Origin: Deferribacterales bacterium
GTDB taxonomy: Bacteria > Chrysiogenota > Deferribacteres > Deferribacterales > Geovibrionaceae
Length of the DNA stretch: 64,000 nucleotides
Assembly (NCBI GenBank): GCA_050251945.1
Contig: JBFWLW010000006.1
Span: 96,039 to 160,038 of the forward strand
Reading direction: 5' to 3'
In this document: piece by piece, positions 1 through 64,000 of the stretch
Layout: each line of letters begins with the position of its first letter
How positions within the stretch are numbered: position 1 is the stretch's first letter
The notes under the pieces: model-generated
The model's input: the letters and a program-made list of their open reading frames with translations, nothing else
What the model was told of the DNA's origin: nothing
Databases searched by the model: none
Program-made: the position numbers and the translations under genes

Positions 1-102
1 TATTTTTGCACGCATCTCGTTCTCGAAAAAATCACGCCGCGCAAGCACACGAAGTGCGTACTCGAATGGGGTTTTACTCCGTATCTTCCTTTTCGGGAAC
101 AT
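1..102 (-). CDS. recX: RecX regulatory protein, 5' part (runs off the window)
   Basis: Not in the ORF track. ATG at 102 on the minus strand reads MFPKRKIRSKTPFEYALRVLARRDFFENEMRAKI, matching the RecX N-terminal pattern (ALrlLarRd.se.Elr.Kl). Lies directly downstream of recA-pilT. Confidence 0.8.
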   Translation of the reverse strand, partial: MFPKRKIRSKTPFEYALRVLARRDFFENEMRAKI

Positions 103-112
103 CTTCCGCCTG

Positions 113-1186
113 TCAGCCGGAAAATCCGGCAAGTTTCAGCCTGAGGTCATCGGGACGTTTCGCCCATTTGAACGCCTCGTCCGCCGTGATGTATCCTGCC
201 TCTATATGGTCAATGAGGGACTGGTCGAACGACTGCGAGCCGTAAATATCCCTTCCCTGCTCAATGAAATCCGTTATTTCGTGCAGCCTGCCCTTGTCGC
301 TTATGCACTCTTTAACCGCGCCTGTGGCAATCATAACCTCCACAGCCGGAACTCTGCCCGGTATATCGGTTCTCGGCACGAGCCTCTGGGAAATCACCGC
401 GTTCAGGACAGACGCAAGCTGTAATCTGATCTGTTCCTGCCTGTGCGGTTCAAACACGGATATGATCCTGTTGACTGTCTCCGGCGCGTCCGAAGTATGC
501 AGAGTGGACATAACAAGGTGTCCGGTCTCCGCAGCGTGGAGAGCTGTCTCAATTGTTTCCGCATCCCGCATTTCACCCACAAGTATCATATCGGGATCCT
601 GCCTGAGCGCTCTTTTCAATGCCTCGGAAAAAGAGTTGGTATCAGACCCCACCTCCCTTTGGGAAATGGCGGACAGCTTATCCTCGTGAAGAAACTCAAT
701 TGGATCCTCCACGGTGATTATATTCATCTTTCCGGTGCGGTTGATAAAATCTATCATCGCAGCAAGAGTTGTCGATTTCCCGCTTCCGGTGATACCGGTC
801 ACCAGCACAAGTCCTCTCTGTTTTCCGGATATCTCTTTTATGACGTCCGGCAGAAGCAGGCTGTCAATATCCGGCACCTTTTCCGGAATAACACGAAAAA
901 CCAGCCCAATCATGCCGCGCTGTATGTATGCATTTACACGGAATCTCGCTATGCCGATCAGGGCATATGCAAAGTCCGCCTCTTTGCGGTCTTTGAACCC
1001 GGACTTAAGGGAGGCGGGCATAATGCTCCCCGCCATCTTAACTGCGATCTCCGCAGTGACAGTCTCAAAGCCTGTCAGAGTCTCCATATCACCGTGCAGA
1101 CGAACAACCGGCGGTCTGCCGACCTTGATATGGACATCCGAAACGCCGAGAGAAGCAGCCTTCGCCAAAACCGCGTTTATATCCAT
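113..1186 (-). CDS. pilT: Type IV pilus retraction ATPase, PilT/PilU family
   Basis: SDVHIKVG, RFRVNAY, Walker A GITGSGKSTT, TVEDPIEF, QREVG, ALRQDPD, GEMRD, AETGHLVMSTLHT. Confidence 0.92.
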   Translation of the reverse strand: MDINAVLAKAASLGVSDVHIKVGRPPVVRLHGDMETLTGFETVTAEIAVKMAGSIMPASLKSGFKDRKEADFAYALIGIARFRVNAYIQRGMIGLVFRVIPEKVPDIDSLLLPDVIKEISGKQRGLVLVTGITGSGKSTTLAAMIDFINRTGKMNIITVEDPIEFLHEDKLSAISQREVGSDTNSFSEALKRALRQDPDMILVGEMRDAETIETALHAAETGHLVMSTLHTSDAPETVNRIISVFEPHRQEQIRLQLASVLNAVISQRLVPRTDIPGRVPAVEVMIATGAVKECISDKGRLHEITDFIEQGRDIYGSQSFDQSLIDHIEAGYITADEAFKWAKRPDDLRLKLAGFSG

Positions 1187-2208
1187 TATTCCTCTTCGGA
1201 AACACGTGTTCCTTTAAAATCGGCAACGGCGAATTTGGCACGAATTTTTGCCTCAAGCTCTGCCGCAGCTTCAGGGTTGTCCTTAAGCCACGTCCTTGAG
1301 TTCTCTTTGCCCTGACCTATCTTCGCATCGCCATAGCTGAACCATGCACCGGCTTTATTGATATATCCCGCTTCCACTCCCATATCTATGAGCAGACCTT
1401 CGCGGGAAACGCCTTCGCCGTACATAATGTCGAACTCTGCCGTTTTGAAGGGGGGCGCAACCTTGTTTTTAACGATCTTCGCTATACCGTGATTGCCCAC
1501 AACCTCTTCCTTCTCTTTCAGAGCCTGAGATTTCTTTATCTCTATACGCATAGAAGCGTAGAACTTGAGTGCGTTACCGCCGGTTGTGGTTTCGGGGTTG
1601 CCGTACACAACGCCTATTTTTGAACGGGTCTGGTTGATGAATATCAGCGTCGTCTGTGACTTGTTGACGATACTGGTAAGCTTTCTGAGTGCCTGACTCA
1701 TCAGTCTTGCCTGAAGTCCCATATGCGAATCGCCCATTTCGCCCTCTATCTCCGCACGTGGAGTGAGTGCCGCAACGGAGTCAATGACGATGATGTCGAT
1801 TGCACCGCTTCTGACCAGTGTTTCTGTTATTTCAAGCGCCGCCTCGCCACTGTCGGGCTGACTGACAAGAAGGTTGTCGGTGTCAACGCCTATCGCTTTC
1901 GCATATACGGGGTCAAGTGCGTGTTCGGCATCTACAAAAGCCGCCGCACCGCCTATTCTCTGCGCCTCCGCTATGGCATGAAGAGCGATGGTGGTCTTAC
2001 CGCTGGATTCAGCTCCATAAATCTCGATGATTCTTCCTTTCGGGAAGCCGCCGACACCAAGGGCAATGTCTAATGACAGAATACCCGTGGAAACAACCGG
2101 AAGCTTCTCGTGGGGCTTGTCGCCCAAACGCATTACGGCGCCCTTTCCGAAATCCTTTTCTATCTTGCCCAGAGCAAGCTCAAGGGCTTTTTTCTTGTCC
2201 TGATCCAT
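1186..2208 (-). CDS. recA: Recombinase RecA
   Basis: [60 protein letters not shown]. Confidence 0.99.
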
Positions 2209-2292
2209 CTCGCCTCCGATCTCTTTATTTTAACAAATTATATTACTATAAAATCTGTCCCATGAAAACAGCCTTTTAATAACATATATAAG

Positions 2293-2307
2293 CGACAGAT
2301 TCTGTCG
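2293..2307. promoter_or_regulatory. Palindrome CGACAGA-T-TCTGTCG in the divergent recA/island promoter region; candidate operator
   Basis: Perfect 7-bp inverted repeat flanked by TATAT-rich tracts in an AT-rich intergenic region. Confidence 0.35.
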
Positions 2308-2354
2308 TTAATATATAACTGTACAACACAGGTATCTTAGATTAAAATTTTCTC

Positions 2355-4088
2355 ATGGAAAATACGTTCAACATCGAAGAACACCTGAGAACATATACAG
2401 CAGGCTTCTCGCAGCCGCAGGTGCCTCACGGGGCGTTCAGGTCTTTCATCGACACCGAACTGAAATATTGCGGACATTTGAACAAAAGCTATGTCCAGCA
2501 GTACGGACGGATATTCCACCTGCTGAGAGACAAAATAATACTTCCCAATCATAATAAATTTAATCTGCTTCCCGTCTTTGAGGAACTGGCAAACCTTATG
2601 CGCAGAAGCGGCATAGTTCTGCCGCCCGCAGAGAACGGACAAAGGATAATCAACGCTTTCAAAAACTCATACGACGACAACGACACCTACTGGAAACTGA
2701 ACATTCTGCGCATGGACATGGTCGTAAGATCGTTCATGAACTGCTCTGATAAAGCGGAATTTCTGGAAAAAATGTCGTGTCTTAAGTCTTCCGAATGTTT
2801 CAGAAATAAAGACGAACTGCGTTTCTTTGCACAAAACCTGAAAATGCTCTTCCCTTCGGCGGAAGAATTCATGGCGTACTACGCAAAAATATTCACTCCG
2901 GCATATTCCGAAAGAGATATCACAGCTTTTAAAGCGGGAATTATCTGGGTAGTGGAAATATCGTGGGGTATCGCATACAAGGAACACCGCGCCCACATGG
3001 CGCTGATGGAACCGCTCATAGGTGTTCTGAACGGGGCGTTGAAAAAGCAGTATGACGAAGCCGTGTTCTATCTGCATTTCCCGCTAAGCCACATATACCT
3101 GAACCTCTGCCACACCCAGACAGAGTTTAAGGCTTTCAACGAAAAGGTCGAAAAGCCGATATCCGCATATATGCCGGTAAACATGAACAGGTGGAACATC
3201 AAACCTGTTCAGCGCAAAAACAGCAATAAACGCATAGGCTTAGTGTTCGACAGACTTGTCGGAAGCTCACCTGTCAAATTGCTGATATCGCTCCTTAACT
3301 ATATGAAAGACGAAAAATATGAGCTGTACGTTTACGACATGGGCTATGTTGAAAAGGCGCCTTCGCAGAAAGAATACATCGACGAAGTCCTCGCCGCCGG
3401 TGCAAAATACACCAACGGACACGAGCTGGCAAATTCCGGCGCAGACAGATACTACAGCCATTTTGAAAAATGTGCGGCACTCAGAAATGCTGTGATAAAA
3501 GATGAAATAGATATCCTTATCGCCACAGGCAACAGAACTCAGACAACCTTTATGCTTGCCGCCAGAACCGCACCTGTGCAGATGTACTGGGATCACGGGA
3601 ACCATGAATATGACGTTGCCGGAATAGACAAGCGCATCTGTCATTTTGACGACGGGTACAAAAACGAATTCGTGTTCTCCCGCTTCACCCTGCCGATGCT
3701 TCCGAAATACCTCGCTCCCGACGAAGAGAAGAAAAAAACCGAGGCGGCTGAGATAAAGAAAAAACTCCCGCAGCATAGGGTTGTTCTGGGCAGTATCGGG
3801 CGCATTATGAAACTTTCCGATGAATATCTGGAGACAGTTGCCGATATATTAAAACAGAACCCCGATGCTGTATACCTTGCCTGCGGAGACGGTCCCATTG
3901 CGGAAAAACGTGTGAAAGTCCGCGAGCTGGGCATTGAGGATCGCTTTATCTTCACAGGGTTTGTGGATCCTCACATATACGGGCACGTTATAGACATCTA
4001 CCTGAACACTTTCCCGCTCGCAGGCGGCGAAAGCGTTAACGAATTCAGAGCCAAAGGTGATAATAAATATGTCGTCTCTCTCAACTGA
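2355..4088 (+). CDS. GT41-like (OGT/SPINDLY/HMW1C-type) glycosyltransferase with no obvious TPR array
   Basis: DEIDILI...AARTAPVQMYW, GSIGRIMKLS, DRFIFTG and DIYLNTFPLAGG resemble the GT41 catalytic motifs (DILVD...RPAPVQVxW, N..K, DIYLDTFPYNGG). The N-terminus appears helical. Confidence 0.7.
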   Translation: MENTFNIEEHLRTYTAGFSQPQVPHGAFRSFIDTELKYCGHLNKSYVQQYGRIFHLLRDKIILPNHNKFNLLPVFEELANLMRRSGIVLPPAENGQRIINAFKNSYDDNDTYWKLNILRMDMVVRSFMNCSDKAEFLEKMSCLKSSECFRNKDELRFFAQNLKMLFPSAEEFMAYYAKIFTPAYSERDITAFKAGIIWVVEISWGIAYKEHRAHMALMEPLIGVLNGALKKQYDEAVFYLHFPLSHIYLNLCHTQTEFKAFNEKVEKPISAYMPVNMNRWNIKPVQRKNSNKRIGLVFDRLVGSSPVKLLISLLNYMKDEKYELYVYDMGYVEKAPSQKEYIDEVLAAGAKYTNGHELANSGADRYYSHFEKCAALRNAVIKDEIDILIATGNRTQTTFMLAARTAPVQMYWDHGNHEYDVAGIDKRICHFDDGYKNEFVFSRFTLPMLPKYLAPDEEKKKTEAAEIKKKLPQHRVVLGSIGRIMKLSDEYLETVADILKQNPDAVYLACGDGPIAEKRVKVRELGIEDRFIFTGFVDPHIYGHVIDIYLNTFPLAGGESVNEFRAKGDNKYVVSLN

Positions 4089-4971
4089 ACACAAACTGCC
4101 GGAAATAACCGTTCCGGAAGACTATAATTATCTTGCCTTCTTTATTTCACTCAACTGCAATCTGAAATGCCATTACTGCATTAATCTTAACGATAAAAAC
4201 TCTTCCAGAAAGGACATGGCGAAACACCACATGTCAGGTTCCGACTGGGCAAAGGCTATAAACAGGCTTTACATAGGCAGGGACGATCTTCCGGTCACCA
4301 TTCAGGGCGGAGAACCTACCATTCATAAAGACTTTTACCAAATAGTCAACGAAACCGACGACAGTATAAAACTCGACCTGTTAACAAACATGGCATTCGA
4401 TCCGGAAGAGTTCATCCGGAACGTTCCCGCATACAAATTCACCCGCGAGGCGAAATACGCGGCAATACGCGTCAGCTATCACCCCGGGTACAACGACATA
4501 GACGTTCTCATAAAGAAAACTCTGCGTATGGCGGAAGCCGGATTTTATGTGGGGCTGTATTCCGTTATGGTGCCGGAGAACAAAGAACACATAGAAGAAG
4601 TTATGGCTCGCTGCAAAGGGATCGGCATAGATTTCCGCGTTAAGGAATATCTGGGCTTCGATGGCGAAAAATGGCACGGGCAGTATAAATACATGGACGC
4701 CATAAGTCAGAACGTCCGCAAAAACTGCATGTGCAGAACCACAGAGCTGATAGCGGGTCCCACGGGACACATTTTCCGCTGTCACTCCGACCTTTATGCG
4801 AACAGAAGCGCCATCGGGCATATACTCGACCACGATTTCAAAATCGAGCAGATTTTCCGTCCGTGCGAATGGTACGGATTCTGCAATCCGTGCGACATAA
4901 AAGTCAAAACAAACAGATTCCAGATATTCGGACACACAAGCGTCGAGATAAAGGACGTACATGACCGCTGA
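4069..4971 (+). CDS. Radical SAM protein with Twitch/SPASM-like C-terminus
   Basis: CNLKCHYC, GGEP, C-terminal CMC...GPTGHIFRC...C...CNPC. ATG 4069 preferred over GTG 4057 because of the RBS position. Confidence 0.88.
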   Translation: MSSLSTEHKLPEITVPEDYNYLAFFISLNCNLKCHYCINLNDKNSSRKDMAKHHMSGSDWAKAINRLYIGRDDLPVTIQGGEPTIHKDFYQIVNETDDSIKLDLLTNMAFDPEEFIRNVPAYKFTREAKYAAIRVSYHPGYNDIDVLIKKTLRMAEAGFYVGLYSVMVPENKEHIEEVMARCKGIGIDFRVKEYLGFDGEKWHGQYKYMDAISQNVRKNCMCRTTELIAGPTGHIFRCHSDLYANRSAIGHILDHDFKIEQIFRPCEWYGFCNPCDIKVKTNRFQIFGHTSVEIKDVHDR

Positions 4972-6022
4972 TAAATATGCAATAGACAGCCACAAACTGA
5001 AATATCATCCGGACAGGGTTGCCCAGTTTCTGAAAACAGGGGACACTGCGCCTGTCTATGTGGAAATTTCCCCCACGGCCTTCTGTAACCACAGATGTGT
5101 GTTCTGCCATTACAACTACATAGGACATGAAGGCAGCTTTGCAAAGGGCAGAATGCTCAGCCTTATCGACGAGCTTGCGGATGCAGGAACAAAATCCGTT
5201 GTTTTTGCGGGAATAGGCGAACCGCTGCTGAATCCTGAAACCGTACCTGCTGTGGTGAAGGCAAAAAAACTCGGAATTGACGCAGGCATGAGTACCAACG
5301 GCGCATTAATGAAAGACGGACATATCCCTGAACTGGTACAAAACCTGACATGGATACGTTTCTCATTTAACGCCGCCACACCCGAAAAATACGCGGAAAT
5401 TCACCATACAAAACCTGAAGACTTTGAAAAAGCTCTTGTGAATATAGAAAAACTTGCGAAAGAAAAAAAGCGGGCAGGTGCGTCCGTAACTATTGGTCTG
5501 CAATTCATATTGCTGTCGGATAATCTGAACGGAATAGATTCTCTTGTGGGGCGGGTCAAAAAAGCCGGAGCCGATTATTTCTCAATGAAACACTTCTATG
5601 AGCATGAAAAAAATTCAATGAAATGTTCGTCAATAAACGAAGAACAGGAAAATATGCTGAAAGCTGTTTCGGCAAAATATTCCGACCCGAAATTCAGCGT
5701 TATTCTCCGCAGCCGTGAAAACCTGAACAGGACACGGGTATATGACAAATGTATGGGGCTGCCTTTCATCGTCTATATCAGGGAAAACGGGGACGTTTAC
5801 ACCTGTTTTTCCTACCAGCACGATGAAAAAACCGTACTTGGAAACATAAACAAATCAACCTTCGCCGATATATGGAAATCCGGCGCTAAAAAGGATGCTG
5901 TTGACTATATAAACAACTGCATTGAAAAGAACAACTGTCAGCCGAACTGCCGCCATCATCAGATAAATAATTATCTGTGGGAGCTCACGCATCCTTCGGT
6001 TGAACATATAAACTTCATTTAG
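4961..6022 (+). CDS. Radical SAM/SPASM protein
   Basis: CNHRCVFC, GIGEP, STNG; C...RENGDVYTC...LGNI...C...CQPNC. Confidence 0.9.
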   Translation: MTADKYAIDSHKLKYHPDRVAQFLKTGDTAPVYVEISPTAFCNHRCVFCHYNYIGHEGSFAKGRMLSLIDELADAGTKSVVFAGIGEPLLNPETVPAVVKAKKLGIDAGMSTNGALMKDGHIPELVQNLTWIRFSFNAATPEKYAEIHHTKPEDFEKALVNIEKLAKEKKRAGASVTIGLQFILLSDNLNGIDSLVGRVKKAGADYFSMKHFYEHEKNSMKCSSINEEQENMLKAVSAKYSDPKFSVILRSRENLNRTRVYDKCMGLPFIVYIRENGDVYTCFSYQHDEKTVLGNINKSTFADIWKSGAKKDAVDYINNCIEKNNCQPNCRHHQINNYLWELTHPSVEHINFI

Positions 6023-6031
6023 AAGGCGAAA

Positions 6032-6811
6032 ATGCAAGAGACTGCAAAAAACATACGAAGAAACATAATACGCATGGCAAACGCTTCAAAGAGTCCGCAC
6101 GTCGGCTCGGCACTTTCGTGCGCGGACATTCTTACAGTACTCTATCACAATATTTTAAATCTGCCGGAACCCGCAGACGAAACAAGGGATTACTTCCTTC
6201 TGTCAAAAGCCCATTCCGCAATGGCGCTGTACAGCACTCTCAATTCAAAAGGGTTTCTGAGCGATGAACACATGATGAGCTATTACCAGAACGGAGGGAT
6301 ACTTCCGGCACATACCGACAGGTTTACAAACGACTACGTTGAAATTTCAGCAGGAAGTCTGGGACACGGTCTGCCCATCGGGCTTGGTATTGCAAAGGCA
6401 ATGAAACTCCAGAAAAAGCCCAACAGGGTGTTTGTGCTGATGGGTGACGGAGAAAGTCAGGAAGGTTCCGTTTGGGAAGCGGCAATGCTCGCGCCGAAAC
6501 TGGAACTGAACAACCTCACTGCGATGATAGATTATAACAACCTGCAAGGATACGGACGCGCTAAAGAACTGGTCGCATACGAACCGGTCAGAGACAAATG
6601 GGAAAGTTTCGGCTGGGACACAGTGTGCATAAACGGGCATGACTATGACGCAATTTCGGATGCTCTCTCATCCCCATCCGGCAGACCGAAGATGGTAATC
6701 TGTAACACTATAAAAGGTAAAGGCGTTTCCTTCATGGAAGATCAGCTTATCTGGCATTATTACATTGTCACCGACGAGCATATGAAGAACGCTCTGGAAG
6801 AGTTATCATGA
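6032..6811 (+). CDS. Transketolase-like, N-terminal (ThDP-binding) subunit
   Basis: SPHVGSALS, LSKAH, GSLGHGL, ThDP motif GDGESQEGSVWEA...DYNN, TIKGKG. Confidence 0.93.
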   Translation: MQETAKNIRRNIIRMANASKSPHVGSALSCADILTVLYHNILNLPEPADETRDYFLLSKAHSAMALYSTLNSKGFLSDEHMMSYYQNGGILPAHTDRFTNDYVEISAGSLGHGLPIGLGIAKAMKLQKKPNRVFVLMGDGESQEGSVWEAAMLAPKLELNNLTAMIDYNNLQGYGRAKELVAYEPVRDKWESFGWDTVCINGHDYDAISDALSSPSGRPKMVICNTIKGKGVSFMEDQLIWHYYIVTDEHMKNALEELS

Positions 6812-7722
6812 GAAACAGAATAGCGAAAAGGATATATGAAAAAGCAAAAGACGATGCGTCTTTATTTCTGATTTCAGGAGACGCTGGACTCGGAGTATGG
6901 GAGCCTTTTCAGAAAGATTTTCCGGACAGATTTCTGAATCCCGGCGTAAACGAGGCATGCGATGTAGGCATGGCGGCAGGACTGGCACTCTGCGGTCATA
7001 AAGTTGTCTACTACAACATAGCGCCGTTTGTCGTAATGCGCCCCTATGAGCAGGTTCGCAACGACGTATGCTATCAGGAACTTCCGGTCATATTCGTCGG
7101 AACGGGAAGCGGCATAACCTACGCACCGGCAGGAATGACACACTATGTAGTTGAGGATATTGCACTTTGCAGGACACTGCCTAATATGAACATCTTCTCC
7201 CCGTGCGACCCGCTGGAAGCCGACGCCGCATTCGCATATGCATACGAAAGCAGAAACCCCACCTACATCCGTATCCCGAAAAACGGAGAACCTGAACTTC
7301 ACAAATGTCCGATAAAAGATATCACTCTTCCGCAGGTTATCGCGGAAGGCAAAGACGTTCTTCTGATATTCCACGGTTCCATTTCCGATGAAGTTCTTAC
7401 GGCATGCGTCGAGTTGGATAAAAAAGGGATATCCGCCTGTGCGGTTTCAAATCCTTGCGTAAGCACTGTTTCAGAAGCAATTCTGGATATGATAAGTATA
7501 TTTCCGGCGGTTTTCTGTATTGAAGAGCATTTCCAGATCGGCGGGCTGGGAACCATTCTGGCAGATTCGTGCAACCAATTTTCAATACACAAGAAAATAT
7601 ATAAAATGGGCATACGGAACCATTATATACACACTGTCGGAAACAGAGATTTCTTAAGAAAACATTTCGGCATAGATTCGCAGTCAATCGTTACGGCTGT
7701 TTCGGAGGTACTCAATGGGTAA
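6808..7722 (+). CDS. Transketolase-like, C-terminal subunit
   Basis: RFLNPGVNEA...GMAAGLA, RPYEQVRND, GMTHY, EEHFQIGGLG. ATGA overlap with the N-terminal subunit gene. Confidence 0.92.
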   Translation: MRNRIAKRIYEKAKDDASLFLISGDAGLGVWEPFQKDFPDRFLNPGVNEACDVGMAAGLALCGHKVVYYNIAPFVVMRPYEQVRNDVCYQELPVIFVGTGSGITYAPAGMTHYVVEDIALCRTLPNMNIFSPCDPLEADAAFAYAYESRNPTYIRIPKNGEPELHKCPIKDITLPQVIAEGKDVLLIFHGSISDEVLTACVELDKKGISACAVSNPCVSTVSEAILDMISIFPAVFCIEEHFQIGGLGTILADSCNQFSIHKKIYKMGIRNHYIHTVGNRDFLRKHFGIDSQSIVTAVSEVLNG

Positions 7723-8377
7723 ACTGGTGGAGATCATAACAAAACTGCATAAGAAAACCCAAAGGGACTACGTTGGAAGAATGGTCGACGAAAAAACACA
7801 CTGTATGGACGTTGCAAAGCAGTATGGCGCCGATTACTGGGACGGAGACAGGCGCTACGGATACGGCGGGTATAAATATGACGGACGCTGGAAATCAGTT
7901 GCGGAAGACCTTATCCGCATGTACGGACTGACAGACGATTCAAAAATCCTTGATGTAGGCTGCGGAAAGGCTTTTATTCTTTACGAAATAAAGAAAATTC
8001 TGCCCGGCTGCCGGATTGCGGGTCTGGACATATCCGAATACGGACTTGCAAACGCAAAAGAGGAAATAAAAGAATTCCTGTTCAGACACGACGCAACAAA
8101 ACCTCTTCCGTTCGGCGACAAAGAGTTCGATCTTGTATTCTCCGTTACAACTTTGCATAACTTTAAAATTTACGAACTCAAAACTGCATTGACAGAGATA
8201 GAGCGTGTCGGCAAACAGGGATATGTCATGGTAGAGGCATACAGAAACTCAGTGGAGCTTTTCAACCTTGAATGCTGGGCGCTGACCTGTGAATCCTTCT
8301 TCCGTCCTGACGAATGGATATGGCTCTATAAAGAATTCGGATACACAGGCGATTACGAATTTATATATTTTGAGTGA
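7715..8377 (+). CDS. Class I SAM-dependent methyltransferase
   Basis: ILDVGCGKA, GLDISEY, LPFGDKEFDLV; YWDGDRRYGYGGY N-terminal motif. Confidence 0.88.
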   Translation: MGKLVEIITKLHKKTQRDYVGRMVDEKTHCMDVAKQYGADYWDGDRRYGYGGYKYDGRWKSVAEDLIRMYGLTDDSKILDVGCGKAFILYEIKKILPGCRIAGLDISEYGLANAKEEIKEFLFRHDATKPLPFGDKEFDLVFSVTTLHNFKIYELKTALTEIERVGKQGYVMVEAYRNSVELFNLECWALTCESFFRPDEWIWLYKEFGYTGDYEFIYFE

Positions 8378-8386
8378 TACCTTCCC

Positions 8387-9493
8387 CTATATCTGCTTCA
8401 TGAGCGCCATGCAGTCTTTAACGATAACATCCATATTATCGTAATGATATTTTCCCATTCTGCCAAGGCTGTAGCAGTCTTTGGGGAGCATGGACAGATA
8501 TGAGGCGGCTCTGCTTATCTCCGACTTTATCGGGTAAGGATACAGCTTATTATTAAAACTGGGGAACTCTATTCCCAAAAGAGTATCGTTCGCCTTATAT
8601 CCTGTAAGTATCTTGTATTCAACCACTCTCGTATAAGGCTCATCCCCTGCGTAATGTATGAAATGATAGGGATCGGGAGTAACCCTCTCAACAGGCAGTA
8701 TCAGCTTTATGAAGTCTCGTCCTATGTATCTCAGTTCGCCCAGACAGTAATCAAAAACACTGTCTATGGAGGCGGTATTTATTACTACATCACCGCTGTG
8801 CCACTCTCCTGCCGCATATACTCTTTTGTTATCAAGATCAAACTGTTCAACGGGAGAATTGAAACGGACGTCGCACCCCTGAACGCATATCTCAAAATAA
8901 TCGTTATATCCGTTGAGTTTCACCGGATATGCAATGAGTTTCTGCCCCTCGAAACACTGCTTTGATCCTGTTTTCAAAGTTGCGCCTTTCGGGGAAAAGC
9001 TGAACTCGTCCAGCTCTTTATTATTCTTTACCTGCCACATTTTTTCAGAATATGTATGGATAAATTTATTATAAAGCGTTTCCCCTATGGAATTCTGCCA
9101 GTACTCCTCAAAGTTCTTTGAATCATCCACGCCTTTTCTGCTGTCAAGTTCGTGCCTGATCTTGTCATAATCGGGCATATCCTTTATCTCGTCTTCATGT
9201 ATCGGATATGTATAGAATCGGTCGTCCTGCGAGACATAGGTCATCGTGTGGTGGCTAAGCTCCCTGAGCTCAAGAAATCTGGTAAAATAGTCATGAACAT
9301 ACATTTCGTGAAGATTTATAAGAAGATGATGCGGACCGAACGTATAAGGGTGTCCATGGTAATAATAAGTTCTGCACCCGCCGCCGAGAACGTCCGATTT
9401 TTCCAGAAGTTTAACTTTGAATCCTTTTTCTCTGAGCATAAGAGCGGCAGTGCATCCACTGAAACCTCCGCCGATTATAAGTGCGCTTTTCAT
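8387..9493 (-). CDS. FAD-dependent NDP-sugar pyranose-furanose mutase (UDP-galactopyranose mutase-like)
   Basis: IIGGGFSG, LGGGC, TFGPHH, YSEKMW, YTRVVEYK, YPYP, LGRMGKYHYDNMD parallel Glf motifs. Confidence 0.75.
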   Translation of the reverse strand: MKSALIIGGGFSGCTAALMLREKGFKVKLLEKSDVLGGGCRTYYYHGHPYTFGPHHLLINLHEMYVHDYFTRFLELRELSHHTMTYVSQDDRFYTYPIHEDEIKDMPDYDKIRHELDSRKGVDDSKNFEEYWQNSIGETLYNKFIHTYSEKMWQVKNNKELDEFSFSPKGATLKTGSKQCFEGQKLIAYPVKLNGYNDYFEICVQGCDVRFNSPVEQFDLDNKRVYAAGEWHSGDVVINTASIDSVFDYCLGELRYIGRDFIKLILPVERVTPDPYHFIHYAGDEPYTRVVEYKILTGYKANDTLLGIEFPSFNNKLYPYPIKSEISRAASYLSMLPKDCYSLGRMGKYHYDNMDVIVKDCMALMKQI

Positions 9494-9514
9494 GTATATC
9501 TCCCGAAGAAAATG

Positions 9515-10264
9515 TTATTTAAGTAAATTTACGAATTCTGATATATCAACTTTTATTTCCGATTGTGTCTGAAAATTCTGCCATTCTGCGGCAAGATGCA
9601 TTATTTCAACACTGCGGTTGTAAAAATCTTCATATTTTATCAAAGATGTCAGAACCTTTATATATGCTTCCGTTCCGTTTGCACCGGAAGAATATATCCC
9701 GAATATGGAATCATAATTCTTAAGTCCTGAGTAATATACCTGTATGATATCAAGCGGGGAATTTATCTTCATCCCCTGCTTTTCTGCAAGCCAGAATATA
9801 AAAGCGTGCCTGCTTTCAAAATTTATTTTTAAGCTGTTAAAAAAGCCCATGGGCATAAAGCCTATCGGCGACCCGAACATTGAGAGTTTGCCAAGATTTG
9901 CGAGGAAGAAAAAGAATCTGTTGGTACTGTTAATAAAAATATCCGAACGGTACGCGTAAACATAGCCTTTGTCTTCAACATTGATGATTCTGTCCTTATT
10001 TCCGCGGCGGATAAGTTCACGCCCGATATCTGACGTACCGCTGTCCGCAAAAACAACATTCTCATTAACTTTAAAAGCCGCCTCCAGTACATCGCAGAAG
10101 ACGGGAACAGATGCGTCGTCGAGGTCCTCACAACCGAGCACCTTCATTCCGGTTCCAGAGCTGTAAGGCTCAAATCCTGACACATTTCCGCTTTTGATCG
10201 AATAAACGATACAGGCGTTTTCAACGTCTTCTTTATATTTGTTAAGTGATTCAGGCGAGATCAT
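9515..10264 (-). CDS. Hypothetical protein (249 aa)
   Basis: Long ORF with RBS, in operon and overlapping the upstream gene; no motif recognised. Confidence 0.65.
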   Translation of the reverse strand: MISPESLNKYKEDVENACIVYSIKSGNVSGFEPYSSGTGMKVLGCEDLDDASVPVFCDVLEAAFKVNENVVFADSGTSDIGRELIRRGNKDRIINVEDKGYVYAYRSDIFINSTNRFFFFLANLGKLSMFGSPIGFMPMGFFNSLKINFESRHAFIFWLAEKQGMKINSPLDIIQVYYSGLKNYDSIFGIYSSGANGTEAYIKVLTSLIKYEDFYNRSVEIMHLAAEWQNFQTQSEIKVDISEFVNLLK

Positions 10265-11645
10265 TTTCTTTCCATGAATCTTTTATTTTTGACAGCAATT
10301 CCTGTTTTGTATACTTCTTAAGCCCTGCGGGTCTTTTAACCGGAAAGCCGTAACGCTCTGCTTCCGGCAGGCAAAAATAAGGTCTCATGTTCGCAGGATC
10401 GTAACTTTTCTCAAACAGTTCATTGCCCTCGCGAATAAAAACACCCCAATTTCTTGCAACTGTCCAGCCTTTATATATTTGCGGAAGTTCCACGGCAGAT
10501 TTCAGTAACGCCGCCGTTTCCGCCATTACGTGCCTGATCTCATCACTCTGCGTCTTGATCAGATAATAATCTATCGATTCGTTTTTCAATTCAGATTTCG
10601 CGATACACCTGCAACCTTCTATGCTGCCTGTGACAAAATCATCGTAAATAAGCACTTCTCTGAACTGCTCCGTAAAATCGGGATTTGACGCTAGGCATCT
10701 GTTTTCTCTGCTTGCCGGCATCAGAAGAATGGTTTTATCTCTGTAGTCCCCTCTTGGAATGTTAAAGTTCGCTCTTCGCAGAAATACAGGCGCAAATTTA
10801 TGGTCATACAAAACAGACATAAGATGATCATTATCAAAATAAGTCGGATTTCCAAATCCGTACGCAATGAAAACACCGTCAGGCTTAAGTTTTTTTGATA
10901 TGAGTTCCAGATAATCAAGAAGAGCATCCACTGAGAACTCCAGCAGATTGGCATTTGAGAAAATAATATCGTAACTGATACCGGAGTTTTTCAGAACGTT
11001 CAGTTTCCACCACGGATACTGGACACATCTTTTTTCCGTTTCCACACTTTCGATGTACTGTTCCTGCGGGATATACACGTCGCTATTTCTTGTATAAAAT
11101 CCGTCACAGGAAAAATTCACCTCAGCGGCAGTCTGCCTGAAACCGCTGCCGTAAAGATATGTATTCTGATAATGGTTAAGCATATAAAAGCTTTCACAGG
11201 CTTCCACCTGATGATAACTTATTTCATTATGCCTGCTGAGATAAAACGCCAGCAATCCGTTGCCCGGACCTATATCAAGTATATTCCGGTTAGGCATCTT
11301 CATTATAAGGTTATAGAGCAGCAAATCTTTCAGCATGTTCTCAAACGGAACTATGAGAGGTCTGACATCAAAATGCTGCCTCTGGAATCTCAGAACATCC
11401 ACCGCAACACTGACAAGAATTTCAAGCTCTTTGTCTGAAAGTCCGCCAAGCTCGTCCATTATGGGGGCATATATCCCTTCTGACATAGTGTTCAGTATCT
11501 GTCTTAAATGAGAGATATTTTTCACCCGTACGGGGTAACCGTTCTTTTCAAAAACATCAAGCGAGTGGCGCGCCTTTTCACGCCAGTTGCTAAGCAGTCT
11601 GGAATGCAAATCTTCGTTTTCTCTGTAAAGGTTTATATCAAGCAT
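10251..11645 (-). CDS. SAM-dependent methyltransferase, putative sugar O-methyltransferase, with an inserted Rossmann-like segment
   Basis: ILDIGPGNG, YDIIFSNANLLEF, KLKPDGVF. ATG 11645 (MLDINLY) preferred. Confidence 0.7.
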   Translation of the reverse strand: MLDINLYRENEDLHSRLLSNWREKARHSLDVFEKNGYPVRVKNISHLRQILNTMSEGIYAPIMDELGGLSDKELEILVSVAVDVLRFQRQHFDVRPLIVPFENMLKDLLLYNLIMKMPNRNILDIGPGNGLLAFYLSRHNEISYHQVEACESFYMLNHYQNTYLYGSGFRQTAAEVNFSCDGFYTRNSDVYIPQEQYIESVETEKRCVQYPWWKLNVLKNSGISYDIIFSNANLLEFSVDALLDYLELISKKLKPDGVFIAYGFGNPTYFDNDHLMSVLYDHKFAPVFLRRANFNIPRGDYRDKTILLMPASRENRCLASNPDFTEQFREVLIYDDFVTGSIEGCRCIAKSELKNESIDYYLIKTQSDEIRHVMAETAALLKSAVELPQIYKGWTVARNWGVFIREGNELFEKSYDPANMRPYFCLPEAERYGFPVKRPAGLKKYTKQELLSKIKDSWKENDLA

Positions 11646-12420
11646 TCTGTTCACCTGAAATAACACGGTTTAAGACGCTTTCTTCATAAGCTTTTCTGAC
11701 ATACAAAGCATCCACCCAGCAGGTTTTACCAAGTCTGATATTCTTATAGATATGTGATATGTCGTAAAGAGCGTAACCGAAAGGGATAATATGCGATTCG
11801 AGAGCATAGAAGGAGTTGCCTTTCCCGTAAAGGTCATCGAAAGACAGCTCGGTGAGAATAATATCCACTCTGCCTGCTCCGATCATTTCCGCCGCACCTT
11901 TCAGCACCTCGTTTTCAAACCCCTGCACATCTATCTTAAGCAAGTTGATATGCCCGATACCGTTTTCCCTGCAATAGCCGTCGATGGTGAGAACCCTGCA
12001 CTCCTGCGTATTTGCAGGCTGTGTGAGACATCTGTTCACTTTCTTATGGCTCTGTGATCTGACAGCCATTGAATCGCTTGATATCCTGTTAAAGCTGTTC
12101 GCCGTCGATTCTTCATATTTATAAAGGGTTATAATATCTTCGGACGCTCCCAGCCCCGCGTTTACGGCTGTTACATCCCGATAATCCGCGCATTTGGACT
12201 TCAGAATATCAAAACAATCTGAATCCGGTTCAAAAGAGTGGATGACGGCATCCGGCACTTTTTGTTTAAAACCGGCGACGCTCTGCCCGATATTCGCGCC
12301 CACGTCAAAAATGACCGGTTTATCAATATCCTTCAGAAGCAGATCAAATATCCTGTCTCTGTTAAAGAAGCTTTTATCCAGCTCGTTTATTTTATATATT
12401 TTATATTTTCCAAATCTCAA
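11638..12420 (-). CDS. FkbM-family methyltransferase
   Basis: IFDVGANIGQ, HSFEP, LLKIDVQGFENEVLKGA. Confidence 0.92.
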   Translation of the reverse strand: MRFGKYKIYKINELDKSFFNRDRIFDLLLKDIDKPVIFDVGANIGQSVAGFKQKVPDAVIHSFEPDSDCFDILKSKCADYRDVTAVNAGLGASEDIITLYKYEESTANSFNRISSDSMAVRSQSHKKVNRCLTQPANTQECRVLTIDGYCRENGIGHINLLKIDVQGFENEVLKGAAEMIGAGRVDIILTELSFDDLYGKGNSFYALESHIIPFGYALYDISHIYKNIRLGKTCWVDALYVRKAYEESVLNRVISGEQNA

Positions 12421-13208
12421 GAAAGCACCCCGTTTTTATGCATCATATGTCTTTTTCGCACCCATTCGTCAAAATGAGACATGTCGCGGCACGGCGAAAA
12501 ATCGTATTTCTTTACGGCTTTATCAATAGACAAACTGAAAAAAGGTTTAGGCGTATTTTTACGGTCAACAAAAGAAGACGATCCCGTGACAGCAACTACC
12601 TTCTCAGCCATACCGCCGAGCGTTGTGACCGCTCCAGTTCTCAGATTAACTATATCAAAACCTTCAAGCGGACGCAGTACAGAAATAAAACCGGCTATTT
12701 CATTTACACTTATAAAATTACTGAACTCTTTGTCACTGTTGTATAAAACAATATCTTCGTTCCTCTCTGCCCGGCAGAATATGCGGGATGGAAGGTTTGT
12801 AGTATTTTTTAGACCAAGAACGGCAGGGATGCGCAGGCATAGAGCGTTTATCCCGCTCTCTCTTATCATGGATTCTCCCATGAGCTTGCTGGCACCGTAT
12901 AAAGACGCTTCATAACAGGGTGAATCCTCCGTAAGAACACCCGACGGATTGTCCCCGTATACGGACGCCGCCGAAAAGAAGATAAAATCGCGTACCTTAC
13001 CGGATAGGCATTTATCAAGGATTTCCTGCAGATAGACTAAATTTGACGTAATTATATCCGTTGCGGATGACGGCGGCGATTTCGCTGCCATGTGAAAAAC
13101 CCTGTCCGCTTCGGAAATGTTTCCGGTTATCTCCGCTCCCTCAGAACGCAGAACCTCCGCCAGCATAGACCCGACGTCGCCCTGATCGCCTGTCAGAAAC
13201 AGTTTCAT
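12417..13208 (-). CDS. NAD-dependent epimerase/dehydratase (extended SDR)
   Basis: LTGDQGDVG, HMAA, FSAASVYG, YGASK. Confidence 0.88.
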   Translation of the reverse strand: MKLFLTGDQGDVGSMLAEVLRSEGAEITGNISEADRVFHMAAKSPPSSATDIITSNLVYLQEILDKCLSGKVRDFIFFSAASVYGDNPSGVLTEDSPCYEASLYGASKLMGESMIRESGINALCLRIPAVLGLKNTTNLPSRIFCRAERNEDIVLYNSDKEFSNFISVNEIAGFISVLRPLEGFDIVNLRTGAVTTLGGMAEKVVAVTGSSSFVDRKNTPKPFFSLSIDKAVKKYDFSPCRDMSHFDEWVRKRHMMHKNGVLS

Positions 13209-14279
13209 TTAGACAAACCTCAGATGTTCTCTGTCGGCATCAAGATATTCCAGTATCATCCTGTTCTTTTCGTTGGCAACACAGTGGTGCGAACAGACAT
13301 GCGACGGATTTATCTTAAAAAACTTATCTTTGTCAGAGAACCAGAAGTCTTTGAATCTGATATCTTTTATGCTGCCGATAAGCGCTTCGGAAATATTGTA
13401 CGCTTTGTCCTGACAAGGATAAACGTTCTGGTCTGCTCCGATAACAGGAAGTATCTGAAGAAACGGACACCAGTTATATGATTTTGAAAAAGATTCCAGC
13501 TGAGTGTGATAAGCTTCAAAAACCTCAAAAGAATCATCTTCCAGCGTATTTTTAACTTTCAGACACTCTGCTTTTGCTTCATTGAATATTGAGCTGTGAT
13601 ATTCGTTGTTCTCCGCACCGCTGTTGCTCACTATACATGGGGAAAGCTTGATGCTGTCCGCTCCCAAATCCTTCATTTGTGAAGCAAAATCATATATATG
13701 CCTGTAGTTTTTGTTATCTATTATAAAAGAAAGACCGAGAAAGCACCTGCCGTTCAGTTTTTTGAATTCAGATATATTCTTGATGAGCTTGGAAAATTCG
13801 CCTTCTTTCACAGACCTGTATTCGGAGTAGCTTTTATCATCCCACCCGTCAACTGAGATGCGAAGCCATGAAGCGTAATGTGCAAAATATTCAGCGGGTT
13901 TTCCTTTGAGCATGGATCCGTTTGTAAGCGCTGCGAAACGGATATCCGTTTCTGAAAGCGCTTTAAGAACATCCTCGAAATACGGATAACTGAAAGGTTC
14001 GCCGCCGCCGCTGAACGTTATCGCTTTAACGCCCATTTCGGCACAGTCTTCAATGATCTCAAGCATCTTTTTCCGTGGTATCATGTCCTTGACATTCATA
14101 TCCTGCCCCAGCTGCAAATTCTCCGACCTGTAGGCACAATACCAGCAGTTGTGATTGCATCTGTTGGTGGGTTTTATGCGGATATGCACAGGGGCAAGAA
14201 CAGCAGGATTTTCAGCAGGCAGAGAATCCAGTTTATCCTTAAAATGAAATATTTTATATTTTGTATATTTCTGACTCAT
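13209..14279 (-). CDS. Radical SAM/SPASM protein (paralog of 4961-6022)
   Basis: PTNRCNHNCWYC, SGGGEP, LTNG; CPF...GADQNVYPC...CSHHC. Confidence 0.9.
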   Translation of the reverse strand: MSQKYTKYKIFHFKDKLDSLPAENPAVLAPVHIRIKPTNRCNHNCWYCAYRSENLQLGQDMNVKDMIPRKKMLEIIEDCAEMGVKAITFSGGGEPFSYPYFEDVLKALSETDIRFAALTNGSMLKGKPAEYFAHYASWLRISVDGWDDKSYSEYRSVKEGEFSKLIKNISEFKKLNGRCFLGLSFIIDNKNYRHIYDFASQMKDLGADSIKLSPCIVSNSGAENNEYHSSIFNEAKAECLKVKNTLEDDSFEVFEAYHTQLESFSKSYNWCPFLQILPVIGADQNVYPCQDKAYNISEALIGSIKDIRFKDFWFSDKDKFFKINPSHVCSHHCVANEKNRMILEYLDADREHLRFV

Positions 14280-14282
14280 ATA

Positions 14283-15167
14283 TTATTCCGCTTTTTTATT
14301 AACGAACAGATAGTTGCTCATATCTTTGTTATGCATAAGTTCTGAGTTCTCTTTCAATTCCAGAACATAACCGAGTTCTTCAAAAAACCGGAAAACATGC
14401 TCATGCTCTTTCATGCTGATATCCAGTTCGATATAGACCTCTTTTGCTTTCAGAAGTGTTTCCTTCATTCCTGCCAGAACTTTAGGCTCGTTGCCGTCAA
14501 CGTCAATTTTTATTTTTGTGGGGACCGGCGCATCGTATAGCTTTATAAAGTCATCTATGCTCATAGTAAGGCATTGCATGGTAAAAGACTTTTCTTTGTT
14601 GATATTATAAGGCGGTTCCCCGCCGACGTTATTGAAAGCTCCGCCTTTGGTGAACTCGCGTACAAAAAAAGTTTCCAGCCCTGTACCGCTGTCCGCAGCC
14701 AAAGGAACTATGGTGCACCTGTCCAGTATCCCGTTCATAAAAAGATTTTCATAAAGAACCTGAACGTTGTTCAGTTCCGGTTCAAAGCTGAACACACGCA
14801 GTTTTTTGTGAACAGCGGCAGAATAAACGGAATACATGCCTACATTTGCCCCTATATCATAGAAAACGTCGTCGTCTTTAAAGCCGTTTATCCAGTCGAT
14901 GATCATGCGTTCTTCGTCAAAAAGCGATTTGGCACGCCACAGAAGCCTTCCGTGGTCGCTTTTAAAAAGTGCCGTGCTGCCTCCGCCAAGATCCACCTCT
15001 ATACACGAATGAAGCTTCTGCCTCAATTCAATTGCCAGCCTGTTGTTTGAGTTGAGCCTGAACAGAAATATTATAATATCCGCCGCTCTTCTCAGTATCC
15101 TGACAGCAATATTCGGTTTATAGCCGAACTGGGCATGTTTCTTAGGATTTGTATCAAAAATTCCCAT
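14283..15167 (-). CDS. FkbM-family methyltransferase
   Basis: FYDIGANVGMYS, FSFEPE, IKIDVDGNEPKVLAG. Confidence 0.92.
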   Translation of the reverse strand: MGIFDTNPKKHAQFGYKPNIAVRILRRAADIIIFLFRLNSNNRLAIELRQKLHSCIEVDLGGGSTALFKSDHGRLLWRAKSLFDEERMIIDWINGFKDDDVFYDIGANVGMYSVYSAAVHKKLRVFSFEPELNNVQVLYENLFMNGILDRCTIVPLAADSGTGLETFFVREFTKGGAFNNVGGEPPYNINKEKSFTMQCLTMSIDDFIKLYDAPVPTKIKIDVDGNEPKVLAGMKETLLKAKEVYIELDISMKEHEHVFRFFEELGYVLELKENSELMHNKDMSNYLFVNKKAE

Positions 15168-15180
15168 TATATAGCTCCAC

Positions 15181-16242
15181 TCAATTTTTTCCGTAGCACG
15201 ATTTGCAGATCATAGGGATATCACCTTTAAGATGTGTCTTTCTGAACTCTTCAAAAACTTCGCCAAACCATAGTTTGTTAAAATCTTCATATCTCCCCAG
15301 ATTCATAATGGACGGATCGGCTATTATGCAGCAGGGAACGATATATCTGTCTGAAGTGAGCAAAAATCTTTCAAAAGGCCAGAAACATATATTCTCATCG
15401 GAAAATCTGTCGGCAGCGAACCAGAAAGTGAGTTCCACCCCGCAGTCCGACGCTTTTTCTGTGACATTTTCTATCCATTCGCCGCCCATGTTGAAAAGCC
15501 GCTGCCCTTTGTTATCAACGGCAACGCTTGAGGTATTGAACCAGTCGCGCAGTTCCAGACTCATGGTAAGTCTTTTAAACCCCATCTCGGCGGCAATTTC
15601 AACAAGACCCGCCGCCTCGTGAATATTCTGCTGCTGAAGAACGCTCCACATGCGGGTCATATCAATGCCGGTTTCTCTGCAATACCCGTTAAGCTTCTTA
15701 CAATTATCAACTATCCTGTTAAAATCGGCGCCTGTTCTTATCTTTTCAAACGTCTCTTTTGTTGCGCCGTCAAATGAAACCTGCAATTCTCCGACATTCG
15801 CGTCTATGATCCTTTTATAGTTTTCATTCAGGTGCAGAACGGAACCGTTGGTAGTTGTCCTGACCCAGATATACCTTTCGGAAGCATATTTGACCATGTC
15901 AGGAAATTCTTTCTGCAAAAAAGGTTCGCCTATCCCCTGTATCTTTATTTCAACAAGTCCGTACTGGTCGTCAATAAAACTCTTAAAATCATCCAGCGAG
16001 AGATCCTCCGCTCTTGAATATCTGCCGTAAGACGGAAACAGACAATGGGCGCACCTGAAATTACACCTGCTGACGTTCTCAATGTCCGCTTTAACAGGCA
16101 TGTAATCCACTTTGACCTTTTTCCCTGATGCTTTAAATTTCGTATAATTTTCAAGGCGTTCAGGATATTTTTCAAATCCGGAGTTCATCATGGCGTCATA
16201 TCTGACGGAGTCTGGCTTTGGGACAGGCAAAGAGAATTTCAA
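15181..16242 (-). CDS. Radical SAM/SPASM protein
   Basis: CNFRCAHC, QGIGEP, TTNG, SFDG; CFWPF...VPCC...CKSC. TTG start with AAGGTG RBS. Confidence 0.9.
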   Translation of the reverse strand: MKFSLPVPKPDSVRYDAMMNSGFEKYPERLENYTKFKASGKKVKVDYMPVKADIENVSRCNFRCAHCLFPSYGRYSRAEDLSLDDFKSFIDDQYGLVEIKIQGIGEPFLQKEFPDMVKYASERYIWVRTTTNGSVLHLNENYKRIIDANVGELQVSFDGATKETFEKIRTGADFNRIVDNCKKLNGYCRETGIDMTRMWSVLQQQNIHEAAGLVEIAAEMGFKRLTMSLELRDWFNTSSVAVDNKGQRLFNMGGEWIENVTEKASDCGVELTFWFAADRFSDENICFWPFERFLLTSDRYIVPCCIIADPSIMNLGRYEDFNKLWFGEVFEEFRKTHLKGDIPMICKSCYGKN

Positions 16243-16292
16243 ACTGCACCTTTTATAAAACGGAATATTTTCTGAAATTTCATTACAAAAAC

Positions 16293-16321
16293 ATATTATA
16301 TTTTATCGGATACAATATCAA
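16293..16321 (-). promoter_or_regulatory. Putative sigma70 promoter for the leftward island operon
   Basis: Minus-strand TTGATA (16321-16316) followed by TATAAT (16300-16295) or TAATAT (16298-16293) in the AT-rich divergent gap. Confidence 0.4.
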
Positions 16322-16448
16322 TAATATAAGGCTCCGATGATTTATCAGTGACCAAAATCAAACGTGACAATACATGCTTTTTATATTATTTTCAAAAAAC
16401 CATATTATTAATATAAATCAGCAAAAACAAATCTGAGAGAAAATTATC

Positions 16449-17840
16449 ATGCAAAACAGCAATTCATCAATATTCGCCAGTTCGCACCCGAAATGCGGTA
16501 CAAACCTTCTGCAGGCTATTCTCTCCGCAATAACAGGATACAGAGATTTTTTCGACTGTTTTGAAGATTATAAACAGACACTGCATGATATGGTCATTGA
16601 GCAATACGGCACAAAGCCCGTTGACCACGAAAACATGATAGAGATAGGAGCCCGTGTCTTTTTTAAAGAAAACGGTCTCGATGTCACACTAAGACTTGAA
16701 AGAGAGAACAAGCAATACGAATTTTTCACAATTTTTCTGGATTTTGATTTCGTCAAAAATATCCTCGGCGCCGATCCGTTCTTCTATGCGCACCACGCGG
16801 CACCAGCCGATTTTATTAACAGTAAATTCGGCAGTCTCGTTAAACATAAAATATTTATCATAAGAGATTTCAGAGATGTCGTAAATTCATACAACAAATT
16901 TGTAACCCAATCCGAAGCACACTATAACCTCATGAACGTTTTAAACGATTACGACAGCTTTCAGAAGATCCAGTATTTTAATCTGGACAGATTTCATTAT
17001 CTTGCTGGCACATGGAAGCAATATGTTACGCAATATCTTGGCATGAAAGATAATATGCTGTTCATCAGATATGAAGACCTCGTAAGCTCCCCCGAAAAAG
17101 AAATAAAAAAACTTGCAGATTACATAGGACAAGATATAGACGACGCAAAAATTGCAGATATCATCTCGAAATATATGAATGTCAACCTTGCTGACGTTGA
17201 AAGCTACCACAAATTTTTCAGACATTATTCAGGTTCTGAGAAACGAACGGGTGAGTGGAGCCTCTTTTTCAATGATTATCTCACTGAAAAAGCCAAAGAA
17301 CTGGTCGGCGACCTGCTTGTGGCACTTGGATACGAAAATGACAGCAGCTGGACTCAGGAAAAACATTCACTCCCCCAACTATCTGATTTCAAAGTAAGGC
17401 TCGACAATGCATGCAGGCATTACGATCTCGAATTTTCCAGAACAAATGCTGTCATGTATATCAAAAATATAAATTCCATCATTGCTGATAACAAAGTCGT
17501 TTTTTACGGTGCAGGCTCTTATATGCAGCGTCTGCTGAAGGTGTTGGATCATAAAGAAAACATCATGTTTTGCGTGGACGACAATGCGCAGAAACTCGGA
17601 AGCCGGACAGGGGAACTCCCTGTTTATGATAATAAAGCGCTGATAGAAAAATTTATGGATTATGATCTTGTAATGCTCACCGTAAACCATGAGTACAGTT
17701 TCAATCTCCGGCATAATCTAAATCAATTTGAGTTTCCGTCCTTCAAAGTTCTCGATATCTTCAATCATGACATTGACATACTGACTCTGTCAGACACAAA
17801 CATACTTATGCTGAAACAAGAGTTATACGGTAATGGATAA
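16449..17840 (+). CDS. PAPS-dependent sulfotransferase with C-terminal Rossmann-like domain
   Basis: 5'-PSB motif SHPKCGTNLL, 3'-PB motif IRDFRDVVNSY, IRYEDL, GEW...F; C-terminal VVFYGAG...VDDN. Confidence 0.85.
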   Translation: MQNSNSSIFASSHPKCGTNLLQAILSAITGYRDFFDCFEDYKQTLHDMVIEQYGTKPVDHENMIEIGARVFFKENGLDVTLRLERENKQYEFFTIFLDFDFVKNILGADPFFYAHHAAPADFINSKFGSLVKHKIFIIRDFRDVVNSYNKFVTQSEAHYNLMNVLNDYDSFQKIQYFNLDRFHYLAGTWKQYVTQYLGMKDNMLFIRYEDLVSSPEKEIKKLADYIGQDIDDAKIADIISKYMNVNLADVESYHKFFRHYSGSEKRTGEWSLFFNDYLTEKAKELVGDLLVALGYENDSSWTQEKHSLPQLSDFKVRLDNACRHYDLEFSRTNAVMYIKNINSIIADNKVVFYGAGSYMQRLLKVLDHKENIMFCVDDNAQKLGSRTGELPVYDNKALIEKFMDYDLVMLTVNHEYSFNLRHNLNQFEFPSFKVLDIFNHDIDILTLSDTNILMLKQELYGNG

Positions 17841-19056
17841 ATCGTATATTAAATTTCTGAATAAATACTCCGGCATGGAATTCAATGAAGATTACCACTC
17901 TGAGGAGACTCTCCGTTTCATAAACAGCCTGAACACGCACTCAGACAAGAAAAAGATACTAATCTTCGCCTCATACGATCTTCCTGTCGATCCTTTTCGT
18001 CAATATATGCCTTTTTTATGTGACAGTTTCGACTTTTTCATAATTTTTTCCAATTCGGTTCAGAACTCGCCCGAACTGCAATCGGCAAAGGATTTCACCA
18101 CTATCAGAAACAATTATGCACAGCTTAAGCAGATACTTGAACACGGTTCTTACGATCTGATACTCTTAGCGAACATAAACCTTTACTGGCAATGGCGGTT
18201 CAGCTTTGTAAAAACTTTCGCAAAGGCACCTGTAATCTGTTACGAAAGAGACTTCATGACAAAAATGCATGTCAGAAACACGGACGAAATGGCTCTTCTG
18301 CTCCATGGAAAAAGAGAATATGCAGAATTCATCATGGAAACAGGGGACAACCTTCTGAAAAATGCAGACGGCATAGTGTGCCACTTCTCAGACACTGCCG
18401 TAAAGATGCTGAACAGACACAACAGCAATATATACAGCTATATACCTGTGTGGTCTTCAAACCATGCGGAAACCGCTGTCACAACCTCTGAAAACAAGCT
18501 TGTATACGGCGGTTCACTCACGCCGGAAGGAGACAGAACCCCCCACGGAACATTCGGAAACCTTCTTCCGATCTTCTCATCTTTCACCAAACATGCAGAA
18601 GTGGATATATTTGTCAGAACCGAAGACAGAGAAACTGACTGGCAAAACTACAGAAACTGCCCTCAGATTAAAGTTTTCAATAACATCGGCTATGATGAAT
18701 ACATAAAAACCATATCAGGAAATTATCTTGCTGGATTGTGCGTCATGAATTTCAGCCGCATAAATGAGACGTCAAACATCGCTTATAAATATATTTTTGT
18801 TACGAAGATATTCGCATATCTTGCCGCAGGTCTTCCCGTCATAATATCTTCGGAATATGATTCCGCGGCTTCATTTTTAACAGAGAACGGGCTTGGAGTT
18901 GCATATTCCAATCAGGACATCTTTGCCGATGACTTTTTTCCGGACATTGACGCTATCCGTAAAATCGGGAAAAACGTCAGTGAATTTGATTTCAACGCCC
19001 TCTTGATGAAGCAGAAAGAACAGTTTCTGGAAATATTCAGCAAAACCATGCTTTAA
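17833..19056 (+). CDS. GT-B fold glycosyltransferase (GT4-like)
   Basis: ADGIV, LVYGGS, KIFAYLAAGLPVI, GLGV. Confidence 0.72.
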   Translation: MDKSYIKFLNKYSGMEFNEDYHSEETLRFINSLNTHSDKKKILIFASYDLPVDPFRQYMPFLCDSFDFFIIFSNSVQNSPELQSAKDFTTIRNNYAQLKQILEHGSYDLILLANINLYWQWRFSFVKTFAKAPVICYERDFMTKMHVRNTDEMALLLHGKREYAEFIMETGDNLLKNADGIVCHFSDTAVKMLNRHNSNIYSYIPVWSSNHAETAVTTSENKLVYGGSLTPEGDRTPHGTFGNLLPIFSSFTKHAEVDIFVRTEDRETDWQNYRNCPQIKVFNNIGYDEYIKTISGNYLAGLCVMNFSRINETSNIAYKYIFVTKIFAYLAAGLPVIISSEYDSAASFLTENGLGVAYSNQDIFADDFFPDIDAIRKIGKNVSEFDFNALLMKQKEQFLEIFSKTML

Positions 19057-20657
19057 ACGGGCTTTATAAGAGAAAGAAGATATTTTGCCAGTTTTTCATC
19101 TTTCTTTTCAGCAAGATATTTTCCCTGTAATTTTCTGACATTCTCTTTAAGCTGCCGGTAATCCACTTTTTTAATCTTTTCCGCAATTAACGGAATTTCA
19201 TCGTATCTGACGCTGAAACCGATTTTGTTGTCGTTGACAAACTCTCTGTGGGTCACAAATTCATCGTTAACTATCATCGGGAGTCCCGCCGCAAGATATG
19301 TCACCATCTTTGCCTGAAAAAGCGAATTAAAATGAACACGGCATATTCTTTTGTATTCTTCGTTTATATTAAGCAGATTAAGCCCGAAATCATAATCCTT
19401 TATCGCGGACGGCAGATCGAAACCCGAAACAAAATCTTCCCAATAAAAGTTTTTTTCTGTTTCAAGATGATCATACGGCGGTCTGAATCTGTTTCCTGAA
19501 AAATTGAAAAGATGCACTTCTATCCCCTGACTGCAGATATCCTGAAATACCCTGTCAAGAGTCGCTACCTGATGCATCGCTTTTTCATGAGAATATGCGA
19601 TGTTGCCTGTGTAGCAGACTTTATAACTGCGTTCAGGCAGCGTATCTGAAAATGTAAACGAATCCGGTTCCTGAAAATAATCGGTAATATGGCAGGTTTT
19701 TGCATCTTTCAGCATGTGCTTTGAAGCGTATTCGCCACCGCAGTTGGTTATCACACCGTCAGCGGCAAGGGTTATTTCACGCTCCAGATAATCGAGCATC
19801 TCAACAGTCCCGACATCACAGCCTAACCATTCGGAAATATTTTCAAAGCTGAGATCGAATGAACCGTTCAGGCAAAAATCCGTTGTTGAATGAACAAAAC
19901 ATAACTTTTCTCTGTATTCAGCCATTAAATCATATACAAAAACGTTGTCATGGGGTCCGGCATGAAAACACACAAGTATGTCCGGTTTTATGGAATCAAT
20001 CATCCTTTTAATTTCGATAATGCTCCGGTGCGCGCAGAAAACTGAAGCGAAATGCTCATTTTTGTAATATACGTTTGAGCCTGTGATATATATCTTAACA
20101 AGATCAAAATATTTGCTCAGAGTATCTGACGCCACCGTTATGAAATCCCTTCTGTCGTCCATCAGAACGAGGCACAAAACAGGCTTACCTGTGCCGTGAA
20201 AAGTCGTAATGTTCAGATATTCTCTTGCGGCAGTCAGCATTTTCTCTTCTTTATACGGCAAAAACACTTTTTCCGGCGAAATACCATATTCAGAACAGAA
20301 TTTTTTGATGCTGCCGCTATTCCAGTAGCCGAGCAATATGATATGATCGAAATCTATGTCCCCTATATCTTTTATATCTGCCAGCGGTATGGAAAAATTC
20401 TCTCTGGTAAATCCGGAATCAGTTGAAACGTCTTTTATAACACACTCTATTTTCCCTTCCGGATAAAACTCTGCAAATTCCTTAGAATGTTTGCCGTCGC
20501 CATAAAGCACAACTTTTGAACCTTCTGTTTTTCCGTATGCGACATCCGCCGCAAGACGCGGATTTCGCACATAGAGATAGTCATGATAAAAGTCTTTTGT
20601 CAGCCTAATAAACACTTGTTCATATTTTTCTGTCATGTCTCTGTTATCGTACTCCAA
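19053..20657 (-). CDS. GT-B fold glycosyltransferase (GT4-like) with N-terminal Rossmann-like domain
   Basis: KPDIL, ADGVI, VCYTGNI, DFGL, KMVTYLAAGLPMI, IGF; N-terminal VVLYGDG. Confidence 0.72.
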   Translation of the reverse strand: MEYDNRDMTEKYEQVFIRLTKDFYHDYLYVRNPRLAADVAYGKTEGSKVVLYGDGKHSKEFAEFYPEGKIECVIKDVSTDSGFTRENFSIPLADIKDIGDIDFDHIILLGYWNSGSIKKFCSEYGISPEKVFLPYKEEKMLTAAREYLNITTFHGTGKPVLCLVLMDDRRDFITVASDTLSKYFDLVKIYITGSNVYYKNEHFASVFCAHRSIIEIKRMIDSIKPDILVCFHAGPHDNVFVYDLMAEYREKLCFVHSTTDFCLNGSFDLSFENISEWLGCDVGTVEMLDYLEREITLAADGVITNCGGEYASKHMLKDAKTCHITDYFQEPDSFTFSDTLPERSYKVCYTGNIAYSHEKAMHQVATLDRVFQDICSQGIEVHLFNFSGNRFRPPYDHLETEKNFYWEDFVSGFDLPSAIKDYDFGLNLLNINEEYKRICRVHFNSLFQAKMVTYLAAGLPMIVNDEFVTHREFVNDNKIGFSVRYDEIPLIAEKIKKVDYRQLKENVRKLQGKYLAEKKDEKLAKYLLSLIKPV

Positions 20658-20834
20658 GATAAATGGTCAGCCGCCTTATTTCAGTATATACTGAATTATC
20701 TAACCGACGCCACCTTTTCATAATATTTTTTTAACGTTTTAACAACGTGGATAAACATGCCCTTTTAGCTGGACTATCAATTAAGCAATGCTATAATATT
20801 ATCAATAATAATCATTCAAATAGTCGGTTAATTA

Positions 20835-21731
20835 ATGAAAATACTTATAATCAAGCTCGGCTTTTCAGAAACACTTGATCCGGAAATAGGCAAGGTCACT
20901 TCTCTTGGGGACGTGCTGAGAACAACACCCATCCTGTATGCTTTGAAAGAAAAGTATTTTGAATCGCACATCACATGGCTGACAGACGAATCCGCCGCTC
21001 CCCTGCTCCATTACAACCCGTACATAGACAGGCTGCTCATCTGGGACAGTTTCATCGGTTTCCAGCTTATGAGTGAACGTTATGATATAGTGATAAACCT
21101 TGAAAAGATAGGCGGTCTCTGCGCCCTTTCAAACCGTATCAACGCATGGAAGAAATACGGCTTCAGATTCGACGAGACAACAGGTTCATACGACGTTTAC
21201 GAAGGCGCTGAATACGCCCTTGACCTCTGCCTGAAACGAAACATAAAAAAGAACAACATCAGGATTTGGCAGGAAATACTTGTTGAAATGGTTGGCGTCG
21301 CATGGGCACAGCAGCCGTATATCCTTGGTTACAAGCCTAAATCTTCCGAAACTCACGATGTGGGATTCAACTTTAAGGTCGGAACAAAATTCCCTGAAAA
21401 AGCATGGGACGATGAAAAATGGAAACAGTTGGGAGAGCTTCTTTCAGCGGACAACAGAACGTTCTGTTACCAGCAGGGGCTTTCAAATCTGTACGAATAC
21501 ATTGACTGGATAAACTCCTGTAAAACACTTATAACCTGCGACAGTCTCGGTCTGCATATCGCTCTGGCGCTGAACAAGAACGTGATAGGTCTTTTCGGCC
21601 CCACAAACGCCACTGAGGTCTTCTTTTACGGAAGATCATCACACATCAAAAAGGACACAATGAAGCTTATAGATGCGCAGGAAGTTTTCGACGTTTATAA
21701 AAAAGCTGTCGACCGCGGAGTAAGCGAATGA
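20835..21731 (+). CDS. Glycosyltransferase family 9 (heptosyltransferase-like)
   Basis: MKILIIKLG...SLGDVLRTTP, HITWLT, NPYID, KAW, ITCDSLGLHIALAL, GLFGPT. Confidence 0.88.
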   Translation: MKILIIKLGFSETLDPEIGKVTSLGDVLRTTPILYALKEKYFESHITWLTDESAAPLLHYNPYIDRLLIWDSFIGFQLMSERYDIVINLEKIGGLCALSNRINAWKKYGFRFDETTGSYDVYEGAEYALDLCLKRNIKKNNIRIWQEILVEMVGVAWAQQPYILGYKPKSSETHDVGFNFKVGTKFPEKAWDDEKWKQLGELLSADNRTFCYQQGLSNLYEYIDWINSCKTLITCDSLGLHIALALNKNVIGLFGPTNATEVFFYGRSSHIKKDTMKLIDAQEVFDVYKKAVDRGVSE

Positions 21732-22864
21732 ACATAAAACTTTCACTGGTGACTTCAACACATAACGCATATCCGCATAACTTTGACGAACTGGGTAAAT
21801 CTCTGGAACAGGAAGGGATCGACCTTGAGATAATATATGTTAACGATCCTTACGGAAATTTCCACGATAATATCTCAAAAAGCGGTGAAATCAGGCGGAT
21901 AACACCACCGAACGGACTGGGGTATTTCAATTCCATGAGATTCGGTCTTTTGCAGACCACAGGCACCTATGTATATTTTCTGTCAGACGACGCAAAACTG
22001 AACGACATCAGTTTCCACGCCAAAGCCATTAAAGAGCTTAACGGCGGCGCAGACCTTGTGTTCAGCAGATCGGAGATATCTTCGGAACACGGAAGCTATA
22101 TAATGCACCACCCGTTCAGACAGTCTTATGTCCCCGCTGAATTTCTTCGTGAGTGGTACAATCTGCGGATGATATTTGTGGATTATTTCAGTTTCAGCAG
22201 CTTTATGTTCCGTAAAGACATGCTTATGAAAGCCGAAGCTTTTATATCCACCTTTCCCTACGCACTCTCTCTGGACACTGCAACGATACTTAAAACCATT
22301 CTTTTAAGCAAATCCATTGCATTCGTCGACTGTGTTTCCGCCACAAGGCACAACACGGGCATCAGCAGATACAACAACGACAAGAGCAACATGACCGATC
22401 AGGTGGTAAACCACTTTGCAATCCCTCTGGATGTTTCAGAATTCATAGATAAACTGCATATCGGTCAGGATCTGCACAACGAGCTTAAAGTTTTTTTCAA
22501 CCAGTACGCCATCTATTCATTTAACGCCATAACCTCCGACTTTTATCAGACATCAAATCAGATGATATTTGACAGTATGGAATTTGACAGCCTCCTTAAA
22601 GGCAGAGAAGTATATATCTACGGACGGGGCTGGGTTGGACTTGCGCTGTTTGACTATCTCAAAGATTCAGGCATCCGCACAAAAAGCTTTATAGACGATT
22701 TCAAAACGGACGAATCCATCCTTCCGTTCGATAAATTCAGCTCCATGGAGCATAAAAACACTTCGGTGATAATAGCCAGCTACAAGTGTTCTGACGTTTT
22801 TAAAATATATAAGAAACTCATAGGCTTAAAAGATATCGAAGTGATAGATCTCATGAGAGTATGA
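21728..22864 (+). CDS. Divergent GT2-like glycosyltransferase with C-terminal Rossmann-like domain
   Basis: SLVTSTHN, EIIYVND, NGLG...GTYVYFLSDD; C-terminal VYIYGRG...FIDDF. Confidence 0.7.
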   Translation: MNIKLSLVTSTHNAYPHNFDELGKSLEQEGIDLEIIYVNDPYGNFHDNISKSGEIRRITPPNGLGYFNSMRFGLLQTTGTYVYFLSDDAKLNDISFHAKAIKELNGGADLVFSRSEISSEHGSYIMHHPFRQSYVPAEFLREWYNLRMIFVDYFSFSSFMFRKDMLMKAEAFISTFPYALSLDTATILKTILLSKSIAFVDCVSATRHNTGISRYNNDKSNMTDQVVNHFAIPLDVSEFIDKLHIGQDLHNELKVFFNQYAIYSFNAITSDFYQTSNQMIFDSMEFDSLLKGREVYIYGRGWVGLALFDYLKDSGIRTKSFIDDFKTDESILPFDKFSSMEHKNTSVIIASYKCSDVFKIYKKLIGLKDIEVIDLMRV

Positions 22865-22865
22865 G

Positions 22866-25433
22866 ATGATAAACGCATTTGTCCCGACACTGAACAATGA
22901 AAAGACCATAAGACGCGTTCTGAAAACCATCAAGGCGCAGACAATACAACCGTCAAGATTCATAGTTATCGACAGCGGATCCACCGACGGCACAGAAAAT
23001 ATATGCCGCGAAGAAGGTTTTGAATTCTATCCGCCTTCATATTTCGGAGTTGATGGTATCCTCGGTCTCGGCAGAGCGAGAAACCGCATATTGGAACTAA
23101 TTGACACGCCTTATCTTCTCTCCGTTGACAGCGATATCATACTCCGTCCAGACCATATAGAGAACCTTTTGCCTATACTAAAGAACAACCCCAAACTTGC
23201 GGGCGTTGCGGCAAAACAGATAGAGCTTAACCGCACGGAGATGGGCGACCGATGCCGTGCGCTGGTGGATATGCGCGACCTTTATAAACCGCTGGGTTCC
23301 GAAACGGACGAATACCGCGAATTTCTGCTGGGTTCAAACAGTATATACAGAACAGAGGCTCTCCACAAAGCGGGCATAGCCGAAAACGGCAATAAATACC
23401 GACCGTTCGACGACAGCCTTATGTCCAACTATGAAGACGTGGATATCGGCATAAAACTCAAAAAACTCGGTTACGACCTGCTCTGGCACCCCGCCCAACA
23501 TACTTATCATCTGCAAAAAGACGATGTCGCGAGCTATCTTAACCGCGCGTACCGCTACAGAGTGTTCAAATGGTCCATGCAGGGTGCATTTCAGGACGAA
23601 ACTCTTTACCGCAAAAAAGCGGAGCACAATATAAACTACACCCGGATGGGGCTTGATATTATAACCGAAAAATCCAGAAGCTATCTGGTATACCCTTATA
23701 TCCTTGCGGGTTTCAAATTCTTTCTGGAAGACGTTTTGAGATTTCAGGAAAATAATCCCGCTGCACAGCGGATTTATAATTCGTTCATAAAATCTCTGGA
23801 GCATTTCACATCCGGCAAAATCAGACATGGTGTCATTGAATTCAACAAAGAAGTTCTGGACAAAATAGACCTTTCACCGACAGACGAAACGGACGATGAG
23901 ATATTTGAATGGTTCCGCTCCCTTGCATCTCTCGACGTTCTCAATAAAAAATTCCCCGCCATGCACGACACAAAGCTGACGGAAACGGATAAAGCTCTGA
24001 AAACGAAAGCAGTGGAAGCGTCCATGCTCCGTATGGAATATGAAAAAGGTCTCAATGCATATGGCAGTTTCAGAGTAATGGTCGTCAACCTGCCGTGGAG
24101 GCAGAACGGCAGGGCAGGCGTTAACGCCGGAAGCCGCTGGCCGCATACATACGATATGTCCCGCTATAAGGCGAATTTGCAGCCTTACATACCCTATCCT
24201 TTCTTCATGGGGCATCTTTTCTCACTGCTGAAAAACAGCGGAATAAGCGCATGGATGACGGACTGTGCCGCCGAAGGATACGCACCTGAAGAATTCATAT
24301 ACGAAGCCTTCGGATACTCGCCCGATCTGCTTATAACGGAGACTTCCGCCCCGTCGTTTGAAAATGATATGACGATCCTGAAACAAATAAAAGAGTTCCT
24401 GCCCGATACAAAAATATGCGTGACAGGTTCACACGCCGGCTTCCTGAAAGAGAACGTTCTGGACGAGGAATACATCGACTTTGCCATTCAGGGTGAGTAC
24501 GAGCTTTCCGCTCTGGAGCTTTCAGAATGTCTGAAAGAAGGCAAAACCTACGGACATATTGACGGACTGATACACCGTTGGGGAATCAATCCGCCCCGCA
24601 AAACCACCGATTTTGCCGCATTGCCGCGACCTGAAAGAGTAATCACGCCATTTTATAACTATAATGACCGACCGGTGAGCGCTCTTGCGTATCCTTCATT
24701 CCAGACTCAGCTTTCCCGCGGCTGTCCGTACAAATGCTGTTTCTGCCAGTGGGTGCATACAATCTACGCTGACGGATACAGGAAAGCCGATACTGATACC
24801 ATTGTAAAAGAGATTCTCGACGCGCAGGGAAAATTCGGAATCCGGTCGTTTTATCTGGACGACGAGACATTTAACATAGATAAAAAACACCTGCACAATT
24901 TCTGCGAATCACTGGAAAGGCACGGTGTAAAATTGCCGTGGATGGCTATGGCGCGCGCTGACGGCGGGCTTGACGAAGAAATTTTAATCCGCATGAAAAA
25001 CAGCGGTCTCATCGGGCTTAAATTCGGCATAGAGAGCGTGGATGAAAAAGTTCTGAGCGAGATAAACAAAAAACTTGATATCAGAAAGTGCGAAGAGAAC
25101 CTTGCGCTTTGCAGAAAACTCGCAATAGAGATACACCTTACTTTTTCCATCGGCTACCTTAACGACACACAAGAGACAATTCAAAGGACATTCGACTGGA
25201 TGAAAGAGCAGAATCCCGATTCCCAGCAGGTTTCCATAGTGACTCCTTTCCCCGGAACACCCATGTATGACGAGCTTATCAAAAAGGGTGTTTTGGTCGA
25301 TGATAATCTTAAGGATTTCGACGGTCACAATGCCCACACTTTCCGCGGAAATCTCGAAAGTGACGAGATAGTGCGGCTGAAAGATAAATGGGTCAAAGAC
25401 TGGGCAGAACACAAAAACAGAGGCACAAATTGA
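22866..25433 (+). CDS. Fusion: GT2 glycosyltransferase + cobalamin-binding domain + radical SAM domain (HpnJ-like/class B)
   Basis: N-terminal VPTLN, VIDSGSTDGT, GRARN, SVDSD, YEDVDIG. Middle NAGSRWP, YP, GSHA, GEYE. C-terminal SRGCPYKCCFC, DDETF, FGIES, TPFPGT. Confidence 0.9.
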   Translation: MINAFVPTLNNEKTIRRVLKTIKAQTIQPSRFIVIDSGSTDGTENICREEGFEFYPPSYFGVDGILGLGRARNRILELIDTPYLLSVDSDIILRPDHIENLLPILKNNPKLAGVAAKQIELNRTEMGDRCRALVDMRDLYKPLGSETDEYREFLLGSNSIYRTEALHKAGIAENGNKYRPFDDSLMSNYEDVDIGIKLKKLGYDLLWHPAQHTYHLQKDDVASYLNRAYRYRVFKWSMQGAFQDETLYRKKAEHNINYTRMGLDIITEKSRSYLVYPYILAGFKFFLEDVLRFQENNPAAQRIYNSFIKSLEHFTSGKIRHGVIEFNKEVLDKIDLSPTDETDDEIFEWFRSLASLDVLNKKFPAMHDTKLTETDKALKTKAVEASMLRMEYEKGLNAYGSFRVMVVNLPWRQNGRAGVNAGSRWPHTYDMSRYKANLQPYIPYPFFMGHLFSLLKNSGISAWMTDCAAEGYAPEEFIYEAFGYSPDLLITETSAPSFENDMTILKQIKEFLPDTKICVTGSHAGFLKENVLDEEYIDFAIQGEYELSALELSECLKEGKTYGHIDGLIHRWGINPPRKTTDFAALPRPERVITPFYNYNDRPVSALAYPSFQTQLSRGCPYKCCFCQWVHTIYADGYRKADTDTIVKEILDAQGKFGIRSFYLDDETFNIDKKHLHNFCESLERHGVKLPWMAMARADGGLDEEILIRMKNSGLIGLKFGIESVDEKVLSEINKKLDIRKCEENLALCRKLAIEIHLTFSIGYLNDTQETIQRTFDWMKEQNPDSQQVSIVTPFPGTPMYDELIKKGVLVDDNLKDFDGHNAHTFRGNLESDEIVRLKDKWVKDWAEHKNRGTN

Positions 25434-26446
25434 ACATTCTCATAACAGGCGGCTGCGGCTTTGTCGGCAGCAGTCTGGCACTGAATATAAAACAGAAATA
25501 TCCGCAATACGATGTGACCGCGCTGGACAATCTCCACAGAAACGGCAGTGAACTTAATATCCCGATACTCCACGAGGCGGGGATAAACTTCATACAGGGC
25601 GACGTGCGCCGACCGGAAGACCTTGAGCCGCTCCGCTATGACCTCATGATAGAGGCGAGCGCGGAGCCGTCTGTAATGGCGGGACTTAACGGCGACGACA
25701 GGTATCTGATGGAGACGAATTTCGGCGGACTGTTCAACTGTGTCCGTTCGGTGCTGGACAACAGCGCAAAACTGATCTTCCTGTCAACCAGCAGAATCTT
25801 CCCCATGTCCGCCATAAACGGGCTGGAATACATTGAAGAAGCGTCCCGCTACACCATGAAATATGGACACGGCATCGCGGAGAACTTCCCGAAAGAAGGG
25901 ACACGCTCCCTTTACGGCATGAGCAAATATGCGGGTGAGCTTCTGATAGCAGAATATGCCGAGATGTTCGGGCTTAAGTCTATAATAAACAGATGCGGGC
26001 TTCTGGCGGGCAAAGGTCAGTTCGGCAAAACCGATCAGGGAGTTGTTACCCACTGGGCGGCAAGCTACATTTACGACAAGCCGCTAAGCATCTTCGGAAA
26101 CGGAAAACAGGTGCGCGATGTTCTGAACGTGCGCGACCTCTTCCGCCTCATTGACATGCAGATGCACAATTTTGACAGGTTCCGCAACGAACTCTTCAAT
26201 GTTGGCGGAGGCATAAACAACTCGCTGTCCATATTTGAACTGGACGCGCTCTGCAAGAAACTGATCAGAAATAAAGAGGTGCCGTTCATGCCGGAACGGG
26301 TACTGGATATAAAATATTACGTCACAGACAATACAAAGATACAAAGTTTCGGCTGGTCGCCTGAAATTTCAGCGGAGGAAACTCTGAAAGAGATAACAGA
26401 CTGGCTGAAAGAGAACAAAGAGGAACTGAAATGGATATTTGCCTGA
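25430..26446 (+). CDS. NAD-dependent epimerase/dehydratase, CDP-paratose 2-epimerase-like
   Basis: [40 protein letters not shown] 25430 overlaps the upstream TGA. Confidence 0.85.
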
Positions 26447-27492
26447 TAACCGGAAGCGGCGGACTGATAGGCTCGGAGGCGGCGGAGTTTTTCTCTGCGC
26501 ATTTTGACAAAGTGATAGGCATCGACAACGACATGCGCTCCTATTTCTTCGGACAGGGAGCGTCAACCTCGTGGAACGTTGCCCGTCTTTCGGAAAAACT
26601 CAAAAATTATGAACATTTCAACATAGACATCAGAGATTTTGAAAAACTGGAAAAACTCTTCTCGGAATACGGCACGGATATAAAGTTCGTTCTGCATACC
26701 GCGGCACAGCCCAGCCACGACTGGGCGGCGAAAGAACCCTTCACTGATTTCGGCGTGAACGCCAACGGTACGCTGAACACTCTGGAAGCCGCAAAGAGAC
26801 ACTGCCCCGATGCGGTCTTCATCTTCACATCCACAAACAAAGTATACGGGGATACGCCGAACCTTCTGCCTCTGGTGGAGCTTGAAACACGCTGGGAAAT
26901 TGATGAAAGTCACCCCTATTTCGCCAAAGGCATAGACGAAACCATGTCTATAGACAATTCAAAACACTCCATTTTCGGCGCAAGCAAGGTTGCGGCGGAT
27001 GTCATGGTTCAGGAATACGGACGCTATTTCGGCATGAAAACTGGGGTTTTCCGCGGCGGATGCCTGACAGGCCCCAACCACTCCGGCGCTCAGCTTCACG
27101 GTTTTCTGAGCTACCTGATCAAATGCGCGGTCACCGACACCCCCTACACCGTTTTCGGCTACAAGGGCAAGCAGGTGCGCGACAACATCCACTCTTTCGA
27201 TATGATAAATGCTTTCCGCCATTTTTATAAAGCACCCCGCTCCGGCGCAGTGTATAACATGGGAGGAAGCCGGCACAGCTGCTGTTCCATGCTGGAAGCC
27301 GTCGCTATGGTCGAAAAGCTGACCGGCAGACCGTTCCGCCACACATACACGCAAGACAACAGAAGCGGCGACCATATCTGGTGGATAAGCGACGTTTCAA
27401 AATTTAAAGCCGACTACCCTGAATGGGACTATACGTATAATGTCGAACAGATTATTTCCGAAATATATGATACTATGAAACAAAGATTCTGA
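26431..27492 (+). CDS. NAD-dependent epimerase/dehydratase, CDP-paratose/tyvelose 2-epimerase-like
   Basis: [47 protein letters not shown]. Confidence 0.88.
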
Positions 27493-27500
27493 GGTTCATT

Positions 27501-28604
27501 TTGAGAGAATACACTATTGAAGACATCTCCTACACAATAACCGAATACTGCCCCGGACCATGCCGTTACTGCTCTATATGGAAGCAGGAGGACAGGCGCG
27601 GAGAAGAACTCACCGATGCAGAACTGGACAGCATCTTCTCCTCAAAACACCTCGATCTGAAAAAGGTTCACCTCACAGGGGGCGAACCCCACATGAGCGA
27701 CACCTACCTGCGCGTTGTGGACAGCATCTACCGTTTCCACGACAGCGTTGTAATAGATTCGCCCATAACGGGCTGGTTTCCCGAAAGGCACGAAGAGATA
27801 GCGAAATACGTTCTCAAAAAGCACCCGCTCTATCGTCTGGATATCTCCCTCGACGGCGACGAGGAGACCAACGCAAAGATACGCCTTCGCAAAGACGGCT
27901 TTAAATCGGCGATGGAAACCCTTGAGCGCCTGAAAAAACTGAAAGGACTGGTTCTGCGCTTTCAGTTCACTATTTACAAAGAAAACCTGCATCTCATCGA
28001 ATGGATATACAACTTCGCAAAAGAGATGGGCGTGGGGCTTTATATCGGCTACGGACGGTTCAGCAGCGAACGCTATAAGAACACACAGGACAATCTGGAA
28101 AAATGCACCCTGAACAAGAACAGTTTTATCTGGACCGACGACGAGCTGAAACTGATAGACGAACAGCTTGTAAAGATAGGCTACGACAAAGGGCGCTACA
28201 GAAGCAAATATCTCCTGCAAAAAGCAGTTTACGAAGGAGAGAAGATAGACTTCAACTGCTATATGGGCGGTCGGAGTATAGATATCGACCCATACGGCAA
28301 CGTATTCCCATGTCTTCTGTGGCTGAACTATCTGAAAATGGGCAATGTGCGCAAAGCCGGCAGTCTGGACAAGGTTCTCGAAGACGATCAGGCGCAGGAC
28401 GTTCTCACCATGATACGCTCCAAACAGTGCCATGAGGACTGCCTTTACACCTGCGCAAACAAAATGACGCTTATCAACCCTGAGATACCAGCCGTCGGCA
28501 TGATACGGTATCAGGGAAAATACGGATACATCTTCAGCGAAAAGGACGTCATCCCCGTTAAACCGTGGTGGTATGACGAATACGTCCAGAGGGGCATAAT
28601 TTGA
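27501..28604 (+). CDS. Radical SAM/SPASM protein
   Basis: CPGPCRYC, TGGEP, ISLDG; CYMG...IDPYGNVFPC...MGNV...CHEDCLYTC. Confidence 0.9.
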   Translation: MREYTIEDISYTITEYCPGPCRYCSIWKQEDRRGEELTDAELDSIFSSKHLDLKKVHLTGGEPHMSDTYLRVVDSIYRFHDSVVIDSPITGWFPERHEEIAKYVLKKHPLYRLDISLDGDEETNAKIRLRKDGFKSAMETLERLKKLKGLVLRFQFTIYKENLHLIEWIYNFAKEMGVGLYIGYGRFSSERYKNTQDNLEKCTLNKNSFIWTDDELKLIDEQLVKIGYDKGRYRSKYLLQKAVYEGEKIDFNCYMGGRSIDIDPYGNVFPCLLWLNYLKMGNVRKAGSLDKVLEDDQAQDVLTMIRSKQCHEDCLYTCANKMTLINPEIPAVGMIRYQGKYGYIFSEKDVIPVKPWWYDEYVQRGII

Positions 28605-29659
28605 TCTGGTTCGACCTTGTTACGCCGAAATCCGTTATGTTCTTCCGCCCCTTTATAGAGGGCATAAAGGCGCGCGGCAAAACCGTTCTCGTCACTGCAC
28701 GCGAAGGAGACGGCTATAAAGAGGTGGTTGACCTGCTCAACCTCTATAAAATCGAGTTCGTGAACCGCGGATACTTCGGCGGTGCGAATCTCGGAGACAA
28801 ACTTAAGGCATCAATTCACCGCCAACTTGCGCTGATGGAATACATCGAAAAATGCAGTATAACCAAGCTGGTCTGCCTTTGCAGCGTGGACGCCAACCGC
28901 GTTGCTTTCGGGCTTGGTATACCGATAATCAATTTTTACGACATCCCCCTTTCAGACCATACGGCAAATTTCCGCAAAGCTCTGCCGCAGGCAAGGCTCA
29001 CGCTGCCCCTTTCAACAAAGGCGTTCAGACCGTACATGGTACCGCAGAGCATTTTCGAGCGCTTCTCGCTGGAACCGGAACAGATATTCTCATACAATTT
29101 TCTCGACGTCGTGGCATGGCTCCACGACTTTGAGCCGGATATCAACTTTTTCAGAGACTTTCTGAAATCCCGCGGACTGGACACGAACAAAAAAACAATT
29201 GTGGTGCGCGAGGAAGAGTTTAAGGCGTCATACGTAGGGAAAAAATATCCGGTGCTTTACGAAGGGCTTGAGCTGATAAAAGAAAAAATGAACGTCAACA
29301 TCGTCCTTATCCCCAGATATGAGGCGGAGCCACTTAAAGCGATGTTTCCCTATGCCACAGTTCTTGAGGAAAAGATGGTTATCCAGCACCTTCTGGCGTT
29401 CGCCGACCTTTTCATCGGCGGCGGCGGAACGCTTAACTCAGAGGCGTGCTACTTCGGCACACCCGTAATATCCACCCGTTCGTTTATCTCCCACTATGAC
29501 AAACTGCTGATTGACAGCTCGCTCATGGAAAAAGCGGACACAGCGGAAGAGCTTCTTGAAAAAGCACAGCAGATAATATCAAAACGCCATGATCCGAAAC
29601 CGCTGTTCGATACCATGTCTTTTGATATGGACAGCATTATTGAGGAGATACTTAAGTAA
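28601..29659 (+). CDS. DUF354-family putative glycosyltransferase (GT-B-like)
   Basis: MIWFDLVTPK..FF, VTARE, RVAFGLGIP, VVREEE..ASY, FIGGGGTLNSEA..GTPVIS. Confidence 0.78.
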   Translation: MIWFDLVTPKSVMFFRPFIEGIKARGKTVLVTAREGDGYKEVVDLLNLYKIEFVNRGYFGGANLGDKLKASIHRQLALMEYIEKCSITKLVCLCSVDANRVAFGLGIPIINFYDIPLSDHTANFRKALPQARLTLPLSTKAFRPYMVPQSIFERFSLEPEQIFSYNFLDVVAWLHDFEPDINFFRDFLKSRGLDTNKKTIVVREEEFKASYVGKKYPVLYEGLELIKEKMNVNIVLIPRYEAEPLKAMFPYATVLEEKMVIQHLLAFADLFIGGGGTLNSEACYFGTPVISTRSFISHYDKLLIDSSLMEKADTAEELLEKAQQIISKRHDPKPLFDTMSFDMDSIIEEILK

Positions 29660-29865
29660 TGTTTACGGAAACGAATATCCGCTCCATCCTGAAAGCCGTT
29701 TCATGGCGGTTCTTCGGAACCATGACAACTATCATAATAGTCTATGTTATGTTCAAACGGCTTGATGTCGCCATTTTCACAGGACTTCTGGAAACCGTAT
29801 CCAAGATAGCTCTGTATTTTGTTCATGAACGCATCTGGAACAAAATACCCGTCGGAAAGCAGTAA
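29659..29865 (+). CDS. DUF2061-family small membrane protein
   Basis: [10 protein letters not shown]...T...[10 protein letters not shown]. Confidence 0.85.
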
Positions 29866-30758
29866 TGGATCTTTCATATCTGGACAGGCTGGAGGCGGAA
29901 AGCATACACATAATCCGCGAAGCCGCGGCAGAAGCGCAAAAACCGGTCATGCTCTATTCCATAGGAAAAGATTCGTCCGTGATGCTTCATCTCGCCATGA
30001 AAGCGTTTCATCCGGCAAAACTTCCTTTCCCCGTCATGCACGTTGACACCAAATGGAAATTCCGCGAAATGATATCTTTCCGCGACGAAACGGCAAAACG
30101 TCTGGGGCTTGATCTTATCGTATACACAAACCCCGAAGGTCTGGAAAAAGATATCAATCCTTTCATACACGGCAGCAAACTGCATACGGACATAATGAAG
30201 ACCGATGCGCTGAAGCAGGCGCTTAACATGCACGGATTCGATATGATATTCGGAGGCGCAAGGCGCGACGAGGAAAAATCCAGAGCGAAAGAACGCATCT
30301 TCTCTTTCAGAGACTCAAACCACAGGTGGGATCCGAAAAATCAGCGTCCCGAACTCTGGGGACATTACAATACAAAGCTGAACAAAGGCGAAAGCCTCCG
30401 CGTGTTTCCGCTTTCAAACTGGACAGAGCTTGACGTCTGGTTCTATATCCTTCGGGAGAAGATTCCGGTCGTTCCGCTGTATCTGGCGAAAGAACGCCCC
30501 GTTGCCGACGTTGACGGAGTTCTCATCATGGCAGACGACGGCAGGATGCCAAAACAATACAATATCACTATGAAATCGGTGCGTTTCCGCACACTTGGCT
30601 GTTATCCGCTGACGGGTGCTGTACCCTCAGAGGCTTCCACTCTTGAGCAGGTTATCGAAGAGATGATGATGTCCACCCTTTCGGAACGGCAGGGACGGAT
30701 AATCGACTTTGACCAGTCAGGCGCTATGGAAAAAAAGAAGACGGAAGGCTACTTTTAA
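29865..30758 (+). CDS. cysD: Sulfate adenylyltransferase subunit 2
   Basis: [52 protein letters not shown]. Confidence 0.97.
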
Positions 30759-32626
30759 TGAGCAGACTTGAAGAATACATGGCAAAGGATGCGGCGAAAC
30801 AGATGCTGCGGTTCATAACCTGCGGAAGTATCGACGACGGAAAGAGCACGCTGATAGGCAGACTGCTGCACGAATGCAGGGCAGTTTACGACGACCAGAT
30901 GGCGGCTGTCGTAAAAGACAGCAAAACATCCGGCACAACAGGCGACGAACCCGATCTGGCGCTTATAGTCGACGGACTGCTGGCGGAACGCGAACAGGGC
31001 ATAACAATAGACGTTGCTCACCGCTATTTCTCCACATCAAAAAGAAAGTTCATAATTCTCGACACCCCCGGACATGAGCAGTATACCCGCAACATGGCAA
31101 CAGGTGCATCAAACGCAGACCTCGCCGTGATACTTATAGACGCACTGAAAGGCATCAGCCCCCAGACCGTACGCCATTCCTATATAGTCAAACTCATGGG
31201 AATCAAAAACGCAGTTGTCTGTATAAATAAGATGGACGCAAAAGGCTACAGCAAAGATATTTTCGATAAGATAGCCGGAGATTATGCAAAAACAGCCGAT
31301 AAAATAGGTCTGTCTTACAGAATAATTCCCGTTTCAGCCCTTAAAGGCGACAACGTGACATCAAAAAGCGATAAAATGCCATGGTACGACGGCGAGAGCC
31401 TTATCGAAATTCTGGAAAGCGCTGAACCCGATGCGCCTTCATCTCACGGTCATCTGAGACTTCCCATACAATACGTTCTGCGCCCCGACAAAACTTTTCG
31501 CGGTTTCTGCGGACGTATCGAATCCGGCGGCATCAGCACAGGAGACAGTATCACCGTTCTGCCGTCCGGCGTGTCCACCCGCATCAAATCAATCTCAATC
31601 GGCGGCAGAAATGTTGAAACCGCTTCCGCTCCGCTTTCAGTGACATTCACAACCGAAGACGAAGTGGACATAAGCCGCGGAGACATGATAGTTCATGACA
31701 AAAAATCCGTCCTGTTCGGAAGCGGGTATACCGCAAACCTTATCTGGATGGATTCCGAGCCGCTGAAACTCAATTCGCGCTATATTCTGAAATGTGCGGC
31801 TGGAAGTATAGGCGCTCATATAAACACCATCTTCAGCAGAACGGACATATCGACACTGAACAGCGAACCCGCATCGTCACTCGGCATAAACGACCTTGCG
31901 TCGGCGGGCATTTCTCTGGACGCTTCCAGACCGTTCGACACCTACGACATGTGCCGCGCAACAGGCAGTTTTATCCTTATAGACAGGATAACGGGCATGA
32001 CAGCCGCCGCAGGCATGATAACTGCATCCGAAAGCCCAAGGAACGTCGTGTGGCATACGCACTCGGTAAATCGTCAGCAGCGCATCGACCTGAAATGTCA
32101 CAAACCTGCAGTGCTTTGGCTCACCGGCTTAAGCGGTTCAGGAAAATCCACAATAGCAAACGCCCTTGAGAGTACGCTAAACAGTTCCGGCATACACACA
32201 TATCTTCTCGACGGCGACAACGTTCGCCACGGACTCTGCAAAGACCTCGGTTTTTCCGCGCAGGACAGAGAAGAGAACATCAGACGCATCGGCGAAACAG
32301 CAAAACTTTTCGCAGACGCAGGTATCGTGACCATAACGGCATTCATCTCCCCTTTCGCAAAGAGCAGAGACCACGTAAGAGCTATCATGCAGGAGGGAGA
32401 ATATATTGAGGTATTCATCGACGCACCCATAGACGTATGCGAACAGCGAGACCCGAAAAATATGTATAAGAAGGCACGCAGCGGTGAAATAAAAGATTTC
32501 ACTGGCATAAACTCACCGTACGAAATTCCGCAGGCGCCTGAGGTACACATACGCACAGATATAATGTCCGTAACTGAATCGGTGGAGATGATTCTGAGTT
32601 ACCTCAGGAAAAAAGGGATAATTTAA
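30758..32626 (+). CDS. cysNC: Bifunctional sulfate adenylyltransferase subunit 1 / adenylylsulfate kinase (NodQ-like)
   Basis: CGSIDDGKSTLIG, EREQGITIDVA, DTPGHEQYTRNM, NKMD; C-terminal WLTGLSGSGKST, LDGDNVR, FTGINSPYE. Confidence 0.96.
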   Translation: MSRLEEYMAKDAAKQMLRFITCGSIDDGKSTLIGRLLHECRAVYDDQMAAVVKDSKTSGTTGDEPDLALIVDGLLAEREQGITIDVAHRYFSTSKRKFIILDTPGHEQYTRNMATGASNADLAVILIDALKGISPQTVRHSYIVKLMGIKNAVVCINKMDAKGYSKDIFDKIAGDYAKTADKIGLSYRIIPVSALKGDNVTSKSDKMPWYDGESLIEILESAEPDAPSSHGHLRLPIQYVLRPDKTFRGFCGRIESGGISTGDSITVLPSGVSTRIKSISIGGRNVETASAPLSVTFTTEDEVDISRGDMIVHDKKSVLFGSGYTANLIWMDSEPLKLNSRYILKCAAGSIGAHINTIFSRTDISTLNSEPASSLGINDLASAGISLDASRPFDTYDMCRATGSFILIDRITGMTAAAGMITASESPRNVVWHTHSVNRQQRIDLKCHKPAVLWLTGLSGSGKSTIANALESTLNSSGIHTYLLDGDNVRHGLCKDLGFSAQDREENIRRIGETAKLFADAGIVTITAFISPFAKSRDHVRAIMQEGEYIEVFIDAPIDVCEQRDPKNMYKKARSGEIKDFTGINSPYEIPQAPEVHIRTDIMSVTESVEMILSYLRKKGII

Positions 32627-33849
32627 ACCGTATACTTCTTTAAAAGGTTATTAAGCTCTATCAGCGCCGTTTTCATTGAACGGATACGTATTGCGTCGCG
32701 GTCGCCGGCAAAGTTATATTTCTTCGTTACAACCTCTCTGCCCACACACCAGCCGATGCATACGGTACCCACAGGCTTTTCATCCGTACCGCCGTCCGGA
32801 CCCGCAACACCTGTGACCGAAACAGAGCAGGACGTGCGAAGCTGGTTCGCAACACCCACCGCCATGGCACGCGCGCACTCTTCGCTGACAGCGCCGTGGT
32901 TGATAAGTATATTTTCCGGAACGCGCAGAACGCGCATCTTAACATCATTGCTGTAAGATATCACACCGCCCATGAACACGTCGCTGGAACCCGCGATATC
33001 GGTTATCTCTTTGCCTATCATCCCGCCGGTACAGCTTTCTGCAACTGAAAGAGTCAAGCCCTTTTCGCGCAGGCTGCGCAGAAGCGCCGTTGCTATATTA
33101 TCTGAACCGTAACCGATGAAATTATCAGAGAATCTGCCTCTGACGCGCTCCGCATACTCTTTAAGCGTAGCCTCGTCAAAGCCTCTGAGCTTCACCAGTA
33201 TCTCGCCCTTGGCAACGTTTATTATGCACTCCATGCCTTCGGGAAAGCCGAACTCGCGCAGAACGTCGTCAACTTCCGATTCGGGAAGGGAACCTATGCG
33301 GATATCAATACTGTGGCGTTCGCGCATTTCAAAACGCTCACGCAGAAACGGCATAACGTGTTCCTCGAACATCAGATACATTTCATAGGGAACGCCCGGC
33401 ATACTTATTATGATATGCCCGCTCTTCTCCATGCCGAAACCCAGAGCGGTGCCTCTGCCGTTGGGAAACAGCAGACAGCCTTTCGGAAGCATCGCCTGAC
33501 GGAGATGGCTGTCCTTTATATTGACCCCGCGCTCTTGCAGGCGGTTTATCATATGCGTCTTGGCAGTTTCGTTCATCTCCGTTTCAACGCCTGCCGCCTC
33601 GGCAACAGTTTCAGCCGTGAGATCGTCGAAGGTCGGTCCCAGCCCGCCGGTTGTGAATACGCAATCGTATTCCTCAAGTGCCTGACGGAAAACTGAGACT
33701 ATCATCTCTTTATTGTCGGGAATAAGTCTTACCTGTTCAACATCAAAACCCGCTTTAACAAGTCTTGAACCCAGCCACGCGGAATTGGTATCAACGATAC
33801 TCCCCTCCAGAAGCTCGCTTCCAACCGCAAAAATCGCACATCTGACCAT
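32623..33849 (-). CDS. cinA: Competence/damage-inducible protein CinA (MocF-like domain + NMN deamidase PncC)
   Basis: VGSELL.G...DTN, TGGLGPT.DD, MPGVP.EM; AESCTGG, GAVS, TGVAGPDGG, PVGTV. Confidence 0.95.
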   Translation of the reverse strand: MVRCAIFAVGSELLEGSIVDTNSAWLGSRLVKAGFDVEQVRLIPDNKEMIVSVFRQALEEYDCVFTTGGLGPTFDDLTAETVAEAAGVETEMNETAKTHMINRLQERGVNIKDSHLRQAMLPKGCLLFPNGRGTALGFGMEKSGHIIISMPGVPYEMYLMFEEHVMPFLRERFEMRERHSIDIRIGSLPESEVDDVLREFGFPEGMECIINVAKGEILVKLRGFDEATLKEYAERVRGRFSDNFIGYGSDNIATALLRSLREKGLTLSVAESCTGGMIGKEITDIAGSSDVFMGGVISYSNDVKMRVLRVPENILINHGAVSEECARAMAVGVANQLRTSCSVSVTGVAGPDGGTDEKPVGTVCIGWCVGREVVTKKYNFAGDRDAIRIRSMKTALIELNNLLKKYTV

Positions 33850-33856
33850 AGATCAC

Positions 33857-34324
33857 CTATATATGAGAAAAGAAAAATATGTATCCGGGATAGAGTAACC
33901 CCAGAAGTATTATTGAGTATACCGCCGCCATGATATCGTCTGCCATGACGCCAAGCCCGCCGTCAATTTTTTCAAGTTTTTTGATGGGATAGGGCTTCCA
34001 TATGTCGAATATTCTGAACAGCACAAAGCCTGCGGGGATTGTAAATACATTAGCAGGAATAAATAAAAAAATCATGTAATACGCCGCTATTTCGTCTATA
34101 ACAACTTCGGAAGCGTCCTTTTTGCCCGTCAGCTTTTCATATCTGTCCGCCGCCCAGACACCGCCCAGAAGCAGAACAACAAATACAAACGCCCTGAAAG
34201 GATATGCCAGTTGCTCTGTCGCCACAACCGGAAGTATCGCAAAAAGCGTTCCGAAAGTGCCGGGAGCCTTGGGGGCAAGTCCCGAACCGAAACCAAGTGC
34301 AAGTATCTTCGCAAATCTGTCCAT
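33857..34324 (-). CDS. pgpA: Phosphatidylglycerophosphatase A
   Basis: GFGSGLAPKAPGTFGT, VVIDE, FRIFDIWKP, GVMADD. Confidence 0.95.
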   Translation of the reverse strand: MDRFAKILALGFGSGLAPKAPGTFGTLFAILPVVATEQLAYPFRAFVFVVLLLGGVWAADRYEKLTGKKDASEVVIDEIAAYYMIFLFIPANVFTIPAGFVLFRIFDIWKPYPIKKLEKIDGGLGVMADDIMAAVYSIILLGLLYPGYIFFFSHI

Positions 34325-35043
34325 TATATTTCCTGTAGCTTCAAAGCTTCTTTAAGGTCTATTTTGCCCTCATAAAAAGCTTTGCCTGTTATAGCACCAA
34401 GAATACCTTTCTCGCCCTGAAGCGCCCTTATATCTTCGATGCCTTTGAGACCGCCGGACGCTATAACTGGATATTTGATGCTCTCCGCCAGTTTCAGCGT
34501 CGCCTCAATGTTTATGCCTGTGAGCATCCCGTCCCTTGATATATCCGTATAGATAACGCTCTCCGCCGAATAACCTTCATAGCTGTTGATAAGCTCAGCC
34601 GCGGTGACCGTGCTCTTTTCATACCAGCCCTCGGTTGCAACGTACCCGTCCTTTGCGTCCACGCCCAGAATGATTCTGCCGGGATATTCACTCATCGCCT
34701 CTTTGACAAATTCGGGATTTTTGACGACTACAGTACCGAGGATGCCGTATTTAACGCCTATTTCAAAATAGGCTTTCAGTTTTTCCATATCCCTTATGCC
34801 GCCGCCGACCTCAATGTCCATTCCGGCTGTGGCAACCATCTTCTCTATAAGAGAAAAATTCGTCGTCTCGCCTTTTTTGGCACCGTCAAGGTCAACTATG
34901 TGCAGTCTTCTGACACCCATGTCGGCAAACATCTTCGCCGCGTCCAGAGGGTTGTCGTAATATACGGTAAAATCGTCCATGTCACCCTGTTTAAGGCGCA
35001 CAGCCTTAGCGTTTAAGAGGTCTATGGCGGGTATTATCAGCAT
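34324..35043 (-). CDS. hisA: ProFAR isomerase
   Basis: IIPAIDL, LHIVDLDGA, VGGGIR, TDISRDG, IASGG. Confidence 0.97.
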   Translation of the reverse strand: MLIIPAIDLLNAKAVRLKQGDMDDFTVYYDNPLDAAKMFADMGVRRLHIVDLDGAKKGETTNFSLIEKMVATAGMDIEVGGGIRDMEKLKAYFEIGVKYGILGTVVVKNPEFVKEAMSEYPGRIILGVDAKDGYVATEGWYEKSTVTAAELINSYEGYSAESVIYTDISRDGMLTGINIEATLKLAESIKYPVIASGGLKGIEDIRALQGEKGILGAITGKAFYEGKIDLKEALKLQEI

Positions 35044-35657
35044 TTCCATTCTCCGAAGTTTTTAAGCAGGTGCAGACCTAGTTTCTGGCTCTTTTCAGGG
35101 TGGAACTGGGTCGCAGCCATATTATCGCGTATCACCATGGCGGAAAAATCCATACCGTATTCGCAGGAGAGTGCCTCAACGCCCGCCTCCTCCGCCTTTA
35201 CACAGTAGGAGTGTACGAAATAGAAATAATCGCCTGTGTTTATCCCCTCAAGCAGAGGATGGTTCATCTTTTTTGTTATGCTGTTCCAGCCGATCTGAGG
35301 TATCTTCATACCCTGCGCTATTATTTCTTCGGGAAACTTTCTGACTGTTCCTTTAAAATAGCCTAGCCCCTCGTGTTCGCCGAACTCAAGGCTCTTTTCA
35401 AAAAGAAGCTGCATACCGACACAGATGCCGAGAAACGGCTTTCCTGTCTTTATAAACTCAGCCGCCGCTTCTTTCAGCCCTGAATCCATCAGCCCGGTGC
35501 GGCAGTCGGCAAACGCACCTACACCCGGCAGAACAGCTCTGTCCGCCTTTATAACCTGTTCGGGGTCGGACGTTATCTGCGCATCGAAACCGAGAGACTG
35601 CAACGCCTTCTCAACACTGCGCAGGTTGCCCATACCGTAGTCTATCACTGCGATCAT
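35037..35657 (-). CDS. hisH: Imidazole glycerol phosphate synthase, glutaminase subunit
   Basis: DYGMGNLRSV, PGVGAF, GICVGMQ, YFVHSY, QFHPEKS. Confidence 0.97.
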   Translation of the reverse strand: MIAVIDYGMGNLRSVEKALQSLGFDAQITSDPEQVIKADRAVLPGVGAFADCRTGLMDSGLKEAAAEFIKTGKPFLGICVGMQLLFEKSLEFGEHEGLGYFKGTVRKFPEEIIAQGMKIPQIGWNSITKKMNHPLLEGINTGDYFYFVHSYCVKAEEAGVEALSCEYGMDFSAMVIRDNMAATQFHPEKSQKLGLHLLKNFGEWKC

Positions 35658-35689
35658 TTATATGTACTCCGTTAGATATTGAAAAGATG

Positions 35690-36274
35690 TCAGAGACTGC
35701 CCTTCGTGGACATTATCCGGTCTGACTCAATGCGCACCGCGTCCTTAATGGAGCGGGCGAAACATTTGAACATCCCCTCAATGATGTGGTGAGTATTTCT
35801 TCCGTATCTTTTAATAATATGCAGGTTTATACCTGCTCTGTCAGCAAAAGCCTTAAAGAACTCTTCCGTAAGTTCGGTGTCGAAGTCCCCGACCTTTTCC
35901 GAAGGGATATCAGCATCGAAGTTAAGATAGGTTCTGCCGGAAAAATCCACCGCACACTCTATGAGTGTCTCGTCCATCGGCAGAAGGAAAAAACCGTATC
36001 TGCGAATACCTTTCTTATCGCCGAGTGCTTCGCGAAAAGCGTCGCCCATAACGATGCCTACGTCCTCTGCGGTGTGGTGTCCGTCGATGTGCAGGTCTCC
36101 CTTCGCCTTAAGCTCCATGTCAAACCCGCCGTGACGCGTAAAAAGCTCAAGCATGTGGTTCAGAAAACCTATCCCCGTGTCAACGCTGTATTTACCGCTG
36201 CCATCCACATTAAGAACAATGGATATTTCCGTTTCCGTTGTCTTCCTTGTGATGCTTGATTTTCTCTCTGTCAC
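35690..36274 (-). CDS. hisB: Imidazoleglycerol-phosphate dehydratase
   Basis: RKTTET, TGIGFLNHML, HHTAED, PMDE, NTHHIIE, STKG. GTG 36274 preferred because of the RBS. Confidence 0.96.
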   Translation of the reverse strand: MTERKSSITRKTTETEISIVLNVDGSGKYSVDTGIGFLNHMLELFTRHGGFDMELKAKGDLHIDGHHTAEDVGIVMGDAFREALGDKKGIRRYGFFLLPMDETLIECAVDFSGRTYLNFDADIPSEKVGDFDTELTEEFFKAFADRAGINLHIIKRYGRNTHHIIEGMFKCFARSIKDAVRIESDRIMSTKGSL

Positions 36275-36389
36275 CGCAAACACCTCGAACTTTTATTTTA
36301 CTTTACTGTCCTGATATATTATCCTAACATGACGTAAAAATAAATATCTATTGCAGATGTTTTCCCTTTTATGAGAGACAGCATATAAA

Positions 36390-37280
36390 ATGAGATACCA
36401 TAAAACGCTCACCAAAAACTATGATCTGAATGAAAACGACGTCGACAATCTTCTTCTTATCAAGCCCATGATATCGAAATACAAAGACGAGTTCATTGAA
36501 GACTTCATGGAAAAAATGGCAACCTATCCAGTTAACGAAAAGCAGATGGCTGCGATGGAAGCTAACAGCGCAAAGCTCATACAGTGGTTTGACTCGCTGT
36601 TTGAAGGAAACGCCGACAACGCCTACTTCTCATTTGTCGGCAAACTCGGTCTGTCGCTGAACAAATACAAATTCGAGCCGGAATTCATCTCGTCAATGAT
36701 AAGCTTCGTGCGTCTCTGGATGCACGAAAAAATATTCAGCCTTATCGACGACGACATCCACAGAAAGGGCATACTCCTTTCCATGCATAAGATGCTCGAC
36801 ATCAACAGCGAGATAATCATCAGCTCATATTATGAAAAGCTGGTAAGCACATATAATCCTGTTCACAGCTACCGCAACAGAGTTGTTGACCTCAGCGAAA
36901 AGTTTTCTTTTATAGTGCATGCTCTTATGGTTATAACTCTCATAGGTTTAACCCTTACGGCAGGTATCGCGTTTGTCATCGAAACCGTACACCTTTTCGG
37001 CGAACAGCCTGATCATGCGCTTATAAATGCGCTGGGTTCGCTGCTTATTATCTGGGTTCTGGTGGAGCTTCTGCACACGGAAATTCAGATGCTCAAAGGC
37101 GGAAAATTCAAAAATTCGATATTCATAAGCGTTGCACTGATAGCCTTTATCAGAGATCTTATGATAATCACGCTTAAACATGAAACAACAAACATGCTCC
37201 AGCATGGATTCATTCTTGCGGCGATAGCCGTTCTCGGTATAGTTTACTGGCTCATCGTCCGCACGGAAAATAATAATTAA
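36390..37280 (+). CDS. Protoglobin/sensor-globin-like domain fused to a PsiE-family membrane domain
   Basis: Helical N-terminus with globin-coupled-sensor pattern (WFDSLFEG..DNAY...K.LD); four hydrophobic segments with ELL.T and ALIAFIR typical of PsiE. Confidence 0.7.
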   Translation: MRYHKTLTKNYDLNENDVDNLLLIKPMISKYKDEFIEDFMEKMATYPVNEKQMAAMEANSAKLIQWFDSLFEGNADNAYFSFVGKLGLSLNKYKFEPEFISSMISFVRLWMHEKIFSLIDDDIHRKGILLSMHKMLDINSEIIISSYYEKLVSTYNPVHSYRNRVVDLSEKFSFIVHALMVITLIGLTLTAGIAFVIETVHLFGEQPDHALINALGSLLIIWVLVELLHTEIQMLKGGKFKNSIFISVALIAFIRDLMIITLKHETTNMLQHGFILAAIAVLGIVYWLIVRTENNN

Positions 37281-37292
37281 TCGGGGTTTTTA

Positions 37293-39893
37293 ATGCTCAA
37301 ATCTGTTATGAAGAAAATATTCGGCTCATATGCCGAACGCTATATCAAGACCATGCAACCCATGGTTTCTGCCGTTGCAGCTCTTGAACCGAAGATGCAG
37401 GAACTCACTTTCGACCAGATAGCGGAAGCCGCTGACCTGCTTAAAGAGAAACTTAAAAACGGCGCAACAGAAGACGACATTATGAATCAGGTGTTCGCCC
37501 TCGTCCGCGAGGCAGGACGCAGAACTCTGAACATGCGTCATTTCGATGTTCAGCTTATGGGCGGATACGCTCTGCATAAAGGCAAAATAGCAGAGATGAA
37601 GACAGGTGAAGGTAAAACACTCGTCGCCACCCTCGCAATGTCTCTTAACGCTATGGGCGGCAAAGGCTCGCACCTCGTAACCGTCAACGACTACCTCGCA
37701 AGACGCGACGCACAGTGGATGAGCCCCATCTATCTGGCAATGGGTCTTTCCGTCGGTATCATAAACCACGAACGCTCGTTCCTCGTTGAATGGGACGACA
37801 AAGAAGCCTTTACAACAAAACTTGCAGAAGTAACACGACCTGAGGCGTATGCCGCGGACATTACATACGGAACCAACAACGAATTTGGTTTCGACTACCT
37901 TCGCGACAACATGAAACCGCCCCACGAACCCACTGCACAGAGAGAACTTAACTTCGCAATAGTGGATGAGGTCGACTCCATCCTTATTGACGAGGCGAGA
38001 ACACCCCTTATTATTTCTGGACCAACTGAAAGAAGCACAGAAAAATATTATAACGTCGACGTTGTCGTCCGCCAGCTCCGTGCGGAAACACACTACAAAG
38101 TTGATGAAAAAAACAGAACCGCACAGATGAACGACGAGGGTATCAACTTTGTCGAAAAAGAACTGGGCATAGAAAACCTTTACGATATCAAACACGTCGA
38201 TATTCTGCACAATGTCAACAACGCACTTAAAGCACACGCTATCTTCAAACGCGACGTTGATTACGTCGTTAAAGACGGTCAGGTTATAATCGTCGATGAG
38301 TTCACCGGACGGCTCCAGCCCGGCAGACGCTATTCCGACGGAATACACCAGGCTCTGGAAGCGAAAGAAGGCGTACAGATAGAAAGCGAGAACCAGACGC
38401 TCGCCTCCATCACATATCAGAACTTTTTCAGAATGTACAAAAAACTTTCCGGTATGACAGGTACGGCTCTTACAGAAGCAAACGAGTTCCTTTCCATCTA
38501 TAACCTCGGCGTTGCCGTTATCCCGACGAACATGAAAATGGTTCGTAAAGACTTCACAGACGTTATCTTCCGCACCGCAAAAGAAAAACACATAGCCATC
38601 GTTGACGAAATAGAAGAGATGAACAAGACAGGCAGACCCGTTCTTGTCGGCACAAGCTCAATTGAGAAGTCAGAACTTATCAGCGATCTGCTTAACCGCA
38701 GAAAGATAAAACATGAAGTTCTGAACGCAAAAAACCACGAACGTGAAGCAGAAATTGTTAAAGACGCAGGACTTCAGGGTGCGGTGACCATAGCCACCAA
38801 CATGGCCGGTCGCGGTACCGATATTAAGCTCGGCGAGGGCGTAAAGGAACTTGGCGGTCTTCACATCATAGGTACGGACAGACACGAATCAAGACGCATT
38901 GACAACCAGCTCCGCGGTCGTGCGGGACGTCAGGGCGACCCCGGTTCATCACGCTTCTTCGTATCACTTGAAGACGATCTCATGCGTATCTTCGGTTCTG
39001 AAAAGATATCTTCTATCATGCAGAAACTCGGTATGAAAGAGGGTGAATCAATAGAACACCCCATCATCACCCGCTCAATCGAAGGCGCGCAGAAGAAAGT
39101 CGAAGCGTTCCACTTTGAAATAAGAAAACACCTGCTGGACTATGACAACGTTATGAACCAGCAGAGAAACGTCGTTTACAGTCTGCGCCGCGATATCATC
39201 TCAGGCGGGGCATCGGAAGAGATAATTACCGAAACCATCGACAATGTTTTAGACACCATGCTTGAAACTCATATCAATGCCGCTGAAAAACCCGACTATG
39301 AAGAATTTCAGAAAGAGATATTTGAAGTTTTCGACATAGAGTTCACTTTTGCAGAGGACAGAAGACAGCTTCACAGTGAAATGACGCGTCTGAAAGAACT
39401 GGTCAACGCCAGACTTGAGCAGAAAAAACAGGATTTCGGCGGATTCTTCACCGACGTGGCAAGATTCCTTTATACTTCCATACTTGACTCCAAATGGAAA
39501 GAGAACCTGCTCCAGATGGATCATCTGCGTGACTCCGTAGGTCTTCGCGGCTATGGACAGAAAGACCCGCTGAACGAATATAAACGTGAAGCATACAATC
39601 TTTTTGTCACCATGATGAACAGGATAAACAGCGAAGTAATCCGCGTTCTGTTCCATGTTGAAATGAACAAAAAATCAGACATTGAAGAGGCGGAACAGAA
39701 TCAGGAACGCGTCCAGACCAAAGAGGAACAGCGCGACATTTTTGCCGAAAAGCCTCAGCAAAGCGAAGAGAAACGTACGCCCATCAAAAGGGAATATCCT
39801 AAGGTCGGAAGAAACGATCCCTGCCCTTGCGGCAGCGGAAAGAAATATAAAAAATGCCACGGCGCAAACGAGCCGGACGCTAACGAAGATTAA
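37293..39893 (+). CDS. secA: Preprotein translocase ATPase SecA
   Basis: [58 protein letters not shown] motif [14 protein letters not shown]. Confidence 0.99.
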
Positions 39894-41035
39894 TCAAAAC
39901 CAAAATCAGCGGAAGTCTTTGAAAAAAGACTTCCGTTTTCTTTTAAATACTGTTTCAGAAAAGCCACCCTGTCATGCTTCATTTTTTCCAGATAACCGTC
40001 TATCATCTGCGGATTGAGTTCAATTCCGAAGCCGTCATTAACAACGCCGCTTTTTAATCTTTGCAGAACCATATCGCCTACAAACCGTTTAAAGTGACTG
40101 GTGTCGTAATAATATTCCATCTCATTGGATATTTTTTCCGTGGTTATACTGTTATAAACAGCAAAGTCTGTAATCGTAAACGGCTTTGCCCTGTGCTCTT
40201 CTGCCGATTTGTATACTGCACCGACAACATCCTTTTTCCATTTAAGCCAGCTACCATATCCGGCATTATAGGCTATCGCTTCCCATTGCATAACATGCGA
40301 AGGGTTGAACACCAGTGTTACTTCCACATTGTTTTTGTAGCAAACGTCAAGTATTTTCATGAAATCTTCGAATGAATTTCTCTTCGTGTCACCATATCTG
40401 TAATCAATAGGTCTTTCGAGATACATTATCGGTAATTTCTCCAGGAAAATGTCAATGTTGTGGTAATGCAAGTATTTATTGAAATTTGTCGGAGTGGTTT
40501 CACCGCTTCCTGTGTAAAGAATAAGTTTATCTCTCTGCGATTTACTGATCTTTTTGATTCCATCCTTCATAATCTCAGATCTAACCAGAAAAGTGTATAT
40601 AGTGGTTGGCAATAAGTCGTAATAGTAAAAGTTCTTCTCATATATCTGAAACTTAGCATTGAAAGATCCATAGTCTAATGAAAACAAAACTTTTTTTAGA
40701 TTTCTCTGTTTCAAAGCAGAGTTGGTATATTGCAGCATTTCATATACTGTTCCCGCTGATACAGCAGAATTATATGTATTATTATCAAAATAGCAGTTTT
40801 CAGGGTCATATCCTTCAGCAGCTCTGGATGTTCCCAATATCAAACATGAAGGTTTGATAGATTCAATCTGTTTAAACTTGATATACCTGATATTAAGTTC
40901 TGAAAACTTATCCCAGTCTCTGCTGCCAATTTTATAAAAACTATAAGGATCTGTGAACTTTACATAAAACAGGACAATACATATCATCAAAAGGACACTT
41001 ATAAAAAAAAGTACAACCCAAAATAAGCTTTTCAT
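39890..41035 (-). CDS. Membrane-anchored periplasmic SGNH-like protein, partner of the MBOAT gene
   Basis: N-terminal TM segment, ILGTSRA (block I-like Ser) and YYDTSHF (DxxH). Confidence 0.65.
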
Positions 41036-41043
41036 AAGCAGCC

Positions 41044-42459
41044 CTAAAACACAAAATATATAAATTGGGATGACTTGAAATTAAAGAATATCCCTATTGT
41101 AAAACATACCGCGGCAAATACCGCAGTATTGTAGTTTATCTTAAATTCGTTCAACTTTTGAATTGAATTTACAGGATAAAGAATAATCGCCATTCCAAAT
41201 ATGAGGATTATCATTTTATGCCAATTAGAGCGGATAAATATAAAAGGCTCATGAAGAGAAATATTGCTCAATGAAAACATTGAGCTGAACATTGTGCCGG
41301 CACTGCTCATATCCTGTGCAGTAAATATTGTTATCGAAAGACTGACGAAGATAAAAGTCATAAGCCATGCGGCAAAATCCGGCAGTTCATATGATATTTT
41401 CTTCTTCCATAAATGATTAAATGCCACGGCAATTCCGTGAATAACACCAAAAACAATAAAAGTCCAGCTGGCGCCATGCCATAAACCGATTACGACCATT
41501 GAAACAAATATGGCTGCCATAGCTTTGGCAAGACTGTAGCTGCCAAATGCCCGCAGGATCGGGATAAAAACATATTTATTTACGAATTGAGAAAGTGTTA
41601 TGTGCCATCGCCTCCAAAAATCCGCCACAGAACGTGCCCTGTAAGGCGAATTAAAATTTACAGGAATTCTGATGTTAAACAGTAAACCAAGCCCTATAGC
41701 CATATCGGCATAACCGCTGAAATCAAAATATATTCTTATAGTTGCGGCAAGGCTGTAGCACCAAGCGGCTGTAAAACTTAAAGAATCTGCACCTGTAAAT
41801 CCCATGGTTACAAATCCGGAAAGATTGTCCGCGATAAAAGCTTTCTTGAATATGCCGATTGAAAAAATAAAAAGCCCTTTGGCAATGTTGTCAAAATTTA
41901 TTTTATTGACGCTTCCTGCTTCAAACTGACTAATTATGTCCTTATGGTGAGTTATTGGACCCGCAATAAGTTGAGGAAAAAAAGTTACAAACAAAGCATA
42001 GTTGACCAAACTGTACTCTTTCGTCTCTCCCCTATATGAATCCACAAGATAAGCGATTTGTTGAAAAGTAAAGAAAGAGATACCAAGAGGCAAAGCAATA
42101 CTGAGCAGAGTCAGCGAACTGCCTGAAAAAAGATTCAGATTGGTTATGAAAAAGTTATAATACTTATAGTAGAACAGCAGTATTACGTTTGCCAGAACAG
42201 ATAAAGTGAGAATGCTTTTCGGCGTGACTCCGAAAATGCGTCTCTTTTCACTTAAAAACCTTCCTGCAGAATAGTTAAAGATGATGGATAACAGGATCAG
42301 AGGCAAAAAAACTATATTCCAGTAGCTGTAAAAAAAGAGAGAGGCTGCAAGTAAAAAAGATCTTGAAACACTTTCAGAAGTTTTAGCAGACAACAGAAAA
42401 TACGCACAGAAAGTCACTGGAAGAAAAACAAATATAAAGACATCACTGTGGAATAGCAT
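41044..42459 (-). CDS. MBOAT-family O-acyltransferase (AlgI/PatA/DltB-like)
   Basis: LPLGISFFTFQ, FFPQLIAGPI, YFDFSGYADMAIG, FWRRWHITLS, GLWHGASWTF. Confidence 0.93.
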   Translation of the reverse strand: MLFHSDVFIFVFLPVTFCAYFLLSAKTSESVSRSFLLAASLFFYSYWNIVFLPLILLSIIFNYSAGRFLSEKRRIFGVTPKSILTLSVLANVILLFYYKYYNFFITNLNLFSGSSLTLLSIALPLGISFFTFQQIAYLVDSYRGETKEYSLVNYALFVTFFPQLIAGPITHHKDIISQFEAGSVNKINFDNIAKGLFIFSIGIFKKAFIADNLSGFVTMGFTGADSLSFTAAWCYSLAATIRIYFDFSGYADMAIGLGLLFNIRIPVNFNSPYRARSVADFWRRWHITLSQFVNKYVFIPILRAFGSYSLAKAMAAIFVSMVVIGLWHGASWTFIVFGVIHGIAVAFNHLWKKKISYELPDFAAWLMTFIFVSLSITIFTAQDMSSAGTMFSSMFSLSNISLHEPFIFIRSNWHKMIILIFGMAIILYPVNSIQKLNEFKINYNTAVFAAVCFTIGIFFNFKSSQFIYFVF

Positions 42460-42540
42460 TGAGAACCCTTTAAATGGATTGTTTAGTGGAATTATGAATA
42501 CAATGAGATGTTAACATGGTTTGAATTTGATTACAAAGCA

Positions 42541-42579
42541 AAATGACCGATAGAGGCCTCGCTCTACCGGTCACTTTTT
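42541..42579. terminator. Rho-independent terminator after rpsU, possibly bidirectional
   Basis: TGACCG-ATAGAG-loop-CTCTAC-CGGTCA flanked by A and T runs. Confidence 0.65.
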
Positions 42580-42617
42580 CATTAAGACAGCCGCTTTATC
42601 CAAGCAACCATACATTC

Positions 42618-42836
42618 TTAATAGTATTTGTACTTATCGTTGAGTTTACGCTGAAGTTTCTGCTGTTTGCGTTTTGCTTTAAGCAGTTTTTTTCTGCGAA
42701 CCTCTGTGGGTTTCTCATAGTAGGTATGAGTTTTAATCTCCCTAATGAGACCCTCGCGCTCTATCTTCTTTTTCAGAAGTTTAAGAGCGTAGTCGACGTT
42801 ATCGCCGTCAACCTTTACAATAGCGTTTATTGCCAC
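42618..42836 (-). CDS. rpsU: 30S ribosomal protein S21
   Basis: ALKLLKKKIEREG...YYEKPTEVRRKK. GTG 42836 preferred. Confidence 0.95.
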   Translation of the reverse strand: MAINAIVKVDGDNVDYALKLLKKKIEREGLIREIKTHTYYEKPTEVRRKKLLKAKRKQQKLQRKLNDKYKYY

Positions 42837-42860
42837 TGTAATCACATCCTTTCTTGGTAT

Positions 42861-45170
42861 TTAAATTAGTACTATATCCAACACCTGATCAATATGCTCG
42901 ACCAGATGGATACGAAGCACAGTTCTAACATCACTGGGGATGTCTGTCAAGTCCTTATCGTTTGCCTTGGGCAAAATGACCTCTTTTATACCTGCTCTGT
43001 GTGCGGCAAGAACTTTTTCTTTAACACCGCCTATCGCCAATACACGTCCTCTTAATGTTATCTCCCCTGTCATGGCGATATCGCAGCGCACCTGCCGTTC
43101 CGACAGAGCGGAGAGAATTGCAGTTGTCATTGTAATGCCCGCGCTGGGTCCGTCCTTCGGCACTGCACCTTCCGGCACGTGGATATGAAGGTCAAACTCG
43201 GAAAATCGTTTAGCGGGTATCTGAAGCCTTGTGGCGCAGCTTTTTGCCACAGTATACGCCGTCTGAGCGGATTCTTTCATAACATCGCCCAGCTTACCCG
43301 TAAGCTGAAGTTTTCCGGTGCCTCTGTATATGGCAACCTCTATCTGCAAAATATCCCCGCCATATGGCGTCCACGCCAGACCGGTTGCAACGCCTGTTTC
43401 AACCGGAGCAGGTATCGCTTCCGAGCGAAACCTCATCTTACCGAGGAACTTGTCCAGATTCTTTTCATTAACTTTGACGGTCTTAAGTTCCGGATTTTCA
43501 ACTATCTTCTTAGCGGCTTTACGGATTATGGACGCAATTTCCCGTTCAAGATTCCTTACGCCCGCCTCTTTGGTATACCCTCTGATAACTCCGTATATGG
43601 CGCTGTCAGCTATCTTCACCCTTTCGTTGTTAAGGTTATGCTCCCTGAGCTGTTTCGGCAGAAGGAACTTGGTGGCTATGCCGAATTTTTCCTTTTCGGT
43701 ATAACCTGTAACCGGTATCACCTCCATCCTGTCCAGAAGGGGTCTGGGGATACCATCAAGACTGTTCGCCGTTGTGATGAACAAAACCTTTGAGAGGTCA
43801 AATTCCACCTCAAGGTAGTGGTCGACGAACGTCGAGTTCTGTTCGGGGTCAAGCACCTCAAGCAGAGCGGACGAAGGGTCGCCCCTGAAATCCGCACCCA
43901 GTTTGTCTATCTCGTCCAGCAAGAACACGGGGTTCATGCTTTTTGCTTTTTTGATGCTCTGTATTATCTTGCCAGGCAGTGAGCCAATGTAAGTCTTCCT
44001 GTGTCCGCGTATCTCCGCCTCATCCCGCACACCGCCAAGAGACATGCGCACAAACTCTCTGCCCATTGCCTCGGCTATTGAACGTGCCAGTGAAGTCTTG
44101 CCAACACCGGGAGGTCCCGTGAAACAGAGTATGGCACCCTTGATATCAGGCGCTATCTTTTTAACTGCGAGGTATTCGAGGATACGTTCTTTGGGTTTCT
44201 CAAGCCCGAAGTGATCGCGGTTCAGTATCTCTTCCGCGTTCTTAAGCTCAAGTTTGTCCTCTGTATAGGTTCCCCACGGCATAGAGAGTATCCAGTCCAG
44301 ATAGTTGCGGACAACGGTCGCCTCCGCGCTCATGGGTGACATAAGCTTCAGTTTCCTGAATTCTTTTTTGGTTTTATCCTTAACGATATCGTTAAGCTTT
44401 GCGGAGCTTATCTTCTCTTCAAGCTCGTCAATGTCCGCCTTGAAATCGTCGTCTTTTCCCAGCTCTTCGTTTATCGCCTTTACCTGTTCGCCGAGATAAT
44501 ATTCCTTCTGAGCTTTCGACATCTGGTTCTTCACTTTCTGACGGATGCGGTTATCCATCTTAACAAGCTCAGTGTAGGTCTGCACAAGCTCAATGACCTT
44601 TTCAACACGCTCCTGCGGGCTGTCTGTCTCAAGGATTGTCTGCTGTTCCGTATTCTTCACAGGCATGTAGGAAGCCACGGAGTATGCCAGTCTGTTGATG
44701 TCGTCTATCTCGTTGACTGTGCTGAGGATATTTTCGTTTATCTTCTTTGAAAGTTCTGAATATGTTCTGAAATTCTCCGCCAGCATCTTGAAAAGCACCG
44801 GCTCTTCGGAATGTTCAATTTCCCCGTCCGGAAGCATGCTGGCGTTAACGAAAAGGCAGTCGCCTTCGTCAGCCACAGACAGTATGCGTCCGCGCTGCAT
44901 CCCTTCCATAAGGAGTTTCACTGTTCCGTCAGGCAGTTTCAATACCTGAAGCACCTTTGCAGACACTCCGGTAGTATACATATCTTCAAAAGCCGGTTCA
45001 TTTATCTCTTCGTCCTTTTGCAGAACGAAAAAGACGTATCCTCCGGTTTTTTCCGCAAGTTCAACGGCATTAACGGATTTATCGCGTCCAACAAACACCG
45101 GAGTTATCATATAGGGGAAAACCACCATATCCCTGAGAGGGATAAGCGGGTATTGCTCTATTCGCTCCAT
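42861..45170 (-). CDS. lon: ATP-dependent protease La
   Basis: PLRDMVVFP, GPPGVGKTS, DEIDK, HIHVPEGAVPKDGPSAG, IGGVKEK. Confidence 0.98.
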   Translation of the reverse strand: MERIEQYPLIPLRDMVVFPYMITPVFVGRDKSVNAVELAEKTGGYVFFVLQKDEEINEPAFEDMYTTGVSAKVLQVLKLPDGTVKLLMEGMQRGRILSVADEGDCLFVNASMLPDGEIEHSEEPVLFKMLAENFRTYSELSKKINENILSTVNEIDDINRLAYSVASYMPVKNTEQQTILETDSPQERVEKVIELVQTYTELVKMDNRIRQKVKNQMSKAQKEYYLGEQVKAINEELGKDDDFKADIDELEEKISSAKLNDIVKDKTKKEFRKLKLMSPMSAEATVVRNYLDWILSMPWGTYTEDKLELKNAEEILNRDHFGLEKPKERILEYLAVKKIAPDIKGAILCFTGPPGVGKTSLARSIAEAMGREFVRMSLGGVRDEAEIRGHRKTYIGSLPGKIIQSIKKAKSMNPVFLLDEIDKLGADFRGDPSSALLEVLDPEQNSTFVDHYLEVEFDLSKVLFITTANSLDGIPRPLLDRMEVIPVTGYTEKEKFGIATKFLLPKQLREHNLNNERVKIADSAIYGVIRGYTKEAGVRNLEREIASIIRKAAKKIVENPELKTVKVNEKNLDKFLGKMRFRSEAIPAPVETGVATGLAWTPYGGDILQIEVAIYRGTGKLQLTGKLGDVMKESAQTAYTVAKSCATRLQIPAKRFSEFDLHIHVPEGAVPKDGPSAGITMTTAILSALSERQVRCDIAMTGEITLRGRVLAIGGVKEKVLAAHRAGIKEVILPKANDKDLTDIPSDVRTVLRIHLVEHIDQVLDIVLI

Positions 45171-45300
45171 TTATCACCTGCAATTTTAAATAAGACTGCC
45201 GCGCCAGCCTTCAGGTTTCCCTCAGAGACTTTTTTCTATTTGTCTTTGCGGGAAACAACGTGACGAAGCTATCTCATATTCTGAATTTTCTGCACAAATA

Positions 45301-45332
45301 AAGCAAAGCTCCCCGAAGGGAGCGTTGCTTTT
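45301..45332. terminator. Hairpin/terminator between clpX and lon
   Basis: AAGCAA-AGCTCCC-CGAA-GGGAGC-GTTGCTT-TT. Confidence 0.65.
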
Positions 45333-45388
45333 ATGTATAATAAGTTGTTTTTTACAAAAAGGGCAAGGGTTACTTGCTGGAAATGCTT

Positions 45389-46630
45389 TTACGCAGTCTC
45401 TTTTTTATTTTCGTACATCAGGATGGGTTTTCCGTTCTCGTTTATCACATCCTCGTTGATGATACATTCAACGATATCGTTATCGGAAGGTACGTCATAC
45501 ATGATCTCCATCATAGCTTCCTCAAGGATGGAACGCAGACCTCTCGCACCTGTCTTTCTGGTCAGTGCCTTTTTAGCAACTGCTTTCAGAGCGGAGTTTG
45601 TAAAGGTCAGCTTGACATTGTCGAAAGAGAACATCTGAATGTACTGTTTGATCAGCGCATTCTTAGGTTCCTGAAGTATACGGACCAGAGCCTCTTCATC
45701 CAGATCCTCAAGGGCTGCAGCTATGGGAAGTCTGCCCACGAATTCGGGTATGAGACCGAATTTGACAAGGTCGTCGGGACGAAGCCGTCTTAAAAGCTCA
45801 AATCTCGTATAGTCTTTTGTTCCTACGGATTTAGTTGTAAACCCGAGGGATTTTTCGCCTATACGTTTTTTGATAAGGTTGTCGAGGAACTCAAACGCGC
45901 CGCCGACAATGAACAGGATGTTTGAAGTATCAACCTGAATATAGTCCTGCTGCGGGTGTTTGCGTCCGCCCTGCGGCGGAACGTTAGCGATTGTTCCCTC
46001 TATTATCTTAAGAAGCGCCTGCTGAACACCTTCGCCGCTTACATCTCTTGTGATGCTGGGGCTGTCGGTCTTCTTGGCTATCTTATCTATTTCGTCGATA
46101 AATATGATACCGTTCTGTGCTCTGTTAACGTCATAATCTGCATTTTGCAGAAGTTTAAGAACAACGTTCTCAACGTCCTCGCCAACATAGCCGGCTTCTG
46201 TCAAAGTCGTTGCGTCTGCTATTGCGAAGGGAACGTTAAGCACTCTTGCAAGAGTTCTTGCCAGAAGGGTTTTTCCTGTTCCTGTGGGTCCGAGAAGAAG
46301 GATGTTGCTTTTTTCAAGCTCAACTTCGCTCTTTTTGCCGTGGAGAACTCTTTTATAGTGGTTGTGAACGGCAACGCTCAGCACTTTTTTGGCTTCCTGC
46401 TGACCGATAACATACTCGTCCAGCTTCTCTTTTATCTCCGCCGGAGTGAGAAGTTTAAGAGCTGTGTCCTCTTTGATGCCGTCTTCGAGGTCTTCTTTAA
46501 GGATCTCGTTACAAAGCTCTATGCATTCGTTGCAGATAAATACGTTGGGACCTGCAATCAGTTTTTTTACTTCGTCCTGAGTTTTTCCGCAGAATGAACA
46601 GGAGAGTGTTTCTTTTTTTGATTTCGCCAT
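45389..46630 (-). CDS. clpX: ATP-dependent Clp protease ATPase subunit
   Basis: Zinc finger CSFCGK...[37 protein letters not shown]. Confidence 0.98.
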
Positions 46631-46871
46631 GAACACACCTCTTTATGGGTATACCGAAAACAGACGTCCTGCCGTTTTTGGTCATCGCTTGGCACAGGCA
46701 AAGCCCGTACACGCTTACTTTCAGCCTATTTGATACGCAAACCGTATAAAATGCACTAAAAGAGGCACATACTGTGCCTTGCGGTCAGCCGTAACAGCTT
46801 TGGTCATTTTCGGGCGCAGTAGTGCGCGCCGGATTGGTTATCTACACATGATATGCATATGTGTAAATATT

Positions 46872-47459
46872 TCAACCCCTCTTGGTGAATACATCGTCTA
46901 TAAGACCGTACTCTTTAGCATCAAGAGCCGACATGAAGTTATCTCTGTCGGAATCTTTCGCAACCTGCTCAGAGGTTTTGCCTGCCGCAGAGCCGAGAAT
47001 TCCGTTAAGAATTTCTTTTATACGAAGGATCTCTCTTGCATGTATTTCAATGTCTGTCGCCTGACCCTGTGCGCCGCCGAGAACCTGATGTATCATAATG
47101 CGCGCGTTAGGCAGAGCGAATCTCTTCCCTTTCGCACCCGCAGCAAGAAGAACAGCGCCCATGCTTGCCGCCTGCCCGATGCAGATAGTGGATACGTCGG
47201 GTTTTATGTAGTTCATAGTGTCAAGGATGGCAAGACCGTCCGTAACCACCCCGCCGGGGCTGTTGATATAAAGGAAGATATCCTTATCGGGATCTTCCGC
47301 TTCCAGAAACAGCATCTGCGCGATGATGGAGTTTGCAACCCCGCTTTCAACCTGAGAACCTAAAAATATGATTCTGTCTTTCAGCAAACGGGAGTAAATG
47401 TCGTAAGACCTTTCTCCTCTTCCTGTCTGCTCAATGACATAGGGGACATAATAGCTCAT
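46872..47459 (-). CDS. clpP: Clp protease proteolytic subunit
   Basis: [39 protein letters not shown]. Confidence 0.98.
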
Positions 47460-47460
47460 A

Positions 47461-48810
47461 TTACGCTTCCTTGGCAGTCTTTGACGCCTCAGCTATTTTA
47501 GCGTCTCTCTCCGCCTTGCTGATAACTTTTTCGGCTATTTTGTTATTAGCGGTAAGATAGTCATAGACCATGTTGGTGAAAACCGTGTTTCTGAAAGAAG
47601 CTATGCCGCCGTACTGCTCAAGTTCTTTTTTGAAATCATCAACAGATCTTTCAAATTTTTCCGCGTATTCCGCGATTGCCTTATCAACATCCTCGTCTGT
47701 GGGGTTGATATTGTTCTTTTCGGAAATCTTGTTGATAACAAGAGCGCTTTTTATCTGTTTCTCAGCAGCGTCCATGTGCTGTTCGGCAAGTTTTTTCTTG
47801 TTCATACCGAATTGTTCGGGATTCATACCGTACATGCTGTATTGGCGAAGCGTCTGCTCAGCAAGTTTTTCCGCTTGTTCTACTACCATGACAGCCGGAA
47901 TATCGAAAGGGTTCTCTGAAATTATTTTATCAAGCATTGCATTGTAAAGAGCGTCTTTTGAAAGGTCTGCCGCTTCAGCTTTGAGGTCTTCCTCAATTGC
48001 TGTCAGGAGGGCTTCCGCTGTTTCATATTTTTCGCCTACGCTTTTTGCGAATGCGTCGTCAAGAACGGGAGCTTTTTTCTGTTTTATTTCGTGCAGGGTG
48101 ATTGTGAATACAACAGGCTGTCCTGCGAGAGATTTTTCATGGTATTCAGCGGGGAAAGTTACGGTGATGTCTTTAACATCGCCGACTTTCATACCGGCTA
48201 TCTGTTCTTCAAATCCGGGGATAAAAGTGTTTGAACCGATCTCAAGTGAGTAAGCTTTTGCACATGCAGAGGGGATTACCTCGCCGTTAAGCTTGCCTTC
48301 AAAATCTATTACAGCCATGTTGCCGTTAACGACTTCGCCGCCTTCAACGGTTTCAAACTGAGCCTGACGTTTCAGGAGGTTATCAACAACCGTGTCGACG
48401 TCCTCTTTTTCCACGCTGTTTATCTCTTTGGTAAACTCGAAACCTGTGCAGCTTACAACATCGAATACGGGGAAAACGTCAACATATACTTTGAAAGTGA
48501 TGGGTGAATCGTCATCCTCAAATTTAACGTCTTTAACTTCGGGCTGTCCCATAGCTCTGATGCCGTTTTCTTCGATTGCGTTTTTAACTGCTTCGTTGAT
48601 GACGTGTTCAAGGGCATAAACACGGATAGCGTGTCCTTTCTCTTTCATAACGACGTCTTTGGGCGCTTTTCCTTCGCGGAAACCGGCAACTTTGACAGTT
48701 TTTGCAGCTTTATCGAATTCTTTTTCAAAGGTGTCCTTATAAACCTGTGCAGGAATCTCCACACTAAGTTCTTTTTGTGACTTCTCTTTGTCGGCGACAG
48801 TAACTTTCAT
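47461..48810 (-). CDS. tig: Trigger factor
   Basis: Ribosome-binding signature GFREGKAP and FKBP-like FIPGFEEQ...FP.EYH. ATG 48810 with GGAG RBS; the ORF-track extension runs into tRNA genes. Confidence 0.96.
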
Positions 48811-48863
48811 TGTTTTCTCCTTGGAATCTATCAAAGAATATAACTGACTAATTTGGATTTTTA

Positions 48864-48936
48864 AGCGGGTGACCGGGCTCGAACCGGCAACCTCAACCTT
48901 GGGAAGGTCGTGCTCCACCAGTTGAGCTACACCCGC
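48864..48936 (-). tRNA. tRNA-Gly(CCC)
   Basis: GCGGGTGTAGCTCAACTGGTGGAGCA-CGACC-TTCCCAA-GGTTG-AGGTTGCCGGTTCGAGCCCGGTCACCCGCT; CCA not encoded. Confidence 0.96.
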
Positions 48937-48949
48937 GGAAGGCATGATA

Positions 48950-49030
48950 TGCGAGTGAAGGGACTCGAACCCCCACGCCAAGGACACTAGATCCTAAGTC
49001 TAGCGCGTCTACCAATTCCGCCACACTCGC
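48950..49030 (-). tRNA. tRNA-Leu(TAG)
   Basis: GCGAGTGTGGCGGAATTGGTAGACGCG-CTAGA-CTTAGGA-TCTAG, long variable arm, GGTTCGAGTCCC...CACTCGCA. Confidence 0.96.
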
Positions 49031-49051
49031 CAAACCGGTAACAAAAAAAAG

Positions 49052-49125
49052 GGTGGCTGACGGGGATCGAACCCGCGACAACAGGAATCACAATCCTGTA
49101 CTCTACCAACTGAGCTACAGCCACC
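49052..49125 (-). tRNA. tRNA-His(GTG)
   Basis: (G-1)GTGGCTGTAGCTCAGTTGGTAGAGTA-CAGGA-TTGTGAT-TCCTG...GGTTCGATCCC...AGCCACC. Confidence 0.96.
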
Positions 49126-49136
49126 ATACGGGAAAG

Positions 49137-49210
<74 letters not shown>

Positions 49211-49232
49211 GTATCGGTCTTACGAATCACGA

Positions 49233-49261
49233 AACTTATCAAAAGACCTCCATTAAGTCAA
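49233..49261 (-). promoter_or_regulatory. Putative sigma70 promoter of the tRNA-tig-clpPX unit
   Basis: TTGACT, 17 bp spacer, TAAGTT with an extended TGn, on the minus strand about 20 nt upstream of tRNA-Arg. Confidence 0.5.
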
Positions 49262-49340
49262 TAGCTAATTTACCCCGTTTATACATTACTCCTTGATTTG
49301 AAATCAAAAACATCATATTACAATTCTACACGAGGTTAAG

Positions 49341-50123
49341 ATGATTACATACAATGATACTCCTGTTTACATAGGCACTGCGGGGTACAAATTTGACGAC
49401 TGGCTGGGTACCTTCTACCCCGAACAGTTCCCCAACGAGCAGATGCTGAAGTTTTACAGCCGTGATAAGGGAATTGATTTCCTTGAACTGACATTCACTT
49501 TTTATAACGATCCCACCGAGGAAATAACTGCCAATATCGCTGAGAACGCATCAGACGAGCTGGCGATATCCGTGCGTCTGGGTAAACGCTTTCTGAAAGA
49601 ACCGCCACAGAAGGAAGACGCGAGCGGTTTTAAAAACGGTCTCTCTCCTATATATAATAGAGTGAAAGCGTATTTTGCCGATTTCTATAACGGGTTCACC
49701 CCTTCCAGAGCGAACTTTGAACATATCCTGCGTCTGCGGGACACCTTTTCCGATAAGCCGTTCTTCGTTGAACTGGCAAACCGCGGCTGGGCAAGACAGA
49801 AATTTCAGGAAGAACTGAAAGAGAACGGCATCGGCGTCGTAAACGCTGATTTCCCTTTAACGGCGGGACTCGCTTCTTATTCCGTCAAGGCCTACAACAA
49901 CATGTCATACTTCAGGCTTTACGGAAAAAGCCCCGAATGGGAAGGTCCGCAGAAACGCGAGCTGAACTACAGGTACAGCGTAAAACAGCTTGAAAAGTTC
50001 CGGAAGGATATAGATATCGTCGCTTCCGTCTCAAGCTCGGTCTTCGTTTCTTTCTGCAATTCCGCAATGGGAAGCGCGGCGGCAAACGCCATAGACCTCA
50101 GAAAAATGCTTGCCGGGGGTTGA
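49341..50123 (+). CDS. DUF72-family protein
   Basis: YIGTAGY...W.GTFYP, L..Y...ELTFTFY, FVE..N..W, YFRL.G, YRYS..QL, V.F.N. Confidence 0.85.
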   Translation: MITYNDTPVYIGTAGYKFDDWLGTFYPEQFPNEQMLKFYSRDKGIDFLELTFTFYNDPTEEITANIAENASDELAISVRLGKRFLKEPPQKEDASGFKNGLSPIYNRVKAYFADFYNGFTPSRANFEHILRLRDTFSDKPFFVELANRGWARQKFQEELKENGIGVVNADFPLTAGLASYSVKAYNNMSYFRLYGKSPEWEGPQKRELNYRYSVKQLEKFRKDIDIVASVSSSVFVSFCNSAMGSAAANAIDLRKMLAGG

Positions 50124-50124
50124 T

Positions 50125-51405
50125 ATGGGCAGAATATTCGACGAATATGCCAAAAAATTCCCTCAATCAAAAGAGCTTTATGAAAAGAGCAGAACGCTTT
50201 TCCCCAACGGTGTCTGCCACGACATAAGAAACTATCCTCCTTTTCCCGTGGTCACAGACCGCTGCGAAGGCATCCATATGCACGACGTGGACGGCAACAG
50301 CATCCTCGACCTCTGGATGGGACACTACGCCAACATCCTCGGTCACGGTACCGAAGCTCAGAAAAAGGGTATCGAACGCGCGCTGACAGCGGGTGTTCAT
50401 CACGGAACTCTCAACAGATACCAGATAGAATATGCAGAGCTGGTTCAGCAGGCTGTACCCGAACTTGAGCTTATGCGCCTCTGCACGTCCGGCACCGAAG
50501 CCACCATGTATGTCACCCGCGTTGCGAGAGCCTTCACAGGCAGGCATGTCATTGTTAAGGCAGAAGGCGGATGGCACGGCGGCAACTCCGTTCTTTCCAC
50601 AGGTGTAGTTCCTCCGTTCGTTAAGGACGAAAACGCACCGGAAGGGCTGAAAACGGTGGCGGTTCCATATAATAATGTGGAAAAGACGGCGGAGATACTG
50701 CGCTCATACAATGACGAGGTAGCCGCCATCATCATCGAACCCATGATGGGTTCCGGCGGGGGCATAATCGCAAGCCCCGCATACCTGAAACTCCTGCGGG
50801 ATTTCTGCGACCTCACGGGGACACTTCTGATTTTCGACGAGGTTATAACAGGTTTCCGCTTCCGCTATGGCAGTATCTGGAAACTTCTGGGTGTCAGACC
50901 CGATCTTTTCACCTTCGGAAAGGCAGCGGCAGGCGGCATCCACATCGGCATATACGGCGGTCGCAAAGACGTGATGAACACCATCACAACACAGAAGCTC
51001 TTCGTGGGAGGCGGTACTTATTCCGCAAACCCCGTTGCAATGTGCGTCGGCATAGAGACACTGAAAGAACTGCAAAAGCAGGACTATGAAAAACTCAATG
51101 CGGCAGGCGACGCCTTCCGCAGTAAACTGACATCCATGACATCGAAGCTCAGCTATCCCGCTTATGTCACAGGTTTCGGCTCTTTCTTCTGCGTACATTT
51201 CACTGATGAAAGATTTATCAAAGTAACACCGCAGATAGTTATGACGCACTCCGACCGTGAAAGGGAAAACCTGTTCAAGGTGCTTATGCTTATAAATAAT
51301 GTATTCACGATGCATTCCGGAGGCGCTTTTTCATTCATGCATTTGGATGAAATGACGAATAGTAAACTTACAGAGGCGTACAAAAGATCGTTTGAAATGA
51401 TATAG
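50125..51405 (+). CDS. Class III PLP aminotransferase, glutamate-1-semialdehyde aminomutase-like
   Basis: DVDGN, ILGH, SGTEATM, GGWHG, IIEP, FDEVITGFR, TFGK, GTYSANP. Divergent from canonical HemL. Confidence 0.85.
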   Translation: MGRIFDEYAKKFPQSKELYEKSRTLFPNGVCHDIRNYPPFPVVTDRCEGIHMHDVDGNSILDLWMGHYANILGHGTEAQKKGIERALTAGVHHGTLNRYQIEYAELVQQAVPELELMRLCTSGTEATMYVTRVARAFTGRHVIVKAEGGWHGGNSVLSTGVVPPFVKDENAPEGLKTVAVPYNNVEKTAEILRSYNDEVAAIIIEPMMGSGGGIIASPAYLKLLRDFCDLTGTLLIFDEVITGFRFRYGSIWKLLGVRPDLFTFGKAAAGGIHIGIYGGRKDVMNTITTQKLFVGGGTYSANPVAMCVGIETLKELQKQDYEKLNAAGDAFRSKLTSMTSKLSYPAYVTGFGSFFCVHFTDERFIKVTPQIVMTHSDRERENLFKVLMLINNVFTMHSGGAFSFMHLDEMTNSKLTEAYKRSFEMI

Positions 51406-51421
51406 CCTCTTCGGGGGTCAC

Positions 51422-51736
51422 TTGGCTTACATCAGAAAGAAAGCCGCCGCCATAAAGTATGACAACAAGACCGACAAAGTGCCCAAGCTGATTGCGAAGG
51501 GCAGAGGACTTGTGGCGGACAATATCATTGCAAAAGCGAAAGAACACGGGATTTACATAAAAGAGGACAAAGACCTCGTTGAGGCTCTGTCCACTCTGGA
51601 TCTTTTCGACGATATCCCCGTTGAACTGTATAAGGTCGTTGCCGCACTGCTTGCGGAGCTTTACCATATCAACGGAAAGATAAAAGAGCAGAAAGCTCAG
51701 ACTCAGAAGGCTGTCAGTCCTCCAGATGTTCCTTGA
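51422..51736 (+). CDS. FlhB C-terminal-like protein (EscU/YscU/HrcU family, YlqH/FlhX-type)
   Basis: AAAIKYD...PKLIAKGRG..A..II..AKEHGI...LV..L..LDL...IP.ELY..VA. Confidence 0.88.
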   Translation: MAYIRKKAAAIKYDNKTDKVPKLIAKGRGLVADNIIAKAKEHGIYIKEDKDLVEALSTLDLFDDIPVELYKVVAALLAELYHINGKIKEQKAQTQKAVSPPDVP

Positions 51737-52067
51737 TCCTGCGCAGAAGTATCTCGATCTTCTTATCCTTAGTGAAATATTCCTCGGCATACAATGATGC
51801 GAAGTTTCTTTTGTACTCTTCATAAGCGGTCAGCAGAAAGACCACCTGCCCCTCTTTAACCGACTTGATATCTTTCAGAACTTCAAGACCCGATCTGTCC
51901 GGCATGTTGACATCCAGCAGAACAAGGTCATACTCGCCTGCTCTGAACATTTCCAGCCCAACCGTACCGTTTTCGGCAGTGTCAACCTTGAACCCCTTTT
52001 CTGTAAGGAGATTCTGGTAATGATCTCTGATATGCTCTTCATCATCAATAATAAGTATCTTTTTCAT
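51714..52067 (-). CDS. Single-domain response regulator (receiver)
   Basis: ILIIDDE, LLDVNMPD.SG, LTAY, K. Confidence 0.92.
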   Translation of the reverse strand: MKKILIIDDEEHIRDHYQNLLTEKGFKVDTAENGTVGLEMFRAGEYDLVLLDVNMPDRSGLEVLKDIKSVKEGQVVFLLTAYEEYKRNFASLYAEEYFTKDKKIEILLRRIKEHLED

Positions 52068-53527
52068 TCATGTCCCCTTTTCGGCAGCAGAAGCGTAAAG
52101 ACCGCTCCTTTCTGGGCATCGGAAACATAAATGTCCCCTTCGTGTGCGCGCATGACTTTTTTGCACAGCGCCAGCCCCAAACCTGTTCCGTCTTTTTTGT
52201 TTGTATAGAACGGCTCGAATATCTTTTCCCGAAGTTCCGCAGGAACGCCGTGACCGGTATCGGCAACTCCGACGGTAACATAGCTTTTGCTCTCGGAAGC
52301 GCTTATGATGAGATCGCCGCCTTTTTTCAGCTCCTGAACCGCATTGGTTATGAGGTTCATGAGCACCTGCTGTAAAAGCCCTCTATCTGCATCAACATAC
52401 ATCCCGTTTCCGATATTTACAACGACATTTATTTGTTCAAATGAAAAGCAACTTTTCAGAATCTGAAGAACTTCCTCTGTAAACTGCACCAGATTTATCT
52501 TTTCATAGTCAAGTTCGACCCTTTTCGTGTAAGAAAGAATATCTCCGACTATCTTTTCCATCCTGTTCACTTCAGACTGAACGATATCAATCCATTTCTG
52601 CTGATCGGAAGAAAGTCCGCCCGCCTGCTCAACCCGTTTCGCAAATCCGCCGATGGCAATCAGCGGGTTTTTAAGCTCGTGGGCGACAGTTGCCGAGAGA
52701 CTGCCTATCTGCAAAAGGTTGTCGTTGTTGGAAGAGATACGCTTTGCCTCGTCCAGTTCCGCCTTAACCAGTTCAAGCTGTTTCACAGCCCTGAAATACT
52801 CTATGGACAATGAACATATGTTGCTGAACAGCCGAAGAGCATCCTTATCCGCCCGTGAATACGACGGTTTGCATACAATCAGAACACCTATTGGTTTCCC
52901 GCCTATCCCCAGAGACGAAACAAGCATATCGTTGCAGAAATACTTTTTTAAAGGCTCGTATTCTTCTGACGACTCCAGATTAAGCGTATCGGTCTTGTCG
53001 AAAAACATTATATCCGAAAGTCTGTTCTTCGATTGAAACCCGACCTTAAGATTTCTGAACAGCGTCACGTCTATCTTCATATCGCAGTTGCAGAATATCC
53101 CGCCGCGCAGTTCCAGCAGAGCTTCGTTGAGGAAGAGTATCCCAGCTTTGCTGAACTGACCGTTTATTATAACAGACGAAATGAGCTGATGCAGCACTTC
53201 GTCGAGGTTTTTTCTGTTTGTGATGGTTTCAAGTATTTTCGCACCGGCAACAACACGTGCCAGCGCAGCGCCGAAAGGTGCAAAGCTATAGATGTTTATA
53301 ATCTTTTTAACAATCTCTGTCTGCGCTTCGGAAGGGAATATCTGTTTCTGTGTAAAAACTGACGCAGCACACCCGCCCGCGACGACGCTGTATTCCGTCA
53401 TTTCGGAAGAGGTGTTTCCTGTGTTAAGAATGGTTCCTTCGGTGTCTCTCACCAAAAGACCTTTTATCTCGGTTTGCAGGACTGATTCTAGTAAACCAAG
53501 AAGGTCTTGAGTCGCTGAACGTCCCAT
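52064..53527 (-). CDS. Cytoplasmic sensor histidine kinase with GAF-like N-terminus
   Basis: H-box VAHELKNPL, N-box QVLMNLITNA, DTGHG, FEPFYT, GTGLGL. ATGA overlap with the receiver gene. Confidence 0.9.
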   Translation of the reverse strand: MGRSATQDLLGLLESVLQTEIKGLLVRDTEGTILNTGNTSSEMTEYSVVAGGCAASVFTQKQIFPSEAQTEIVKKIINIYSFAPFGAALARVVAGAKILETITNRKNLDEVLHQLISSVIINGQFSKAGILFLNEALLELRGGIFCNCDMKIDVTLFRNLKVGFQSKNRLSDIMFFDKTDTLNLESSEEYEPLKKYFCNDMLVSSLGIGGKPIGVLIVCKPSYSRADKDALRLFSNICSLSIEYFRAVKQLELVKAELDEAKRISSNNDNLLQIGSLSATVAHELKNPLIAIGGFAKRVEQAGGLSSDQQKWIDIVQSEVNRMEKIVGDILSYTKRVELDYEKINLVQFTEEVLQILKSCFSFEQINVVVNIGNGMYVDADRGLLQQVLMNLITNAVQELKKGGDLIISASESKSYVTVGVADTGHGVPAELREKIFEPFYTNKKDGTGLGLALCKKVMRAHEGDIYVSDAQKGAVFTLLLPKRGHE

Positions 53528-53551
53528 TGACTGCTCCGGCAATGTGAAAAT

Positions 53552-53584
53552 AAAAACAGGGGAACACCCGCAAGAGTGTTCCCC
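53552..53584 (-). terminator. Rho-independent terminator after ppdK
   Basis: GGGGAACAC-8 nt-GTGTTCCCC followed by TGTTTTT on the minus strand. Confidence 0.75.
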
Positions 53585-53596
53585 GAAGAATTTTTT

Positions 53597-56218
53597 CTAT
53601 TTCAGTGCTGCATGCGCTGCTGCAAGCCTTGCCACCGGAACGCGGAAAGGTGAACAGCTTACGTAGTTCAATCCGGCTTTCTGACAGAAAGCGATTGAAT
53701 CCGGATCGCCGCCGTGTTCGCCGCATATGCCTGTTTTAAGGTCAGGTCTGACGCTGCGTCCTTTGTTTACGCCCATTTCAACAAGCTGACCGACACCGTT
53801 TACATCTATAGACACAAACGGGTCTTCTTTGTATATGCCCTTCTCAACATAGATGGGAAGGAACTTGCCGGCATCGTCTCGGCTTACGCCCAGAGTTGTC
53901 TGGGTGAGGTCGTTCGTTCCGAATGAGAAGAATTGCGCGTGTTTGGCAATTTCATCCGCTGTCAGCGCCGCTCTGGGAAGCTCTATCATCGTTCCGACGA
54001 GGTATTCCAGCTTAACGCCGTATTTCGCTATGACCTCGTGGGCAACTTCGTTCGTCATATCTTTAAGTATTTCAAGCTCTTTGTATGAACCCACAAGAGG
54101 TATCATAACTTCCGGTTTCACCGATTTACCCTGTTTAACAAGCTCACATGCCGCCTCGAAGATGGCGTATACCTGCATTTCGTAAATCTCGGGATAGGTA
54201 AGACCCAAACGGCATCCTCTGTGACCAAGCATGGGGTTGAACTCGAAAAGCTCGGTCGCTTTCGCCTTAAGATGGTCAGCGGAAATACCTGATGCCTTTG
54301 AAACACGCTCAATCTCCTCGTCTGTGTGAGGGATGAATTCGTGAAGGGGCGGGTCGAGCAGACGGATTGTAACCGGAAGCCCTTCCATGGCTGAGAACAG
54401 CCCAAGGAAATCCTCTTTCTGATATGGTTTCACTTTTGCAAGCGCCCTTCTGCGTCCGTCTTCGTTGTCAGCAAGGATCATTTCGCGAACCGCGTCGATA
54501 CGGTCGCCGTCAAAGAACATATGTTCGGTACGGCAAAGACCGATCCCCTCTGCGCCGAAATCCCTTGCCACTCTGGAGTCGTGGGGGGTATCGGCATTCG
54601 CGCGGACACCCAGCGTTCTGAAAGAGTCGGCCCAGTTGAGTATCTCTGCGAACTCGCCTGAAAGTTCAGGTTCTATAAGTTTAGCCGCGCCAAGGATAAC
54701 CTCGCCTGTGGAACCGTTTATGGTGATTATCTCACCCTCTTTAACAGTCGCGCTGCCTGCTGTGAAGAATTTCTGTACGTCATTTATGCGAATCGCGCCG
54801 CATCCTGCGACACAGCATTTACCCATGCCTCTGGCAACAACAGCCGCGTGGCTGGTCATACCGCCTGTGGCTGTAAGGATACCCTGTGCGGCATGCATAC
54901 CGCCGATATCTTCGGGAGACGTCTCTGCGCGGACGAGGATAACTTTTTCGCCCTGTACCGCCCAGCTTTCAGCCTCTTCCGCTGTGAACACAACTTTGCC
55001 CACTGCGGCGCCGGGAGACGCGGGAAGACCTTTTGCGATAACGTCATATTTGATGCTGGTGTCTATCATGGGGTGAAGAAGCTGATCGACCTGCTCGGGA
55101 GCAACGCGGAGAATCGCCGTTTTTTTGTCGATAAGTCCTTCCTGAACCATGTCAAAGGCAATCTTAACAGCCGCTCTGGCTGTTCTTTTGCCTGTTCTGG
55201 TCTGGAGCATGTAAAGAGTTCCTTTTTCGATGGTGAACTCAATGTCCTGAACGTCTTTGTAGTGGTTTTCCAGCTTTTTATAAACTTCTTCAAGCTGTGC
55301 GAAAACTTCGGGCATTGCAGTTTGCAGTTTTGCGATGGGTTCGGGGGTTCTGATGCCCGCAACAACGTCCTCGCCCTGCGCATTCACAAGGTATTCGCCG
55401 AAAAACTCTCTGTCGCCTGTGGAAGGGTTGCGGGTGAACGCAACGCCTGTGCCGCAGTCGTCGCCCATGTTTCCGAATACCATGGACTGAACGTTAACGG
55501 CTGTTCCCCAGTCGTCAGACATTTTATTTATCTTTCTGTAGGTTTTGGCTCTCTGATTGTTCCACGAGTCAAAAACCGCGTCGATTGCATATTTAAGCTG
55601 CTCTTTGGGATCCTGCGGAAATTCCTTTCCGATCTCCTCAACAACAAGAGCCTTATATTTTACAACAAGCTCCTTAAGGTCGTCAGCTTTAAGTTCCGTA
55701 TCCTCTTTAACACCTCTGGCGTTCTTCATATCTTTGAGGATATGCTCGAACTGGTGGTGTCCGATGCCGAGAACAACGTCAGAAAACATCTGGATGAACC
55801 TTCTGTAGCTGTCATAGGCGAATCTGGCGTTGCCTGAAGACTTTTCAAGCCCTTTGACAGATTCGTCGGTGAGACCGAGGTTAAGAACGGTGTCCATCAT
55901 CCCGGGCATGGAAACCCTTGCGCCGGAACGTACGGAAACAAGGAGAGGATTGCTCACATCTCCGAATTTTTTTCCCATTGCAGTTTCAAGCTCCGAAAGA
56001 GCCGCAAGCACCTGATCCCAAAGCCCATCGGGATAGCTCTTGCTGTCTTTGTAAAACTGCACACAGGCTTCTGTCGTTATGGTAAAGCCGGGAGGCACAG
56101 GTATGCCGATGCTGGTCATTTCAGCCAGCCCCGCTCCTTTTCCGCCGAGAAGGTTTTTGTTCTTGCCGTCCCCTTCCGTGCGGCCTTTACCGAAAAAGTA
56201 AACCCATTTGGTGCTCAT
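53597..56218 (-). CDS. ppdK: Pyruvate, phosphate dikinase
   Basis: LLGGKGA, SVRSGARVSMPGMMDT, GGMTSHAAVVARG, GIGLCRTEHMF, FSFGTNDLTQ, GICGEHGG. Confidence 0.99.
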   Translation of the reverse strand: MSTKWVYFFGKGRTEGDGKNKNLLGGKGAGLAEMTSIGIPVPPGFTITTEACVQFYKDSKSYPDGLWDQVLAALSELETAMGKKFGDVSNPLLVSVRSGARVSMPGMMDTVLNLGLTDESVKGLEKSSGNARFAYDSYRRFIQMFSDVVLGIGHHQFEHILKDMKNARGVKEDTELKADDLKELVVKYKALVVEEIGKEFPQDPKEQLKYAIDAVFDSWNNQRAKTYRKINKMSDDWGTAVNVQSMVFGNMGDDCGTGVAFTRNPSTGDREFFGEYLVNAQGEDVVAGIRTPEPIAKLQTAMPEVFAQLEEVYKKLENHYKDVQDIEFTIEKGTLYMLQTRTGKRTARAAVKIAFDMVQEGLIDKKTAILRVAPEQVDQLLHPMIDTSIKYDVIAKGLPASPGAAVGKVVFTAEEAESWAVQGEKVILVRAETSPEDIGGMHAAQGILTATGGMTSHAAVVARGMGKCCVAGCGAIRINDVQKFFTAGSATVKEGEIITINGSTGEVILGAAKLIEPELSGEFAEILNWADSFRTLGVRANADTPHDSRVARDFGAEGIGLCRTEHMFFDGDRIDAVREMILADNEDGRRRALAKVKPYQKEDFLGLFSAMEGLPVTIRLLDPPLHEFIPHTDEEIERVSKASGISADHLKAKATELFEFNPMLGHRGCRLGLTYPEIYEMQVYAIFEAACELVKQGKSVKPEVMIPLVGSYKELEILKDMTNEVAHEVIAKYGVKLEYLVGTMIELPRAALTADEIAKHAQFFSFGTNDLTQTTLGVSRDDAGKFLPIYVEKGIYKEDPFVSIDVNGVGQLVEMGVNKGRSVRPDLKTGICGEHGGDPDSIAFCQKAGLNYVSCSPFRVPVARLAAAHAALK

Positions 56219-56234
56219 TGCGATAAACCCCCTG

Positions 56235-58298
56235 TTATATGATTTTTGTCAGATCGCCCAGCAGATTGAACAGACCTATCAAACGGTTCAGCAAACTTAA
56301 TCTGTTCTCCTTCACCTTCTCATCCTTCGCCATTACCATGACGTTCTCGAAAAAGCGGTCAACAGGGCCGCTGAAGGTCAAAAGCTGGGTCATCGCCTCA
56401 GTGAAGTTCTCTTCACACACCTCTCTATTAATACCGGCAGACCTTGTGTCGATAAGCTCTGCCAGTTCCCTCTCGTGGTCGGACTCAAACAGTGCGGCGT
56501 CATACTCTGTTCCGTTATGTCCGCTCTTTTTGAGGATATTGTTGATACGTTTATATCCGGCGGCGATGCTGGCGAATTCCGCAGTCTCTCTGTACTGCGC
56601 AAGCGCTTTCGCTGCCTTTTCTATTTTGATTATATCACCGGAAATGCTCGCTGCACAGTCAACACAGTCGGAAGCGAGTCCTTCTGTTGTGAGCATTTGG
56701 CGAAAACGCTGAACTATGAACTCATTCACGGCTTCAACAGTTTTCTGTTTATCAAATTTTATATAGTCTGCAAGTATATCCGCACTCTTTTCAACAAGAG
56801 CGGACATGTCCGCACGCAGACCTTTCTGACGTATTATGTTCAGTATACCGATGGCGTTTCTGCGAAGCGCATATGGATCCTGATTTCCTGTCGGAATAAG
56901 GTCAACTGCGAAACAGCCCACTATGGTGTCCAGCTTGTCTGCCATTGAAACGAAAGCGCCTGCGTCTGTCGAGGGCAGTTCGTCCCCTGCAAATCTGGGC
57001 ATATAATGTTCGTCGATGGCTGTGGCAACGGTCTCGTTTTCACCCTGCAGTTTCGCATAGGTTCTGCCCATGATACCCTGCAGTTCGGGGAATTCGTATA
57101 CCATAGAGCTGAGCAGGTCTGCCTTGCAGAGGAATGCCGCACGATCCGTATCCGCCTTTGCTGCGGGTGCGAATTGTTCTGCGAAGAACACGGCAAGTTT
57201 GCGGAAACGTTCCATCTTCGCATAGGAAGTGCCGAGTTTCTCCTGATATGTAACCTTTTTAAGCTCTTCGACGTGCTTCTCAAGAGGATAAGCCTTGTCG
57301 TTTTCCCAGAAGAAAGCCGCGTCGGCAAGTCTTGCGCGCAGAACCCTTGCATAACCCGCTTTAACAACAGACGGGTCTTTCGGGTCGGTGTTTGAAACAC
57401 CGATGAACCTGTTCACAAGTTTGCCTGATTTATCTGCTACATAGAAATATTTCTGGTGATTTTTCATAGAGGTGATGAGAACGTCGGCGGGCAGGGACAG
57501 ATATTTTTCCTCGAATTCGCCCATCAGCGAAACGGGGTATTCCACAAGTCCCGCAACGGTGTCCAGAAGACCTTCATCAAGGTCGACCTTGTAACCCGTC
57601 TCCTTCTCGATGTCCGCAACCTGCTTCTTCACAAGTTCCCTTCTCGCCTGAGTGGAGACTATTACGCGGGCTTTTTCAAGCACTGAAAGGTAGTCCGCAA
57701 AATCCTTAACGGGGTATTCCGTATTGAAATGGATGCGGTGTCCCATGGTGGTGTTTCCGCTTTTTGTTCCGTCTATTTCAAAGTTGATGACTTTTCCGCC
57801 GAAGATGGCAAGGAACCAGTGGATAGGTCTTGCATAACGGAAGGTTCCGTCGCCCCATTTCATTGATTTCTTAAAGGGTATGCCTTTGATTACGGCAGGC
57901 ACCAGAGTTTCAAGAAGCTCTGTTGTGTCAACGCCTTTTGTCTTTTTTACGCCGCTGAGATATTCACCCTTTCCGGTGGTTTCCTTTTTAAGCGTTGCAA
58001 AATCAAGCCCCTTTGATCTGGCGAAACCTTCGCCTGCCTTCGTCAGCTTGCCTTCCGCATCAAAAGCCACCGACGCAGGAGGTCCCATAATAACCTCTTC
58101 GCGGTCGGGCTGTTTTTCGCTCAGTCCCGTAATGTGTATATAGCTTCTTCTGGGCGTTCCGTCAGATTCAACTGATGAAAACGGAACTCCTTCTTCGGTA
58201 AGTTTTTTTGTGAATTCTTTAACAAGGTATTCGCTGGTTCCGTGAATGAACCCCGCAGGTATTTCCTCGCTACCTATTTCAAGCAGAAAATCGGGCAT
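56235..58298 (-). CDS. glyS: Glycine-tRNA ligase beta subunit
   Basis: LLEIGSEEIP, TPRR, KSMKW, RPIHW, RARLADA, EFPELQG, DPYALRR, FFENVMV. Confidence 0.97.
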   Translation of the reverse strand: MPDFLLEIGSEEIPAGFIHGTSEYLVKEFTKKLTEEGVPFSSVESDGTPRRSYIHITGLSEKQPDREEVIMGPPASVAFDAEGKLTKAGEGFARSKGLDFATLKKETTGKGEYLSGVKKTKGVDTTELLETLVPAVIKGIPFKKSMKWGDGTFRYARPIHWFLAIFGGKVINFEIDGTKSGNTTMGHRIHFNTEYPVKDFADYLSVLEKARVIVSTQARRELVKKQVADIEKETGYKVDLDEGLLDTVAGLVEYPVSLMGEFEEKYLSLPADVLITSMKNHQKYFYVADKSGKLVNRFIGVSNTDPKDPSVVKAGYARVLRARLADAAFFWENDKAYPLEKHVEELKKVTYQEKLGTSYAKMERFRKLAVFFAEQFAPAAKADTDRAAFLCKADLLSSMVYEFPELQGIMGRTYAKLQGENETVATAIDEHYMPRFAGDELPSTDAGAFVSMADKLDTIVGCFAVDLIPTGNQDPYALRRNAIGILNIIRQKGLRADMSALVEKSADILADYIKFDKQKTVEAVNEFIVQRFRQMLTTEGLASDCVDCAASISGDIIKIEKAAKALAQYRETAEFASIAAGYKRINNILKKSGHNGTEYDAALFESDHERELAELIDTRSAGINREVCEENFTEAMTQLLTFSGPVDRFFENVMVMAKDEKVKENRLSLLNRLIGLFNLLGDLTKII

Positions 58299-58472
58299 TG
58301 TAACACCTAAACATGATTATTTTAGTCCTAGCATCCTACAATAGATTCAGATAATTTCAAGAAGTTTATACCTGACTGAAAAAAAGTTATGAAAATTACT
58401 CCGACACTATGTCGGCAACGATTTAGAGGATAGGTTTTATCAATATACCAATAGAAAAATTAAAACATAGAA

Positions 58473-58552
58473 GAGATCGCCGCGTCGCGTCGCTCCTCGC
58501 GAAGACAAAATATGTCTCTGCGAGGAAGCCCAAGGGCTGACGCGGCAGTCTC
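58473..58552. repeat. REP/REPIN-like inverted pair just after the leuD stop
   Basis: GAGATCGCCGCGTCGCGTCGCTCCTCGCGAAGAC-aaaatat-GTCTCTGCGAGGAAGCCCAAGGGCTGACGCGGCAGTCTC; the two GC-rich arms are mutually complementary. Confidence 0.7.
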
Positions 58553-58554
58553 AT

Positions 58555-59157
58555 TTATACGAACGAATATTTCAGAGTCTTTTCAAGCTCTTTCACCTGC
58601 GACAGACCGTTGAGAAGTTCCGCCAGAGAGTCGTAGCTTCCTTCAAGAAAGGCTTTTCTTGCGTTGGGCTTAATTTCCACGGCGTATTCTTTGCCGTTGA
58701 ACTTCACTTTGCATCCGTCGACATCAATAACCATCTCAGCGGCGGGGTCAGCCTCAACCTCTTTCATAAGTGCGTCGCGCACGGACTTTTCCGCCACGAC
58801 ACATACGATGCCAAGAGTTGTGCAGTTGCCGAAGAATATCTCGGCGTAGCTTCCTGCGACAACAGCGTTGAAGCCTGCGCGCTTGATAGCCTGCGGTGCG
58901 TGTTCACGGGATGAACCGCAGCCGAAGTTATCACCGGATATTATGATGGATGCACCAACAAACTGGGGTTTGTCGATGGGGTGTCCGATGGATTTACCCT
59001 CGCTGTCGAAACGCACGTCATAAAAAAGCTGACCGCCCAATTCGTCGAACACCACGCATTTAAGGAATCTTGCGGGGATGATGCGGTCTGTGTCTATATC
59101 GTCCCCGGGAACGGGAACTGCTCTTCCGATTACTTGTTTGATAGGTCCGAGACTCAT
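58555..59157 (-). CDS. leuD: 3-isopropylmalate dehydratase small subunit
   Basis: DIDTDRIIPARFL, NFGCGSSREHAP, AEIFFGN. Confidence 0.96.
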   Translation of the reverse strand: MSLGPIKQVIGRAVPVPGDDIDTDRIIPARFLKCVVFDELGGQLFYDVRFDSEGKSIGHPIDKPQFVGASIIISGDNFGCGSSREHAPQAIKRAGFNAVVAGSYAEIFFGNCTTLGIVCVVAEKSVRDALMKEVEADPAAEMVIDVDGCKVKFNGKEYAVEIKPNARKAFLEGSYDSLAELLNGLSQVKELEKTLKYSFV

Positions 59158-59159
59158 GA

Positions 59160-60554
59160 TCAACCTCCGATTCCGAATACTTTTCTGGCATCGGTTATGG
59201 TGCCTGTGACGGCTGCCGCAACTGCCATAACGGGTGAAACAAGGAGTGTTCTGCCTGTGGCGGAACCCTGTCTGCCTTTAAAGTTTCTGTTTGAAGTGGA
59301 TGCGCTTATCTGTCTGCCGACGAGTTTGTCGGGGTTCATTGCAAGACACATTGAACAGCCCGGCTCCCGCCACTCGAAACCTGCCTCGATGAAAATCTTG
59401 TCAAGACCTTCCGCTTCCGCCTGTTTCTTAACGTTATATGACCCGGGAACCGCCAGCGCGCGTACGCCTGCCGCAACTTTGCGACCCTTAGCGTATTTAG
59501 CCGCTTCGCGGAAGTCCTCTATTCTGCCGTTTGTACAGCTTCCGATGAATACCACGTCAACTTTTTTGCCGTCCATCTTTTCGCCTGCGGCAAAGCCTGT
59601 GTATTCAAGAGCCTCTGCCATAACCTCGTTGGTCACCGCGGGGATGCTCTGTGAAATGCCAATCGCCTGTTCGGGAGTGATACCCCATGTCACCATGGGT
59701 TCTATATCTTCGCCCTTAAAGGTAACAACGTCGTCGTAAACCGCGTCCGCGTCGGACTTCATGCTGTTCCAGTAAGCAACGGCTTTGTCCCAGTCCTTAG
59801 GAGCATAGGGCTTGCCTTTAAGGTAGGCGTAAGTTGTTTCGTCGGGGTTGATGTATCCCACGCGTGCGCCGCCCTCGATAGCCATGTTGCAGACTGTCAT
59901 TCTGCCTTCCATGCTCATGTTTTTAATAACGTCGCCGCAGAATTCGTATGCGTAACCGATACCGCCGTTAACGCCGAGCTTGCTTATTATATAGAGGATA
60001 ACGTCTTTGGCATAGACGCCCTCGTTGAGTTTGCCTGTGATCTCCACTTTGCGCACTTTAAAAGGAGCAATTGCCATTGTCTGGGTTGCCAGCACGTCGC
60101 GAACCTGTGAAGTTCCGATGCCGAACGCGATAGCTCCGAAAGCACCATGGGTTGCCGTGTGGCTGTCTCCGCAGGCTATAGTTGTTCCCGGCTGTGTGAC
60201 GCCCTGTTCGGGACCCACGATATGCACAACTCCCTGACGCTCCGTCTCGGGGTTAAAGAAGGTGATGCTATTCTCTTTCGTGTTGCGCTCGATAGCCTGA
60301 AACATCTCTTCCGCCATGGGATCCGCAAGCGGTCTTTTGCGCGCGTCGCCCTCTGTGGGGATGATGTGGTCAACAGTTGCGAATGTTCTCTGAGGAAACG
60401 CAACTTTGATGTTCTGCTCTTTCAGCATGGCGAAAGCCTGCGGGCTTGTGACCTCGTGGATGAGGTGCATGCCGATAAAAAGCTGGGTCTGTCCGTTGGG
60501 AAGCACACGAACCGTATGAGCATCCCAAACCTTTTGTAAAAGGCTCTTTCCCAT
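59160..60554 (-). CDS. leuC: 3-isopropylmalate dehydratase large subunit
   Basis: [51 protein letters not shown]. Confidence 0.97.
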
Positions 60555-60578
60555 ATATTTCTCCTTTAATCTCTTATC

Positions 60579-60613
60579 TCCCCCTTTGACTAAAGGGGGA
60601 TTAAGGGGGATTT
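60579..60613. repeat. Short C/G-run REP-like element in the leuC leader
   Basis: TCCCCCTTT-GACT-AAAGGGGGA-TT-AAGGGGGA-TTT: a hairpin plus a duplicated arm. Confidence 0.55.
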
Positions 60614-60632
60614 ACATTGATAGCGGCTTATG

Positions 60633-60661
60633 ATTCTGTACAATACTCCCGCTGATGTCAA
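60633..60661 (-). promoter_or_regulatory. Putative sigma70 promoter for leuCD
   Basis: TTGACA, 17 bp spacer, CAGAAT on the minus strand. Confidence 0.45.
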
Positions 60662-60712
60662 ATGTAAATAGAAAAGTTTGATTAGCTTTAACAAAGTTCA
60701 GGGAAAATGGAT

Positions 60713-61063
60713 TCATATGCAACGAACGGTCTTTCCCTCTTTTGTCATTTCAGAAATACAGATATTCAGCAAAACTTTAAGTTCTTCTTTAATCTCAATT
60801 GAAGAGTTTTCCCGCACTTTCAGTTCTTCAACTATACCAAATCTAAAACTTTTCCCTTTTTCAAGATTCCATTCATTTTGAAGTTCTTTGTTCCTGTGAC
60901 TGCCGAAATTAAGCTCAGTCCTGTGTCTGTTGAGTAAAGACTCAACATCTGTACCGAACCCCGTAAAGCACAGCCCGTACTTCGTTTCGATGCAGAATAT
61001 TCCGGCTATAGGTTTTCTCTTTTTAAATTGCTCTTTCAGCGACTTCTTTGCCATGTCATTCAT
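60713..61063 (-). CDS. Small GIY-YIG-like protein with degenerate motif
   Basis: K..LKEQFK..K...GIFCI...FTG...D...NRH..EL..GSH.N.ELQ.EW......F.F.IVEEL, typical of the LuxR/ArsR-associated GIY-YIG-like group. ATG 61063 overlaps the upstream stop. Confidence 0.72.
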   Translation of the reverse strand: MNDMAKKSLKEQFKKRKPIAGIFCIETKYGLCFTGFGTDVESLLNRHRTELNFGSHRNKELQNEWNLEKGKSFRFGIVEELKVRENSSIEIKEELKVLLNICISEMTKEGKTVRCI

Positions 61064-61571
61064 TGAAGGTTTCCTCCGAAACCCGTTCAATATACAAACG
61101 AACATCTTCAGGCCAGCGGCGCACATATTCGTAAAAACGTTGTCCTTCATCTGCATAGAGCGCTCTCACAGCTTCCTCATATCCTGCCATATCCCCGCAG
61201 AGAGATGTTATAATTCTGTATACGGCATCTTTTGCACGTCTCTGATCCTCTTTCGGATCCTTTCTCGCTTCGTCTATCAATCTTCGCAAAGCAACTGATG
61301 CCCCGCCCGGCTGGGAGTTAAGCCAGTCCCAATGACGTGGCAGGAGCGTCACCTCTCTCGGCACAACGCCAAGCCTGGGTCGACCGCGACCCTTTGTTTT
61401 TTCTGCCGGATAGTTCACCCCAATATCAGTCTGTGCTCCGGTTGCATCGCAAAACACAAGCACCCCGCCACCGGTTTGCCCTGTTCCAGTCTGCGCAACC
61501 ACAGCCGCCACCTCTTGCAATGTCCCGCAGCCAAGACACTCAAAATCTTTAAATACAGTATATTTTTCCAT
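61056..61571 (-). CDS. DUF2239-family protein
   Basis: LVF.D.TG...D and GRGRPRLGVVPREVTLLPRHWDWLNSQPGGASVALRRLID...GYEEA.RALYA...WPEDVR. Confidence 0.88.
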   Translation of the reverse strand: MEKYTVFKDFECLGCGTLQEVAAVVAQTGTGQTGGGVLVFCDATGAQTDIGVNYPAEKTKGRGRPRLGVVPREVTLLPRHWDWLNSQPGGASVALRRLIDEARKDPKEDQRRAKDAVYRIITSLCGDMAGYEEAVRALYADEGQRFYEYVRRWPEDVRLYIERVSEETFNE

Positions 61572-61591
61572 TTATTTGATCCTCTGCCTGA

Positions 61592-61640
61592 TTTTTACCC
61601 GTATAAAATTATTTTGTCAATATATTTTACCCGGGTAAAA
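61592..61640 (-). promoter_or_regulatory. Promoter with two 16-bp palindromic operators upstream of the DUF2239 gene
   Basis: TTTTACCCGGGTAAAA (61625-61640, perfect) and TTTTACCCGTATAAAA (61593-61608) flank TTGACA (minus, 61620-61615); candidate -10 TAAAAA at 17 bp spacing. Confidence 0.7.
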
Positions 61641-61683
61641 ACATCTTAAACCTATAAACATAGCAATGAAGCTCAATTTTCTC

Positions 61684-61712
61684 TTGATTTTTAACCGTGG
61701 CGATTATATATA
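61684..61712 (+). promoter_or_regulatory. sigma70-type promoter of groESL
   Basis: TTGATT, 17 bp spacer, TATATA just upstream of CIRCE. Confidence 0.55.
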
Positions 61713-61720
61713 TTCACTTG

Positions 61721-61747
61721 TTAGCACTCTGCCCTATTGAGTGCCAA
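61721..61747 (+). promoter_or_regulatory. CIRCE element (HrcA operator)
   Basis: TTAGCACTC-N9-GAGTGCCAA, one mismatch to TTAGCACTC-N9-GAGTGCTAA, upstream of groES. Confidence 0.95.
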
Positions 61748-61800
61748 CAAAATTACAAAGACTTCTTAAAACAAGTAATAGAGGAAATGGAGGAAACAAA

Positions 61801-62094
61801 ATGGCATCAATCAAACCTCTTCAGGACAGGATTATTGTCAAACGCTTTGAATCCGAAGAAAAAACAGCTTCGGGCATCATCATCCCCGACAGTGCGAAAG
61901 AGAAACCCATGGAAGGCGAAGTTATCGCCGTCGGTCCCGGACGCACATACGACAACGGCAACAAAATGGAAATGACCGTTAAAGTCGGCGACAAAGTTCT
62001 GTTTGCAAAATATGCAGGTACAGAGATCAAATTTGACGGTCAGGAATACCTCATAATGAGAGAAGATGACATCCTTGGCGTAATTGCGAAATAA
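61801..62094 (+). CDS. groES: Co-chaperonin GroES
   Basis: [41 protein letters not shown] 61801 with GGAGG RBS. Confidence 0.98.
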
Positions 62095-62111
62095 CACGCC
62101 CAATCCATTAA

Positions 62112-63776
<1,665 letters not shown>

Positions 63777-63874
63777 TTCCTGAAAAGGATTTGCACCGAT
63801 CCCCTACTGCTTGTAACTTGCTTCAACGCACAGTTACATCAATAACATCGCAAGTCACAAAAACCCCGTCGAAA

Positions 63875-64000
63875 TGAACTGTATCCTTAAATTAGGACAC
63901 TAATAAAAAGCCCCTTAGCGAATAGCTAAAGGGCTTTTTTTCGTATACACTAAATTTAAAGGAGAGAGTTCATGCTCGAACGTGAGTTTACCCCCGAAGA
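63875..64000 (+). mobile_element. Probable IS3-family insertion sequence, left end, truncated by the window
   Basis: Begins 5'-TGAACTGTATCCTTAAATTAGGACAC, resembling IS3/IS150-group left inverted repeats (TGAACTG...GACA). RBS AAGGAG and ATG 63972 give MLEREFTPE, like an OrfA start (..R.FT.EFK). Abuts a half terminator. Confidence 0.6.
63905..63941 (+). terminator. Terminator-like hairpin inside the putative IS left end
   Basis: AAAAAGCCCC-TTAGC-GAATA-GCTAA-AGGGC-TTTTTTT. Confidence 0.7.

Follow-up and report, generated by a model that had tools for sequence, protein, structure and literature searches.

Glycosylation of pilins and S-layer proteins is mostly periplasmic and proceeds via membrane oligosaccharyltransferases; LPS cores are the classical targets of GT9 enzymes. 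Known systems with a bearing on the locus described here include DesII, an NDP-sugar enzyme and the closest solved relative of the radical SAM enzyme at the core of the locus (radical SAM B); FlmG, whose architecture, as described in the available part of PMC7591256, is matched by the product of the first gene; and the GT9-family enzymes by which autotransporters are heptosylated, according to the available part of PMC4358343. In the window, a 64,000-nucleotide stretch of a Deferribacterales genome, the recA-cinA interval (2355-32626) is occupied by a strain-variable island of ~30 kb. ORF listing, Pfam, NCBIfam and a motif scan revealed 26 tightly packed ORFs, which bears out the gene content given in an earlier note on this DNA but not its count of 27. 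Neighboring genes overlap or abut, and only four intergenic gaps exceed 25 bp. Because of this tight packing, and because most of the genes have same-order orthologues in other genomes, the island is not a chance pattern. Its features and flanks are as follows.

1186..2208, minus: recA, the conserved gene bounding the hot spot on the left (Pfam RecA, 449.8 bits)
2355..4088, plus: soluble protein glycosylase, GT41-like, 577 aa (GT-B with an all-alpha N-domain, residues 1-276)
4057..4971, plus: radical SAM A, 304 aa, compact 7-Cys tail (PF04055; alternative ATG at 4069)
4961..6022, plus: radical SAM B, 353 aa, cassette core, DesII-like, one auxiliary cluster predicted (PF04055, SPASM)
6032..6811, plus: split transketolase N chain (Transketolase_N, 113.9 bits; PDB 6yak, 204.7 bits)
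6808..7722, plus: split transketolase C chain, acceptor site altered (Transket_pyr, Transketolase_C; PDB 6yaj, 143.5 bits)
7715..8377, plus: class I SAM methyltransferase, 220 aa (Methyltransf_31/11/25)
8387..9493, minus: UDP-galactopyranose-mutase-like flavoenzyme (GLF, 89.9 bits)
9515..10264, minus: 249-aa protein, family unknown (no Pfam or NCBIfam match)
10251..11666, minus: 471-aa protein, possible methyltransferase (DIGPGNG motif; no Pfam match)
11638..12420, minus: FkbM methyltransferase (PF05050, 72.9 bits)
12417..13208, minus: short extended SDR, 263 aa (Epimerase, 67 bits)
13209..14279, minus: radical SAM C, 356 aa, distant paralogue of radical SAM B (26%; PF04055)
14283..15167, minus: FkbM methyltransferase (PF05050, 54.6 bits)
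15181..16242, minus: radical SAM D, 353 aa (PF04055, SPASM)
16449..17840, plus: sulfotransferase, 463 aa (Sulfotransfer_1, 55.4 bits)
17833..19056, plus: 407-aa protein with a weak WbbI-like glycosyltransferase C-end (NF007322, 20.4 bits only)
19053..20657, minus: 534-aa protein, C-end like WbbI-type (galactofuranosyl)transferases (NF007325, 43.4 bits; NF007326, 37.6 bits; far below cut-off)
20835..21731, plus: GT9-like (heptosyltransferase-family) glycosyltransferase (PF01075, 49.2 bits)
21728..22864, plus: GT2 glycosyltransferase (PF00535)
22866..25433, plus: GT2, B12-binding and radical SAM fusion, 855 aa (PF00535, PF02310, PF04055)
25388..26446, plus: extended SDR, 352 aa (Epimerase, 111.7 bits)
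26431..27492, plus: extended SDR, 353 aa (Epimerase, 112.7 bits)
27501..28604, plus: radical SAM F, 367 aa, genus-conserved (PF04055, SPASM)
28601..29659, plus: DUF354 protein, invariably accompanied by radical SAM F (PF04007, 133.2 bits)
29865..30758, plus: CysD, sulfate adenylyltransferase small subunit (NF009214, 502.6 bits, cut-off 413)
30758..32626, plus: CysN/CysC fusion, PAPS synthesis (NF004035, 854.6 bits, cut-off 715)
32623..33849, minus: cinA, the conserved gene bounding the hot spot on the right (CinA, MoCF_biosynth)

We read this as an island of soluble enzymes for making one or more unusual cytoplasmic nucleotide sugars and attaching them to protein, most probably to three flagellins of ~800 residues, and give this reading a probability of about 0.55. 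The product is likely an unusual sugar that is methylated, sulfated and probably derived from heptose.

The six radical SAM proteins anticipated from the sequence, five stand-alone and one fused to a B12-binding domain, all matched PF04055 above cut-off with one CxxxCxxC motif each; in the fusion protein the radical SAM domain comprises residues 616-778. The cysteine-rich, SPASM/Twitch-like tails proposed for the five stand-alone enzymes were recognized by Pfam SPASM above cut-off in three (4961, 15181 and 27501), whereas radical SAM A and C had no Pfam SPASM match but carried, respectively, 7 invariant cysteines in addition to C34/38/41 (alignment of 13 sequences) and 5 further invariant cysteines (family alignment). 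Radical SAM B has 4 further invariant cysteines. Its best solved match was DesII (profile, 44.7 bits; fold E 2.2e-14, TMq 0.62-0.68). Two points count against the main reading: the RiPP maturases SkfB and SuiB score almost equally and rank just after DesII in the fold search, and MoaA is the top solved match for radical SAM C. Radical SAM F belongs to a small, tight family of 54 proteins. None of these proteins reached an NCBIfam equivalog cut-off; the fusion protein scored 200.3 bits against HpnJ (cut-off 577.6).

Genes 4057-16242 and the GT9-like gene constitute a cassette of radical SAM A, B, C and D, the altered split transketolase, methyltransferases, the short SDR, the UGM-like mutase and the GT9-like transferase. 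Its identity is 50-75% to counterparts in Campylobacterota, Planctomycetota, Omnitrophota and Desulfobacterota and 32-41% to those in Firmicutes, and it often adjoins heptose-activation, nonulosonic-acid, Maf or flagellar genes. Among 30 loci with radical SAM B orthologues, 19 have TK_N and TK_C beside radical SAM B, 14 have the 220-aa methyltransferase, 14 a true orthologue of radical SAM C (at least 34% identity), 12 radical SAM A, 8 the GT9-like gene (54-67% identity), and 7 each the UGM-like mutase and the short SDR. Orthologues of radical SAM D (40-46% identity) were found in five loci, and L029 and L036 have a 35% orthologue of the 471-aa protein, placed between TK_N and TK_C. Within this phylum, radical SAM B occurred in only 3 of 68 genomes. 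Because orthologues of four of the radical SAM proteins lie in sugar-biosynthesis rather than peptide- or cofactor-maturation neighborhoods, and no study of the cassette or its product and no characterized cluster of this kind was found in the literature, the earlier reading of radical SAM glycan tailoring stands as the best one, and the cassette product is probably an undescribed sugar.

The split transketolase, GLF-family mutase, sulfotransferase and CysD/CysNC were confirmed, as were three extended SDRs, one of them the short form. In all 20 cassette C chains, the equivalents of H461, E468 and D469 of E. coli transketolase are replaced, while the housekeeping transketolase retains those of H461 and D469, whose roles in acceptor binding are given in the available parts of PMC3657141 and PMC7661550. 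Judged by its residues, the cassette transketolase is thus an enzyme without the canonical acceptor-binding site residues. The mutase scored 115.6 bits with TIGR00031 (cut-off 303.75) and matched UGM 3hdq over its full length (97.6 bits). The short SDR lacks ~50 internal residues relative to the 353-aa SDR and keeps GxxGxxG (residue 7) and YxxxK (YGASK at 104). Three of the four expected methyltransferases were identified by Pfam (7715-8377 and the two FkbM proteins), the fourth (10251-11666) being suggested only by its motif. The GT9-like product matched PDB 3tov (56 bits) and WaaF (24.3 bits), and the C-end of the 534-aa protein shares 28% identity with the 407-aa protein; the tally of seven glycosyltransferase-type proteins is reached only if the DUF354 protein and these two weak WbbI-like proteins are counted.

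GmhA-, HldE-, GmhB- or HddC-type genes were present in 9 of the 30 radical SAM B loci, and the closest relative, G002, likewise has heptose-activation-type genes in its island. HldE, HldD, GmhA and GmhB are encoded above curated cut-offs elsewhere in the host genome; a point against is that the host island itself has no heptose-activation gene. A heptose is thus the likely precursor of the island sugar, a point that goes beyond the earlier note. The island copies of CysD and CysNC are the only ones found in the genome.

In the pathway that we infer, with its reaction order and every substrate, ADP- or GDP-heptose would be supplied by the cell's own heptose pathway. DesII-like radical SAM B would activate a sugar carbon without oxygen, probably yielding a keto or deoxy-keto sugar, to which the transketolase, lacking the residues that hold a sugar phosphate, may add a two-carbon unit. 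Finishing the sugar would fall to the SDR, the methyltransferases and the other cassette radical SAM enzymes (A, C and D), and the mutase would produce the furanose form. The glycan, for which we infer deoxy, branched and furanose chemistry, may be begun by the GT41-like enzyme, lengthened by the GT9-like, GT2 and WbbI-like transferases, and sulfated by the sulfotransferase with the supply from CysD/CysNC.

The flanks of the island are conserved: recA was 69-98% identical across 20 relatives, and cinA was detected in 21 of 21 genomes. A PilT-like gene (Pfam) is present on the far side of recA. The recA-cinA spacing is 30.4 kb here, 13.9-37 kb with differing gene content in all six same-genus genomes, 13 and 47 kb in two genomes of a second genus, and <600 bp in eight further relatives (four of the same family and four of other families of the order); recA and cinA are separated from each other in four others. 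Sugar genes were present in all relatives' islands scanned. Only the island ends are common to the same-genus islands, with an orthologue of the first gene at the recA end in 6/6 and, also in 6/6, radical SAM F (75-98% identity) and the DUF354 protein (85-98%). Orthologues of the GT2-B12-radical SAM fusion were found in G002 (89%) and G006 (58%), and none of the 9515-10264 protein in the 30 radical SAM B loci or eight relatives. The single assembly line that had been proposed is instead a mosaic of separate modules at a recombination hot spot, consisting of the widely transferred four-radical-SAM/transketolase cassette, the genus-conserved radical SAM and DUF354 pair, the GT2-B12-radical SAM fusion, and a module for sulfation.

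None of the 26 island proteins has more than one TM-like segment, and therefore no flippase, polymerase, transporter or initiating transferase, and likewise no ligase, is encoded among them; across the six same-genus islands, 0 of 135 ORFs have three or more such segments. The AF2 model of the first-gene product (pLDDT 82.4) is folded like GT41 protein glycosyltransferases, as all Foldseek matches listed (ranks 1-49; best E 1.6e-11) were SPINDLY, OGT or HMW1C/NGT. The first-gene family was found in 41 of 301 Campylobacterales genomes. Among 40 fetched loci around these relatives, which are only 28-39% identical to the first-gene product, a flagellin gene lies within ~9 kb in 17 and is absent within reach in 23, and NeuB is present in 10. 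In all five genomes checked, which have 3-4 Flagellin_N places per 1.6-3.0 Mb, the best-scoring flagellin gene is 0.1-3.3 kb from the first-gene relative. The first gene thus likely encodes a flagellin glycosyltransferase. In favor of a protein target, the three 797-aa flagellins and a Maf of the host have no adjoining sugar genes; against it, they are encoded on another contig, and the island is not beside flagellar genes here. Because export, polymerase and ligase genes are lacking and the lead transferase has a GT41 fold and flagellin-clustered relatives, the surface-glycan proposal of the earlier note can be made more specific: a cytoplasmic protein, likely flagellin, is favored over LPS or S-layer.

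The main rival, possible but on balance doubtful, is LPS decoration by a variable outer-core (LOS-type) or O-antigen locus, whose soluble transferases would act on lipid A-core or an inner-face lipid carrier, with flipping and ligation genes elsewhere. Variable loci with conserved flanks are typical of O-antigen and LOS regions, LOS-type assembly requires no membrane protein in the locus, the island encodes a GT9-like transferase, and one Wzy_C/ligase-type gene lies elsewhere in the genome. The G011 island, from another genus, has a typical O-antigen sugar set (ManB, ManC, Gmd, WbqC, formyltransferase and DegT), and in L019 and L022 (Planctomycetia and Omnitrophota) the cassette is preceded by GT87 and an ABC transporter, suggesting that the glycan is lipid-linked in those loci. 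However, the host island and the six same-genus islands alike lack genes for a flippase, polymerase, ABC transporter, chain-length regulator or initiating transferase. The genome yielded no Bac_transf gene, its sole Wzx-type match is below cut-off, and the genus-conserved lead transferase has the GT41 fold and relatives by flagellin genes. Unlikely, in turn, is that the island glycosylates an adhesin or autotransporter, S-layer protein, pilin or other cytoplasmically accessible protein in place of flagellin: HMW1C/NGT adhesin glycosyltransferases are among the GT41 relatives, GT9-family enzymes heptosylate autotransporters, an anammox S-layer protein carries oligo-heptose chains (available part of bioRxiv 10.1101/2020.12.03.409086), and the PilT-like gene lies past recA, but no candidate acceptor gene is in or beside the island, which encodes no membrane oligosaccharyltransferase, and the family-wide association seen is with flagellin. 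A secreted glycosylated natural product, resembling an aminoglycoside or nucleoside antibiotic, is very improbable, even though antibiotic pathways are where sugar radical SAM enzymes are known, DesII and BlsE as nearest solved relatives among them, and the ThDP enzyme and methyltransferases recall deoxysugar tailoring: Pfam revealed no aglycone, cyclitol, NRPS/PKS, resistance or export genes, seven glycosyltransferase-type proteins are encoded, the conserved hot spot is occupied in every species of the genus, and related loci hold flagellar, nonulosonic-acid and heptose genes. Least credible is that the SPASM-type enzymes are peptide or metallo-cofactor maturases beside incidental sugar genes, as suggested by the top NCBIfam matches, all sub-threshold, among which are RiPP maturases and TIGR04317, a tungsten-cofactor maturase (81-111 bits, cut-off 380), and by the rank of SkfB and SuiB directly behind DesII, given that equivalog cut-offs are never reached, the four longer gaps hold no convincing small ORF, and the sugar-gene neighbors of the orthologues are kept across phyla.

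The island consists of 26 ORFs (2355-32626), one fewer than the 27 genes counted in the earlier note, which overlap or abut one another between recA (1186-2208, minus strand) and cinA (32623-33849, minus strand) and leave four gaps of more than 25 bp in total (ORF listing and Pfam). The G+C content of the island genes is 39-50%, compared with 51-52% for recA, cinA and a PilT-like gene. Pfam and NCBIfam recovered the split transketolase, GLF-family mutase, three SDRs, sulfotransferase, CysD and CysN/CysC that had previously been read from the sequence. Three of the four methyltransferases proposed at that stage are clear and the fourth is a possible one, while the proposed number of seven glycosyltransferase-type proteins is reached if weak cases are included. 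The five stand-alone radical SAM proteins and the one B12 fusion are likewise all present, at the following positions:

4057-4971: radical SAM A, PF04055, one CxxxCxxC
4961-6022: radical SAM B, PF04055, one CxxxCxxC
13209-14279: radical SAM C, PF04055, one CxxxCxxC
15181-16242: radical SAM D, PF04055, one CxxxCxxC
27501-28604: radical SAM F, PF04055, one CxxxCxxC
22866-25433: fusion of GT2, B12-binding and radical SAM domains (855 aa), the sixth radical SAM protein

All six score above the PF04055 cut-off and contain exactly one CxxxCxxC motif (Pfam and motif scan), and are thus members of the radical SAM superfamily. The SPASM/Twitch-like tails ascribed to the five stand-alone proteins are borne out by matches above the cut-off to PF13186 (SPASM) in B, D and F and by additional invariant cysteines in A (seven) and C (five), neither of which has a Pfam SPASM match. 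Radical SAM B has four invariant cysteines beyond the SAM cluster, which is twitch-like and corresponds to one auxiliary-cluster cysteine set. Recent duplication of the six genes was rejected, as B and C, the two most similar, share 26% identity and all other pairs share less. None of the six reached the curated cut-off of a named radical SAM family in NCBIfam, and no NCBIfam equivalog was found for the radical SAM, glycosyltransferase, mutase or transketolase genes of the island. The fusion scored 200.3 bits against 577.6 for HpnJ, its best model, 137.2 against 481 for BchE and 85.7 against 500 for AprD4; its counterparts in two relatives, G002 and G006, are 89 and 58% identical, respectively. 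An N-terminal truncation of the 263-aa SDR (12417-13208) was also rejected, given that GxxGxxG and YxxxK are both kept.

Radical SAM B is the core of a cassette formed by the genes at 4057-16242 and a GT9-like gene (20835-21731). Its family comprises 524 proteins at E <= 1e-10, all named just "radical SAM protein" and very constant in length (351-354 aa). We compared 30 loci with full-length orthologues (32-63% identity; 16-sequence alignment, one genome per species), in which neighbours were scored by tblastn at E <= 1e-8 over at least half of the query.

Cassette genes in the 30 loci with radical SAM B; some loci are short contigs (3.8-9 kb), so that missing genes there mean little
Both transketolase chains: 19
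220-aa methyltransferase: 14
Radical SAM C, true orthologues: 14
Radical SAM A: 12
GT9-like gene: 8
Mutase: 7
Short SDR (12417-13208): 7
First gene of the island (2355-4088, plus strand): 7
Radical SAM D: 5 (by clustering)

Counts that come from ORF clusters are lower bounds, as the ORF filter dropped genes in three high-GC loci (L033, L037 and L040). The gene order is mostly preserved across the loci, which belong to Denitrovibrio, Arcobacteraceae, Sulfurimonas, Sulfurospirillum, Planctomycetia, Omnitrophota and Desulfobacteraceae and, at lower identity, to Lachnospiraceae, Butyrivibrio and Defluviitaleaceae. Within the phylum of the window's own genome, radical SAM B occurs in just 3 of 68 genomes. 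This patchiness, together with the 50-60% identity to proteins of other phyla, indicates that the cassette has spread horizontally. Homologues from Seleniivibrio, Denitrovibrio and Chrysiogenes put the genome itself within Deferribacterota or close to it. Four radical SAM enzymes and a thiamine enzyme thus travel as a single cassette through many phyla, in loci for cell-surface or flagellar glycosylation. No study of the cassette was found in the literature on radical SAM enzymes with O-antigen, heptose, transketolase or flagellin glycosylation, the heptose literature providing context papers only. Since no product has been assigned to it, the cassette marks a sugar, and probably also reactions, that are still undescribed. 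New here are the cinA-recA hot spot, the four-radical-SAM form of the cassette with mutase and GT9-like genes, the change in the transketolase site, the sulfation module and the quantified association with flagellin.

The split transketolase is closest to the solved enzyme of Carboxydothermus hydrogenoformans (PDB 6yak, 204.7 bits; 6yaj, 143.5 bits), with which it shares the two-chain architecture (PMC7661550), and it retains both the GDG...N region for ThDP binding and the Glu that activates the cofactor. The acceptor site is altered. Every one of the 20 aligned cassette C chains has other residues at the positions equivalent to E. coli transketolase H461, E468 and D469, the housekeeping motif TH.G...GEDG.TH having become G.G...Y.P(A/Q)G.TH or similar, whereas H461 and D469 are kept in the housekeeping transketolase. 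Published work associates H461 with phosphate binding of the substrate and has acceptor preference governed by D469 and R520 (PMC3657141, PMC7661550). The replacements argue for an acceptor that is something other than a sugar phosphate. The island enzyme also scored 246.8 bits against a TK equivalog cut-off of 488, which places it outside the canonical sugar-phosphate transketolases even though the domains are present. A separate full-length housekeeping transketolase is encoded in the genome; that the island enzyme is a mere spare copy of it, supplying sedoheptulose 7-phosphate, is unlikely in view of the altered acceptor site and the association with radical SAM B. The 471-aa protein encoded at 10251-11666, which has a methyltransferase-like DIGPGNG motif and no Pfam match, has orthologues that lie between both transketolase chains in two Sulfurimonas loci (L029, ~8600-10000; L036, ~11900-13300), and this position suggests that it may work together with them.

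Branching of NDP-ketosugars by ThDP enzymes is known from YerE in yersiniose and AviB1/AviB2 in avilamycin synthesis. Like these, the island transketolase is a ThDP enzyme encoded amid sugar-tailoring genes, and it would attach two carbons to a keto sugar. YerE and AviB, however, are of the acetolactate-synthase or E1 type rather than transketolases, and their keto sugars are made by SDR dehydratases, not by radical SAM enzymes. The best solved relative of radical SAM B is DesII, both by profile (44.7 bits, followed by BlsE, viperins, MoaA and BtrN) and by fold (model pLDDT 83.9; E 2.2e-14, TMq 0.62-0.68, followed by SkfB, SuiB and BlsE). DesII, which acts on a TDP-sugar, belongs with BlsE, BtrN and AprD4 to the radical SAM enzymes that act on sugars or nucleotide sugars in antibiotic pathways, and radical SAM B has, in the manner of twitch enzymes, a single auxiliary-cluster cysteine set. 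Its identity is about 16%, however, and scores in the island lie far under the DesII and AprD4 family cut-offs (46.6 bits against 450 for radical SAM B and the DesII model TIGR04426), such that B resembles DesII and is not a member of its family. The radical SAM chemistry of sugars is known almost exclusively from antibiotic pathways.

The mutase aligns over its full length with solved UDP-galactopyranose mutases and exceeds the Pfam GLF cut-off; at 115.6 bits against 303.75 for TIGR00031, it is a divergent member of the family. Weak WbbI-like (galactofuranosyltransferase) C-ends were found by NCBIfam in two island proteins. CysD (502.6 bits, cut-off 413) and CysN/CysC (854.6 bits, cut-off 715) both exceed the NCBIfam cut-offs for PAPS synthesis, and because neither has a copy elsewhere in the genome, PAPS synthesis appears dedicated to the sulfotransferase of the island. 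Sulfation genes (CysD, CysNC, APS kinase or sulfotransferase) also lie beside the cassette in two other genomes, a Denitrovibrio MAG (L016, 5000-7300) and a Halarcobacter (L017, 4753-5625), and sulfation may be a recurrent add-on.

Several gene families adjoin the cassette in other loci and are absent from the window's island. Among them are families for heptose activation, including GmhA-like SIS proteins in five loci, HldE-like kinase/nucleotidyltransferases in eight (two clusters), GmhB-like phosphatases in four and NTP_transferases in 3 + 2, with at least one such gene in 9 of the 30 loci. Heptose-activation genes also occur in the G002 island, that of the closest relative, where genes for a GmhA-like protein, a PfkB kinase and an NTP_transferase accompany a split transketolase of its own. 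The window's genome itself has a complete ADP-heptose pathway, with GmhA (211.2 bits, cut-off 209.45), HldE (522.3, 521), GmhB (178, 178) and HldD (397.5, 274.6) all encoded outside the island. These neighbours, and the GT9-like gene within the cassette, liken the system to NDP-heptose pathways. We know of no heptose pathway in which radical SAM enzymes or a transketolase take part. In contrast to heptosyltransferases, which include those acting on autotransporters (PMC4358343), the GT9-like protein is only 298 aa long, and its matches to heptosyltransferase models are partial. Other neighbours are genes for nonulosonic acids (NeuB, CMP-sugar synthase and UDP-GlcNAc 2-epimerase) and, in five of the 30 loci, all from Campylobacterota, flagellar genes: flagellin and Maf in L024 and L034, Maf in L017, and FliD directly before the first-gene orthologue in L029 and L036, the latter also with FliS.

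The boldest reading, to which we give roughly one chance in four, is that the DesII-like radical SAM B and the modified transketolase extend or branch the carbon chain of an NDP-heptose without oxygen and that, with three more radical SAM enzymes, methylation, furanose ring contraction and sulfation, they generate a new class of higher-carbon sugars, displayed on giant flagellins by anaerobes from six or more phyla. In the scheme that we favour overall, an NDP-heptose would be the precursor, in which radical SAM B would create a carbonyl or a radical acceptor for the two carbons added by the transketolase. Together with the SDR and the methyltransferases, radical SAM A, C and D would finish the sugar; furanose formation, sulfation and transfer to flagellin are the other proposed steps.

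The candidate for this transfer is the 577-aa product of the first gene (2355-4088). It has weak GT1 matches below the Pfam cut-off, no Pfam Glyco_transf_41 or TPR match and, by sequence, no match among solved structures (best E 0.18). Its predicted structure (pLDDT 82.4, pTM 0.72) consists of an all-helical domain (residues 1-276) followed by a GT-B domain, without a transmembrane segment. The Foldseek matches listed (ranks 1-49) are all GT41 protein glycosyltransferases (SPINDLY, human and bacterial OGT, HMW1C/NGT), with a best E of 1.6e-11; their low TM-scores (0.28-0.40) would be explained by a different orientation of the two domains. GT41 or HMW1C domains occur in 30-48% of the members of its Atlas look-alike clusters. 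Judged from the model, the product is thus predicted to be a soluble protein with the architecture of a GT41-type protein glycosyltransferase, a helical N-domain and a GT-B domain, although it differs from OGT, SPINDLY and HMW1C/NGT in the missing Pfam matches and the low TM-scores. FlmG of Caulobacter crescentus is described as a 596-aa protein whose N-terminal TPR domain binds flagellins and whose C-terminal part is a GT-B domain (PMC7591256); the first gene product is similarly soluble, about 580-600 residues long, and built of a helical N-domain and a C-terminal GT-B domain.

An alignment search found the first-gene family in 41 of 301 Campylobacterales genomes at E <= 1e-40. For 41 of the 43 listed places, up to 9 kb on either side were inspected, the two omitted being G068, which is covered as L034, and a partial match at a contig end in G079; with two places in G250 forming one stretch, this gave 40 stretches. 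Flagellin genes were found in 17 of them, NeuB in 10, CMP-sugar synthase in 6, the radical SAM/transketolase cassette in 4-5 and DUF354 in 5. In all five genomes checked, the best-scoring flagellin gene lies 0.1-3.3 kb from the transferase gene. As these genomes (1.6-3.0 Mb) have just three to four Flagellin_N places each, chance proximity would amount to a few percent, by arithmetic rather than simulation. This GT41-like family beside flagellin genes may represent a third class of flagellin glycosyltransferases, besides Maf and FlmG. The Campylobacterales relatives are only 28-39% identical to the window's protein, and the genome's own flagellins and Maf lie on another contig (C4) without adjoining sugar genes, so that in this genome the island is not linked to flagellar genes:

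500-2893, 3349-5802 and 25716-28109: three flagellins, 797 aa (one frame reaches 817 aa)
28634-30529: Maf, 631 aa

In the Sulfurospirillum locus L034, the cassette is adjoined by an 810-aa flagellin.

The 26 island proteins each have at most one TM-like segment, and the 135 ORFs of six same-genus islands have at most two each. Genes for Wzx/Wzy, an ABC transporter, an initiating phosphoglycosyltransferase, a ligase or export are absent from the island and from these six islands (Pfam and TM scan), which sets the island apart from O-antigen and capsule loci. Elsewhere in the genome, one Wzy_C/ligase-type gene, no Bac_transf gene and a sub-threshold Wzx match were found. Strain-variable soluble sugar enzymes with a soluble protein glycosyltransferase and no export genes are likewise found in the flagellin glycosylation islands of Campylobacter, Helicobacter, Aeromonas and Caulobacter, which work with Maf or FlmG, and the related loci described here carry flagellin, FliD, FliS, Maf, NeuB and CMP-sugar synthase genes. 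In contrast to those islands, the window's island lies between recA and cinA, away from flagellar genes, and lacks a nonulosonic-acid pathway; to our knowledge, six radical SAM enzymes, a transketolase and a sulfation module occur in none of them. The main rival to flagellin decoration is that the island decorates LPS or LOS, which likewise can do without membrane proteins encoded at the locus and agrees with both the GT9-like gene and two loci, L019 and L022 (Planctomycetia and Omnitrophota), in which GT87 and ABC transporter genes precede the cassette. Radical SAM C is closest to MoaA, then to SkfB and BlsE, and A has weak matches only; peptide or cofactor maturation by the radical SAM enzymes finds little support, as does antibiotic synthesis by the island, where the context, unlike that of DesII and AprD4, is a cell-surface or protein glycan.

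The place of the island between recA and cinA is a hot spot rather than a fixed operon. Each of the 20 relatives searched has both genes. In eight genomes of other genera the distance between them is below 600 bp, and in four they lie at separate places; it is 13.9-37 kb in all six same-genus genomes and 13 and 47 kb in two genomes of a second genus. When the island proteins were compared by tblastn with the islands of these last eight relatives, conservation within the genus was confined to the island ends, where the first gene (35-87% identity) and the pair of radical SAM F and DUF354 protein (75-98%) occur in all six same-genus islands. The stretch at 8387-20657 has no counterpart at the locus in any of the eight. 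Shared with G006 are radical SAM A, B and C, transketolase, methyltransferase, GT9-like, GT2, fusion, SDR and CysD/CysNC genes. Sugar genes occur throughout the relatives' islands (Pfam, 83 ORFs). Site-specific insertion is unlikely, as Pfam revealed no integrase or mobile gene and the island has no tRNA; recombination in the conserved flanks is thus the likely mechanism by which its content is swapped. The hot spot provides natural swap variants inside one genus, and comparing glycan masses with island content could assign functions.

In G011, a genome of another genus, the same hot spot (L012, 7175-7897) holds a GDP-mannose/perosamine-type sugar set with no gene in common with the window's island, and it is the only one of the islands in which an IS was seen (rve integrase). 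Radical SAM F and the DUF354 protein (27501-29659) form a fixed pair with an SDR in front, which is also present in the Halarcobacter locus L017 (17400-19500, 63% identity), adjoining Maf; by sequence, DUF354 had no match among solved structures, and the Atlas gave DUF354 clusters only. The remaining part of the window (36000-64000) holds hisB, hisH and hisA, adjoining pgpA and cinA, and then ~20 more ORFs. In two Arcobacteraceae loci (L020, Marinarcus; L021, Arcobacter; ~3000-9000), a glycosylation island begins beside recA and is divergently transcribed, in the order eno, recA, then NeuB, 2-epimerase or CMP-sugar synthase, a GT41-like gene and radical SAM A and B, which is the same recA-side placement as in the window, though in a different phylum.

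Follow-up and report, generated by a model that had tools for sequence, protein, structure and literature searches.

One gene in the window (the whole stretch of 64,000 nucleotides from a Deferribacterales bacterium analysed here) encodes a fusion of a GT2 glycosyltransferase to a radical SAM enzyme, and the protein probably reshapes the sugar that its own GT2 domain attaches. Judged by sequence, its C-terminal half is a member of a large, uncharacterised radical SAM family, here the GSRWPH family, whose nearest named relative among those sampled is HpnJ. The 'vitamin B12' domain of the fusion appears incapable of binding B12 in the normal manner, and the 'B12' label is doubtful for the family as a whole.

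Architecture and setting of the fusion gene

The original prediction of one continuous 855-residue frame is confirmed, and each of its motifs is in place: DSGSTD (residues 36-41), DSD (88-90) and EDVD (190-193) in the GT2 domain, NLPW (408-411) and GVNAGSRWP (418-426) further on, and SRGCPYKCCFC (617-627) in the radical SAM barrel. Pfam searches match GT2 (PF00535) at residues 5-167 with 71.5 bits (cut-off 23.3) and Radical_SAM (PF04055) at residues 616-778 with 50.2 bits (cut-off 29.5), and the predicted union of GT2, Rossmann and radical SAM domains is real. The GT2 part belongs to the GT-A enzymes and retains DXD, the catalytic ED and the C-terminal His; D36, D41, D88, D90, E190, D191 and H215 show no variation in 27 of 27 sequences, and structure comparison of the model matches this domain to SpsA-type folds (Z about 20). 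C620, C624 and C627 are likewise invariant, which with the PF04055 match places the barrel in the radical SAM superfamily. The segment described as a helical linker is indeed helical but is a domain of about 175 residues rather than a mere linker. The proposed B12-binding region holds as to fold, since the model from residue ~400 to 855 aligns with the class B enzymes TsrM, OxsB, MgmA and CysS, but not as to the canonical residues of the cobalamin pocket; PF02310 matches residues 454-548 with 23 bits (E 7.7e-5), below its cut-off of 32.1. Promoter and terminator scans gave results at chance level.

Table 1. Features of the fusion gene and its neighbours, in window coordinates.
Feature	Coordinates	Strand	Remarks
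GT9 (heptosyltransferase-like) gene	20835..21731	+	Upstream in 5/6 assessable fusion-clade loci
Second GT2 gene	21728..22864	+	Unrelated to the GT2 of the fusion; ends 1 base ahead of the fusion ATG
Fusion gene (855 aa)	22866..25433	+	GT2, helical domain, cobalamin-binding-like Rossmann domain, radical SAM barrel
GT2 (GT-A) domain, residues ~1-238	22866..23579	+	PF00535, invariant residues, SpsA-type fold
All-alpha domain, residues 221-395	23526..24050	+	No Pfam match; retained by GT2-only paralogs
Rossmann domain, B12-binding type	24069..24545	+	Tail pocket altered (I490, E492, T520, Y545)
GVNAGSRWPH loop	24117..24146	+	Hallmark of the GSRWPH family; aligns with HpnJ GAG[SA]RY
Radical SAM barrel	24663..25430	+	CxxxCxxC at residues 620-627 (nt 24723-24746)
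SDR A	25430..26446	+	CDP-tyvelose 2-epimerase-like; YxxxK kept
SDR B	26431..27492	+	CDP-tyvelose 2-epimerase-like; catalytic Tyr to Phe in 34/34 orthologs
Radical SAM/SPASM gene	27501..28604	+	In 6/7 fusion-clade loci; absent from L108
DUF354 gene	28601..29659	+	In 7/7 fusion-clade loci

It is so improbable that the fusion is an assembly artefact, or a read-through of hopanoid hpnI and hpnJ, that this explanation can be set aside. Full-length fusions account for 26 of 53 homologue matches (coverage 96-100%, identity 41-89%), and all four matches in 68 genomes of the same phylum are whole and stop-free. In a second sample of the same study, one contig spans the junction (23826-24247) without any change, and a relative from a different study extends over almost the entire gene without a net frameshift; run X1, a possible source, was left out of this count. 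Stand-alone full-length relatives are at most 41% identical, and the closer stand-alone matches are fragments. The gene does lie in pieces at two metagenome loci (L110 and L113), but the genes beside these copies are equally fragmented, and both are therefore error-prone assemblies. As to read-through, the parallel drawn with HpnI fails: TIGR03472 is absent from the 12 families matched by the N-terminal half (a control HpnI scores 456 bits), and BLASTP against annotated HpnI gives an E value of 8.9. Squalene-hopene cyclase was not found in carrier genome G000 (99.97% complete) or in the three other carrier genomes searched (92-100% complete), all well assembled, and the same search was positive in two Skermanella genomes; the placement of the gene outside a hopanoid context thus stands.

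The fusion lies in a surface-glycan locus and is followed by two TyvE-like short-chain dehydrogenase/reductases (SDRs) in all seven fusion-clade loci. SDR A has a probable TTG start overlapping the fusion stop codon, and the ATG selected by the ORF finder (25388) precedes the point where its orthologs begin. Both SDRs are within the flank in 28 of the 73 family loci, from several phyla, and 41 loci have neither. The DUF354 product we take to be GT-B-like. Genes that might supply a donor sugar are present elsewhere in the host, with rfbF and rfbH on contig C2 and homologues of UDP-GlcA decarboxylase and UDP-Glc dehydrogenase on C10; a UDP-GlcA decarboxylase is inside the cassette only in L008 and L108, and rfbF is found in 2 of 75 loci. 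A flagellin glycan was considered as a possible acceptor: flagellin, Maf, NeuB or PseB markers are present in 12 of 73 flanks (L008 and L009 included), and the flagellin and Maf genes of the host are on a different contig from the fusion.

The fusion does not stand alone: GT fusions recur across the GSRWPH family, which resides in surface-glycan loci. The partner may be a GT2, at either terminus, or a GT4, in several lineages, and these fusions must have arisen or been lost several times; 39 of the 73 loci have a GT joined to the family member or next to it, and 96 of the 1011 genes at these 73 loci belong to GT clusters. About one third of the long members have a second radical SAM domain in place of a GT, and there are nine GT2-only paralogs without the barrel. 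The family is present in cultured bacteria such as Azospirillum brasilense Sp7, which has a stand-alone ortholog (AMK58_RS29225), and Seleniivibrio woodruffii (ortholog WP_132871156). No publication on it or on its GT2 fusion was found in the mainly open-access literature searched.

Kinship with HpnJ and the cobalamin pocket

Among NCBIfam families HpnJ ranks first for the fusion and for the four other GSRWPH members tested, but the fusion is not HpnJ proper: its TIGR03471 score of 200.3 bits is far below the cut-off of 577.6 (true HpnJ controls score 775 and 844), and it is no more than 28-29% identical to HpnJ. The suspected resemblance to the HpnJ N-terminus is real, with an AG[SA]R[WY] segment aligning, and the phylogeny agrees. 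In a maximum likelihood tree the GSRWPH family (75 rows, SH-aLRT 94) is sister to two true HpnJ proteins (94), and 26 other B12-domain radical SAM proteins fall outside this pair; the outgroup was sampled opportunistically and includes none of Cds, MoeK5, Fom3 and GenK. One outgroup protein nearly equals HpnJ on the family HMM (294.6 versus 297-299 bits), which counts against an HpnJ-type explanation.

A six-residue signature (R424, D501, W629, D665, H757 and Q788) is complete in the fusion, in 81 of 92 family members, in 4/4 HpnJ and in 69 of 73 proteins from a separate search, compared with 0-1 of six in 27 of 30 other B12-domain radical SAMs. The positions were chosen after seeing two of the HpnJ proteins, the other two being added later, and R424 and D665 are partly fixed by the search patterns that gathered the family. 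E492, Q613, Y663, M695 and K719 are family-specific and unlike HpnJ, and the substrate or reaction may therefore differ; HpnJ itself acts on a hopanoid lipid. Two organisms with hopanoid data were not counted as support. For Skermanella aerolata, which encodes a family member but no HpnJ over cut-off, BHpentol cyclitol ethers are reported, but at a listed concentration of 0 (PMC12583986 Table S6); A. brasilense Sp7 carries the cassette, yet gave only adenosylhopane.

Reviews class HpnJ as cobalamin-dependent, and a similarity network sets it beside the methylases MoeK5 and Fom3 (PMC9204698). At four positions of the cobalamin-tail pocket, however, 92/92 family members (and 73/73 and 74/74 further proteins) have 0-1 canonical residues and 4/4 HpnJ have none, whereas most of the other B12-domain radical SAMs (26 of 30) keep 3-4. 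The G-x-S motif, whose Ser hydrogen-bonds the DMB in solved cobalamin radical SAM enzymes (PMC9204698), is I490-T-E492 in the fusion, with Glu for Ser in every one of the 92 members and a larger hydrophobic residue for the Gly/Ala in 90. The Gly-Glu at the start of alpha5 is replaced by Y545-E546, with Tyr or Phe for Gly in 91/92 members, whereas 25 of the 30 other B12-domain proteins retain the Gly; the motif was assigned to the second G-E, following the OxsB alignment, and TokK, OxsB, CysS and MgmA all read E-G-E at this site. The beta4 Gly-Gly (one or more Gly) is a single Gly in the fusion (T520-G521), a site that points neither way, since OxsB has one too. A probable MoeK5 sugar methylase, so named from its gene order, retains the complete pocket (4 of 4 residues) but does not have the six-residue signature. 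Against a pseudo-B12 domain, W629 corresponds to TokK Trp215, which stacks on cobalamin in radical methylases, the GE motif retains its Glu, and the host makes cobalamin. A genome-level test of B12 independence was uninformative: other B12-domain proteins occur in all five carrier genomes examined (class II RNR over cut-off in three, CobS in two). Because the DMB-pocket motifs are replaced, as in HpnJ, neither the earlier designation as a cobalamin enzyme nor methylation as an equal option is supported.

Candidate reactions

The reading that we tentatively favour, at a shade under even chances, is that the fusion is a bifunctional surface-glycan enzyme that would transfer a sugar and then contract its ring to a cyclitol ether in an HpnJ-type, cobalamin-free reaction. 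The sequence and model show an intact GT2 site and an intact radical SAM cluster motif, in a cassette with the two SDRs. The SDRs would tune an NDP-hexose or NDP-pentose, which the GT2 domain would add to a cell-surface acceptor (LPS/LOS core or protein O-glycan). The radical SAM domain would then remove the C5 hydrogen of the sugar just attached, the ring would open, and C1-C5 reclosure would leave a cyclopentitol in ether linkage, a mechanism also proposed for HpnJ and calditol synthase (PMC13459092 section 2.6). Such a rearrangement would be redox-neutral and need no methyl donor, and the Rossmann domain, as a pseudo-cobalamin domain, would shut the active site and provide the docking surface for the GT2 module. 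Since no carbocycle can serve as a glycosyl donor, ring contraction must come after transfer, and post-transfer chemistry would explain the repeated fusion of the family to GTs. Of the transfer followed by methylation or contraction first envisaged, it is contraction that leads. Against an HpnJ-type reaction, the cassette has no HpnK-like deacetylase, and against a post-transfer one, the loci with both SDRs also fit action on a nucleotide sugar.

That last observation belongs to a possible but rather unlikely alternative, in which cobalamin-independent radical chemistry dehydrates, deoxygenates or epimerises an NDP-sugar before transfer, the two SDRs reduce or epimerise the resulting keto intermediate and the GT2 transfers a rare sugar. 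Apart from the SDR pairs, it draws on the nine barrel-less GT2 paralogs (one of them on a contig equal in length to that of a full fusion), expected if one radical domain serves several transferases, and on AprD4 (AprD4/AprD3 logic), an enzyme said to bind no cobalamin (PMC12931638 section 6). Of all solved structures AprD4 comes nearest (PDB 6FD2; Z 32.0 over 423 residues, rmsd 2.9; next Z 26.4), and it is the top PDB sequence match, at about 20% identity. Residue-level alignment of the AprD4 N-terminal domain gave just one non-significant stretch (-2.8 bits). The fusion, however, scores 85.7 bits against 500 for the AprD4 family NF033070, and AprD4 has R, V and N at the D665, H757 and Q788 positions and a different Cys spacing. 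SDR B, moreover, lacks a radical SAM match in 16 of 23 plasmid records (among the best 40 of 43 matches), and more than half of the family loci (those 41 of 73) have neither SDR.

A true cobalamin-dependent C-methyltransferase of the GenK/MoeK5 type, acting on the transferred sugar, is unlikely. Most members of the class are methylases, TsrM, MgmA, TokK, CysS and OxsB are strong fold matches to the Rossmann domain and barrel, C-x-W629 is as in TokK and CysS, the host makes cobalamin (a cob operon is present), and MoeK5 clusters with HpnJ in the published network; the substitutions of the DMB-bonding Ser and the GE Gly, the intact pocket of the probable MoeK5 and the weak PF02310 match argue otherwise. 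Quite unlikely is a different radical modification of the glycan (oxidation, C-C branching or a cross-link), in which the neighbouring radical SAM/SPASM protein might take part. The doubled radical SAM domains of long members and five further radical SAM genes in the window (4057 to 28604) would suit it, but it leaves unexplained the residues specifically common to the family and HpnJ, and one fusion-clade locus has no SPASM gene.

More broadly, HpnJ and its larger sister family may form a cobalamin-free branch that turns freshly attached sugars into ether-linked carbocycles, though filed as B12-dependent in databases and reviews, a generalisation we consider possible but doubtful. If true, the LPS/LOS or flagellin glycans of many bacteria would carry a cyclopentitol cap, proof against acid and glycosidases, which routine hydrolysis-based sugar analysis would miss, and the fusion would be an 'attach and carbocyclise' machine in one polypeptide. 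HpnJ-type ring contraction has not yet been reconstituted, and according to a 2026 paper (PMC13598231) OxsB is, BchE apart, the only non-methylating member of its group to be isolated and mechanistically characterised; a fusion without hopanoid context that may make its own substrate could offer a handle on it. The pocket analysis predicts that the fusion enzyme and HpnJ would both fail to bind cobalamin. Since the family is widespread and occurs in cultured, tractable bacteria, its presumed surface-glycan modification can be sought directly.

Comparison with known systems

HpnJ shares with the fusion its domain order, the AG[SA]R[WY] loop, the six signature residues and the loss of cobalamin-tail pocket residues, as well as a pairing of glycosyltransferase and radical SAM enzyme (with HpnI and HpnK, HpnJ serves bacteriohopanetetrol cyclitol ether synthesis). 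It differs in that the GT2 of the fusion is unrelated to HpnI, the cassette lacks HpnK, the genome lacks squalene-hopene cyclase, and the gene sits in a surface-glycan locus with TyvE-like SDRs. AprD4, a radical SAM 1,2-diol dehydratase, has the closest fold over both domains, a sugar substrate and a partner reductase, but departs at three signature positions, has CX3CX3C spacing, and is a stand-alone protein of an antibiotic pathway. The class B enzymes (TokK, TsrM, CysS, MgmA and OxsB; MoeK5 and GenK) have the same N-terminal Rossmann domain and barrel (Z 20-26), the Cys-x-Trp and the Glu of the GE motif, whereas the fusion has I-x-E for G-x-S and Y-E for G-E. Calditol synthase Cds (Saci_1489) is similar in its proposed kind of product, a cyclopentitol ether that would arise from a glycoside by radical SAM chemistry (PMC13459092), but its substrate is an archaeal tetraether lipid.

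An intact glycosyltransferase–radical SAM gene

The continuous reading frame and all of the motifs named in the original prediction are present, and the product has Pfam matches above cut-off to GT2 (residues 5-167) and Radical_SAM (residues 616-778). The B12-binding part of the predicted architecture is less secure, its match (residues 454-548) reaching 23 bits where the cut-off is 32.1, though a Rossmann domain appears in a confident AlphaFold2 model (pLDDT 88.6, pTM 0.89) with GT-A, ~175-residue helical, Rossmann and partial barrel domains. Full-length fusions with 41-89% identity make up 26 of the 53 homology matches; named carriers are Seleniivibrio (the nearest named relative, 89%, which makes a Deferribacterota host probable), Denitrovibrio, Sulfurospirillum and Arcobacter. 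Full-length stand-alone radical SAM relatives have no more than 41% identity. All 27 aligned sequences keep glycosyltransferase residues D88, D90, E190, D191 and H215 as well as the three cysteines of the cluster motif.

The fusion is real, and an assembly artefact, to which we give a negligible chance, is ruled out by the 26 full-length homologues, a second-sample contig spanning the junction without change, and whole copies in four of 68 genomes of the phylum, where its distribution is patchy. None of these four copies has a stop, and a relative from a different study has no net frameshift; the gene is split in loci L110 and L113, where adjoining genes are likewise broken. Two homologues in the fusion alignment, P0018 and P0020, are identical over their last ~190 residues and divergent elsewhere, which we read as a recombinant or chimeric assembly.

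The surrounding ~30 kb contain glycosyltransferases, FkbM methyltransferases (two), a UDP-galactopyranose mutase-like gene, a sulfotransferase, CysD/CysNC and five more radical SAM genes, a content that suggests a sulfated, heavily tailored glycan. Seven fusion-clade loci were compared (the window, L007-L010, L108 and L127), leaving out one genome locus with the same layout as L010. Two CDP-tyvelose 2-epimerase-like SDRs and a DUF354 gene lie downstream of the fusion in all seven, a radical SAM/SPASM gene is downstream in six, and a GT9 gene is upstream in five of the six assessable loci. The rfbF and rfbH genes of the CDP-3,6-dideoxyhexose pathway are on another contig (L102, G000:C2), and a low-GC stretch of the window (39890-42459) encodes an MBOAT O-acyltransferase and an unannotated 381-aa partner.

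Features of the fusion locus and protein sets used for comparison
Feature	Location or members	Strand	Remarks
Fusion ORF	22866-25433	+	single open frame, 855 aa
SDR B	26431-27492		CDP-tyvelose 2-epimerase-like; orthologs in L007-L095
Glycan region	2355-32626
Five further radical SAM genes	4057, 4961, 13209, 15181, 27501
Split transketolase	6032-7722
Sulfotransferase	16449
CysD/CysNC	29865-32626
GT2-only paralogs	P0029, P0030, P0056, P0058-P0063		end in Rossmann vestige
Genuine HpnJ proteins	L080, L081, L135, L136		all 0 of 4 pocket residues

Glycosyltransferase association across the GSRWPH family

The hallmark of the radical SAM family to which the C-terminal half belongs is a G[VI][RKN]AGSRWPH loop. 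A scan of genomes, limited to the best 80 of 99 matches, gave 73 family loci from many phyla, with a glycosyltransferase fused to the family gene in eight (three through weak GT4 matches) and adjoining in 31; both are undercounts because the glycosyltransferase clusters scored cover just 96 of the 1011 genes. A glycosyltransferase is two genes away in five loci and absent from 23, and the radical SAM ORF is missing from the gene calls in six. The two SDRs occur together in 28 of the 73 loci and are both absent from 41, and on an A. brasilense Sp7 plasmid the order is glycosyltransferase, SDR A, SDR B, family radical SAM and another glycosyltransferase. Flagellin, Maf, NeuB or PseB markers were found in the flanks of 12 of the 73 loci and not at the query locus. 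Tandem family copies occur in L014, L019-L021 and L031, mostly paired with a PF13524 glycosyltransferase; flagellin and Maf genes accompany those of L031, and LuxC/LuxE-like genes those of the gammaproteobacterial loci. In some members (L028:1482-2351; P0095, P0110, P0112, P0114) the N terminus is extended by ~280 aa that match no Pfam family.

Among the top 150 representatives, 117 have the loop and 60 of these exceed 650 aa; the 60 include 14 with N-terminal GT2, eight with C-terminal GT2 and three whose sole glycosyltransferase is a C-terminal GT4, and in roughly one in three there is a second radical SAM domain. Strongly supported branches of a FastTree phylogeny require at least four, two and three changes for these respective glycosyltransferase architectures, indicating that fusion recurs across the family and is not a single event. 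Nine shorter GT2 paralogs, two from the search that gave the fusions and seven from another, lack the barrel but retain the 'YNxxExxxE' helix of the Rossmann domain, which suggests that the GT2 module packs against that domain. Some of the nine lie on contigs equal in length to one another's or to that of a full fusion.

In SDR B, phenylalanine replaces the presumed catalytic-base tyrosine, as assigned in TaTyvE (PMC13098431), in 34/34 orthologs, and this subfamily is widespread. In 16 of 23 plasmid records SDR B occurs with no family member among the matches listed; in the three such records inspected it adjoins a WecB/TagA transferase, with a UDP-glucose dehydrogenase nearby in two.

Relationship to HpnJ

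HpnJ is, as predicted, the best named NCBIfam match, but the query is not a member: its 200 bits lie well under the 577.6-bit cut-off (775-844 for genuine HpnJ), and its identity to HpnJ is 28-29%. The proposed parallel to HpnI fails, as neither family profiles nor sequence comparison revealed any HpnI likeness in the GT2 half. Squalene-hopene cyclase was not found in the host genome (99.97% complete) or three further well-assembled carrier genomes by a search that detects it in Skermanella. A hopanoid setting is therefore rejected, in agreement with the original prediction.

The C-terminal half nonetheless groups near HpnJ, as anticipated: in an IQ-TREE phylogeny of 103 domains (16 near-duplicates removed) the family and two HpnJ proteins are sister groups (SH-aLRT 94, not a bootstrap value), with an opportunistic outgroup of 26 other B12-domain radical SAM proteins outside. 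Six residues (R424, D501, W629, D665, H757 and Q788), chosen after inspection of two HpnJ proteins and at two positions partly set by the search patterns, are all present in 81 of 92 members and 4/4 HpnJ, with none or one in 27 of 30 other B12-domain proteins. A separate search gave 73 full-length proteins once eight fragments were dropped; 69 of them have all six, as do 39 of 74 more distant representatives, with five in another 24. From their place in the barrel we infer that they line the active site.

The cobalamin pocket and candidate reactions

Solved cobalamin radical SAM enzymes have a tail pocket of G-x-S, whose serine hydrogen-bonds DMB, one or two glycines on beta4, and G-E on alpha5 (PMC9204698). 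In an alignment with TokK and OxsB, the corresponding positions of the query read I490-x-E492, T520-G521 and Y545-E546. Of four canonical residues, 92/92 family members have none or one, as do 73/73 and 74/74 proteins in two further sets; genuine HpnJ has none (4/4), and 26 of 30 others have three or four. A Streptomyces clavuligerus radical SAM protein flanked by amidotransferases and a carbamoyltransferase, which from this gene order is probably the sugar methylase MoeK5, has all four and lacks the signature. The 'cobalamin' label of the original prediction is thus not upheld, and the fusion should not be classed with the cobalamin enzymes ahead of a binding test. A Lawsonia plasmid radical SAM protein outside the family (L138:7911-9374; 0/4 pocket, 4/6 signature residues), whose locus has glycosyltransferase and methyltransferase genes, raises the possibility that this pseudo-B12 branch may extend beyond the family and HpnJ.

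With glycosyltransferase and cluster motifs intact, HpnJ-type residues, an altered pocket and a glycan context, we tentatively favour, at somewhat below even chances, a sugar tuned by the SDRs, attached by the GT2 domain and then contracted by the radical domain to a cyclopentitol ether without cobalamin. Among solved structures AprD4, which according to PMC12931638 does not bind cobalamin, is closest to the model (Z 32.0 over 423 residues, rmsd 2.9); CysS (26.4), MgmA (26.2), OxsB (25.4) and TsrM (24.9) follow. An AprD4-like dehydration or epimerisation of an NDP-sugar before transfer is unlikely, AprD4 differing from the signature at D665, H757 and Q788. Several features count against a cobalamin-free reading: W629 corresponds to TokK Trp215, E546 of G-E is retained, OxsB too has a single glycine on beta4, and a cob operon is present in the host. 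Cobalamin-dependent methylation is, given the replaced pocket motifs, improbable. HpnJ itself is listed as cobalamin-dependent (PMC9204698, PMC13598231) and lies next to MoeK5 and Fom3 in a similarity network (PMC9204698); the portions of both sources consulted cite no cobalamin-binding data for it. Some other radical edit, which would not account for the residues shared with HpnJ, has a slim chance.

Deletion of hpnJ abolishes the cyclitol ether, and a proposed Cds route runs from C5 hydrogen abstraction through ring opening to C1-C5 closure (PMC13459092). In a search of mostly open-access literature we found no paper on this fusion or its family. An Eleftheria terrae plasmid (L096:7561-15237) has adjoining genes for a PIG-L deacetylase, an SDR, a WecB/TagA transferase, a divergent family-type radical SAM protein and a canonical B12 radical SAM protein, a set that echoes the HpnI-HpnK-HpnJ logic. 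The fusion, while not a member of HpnJ, most likely works like it.
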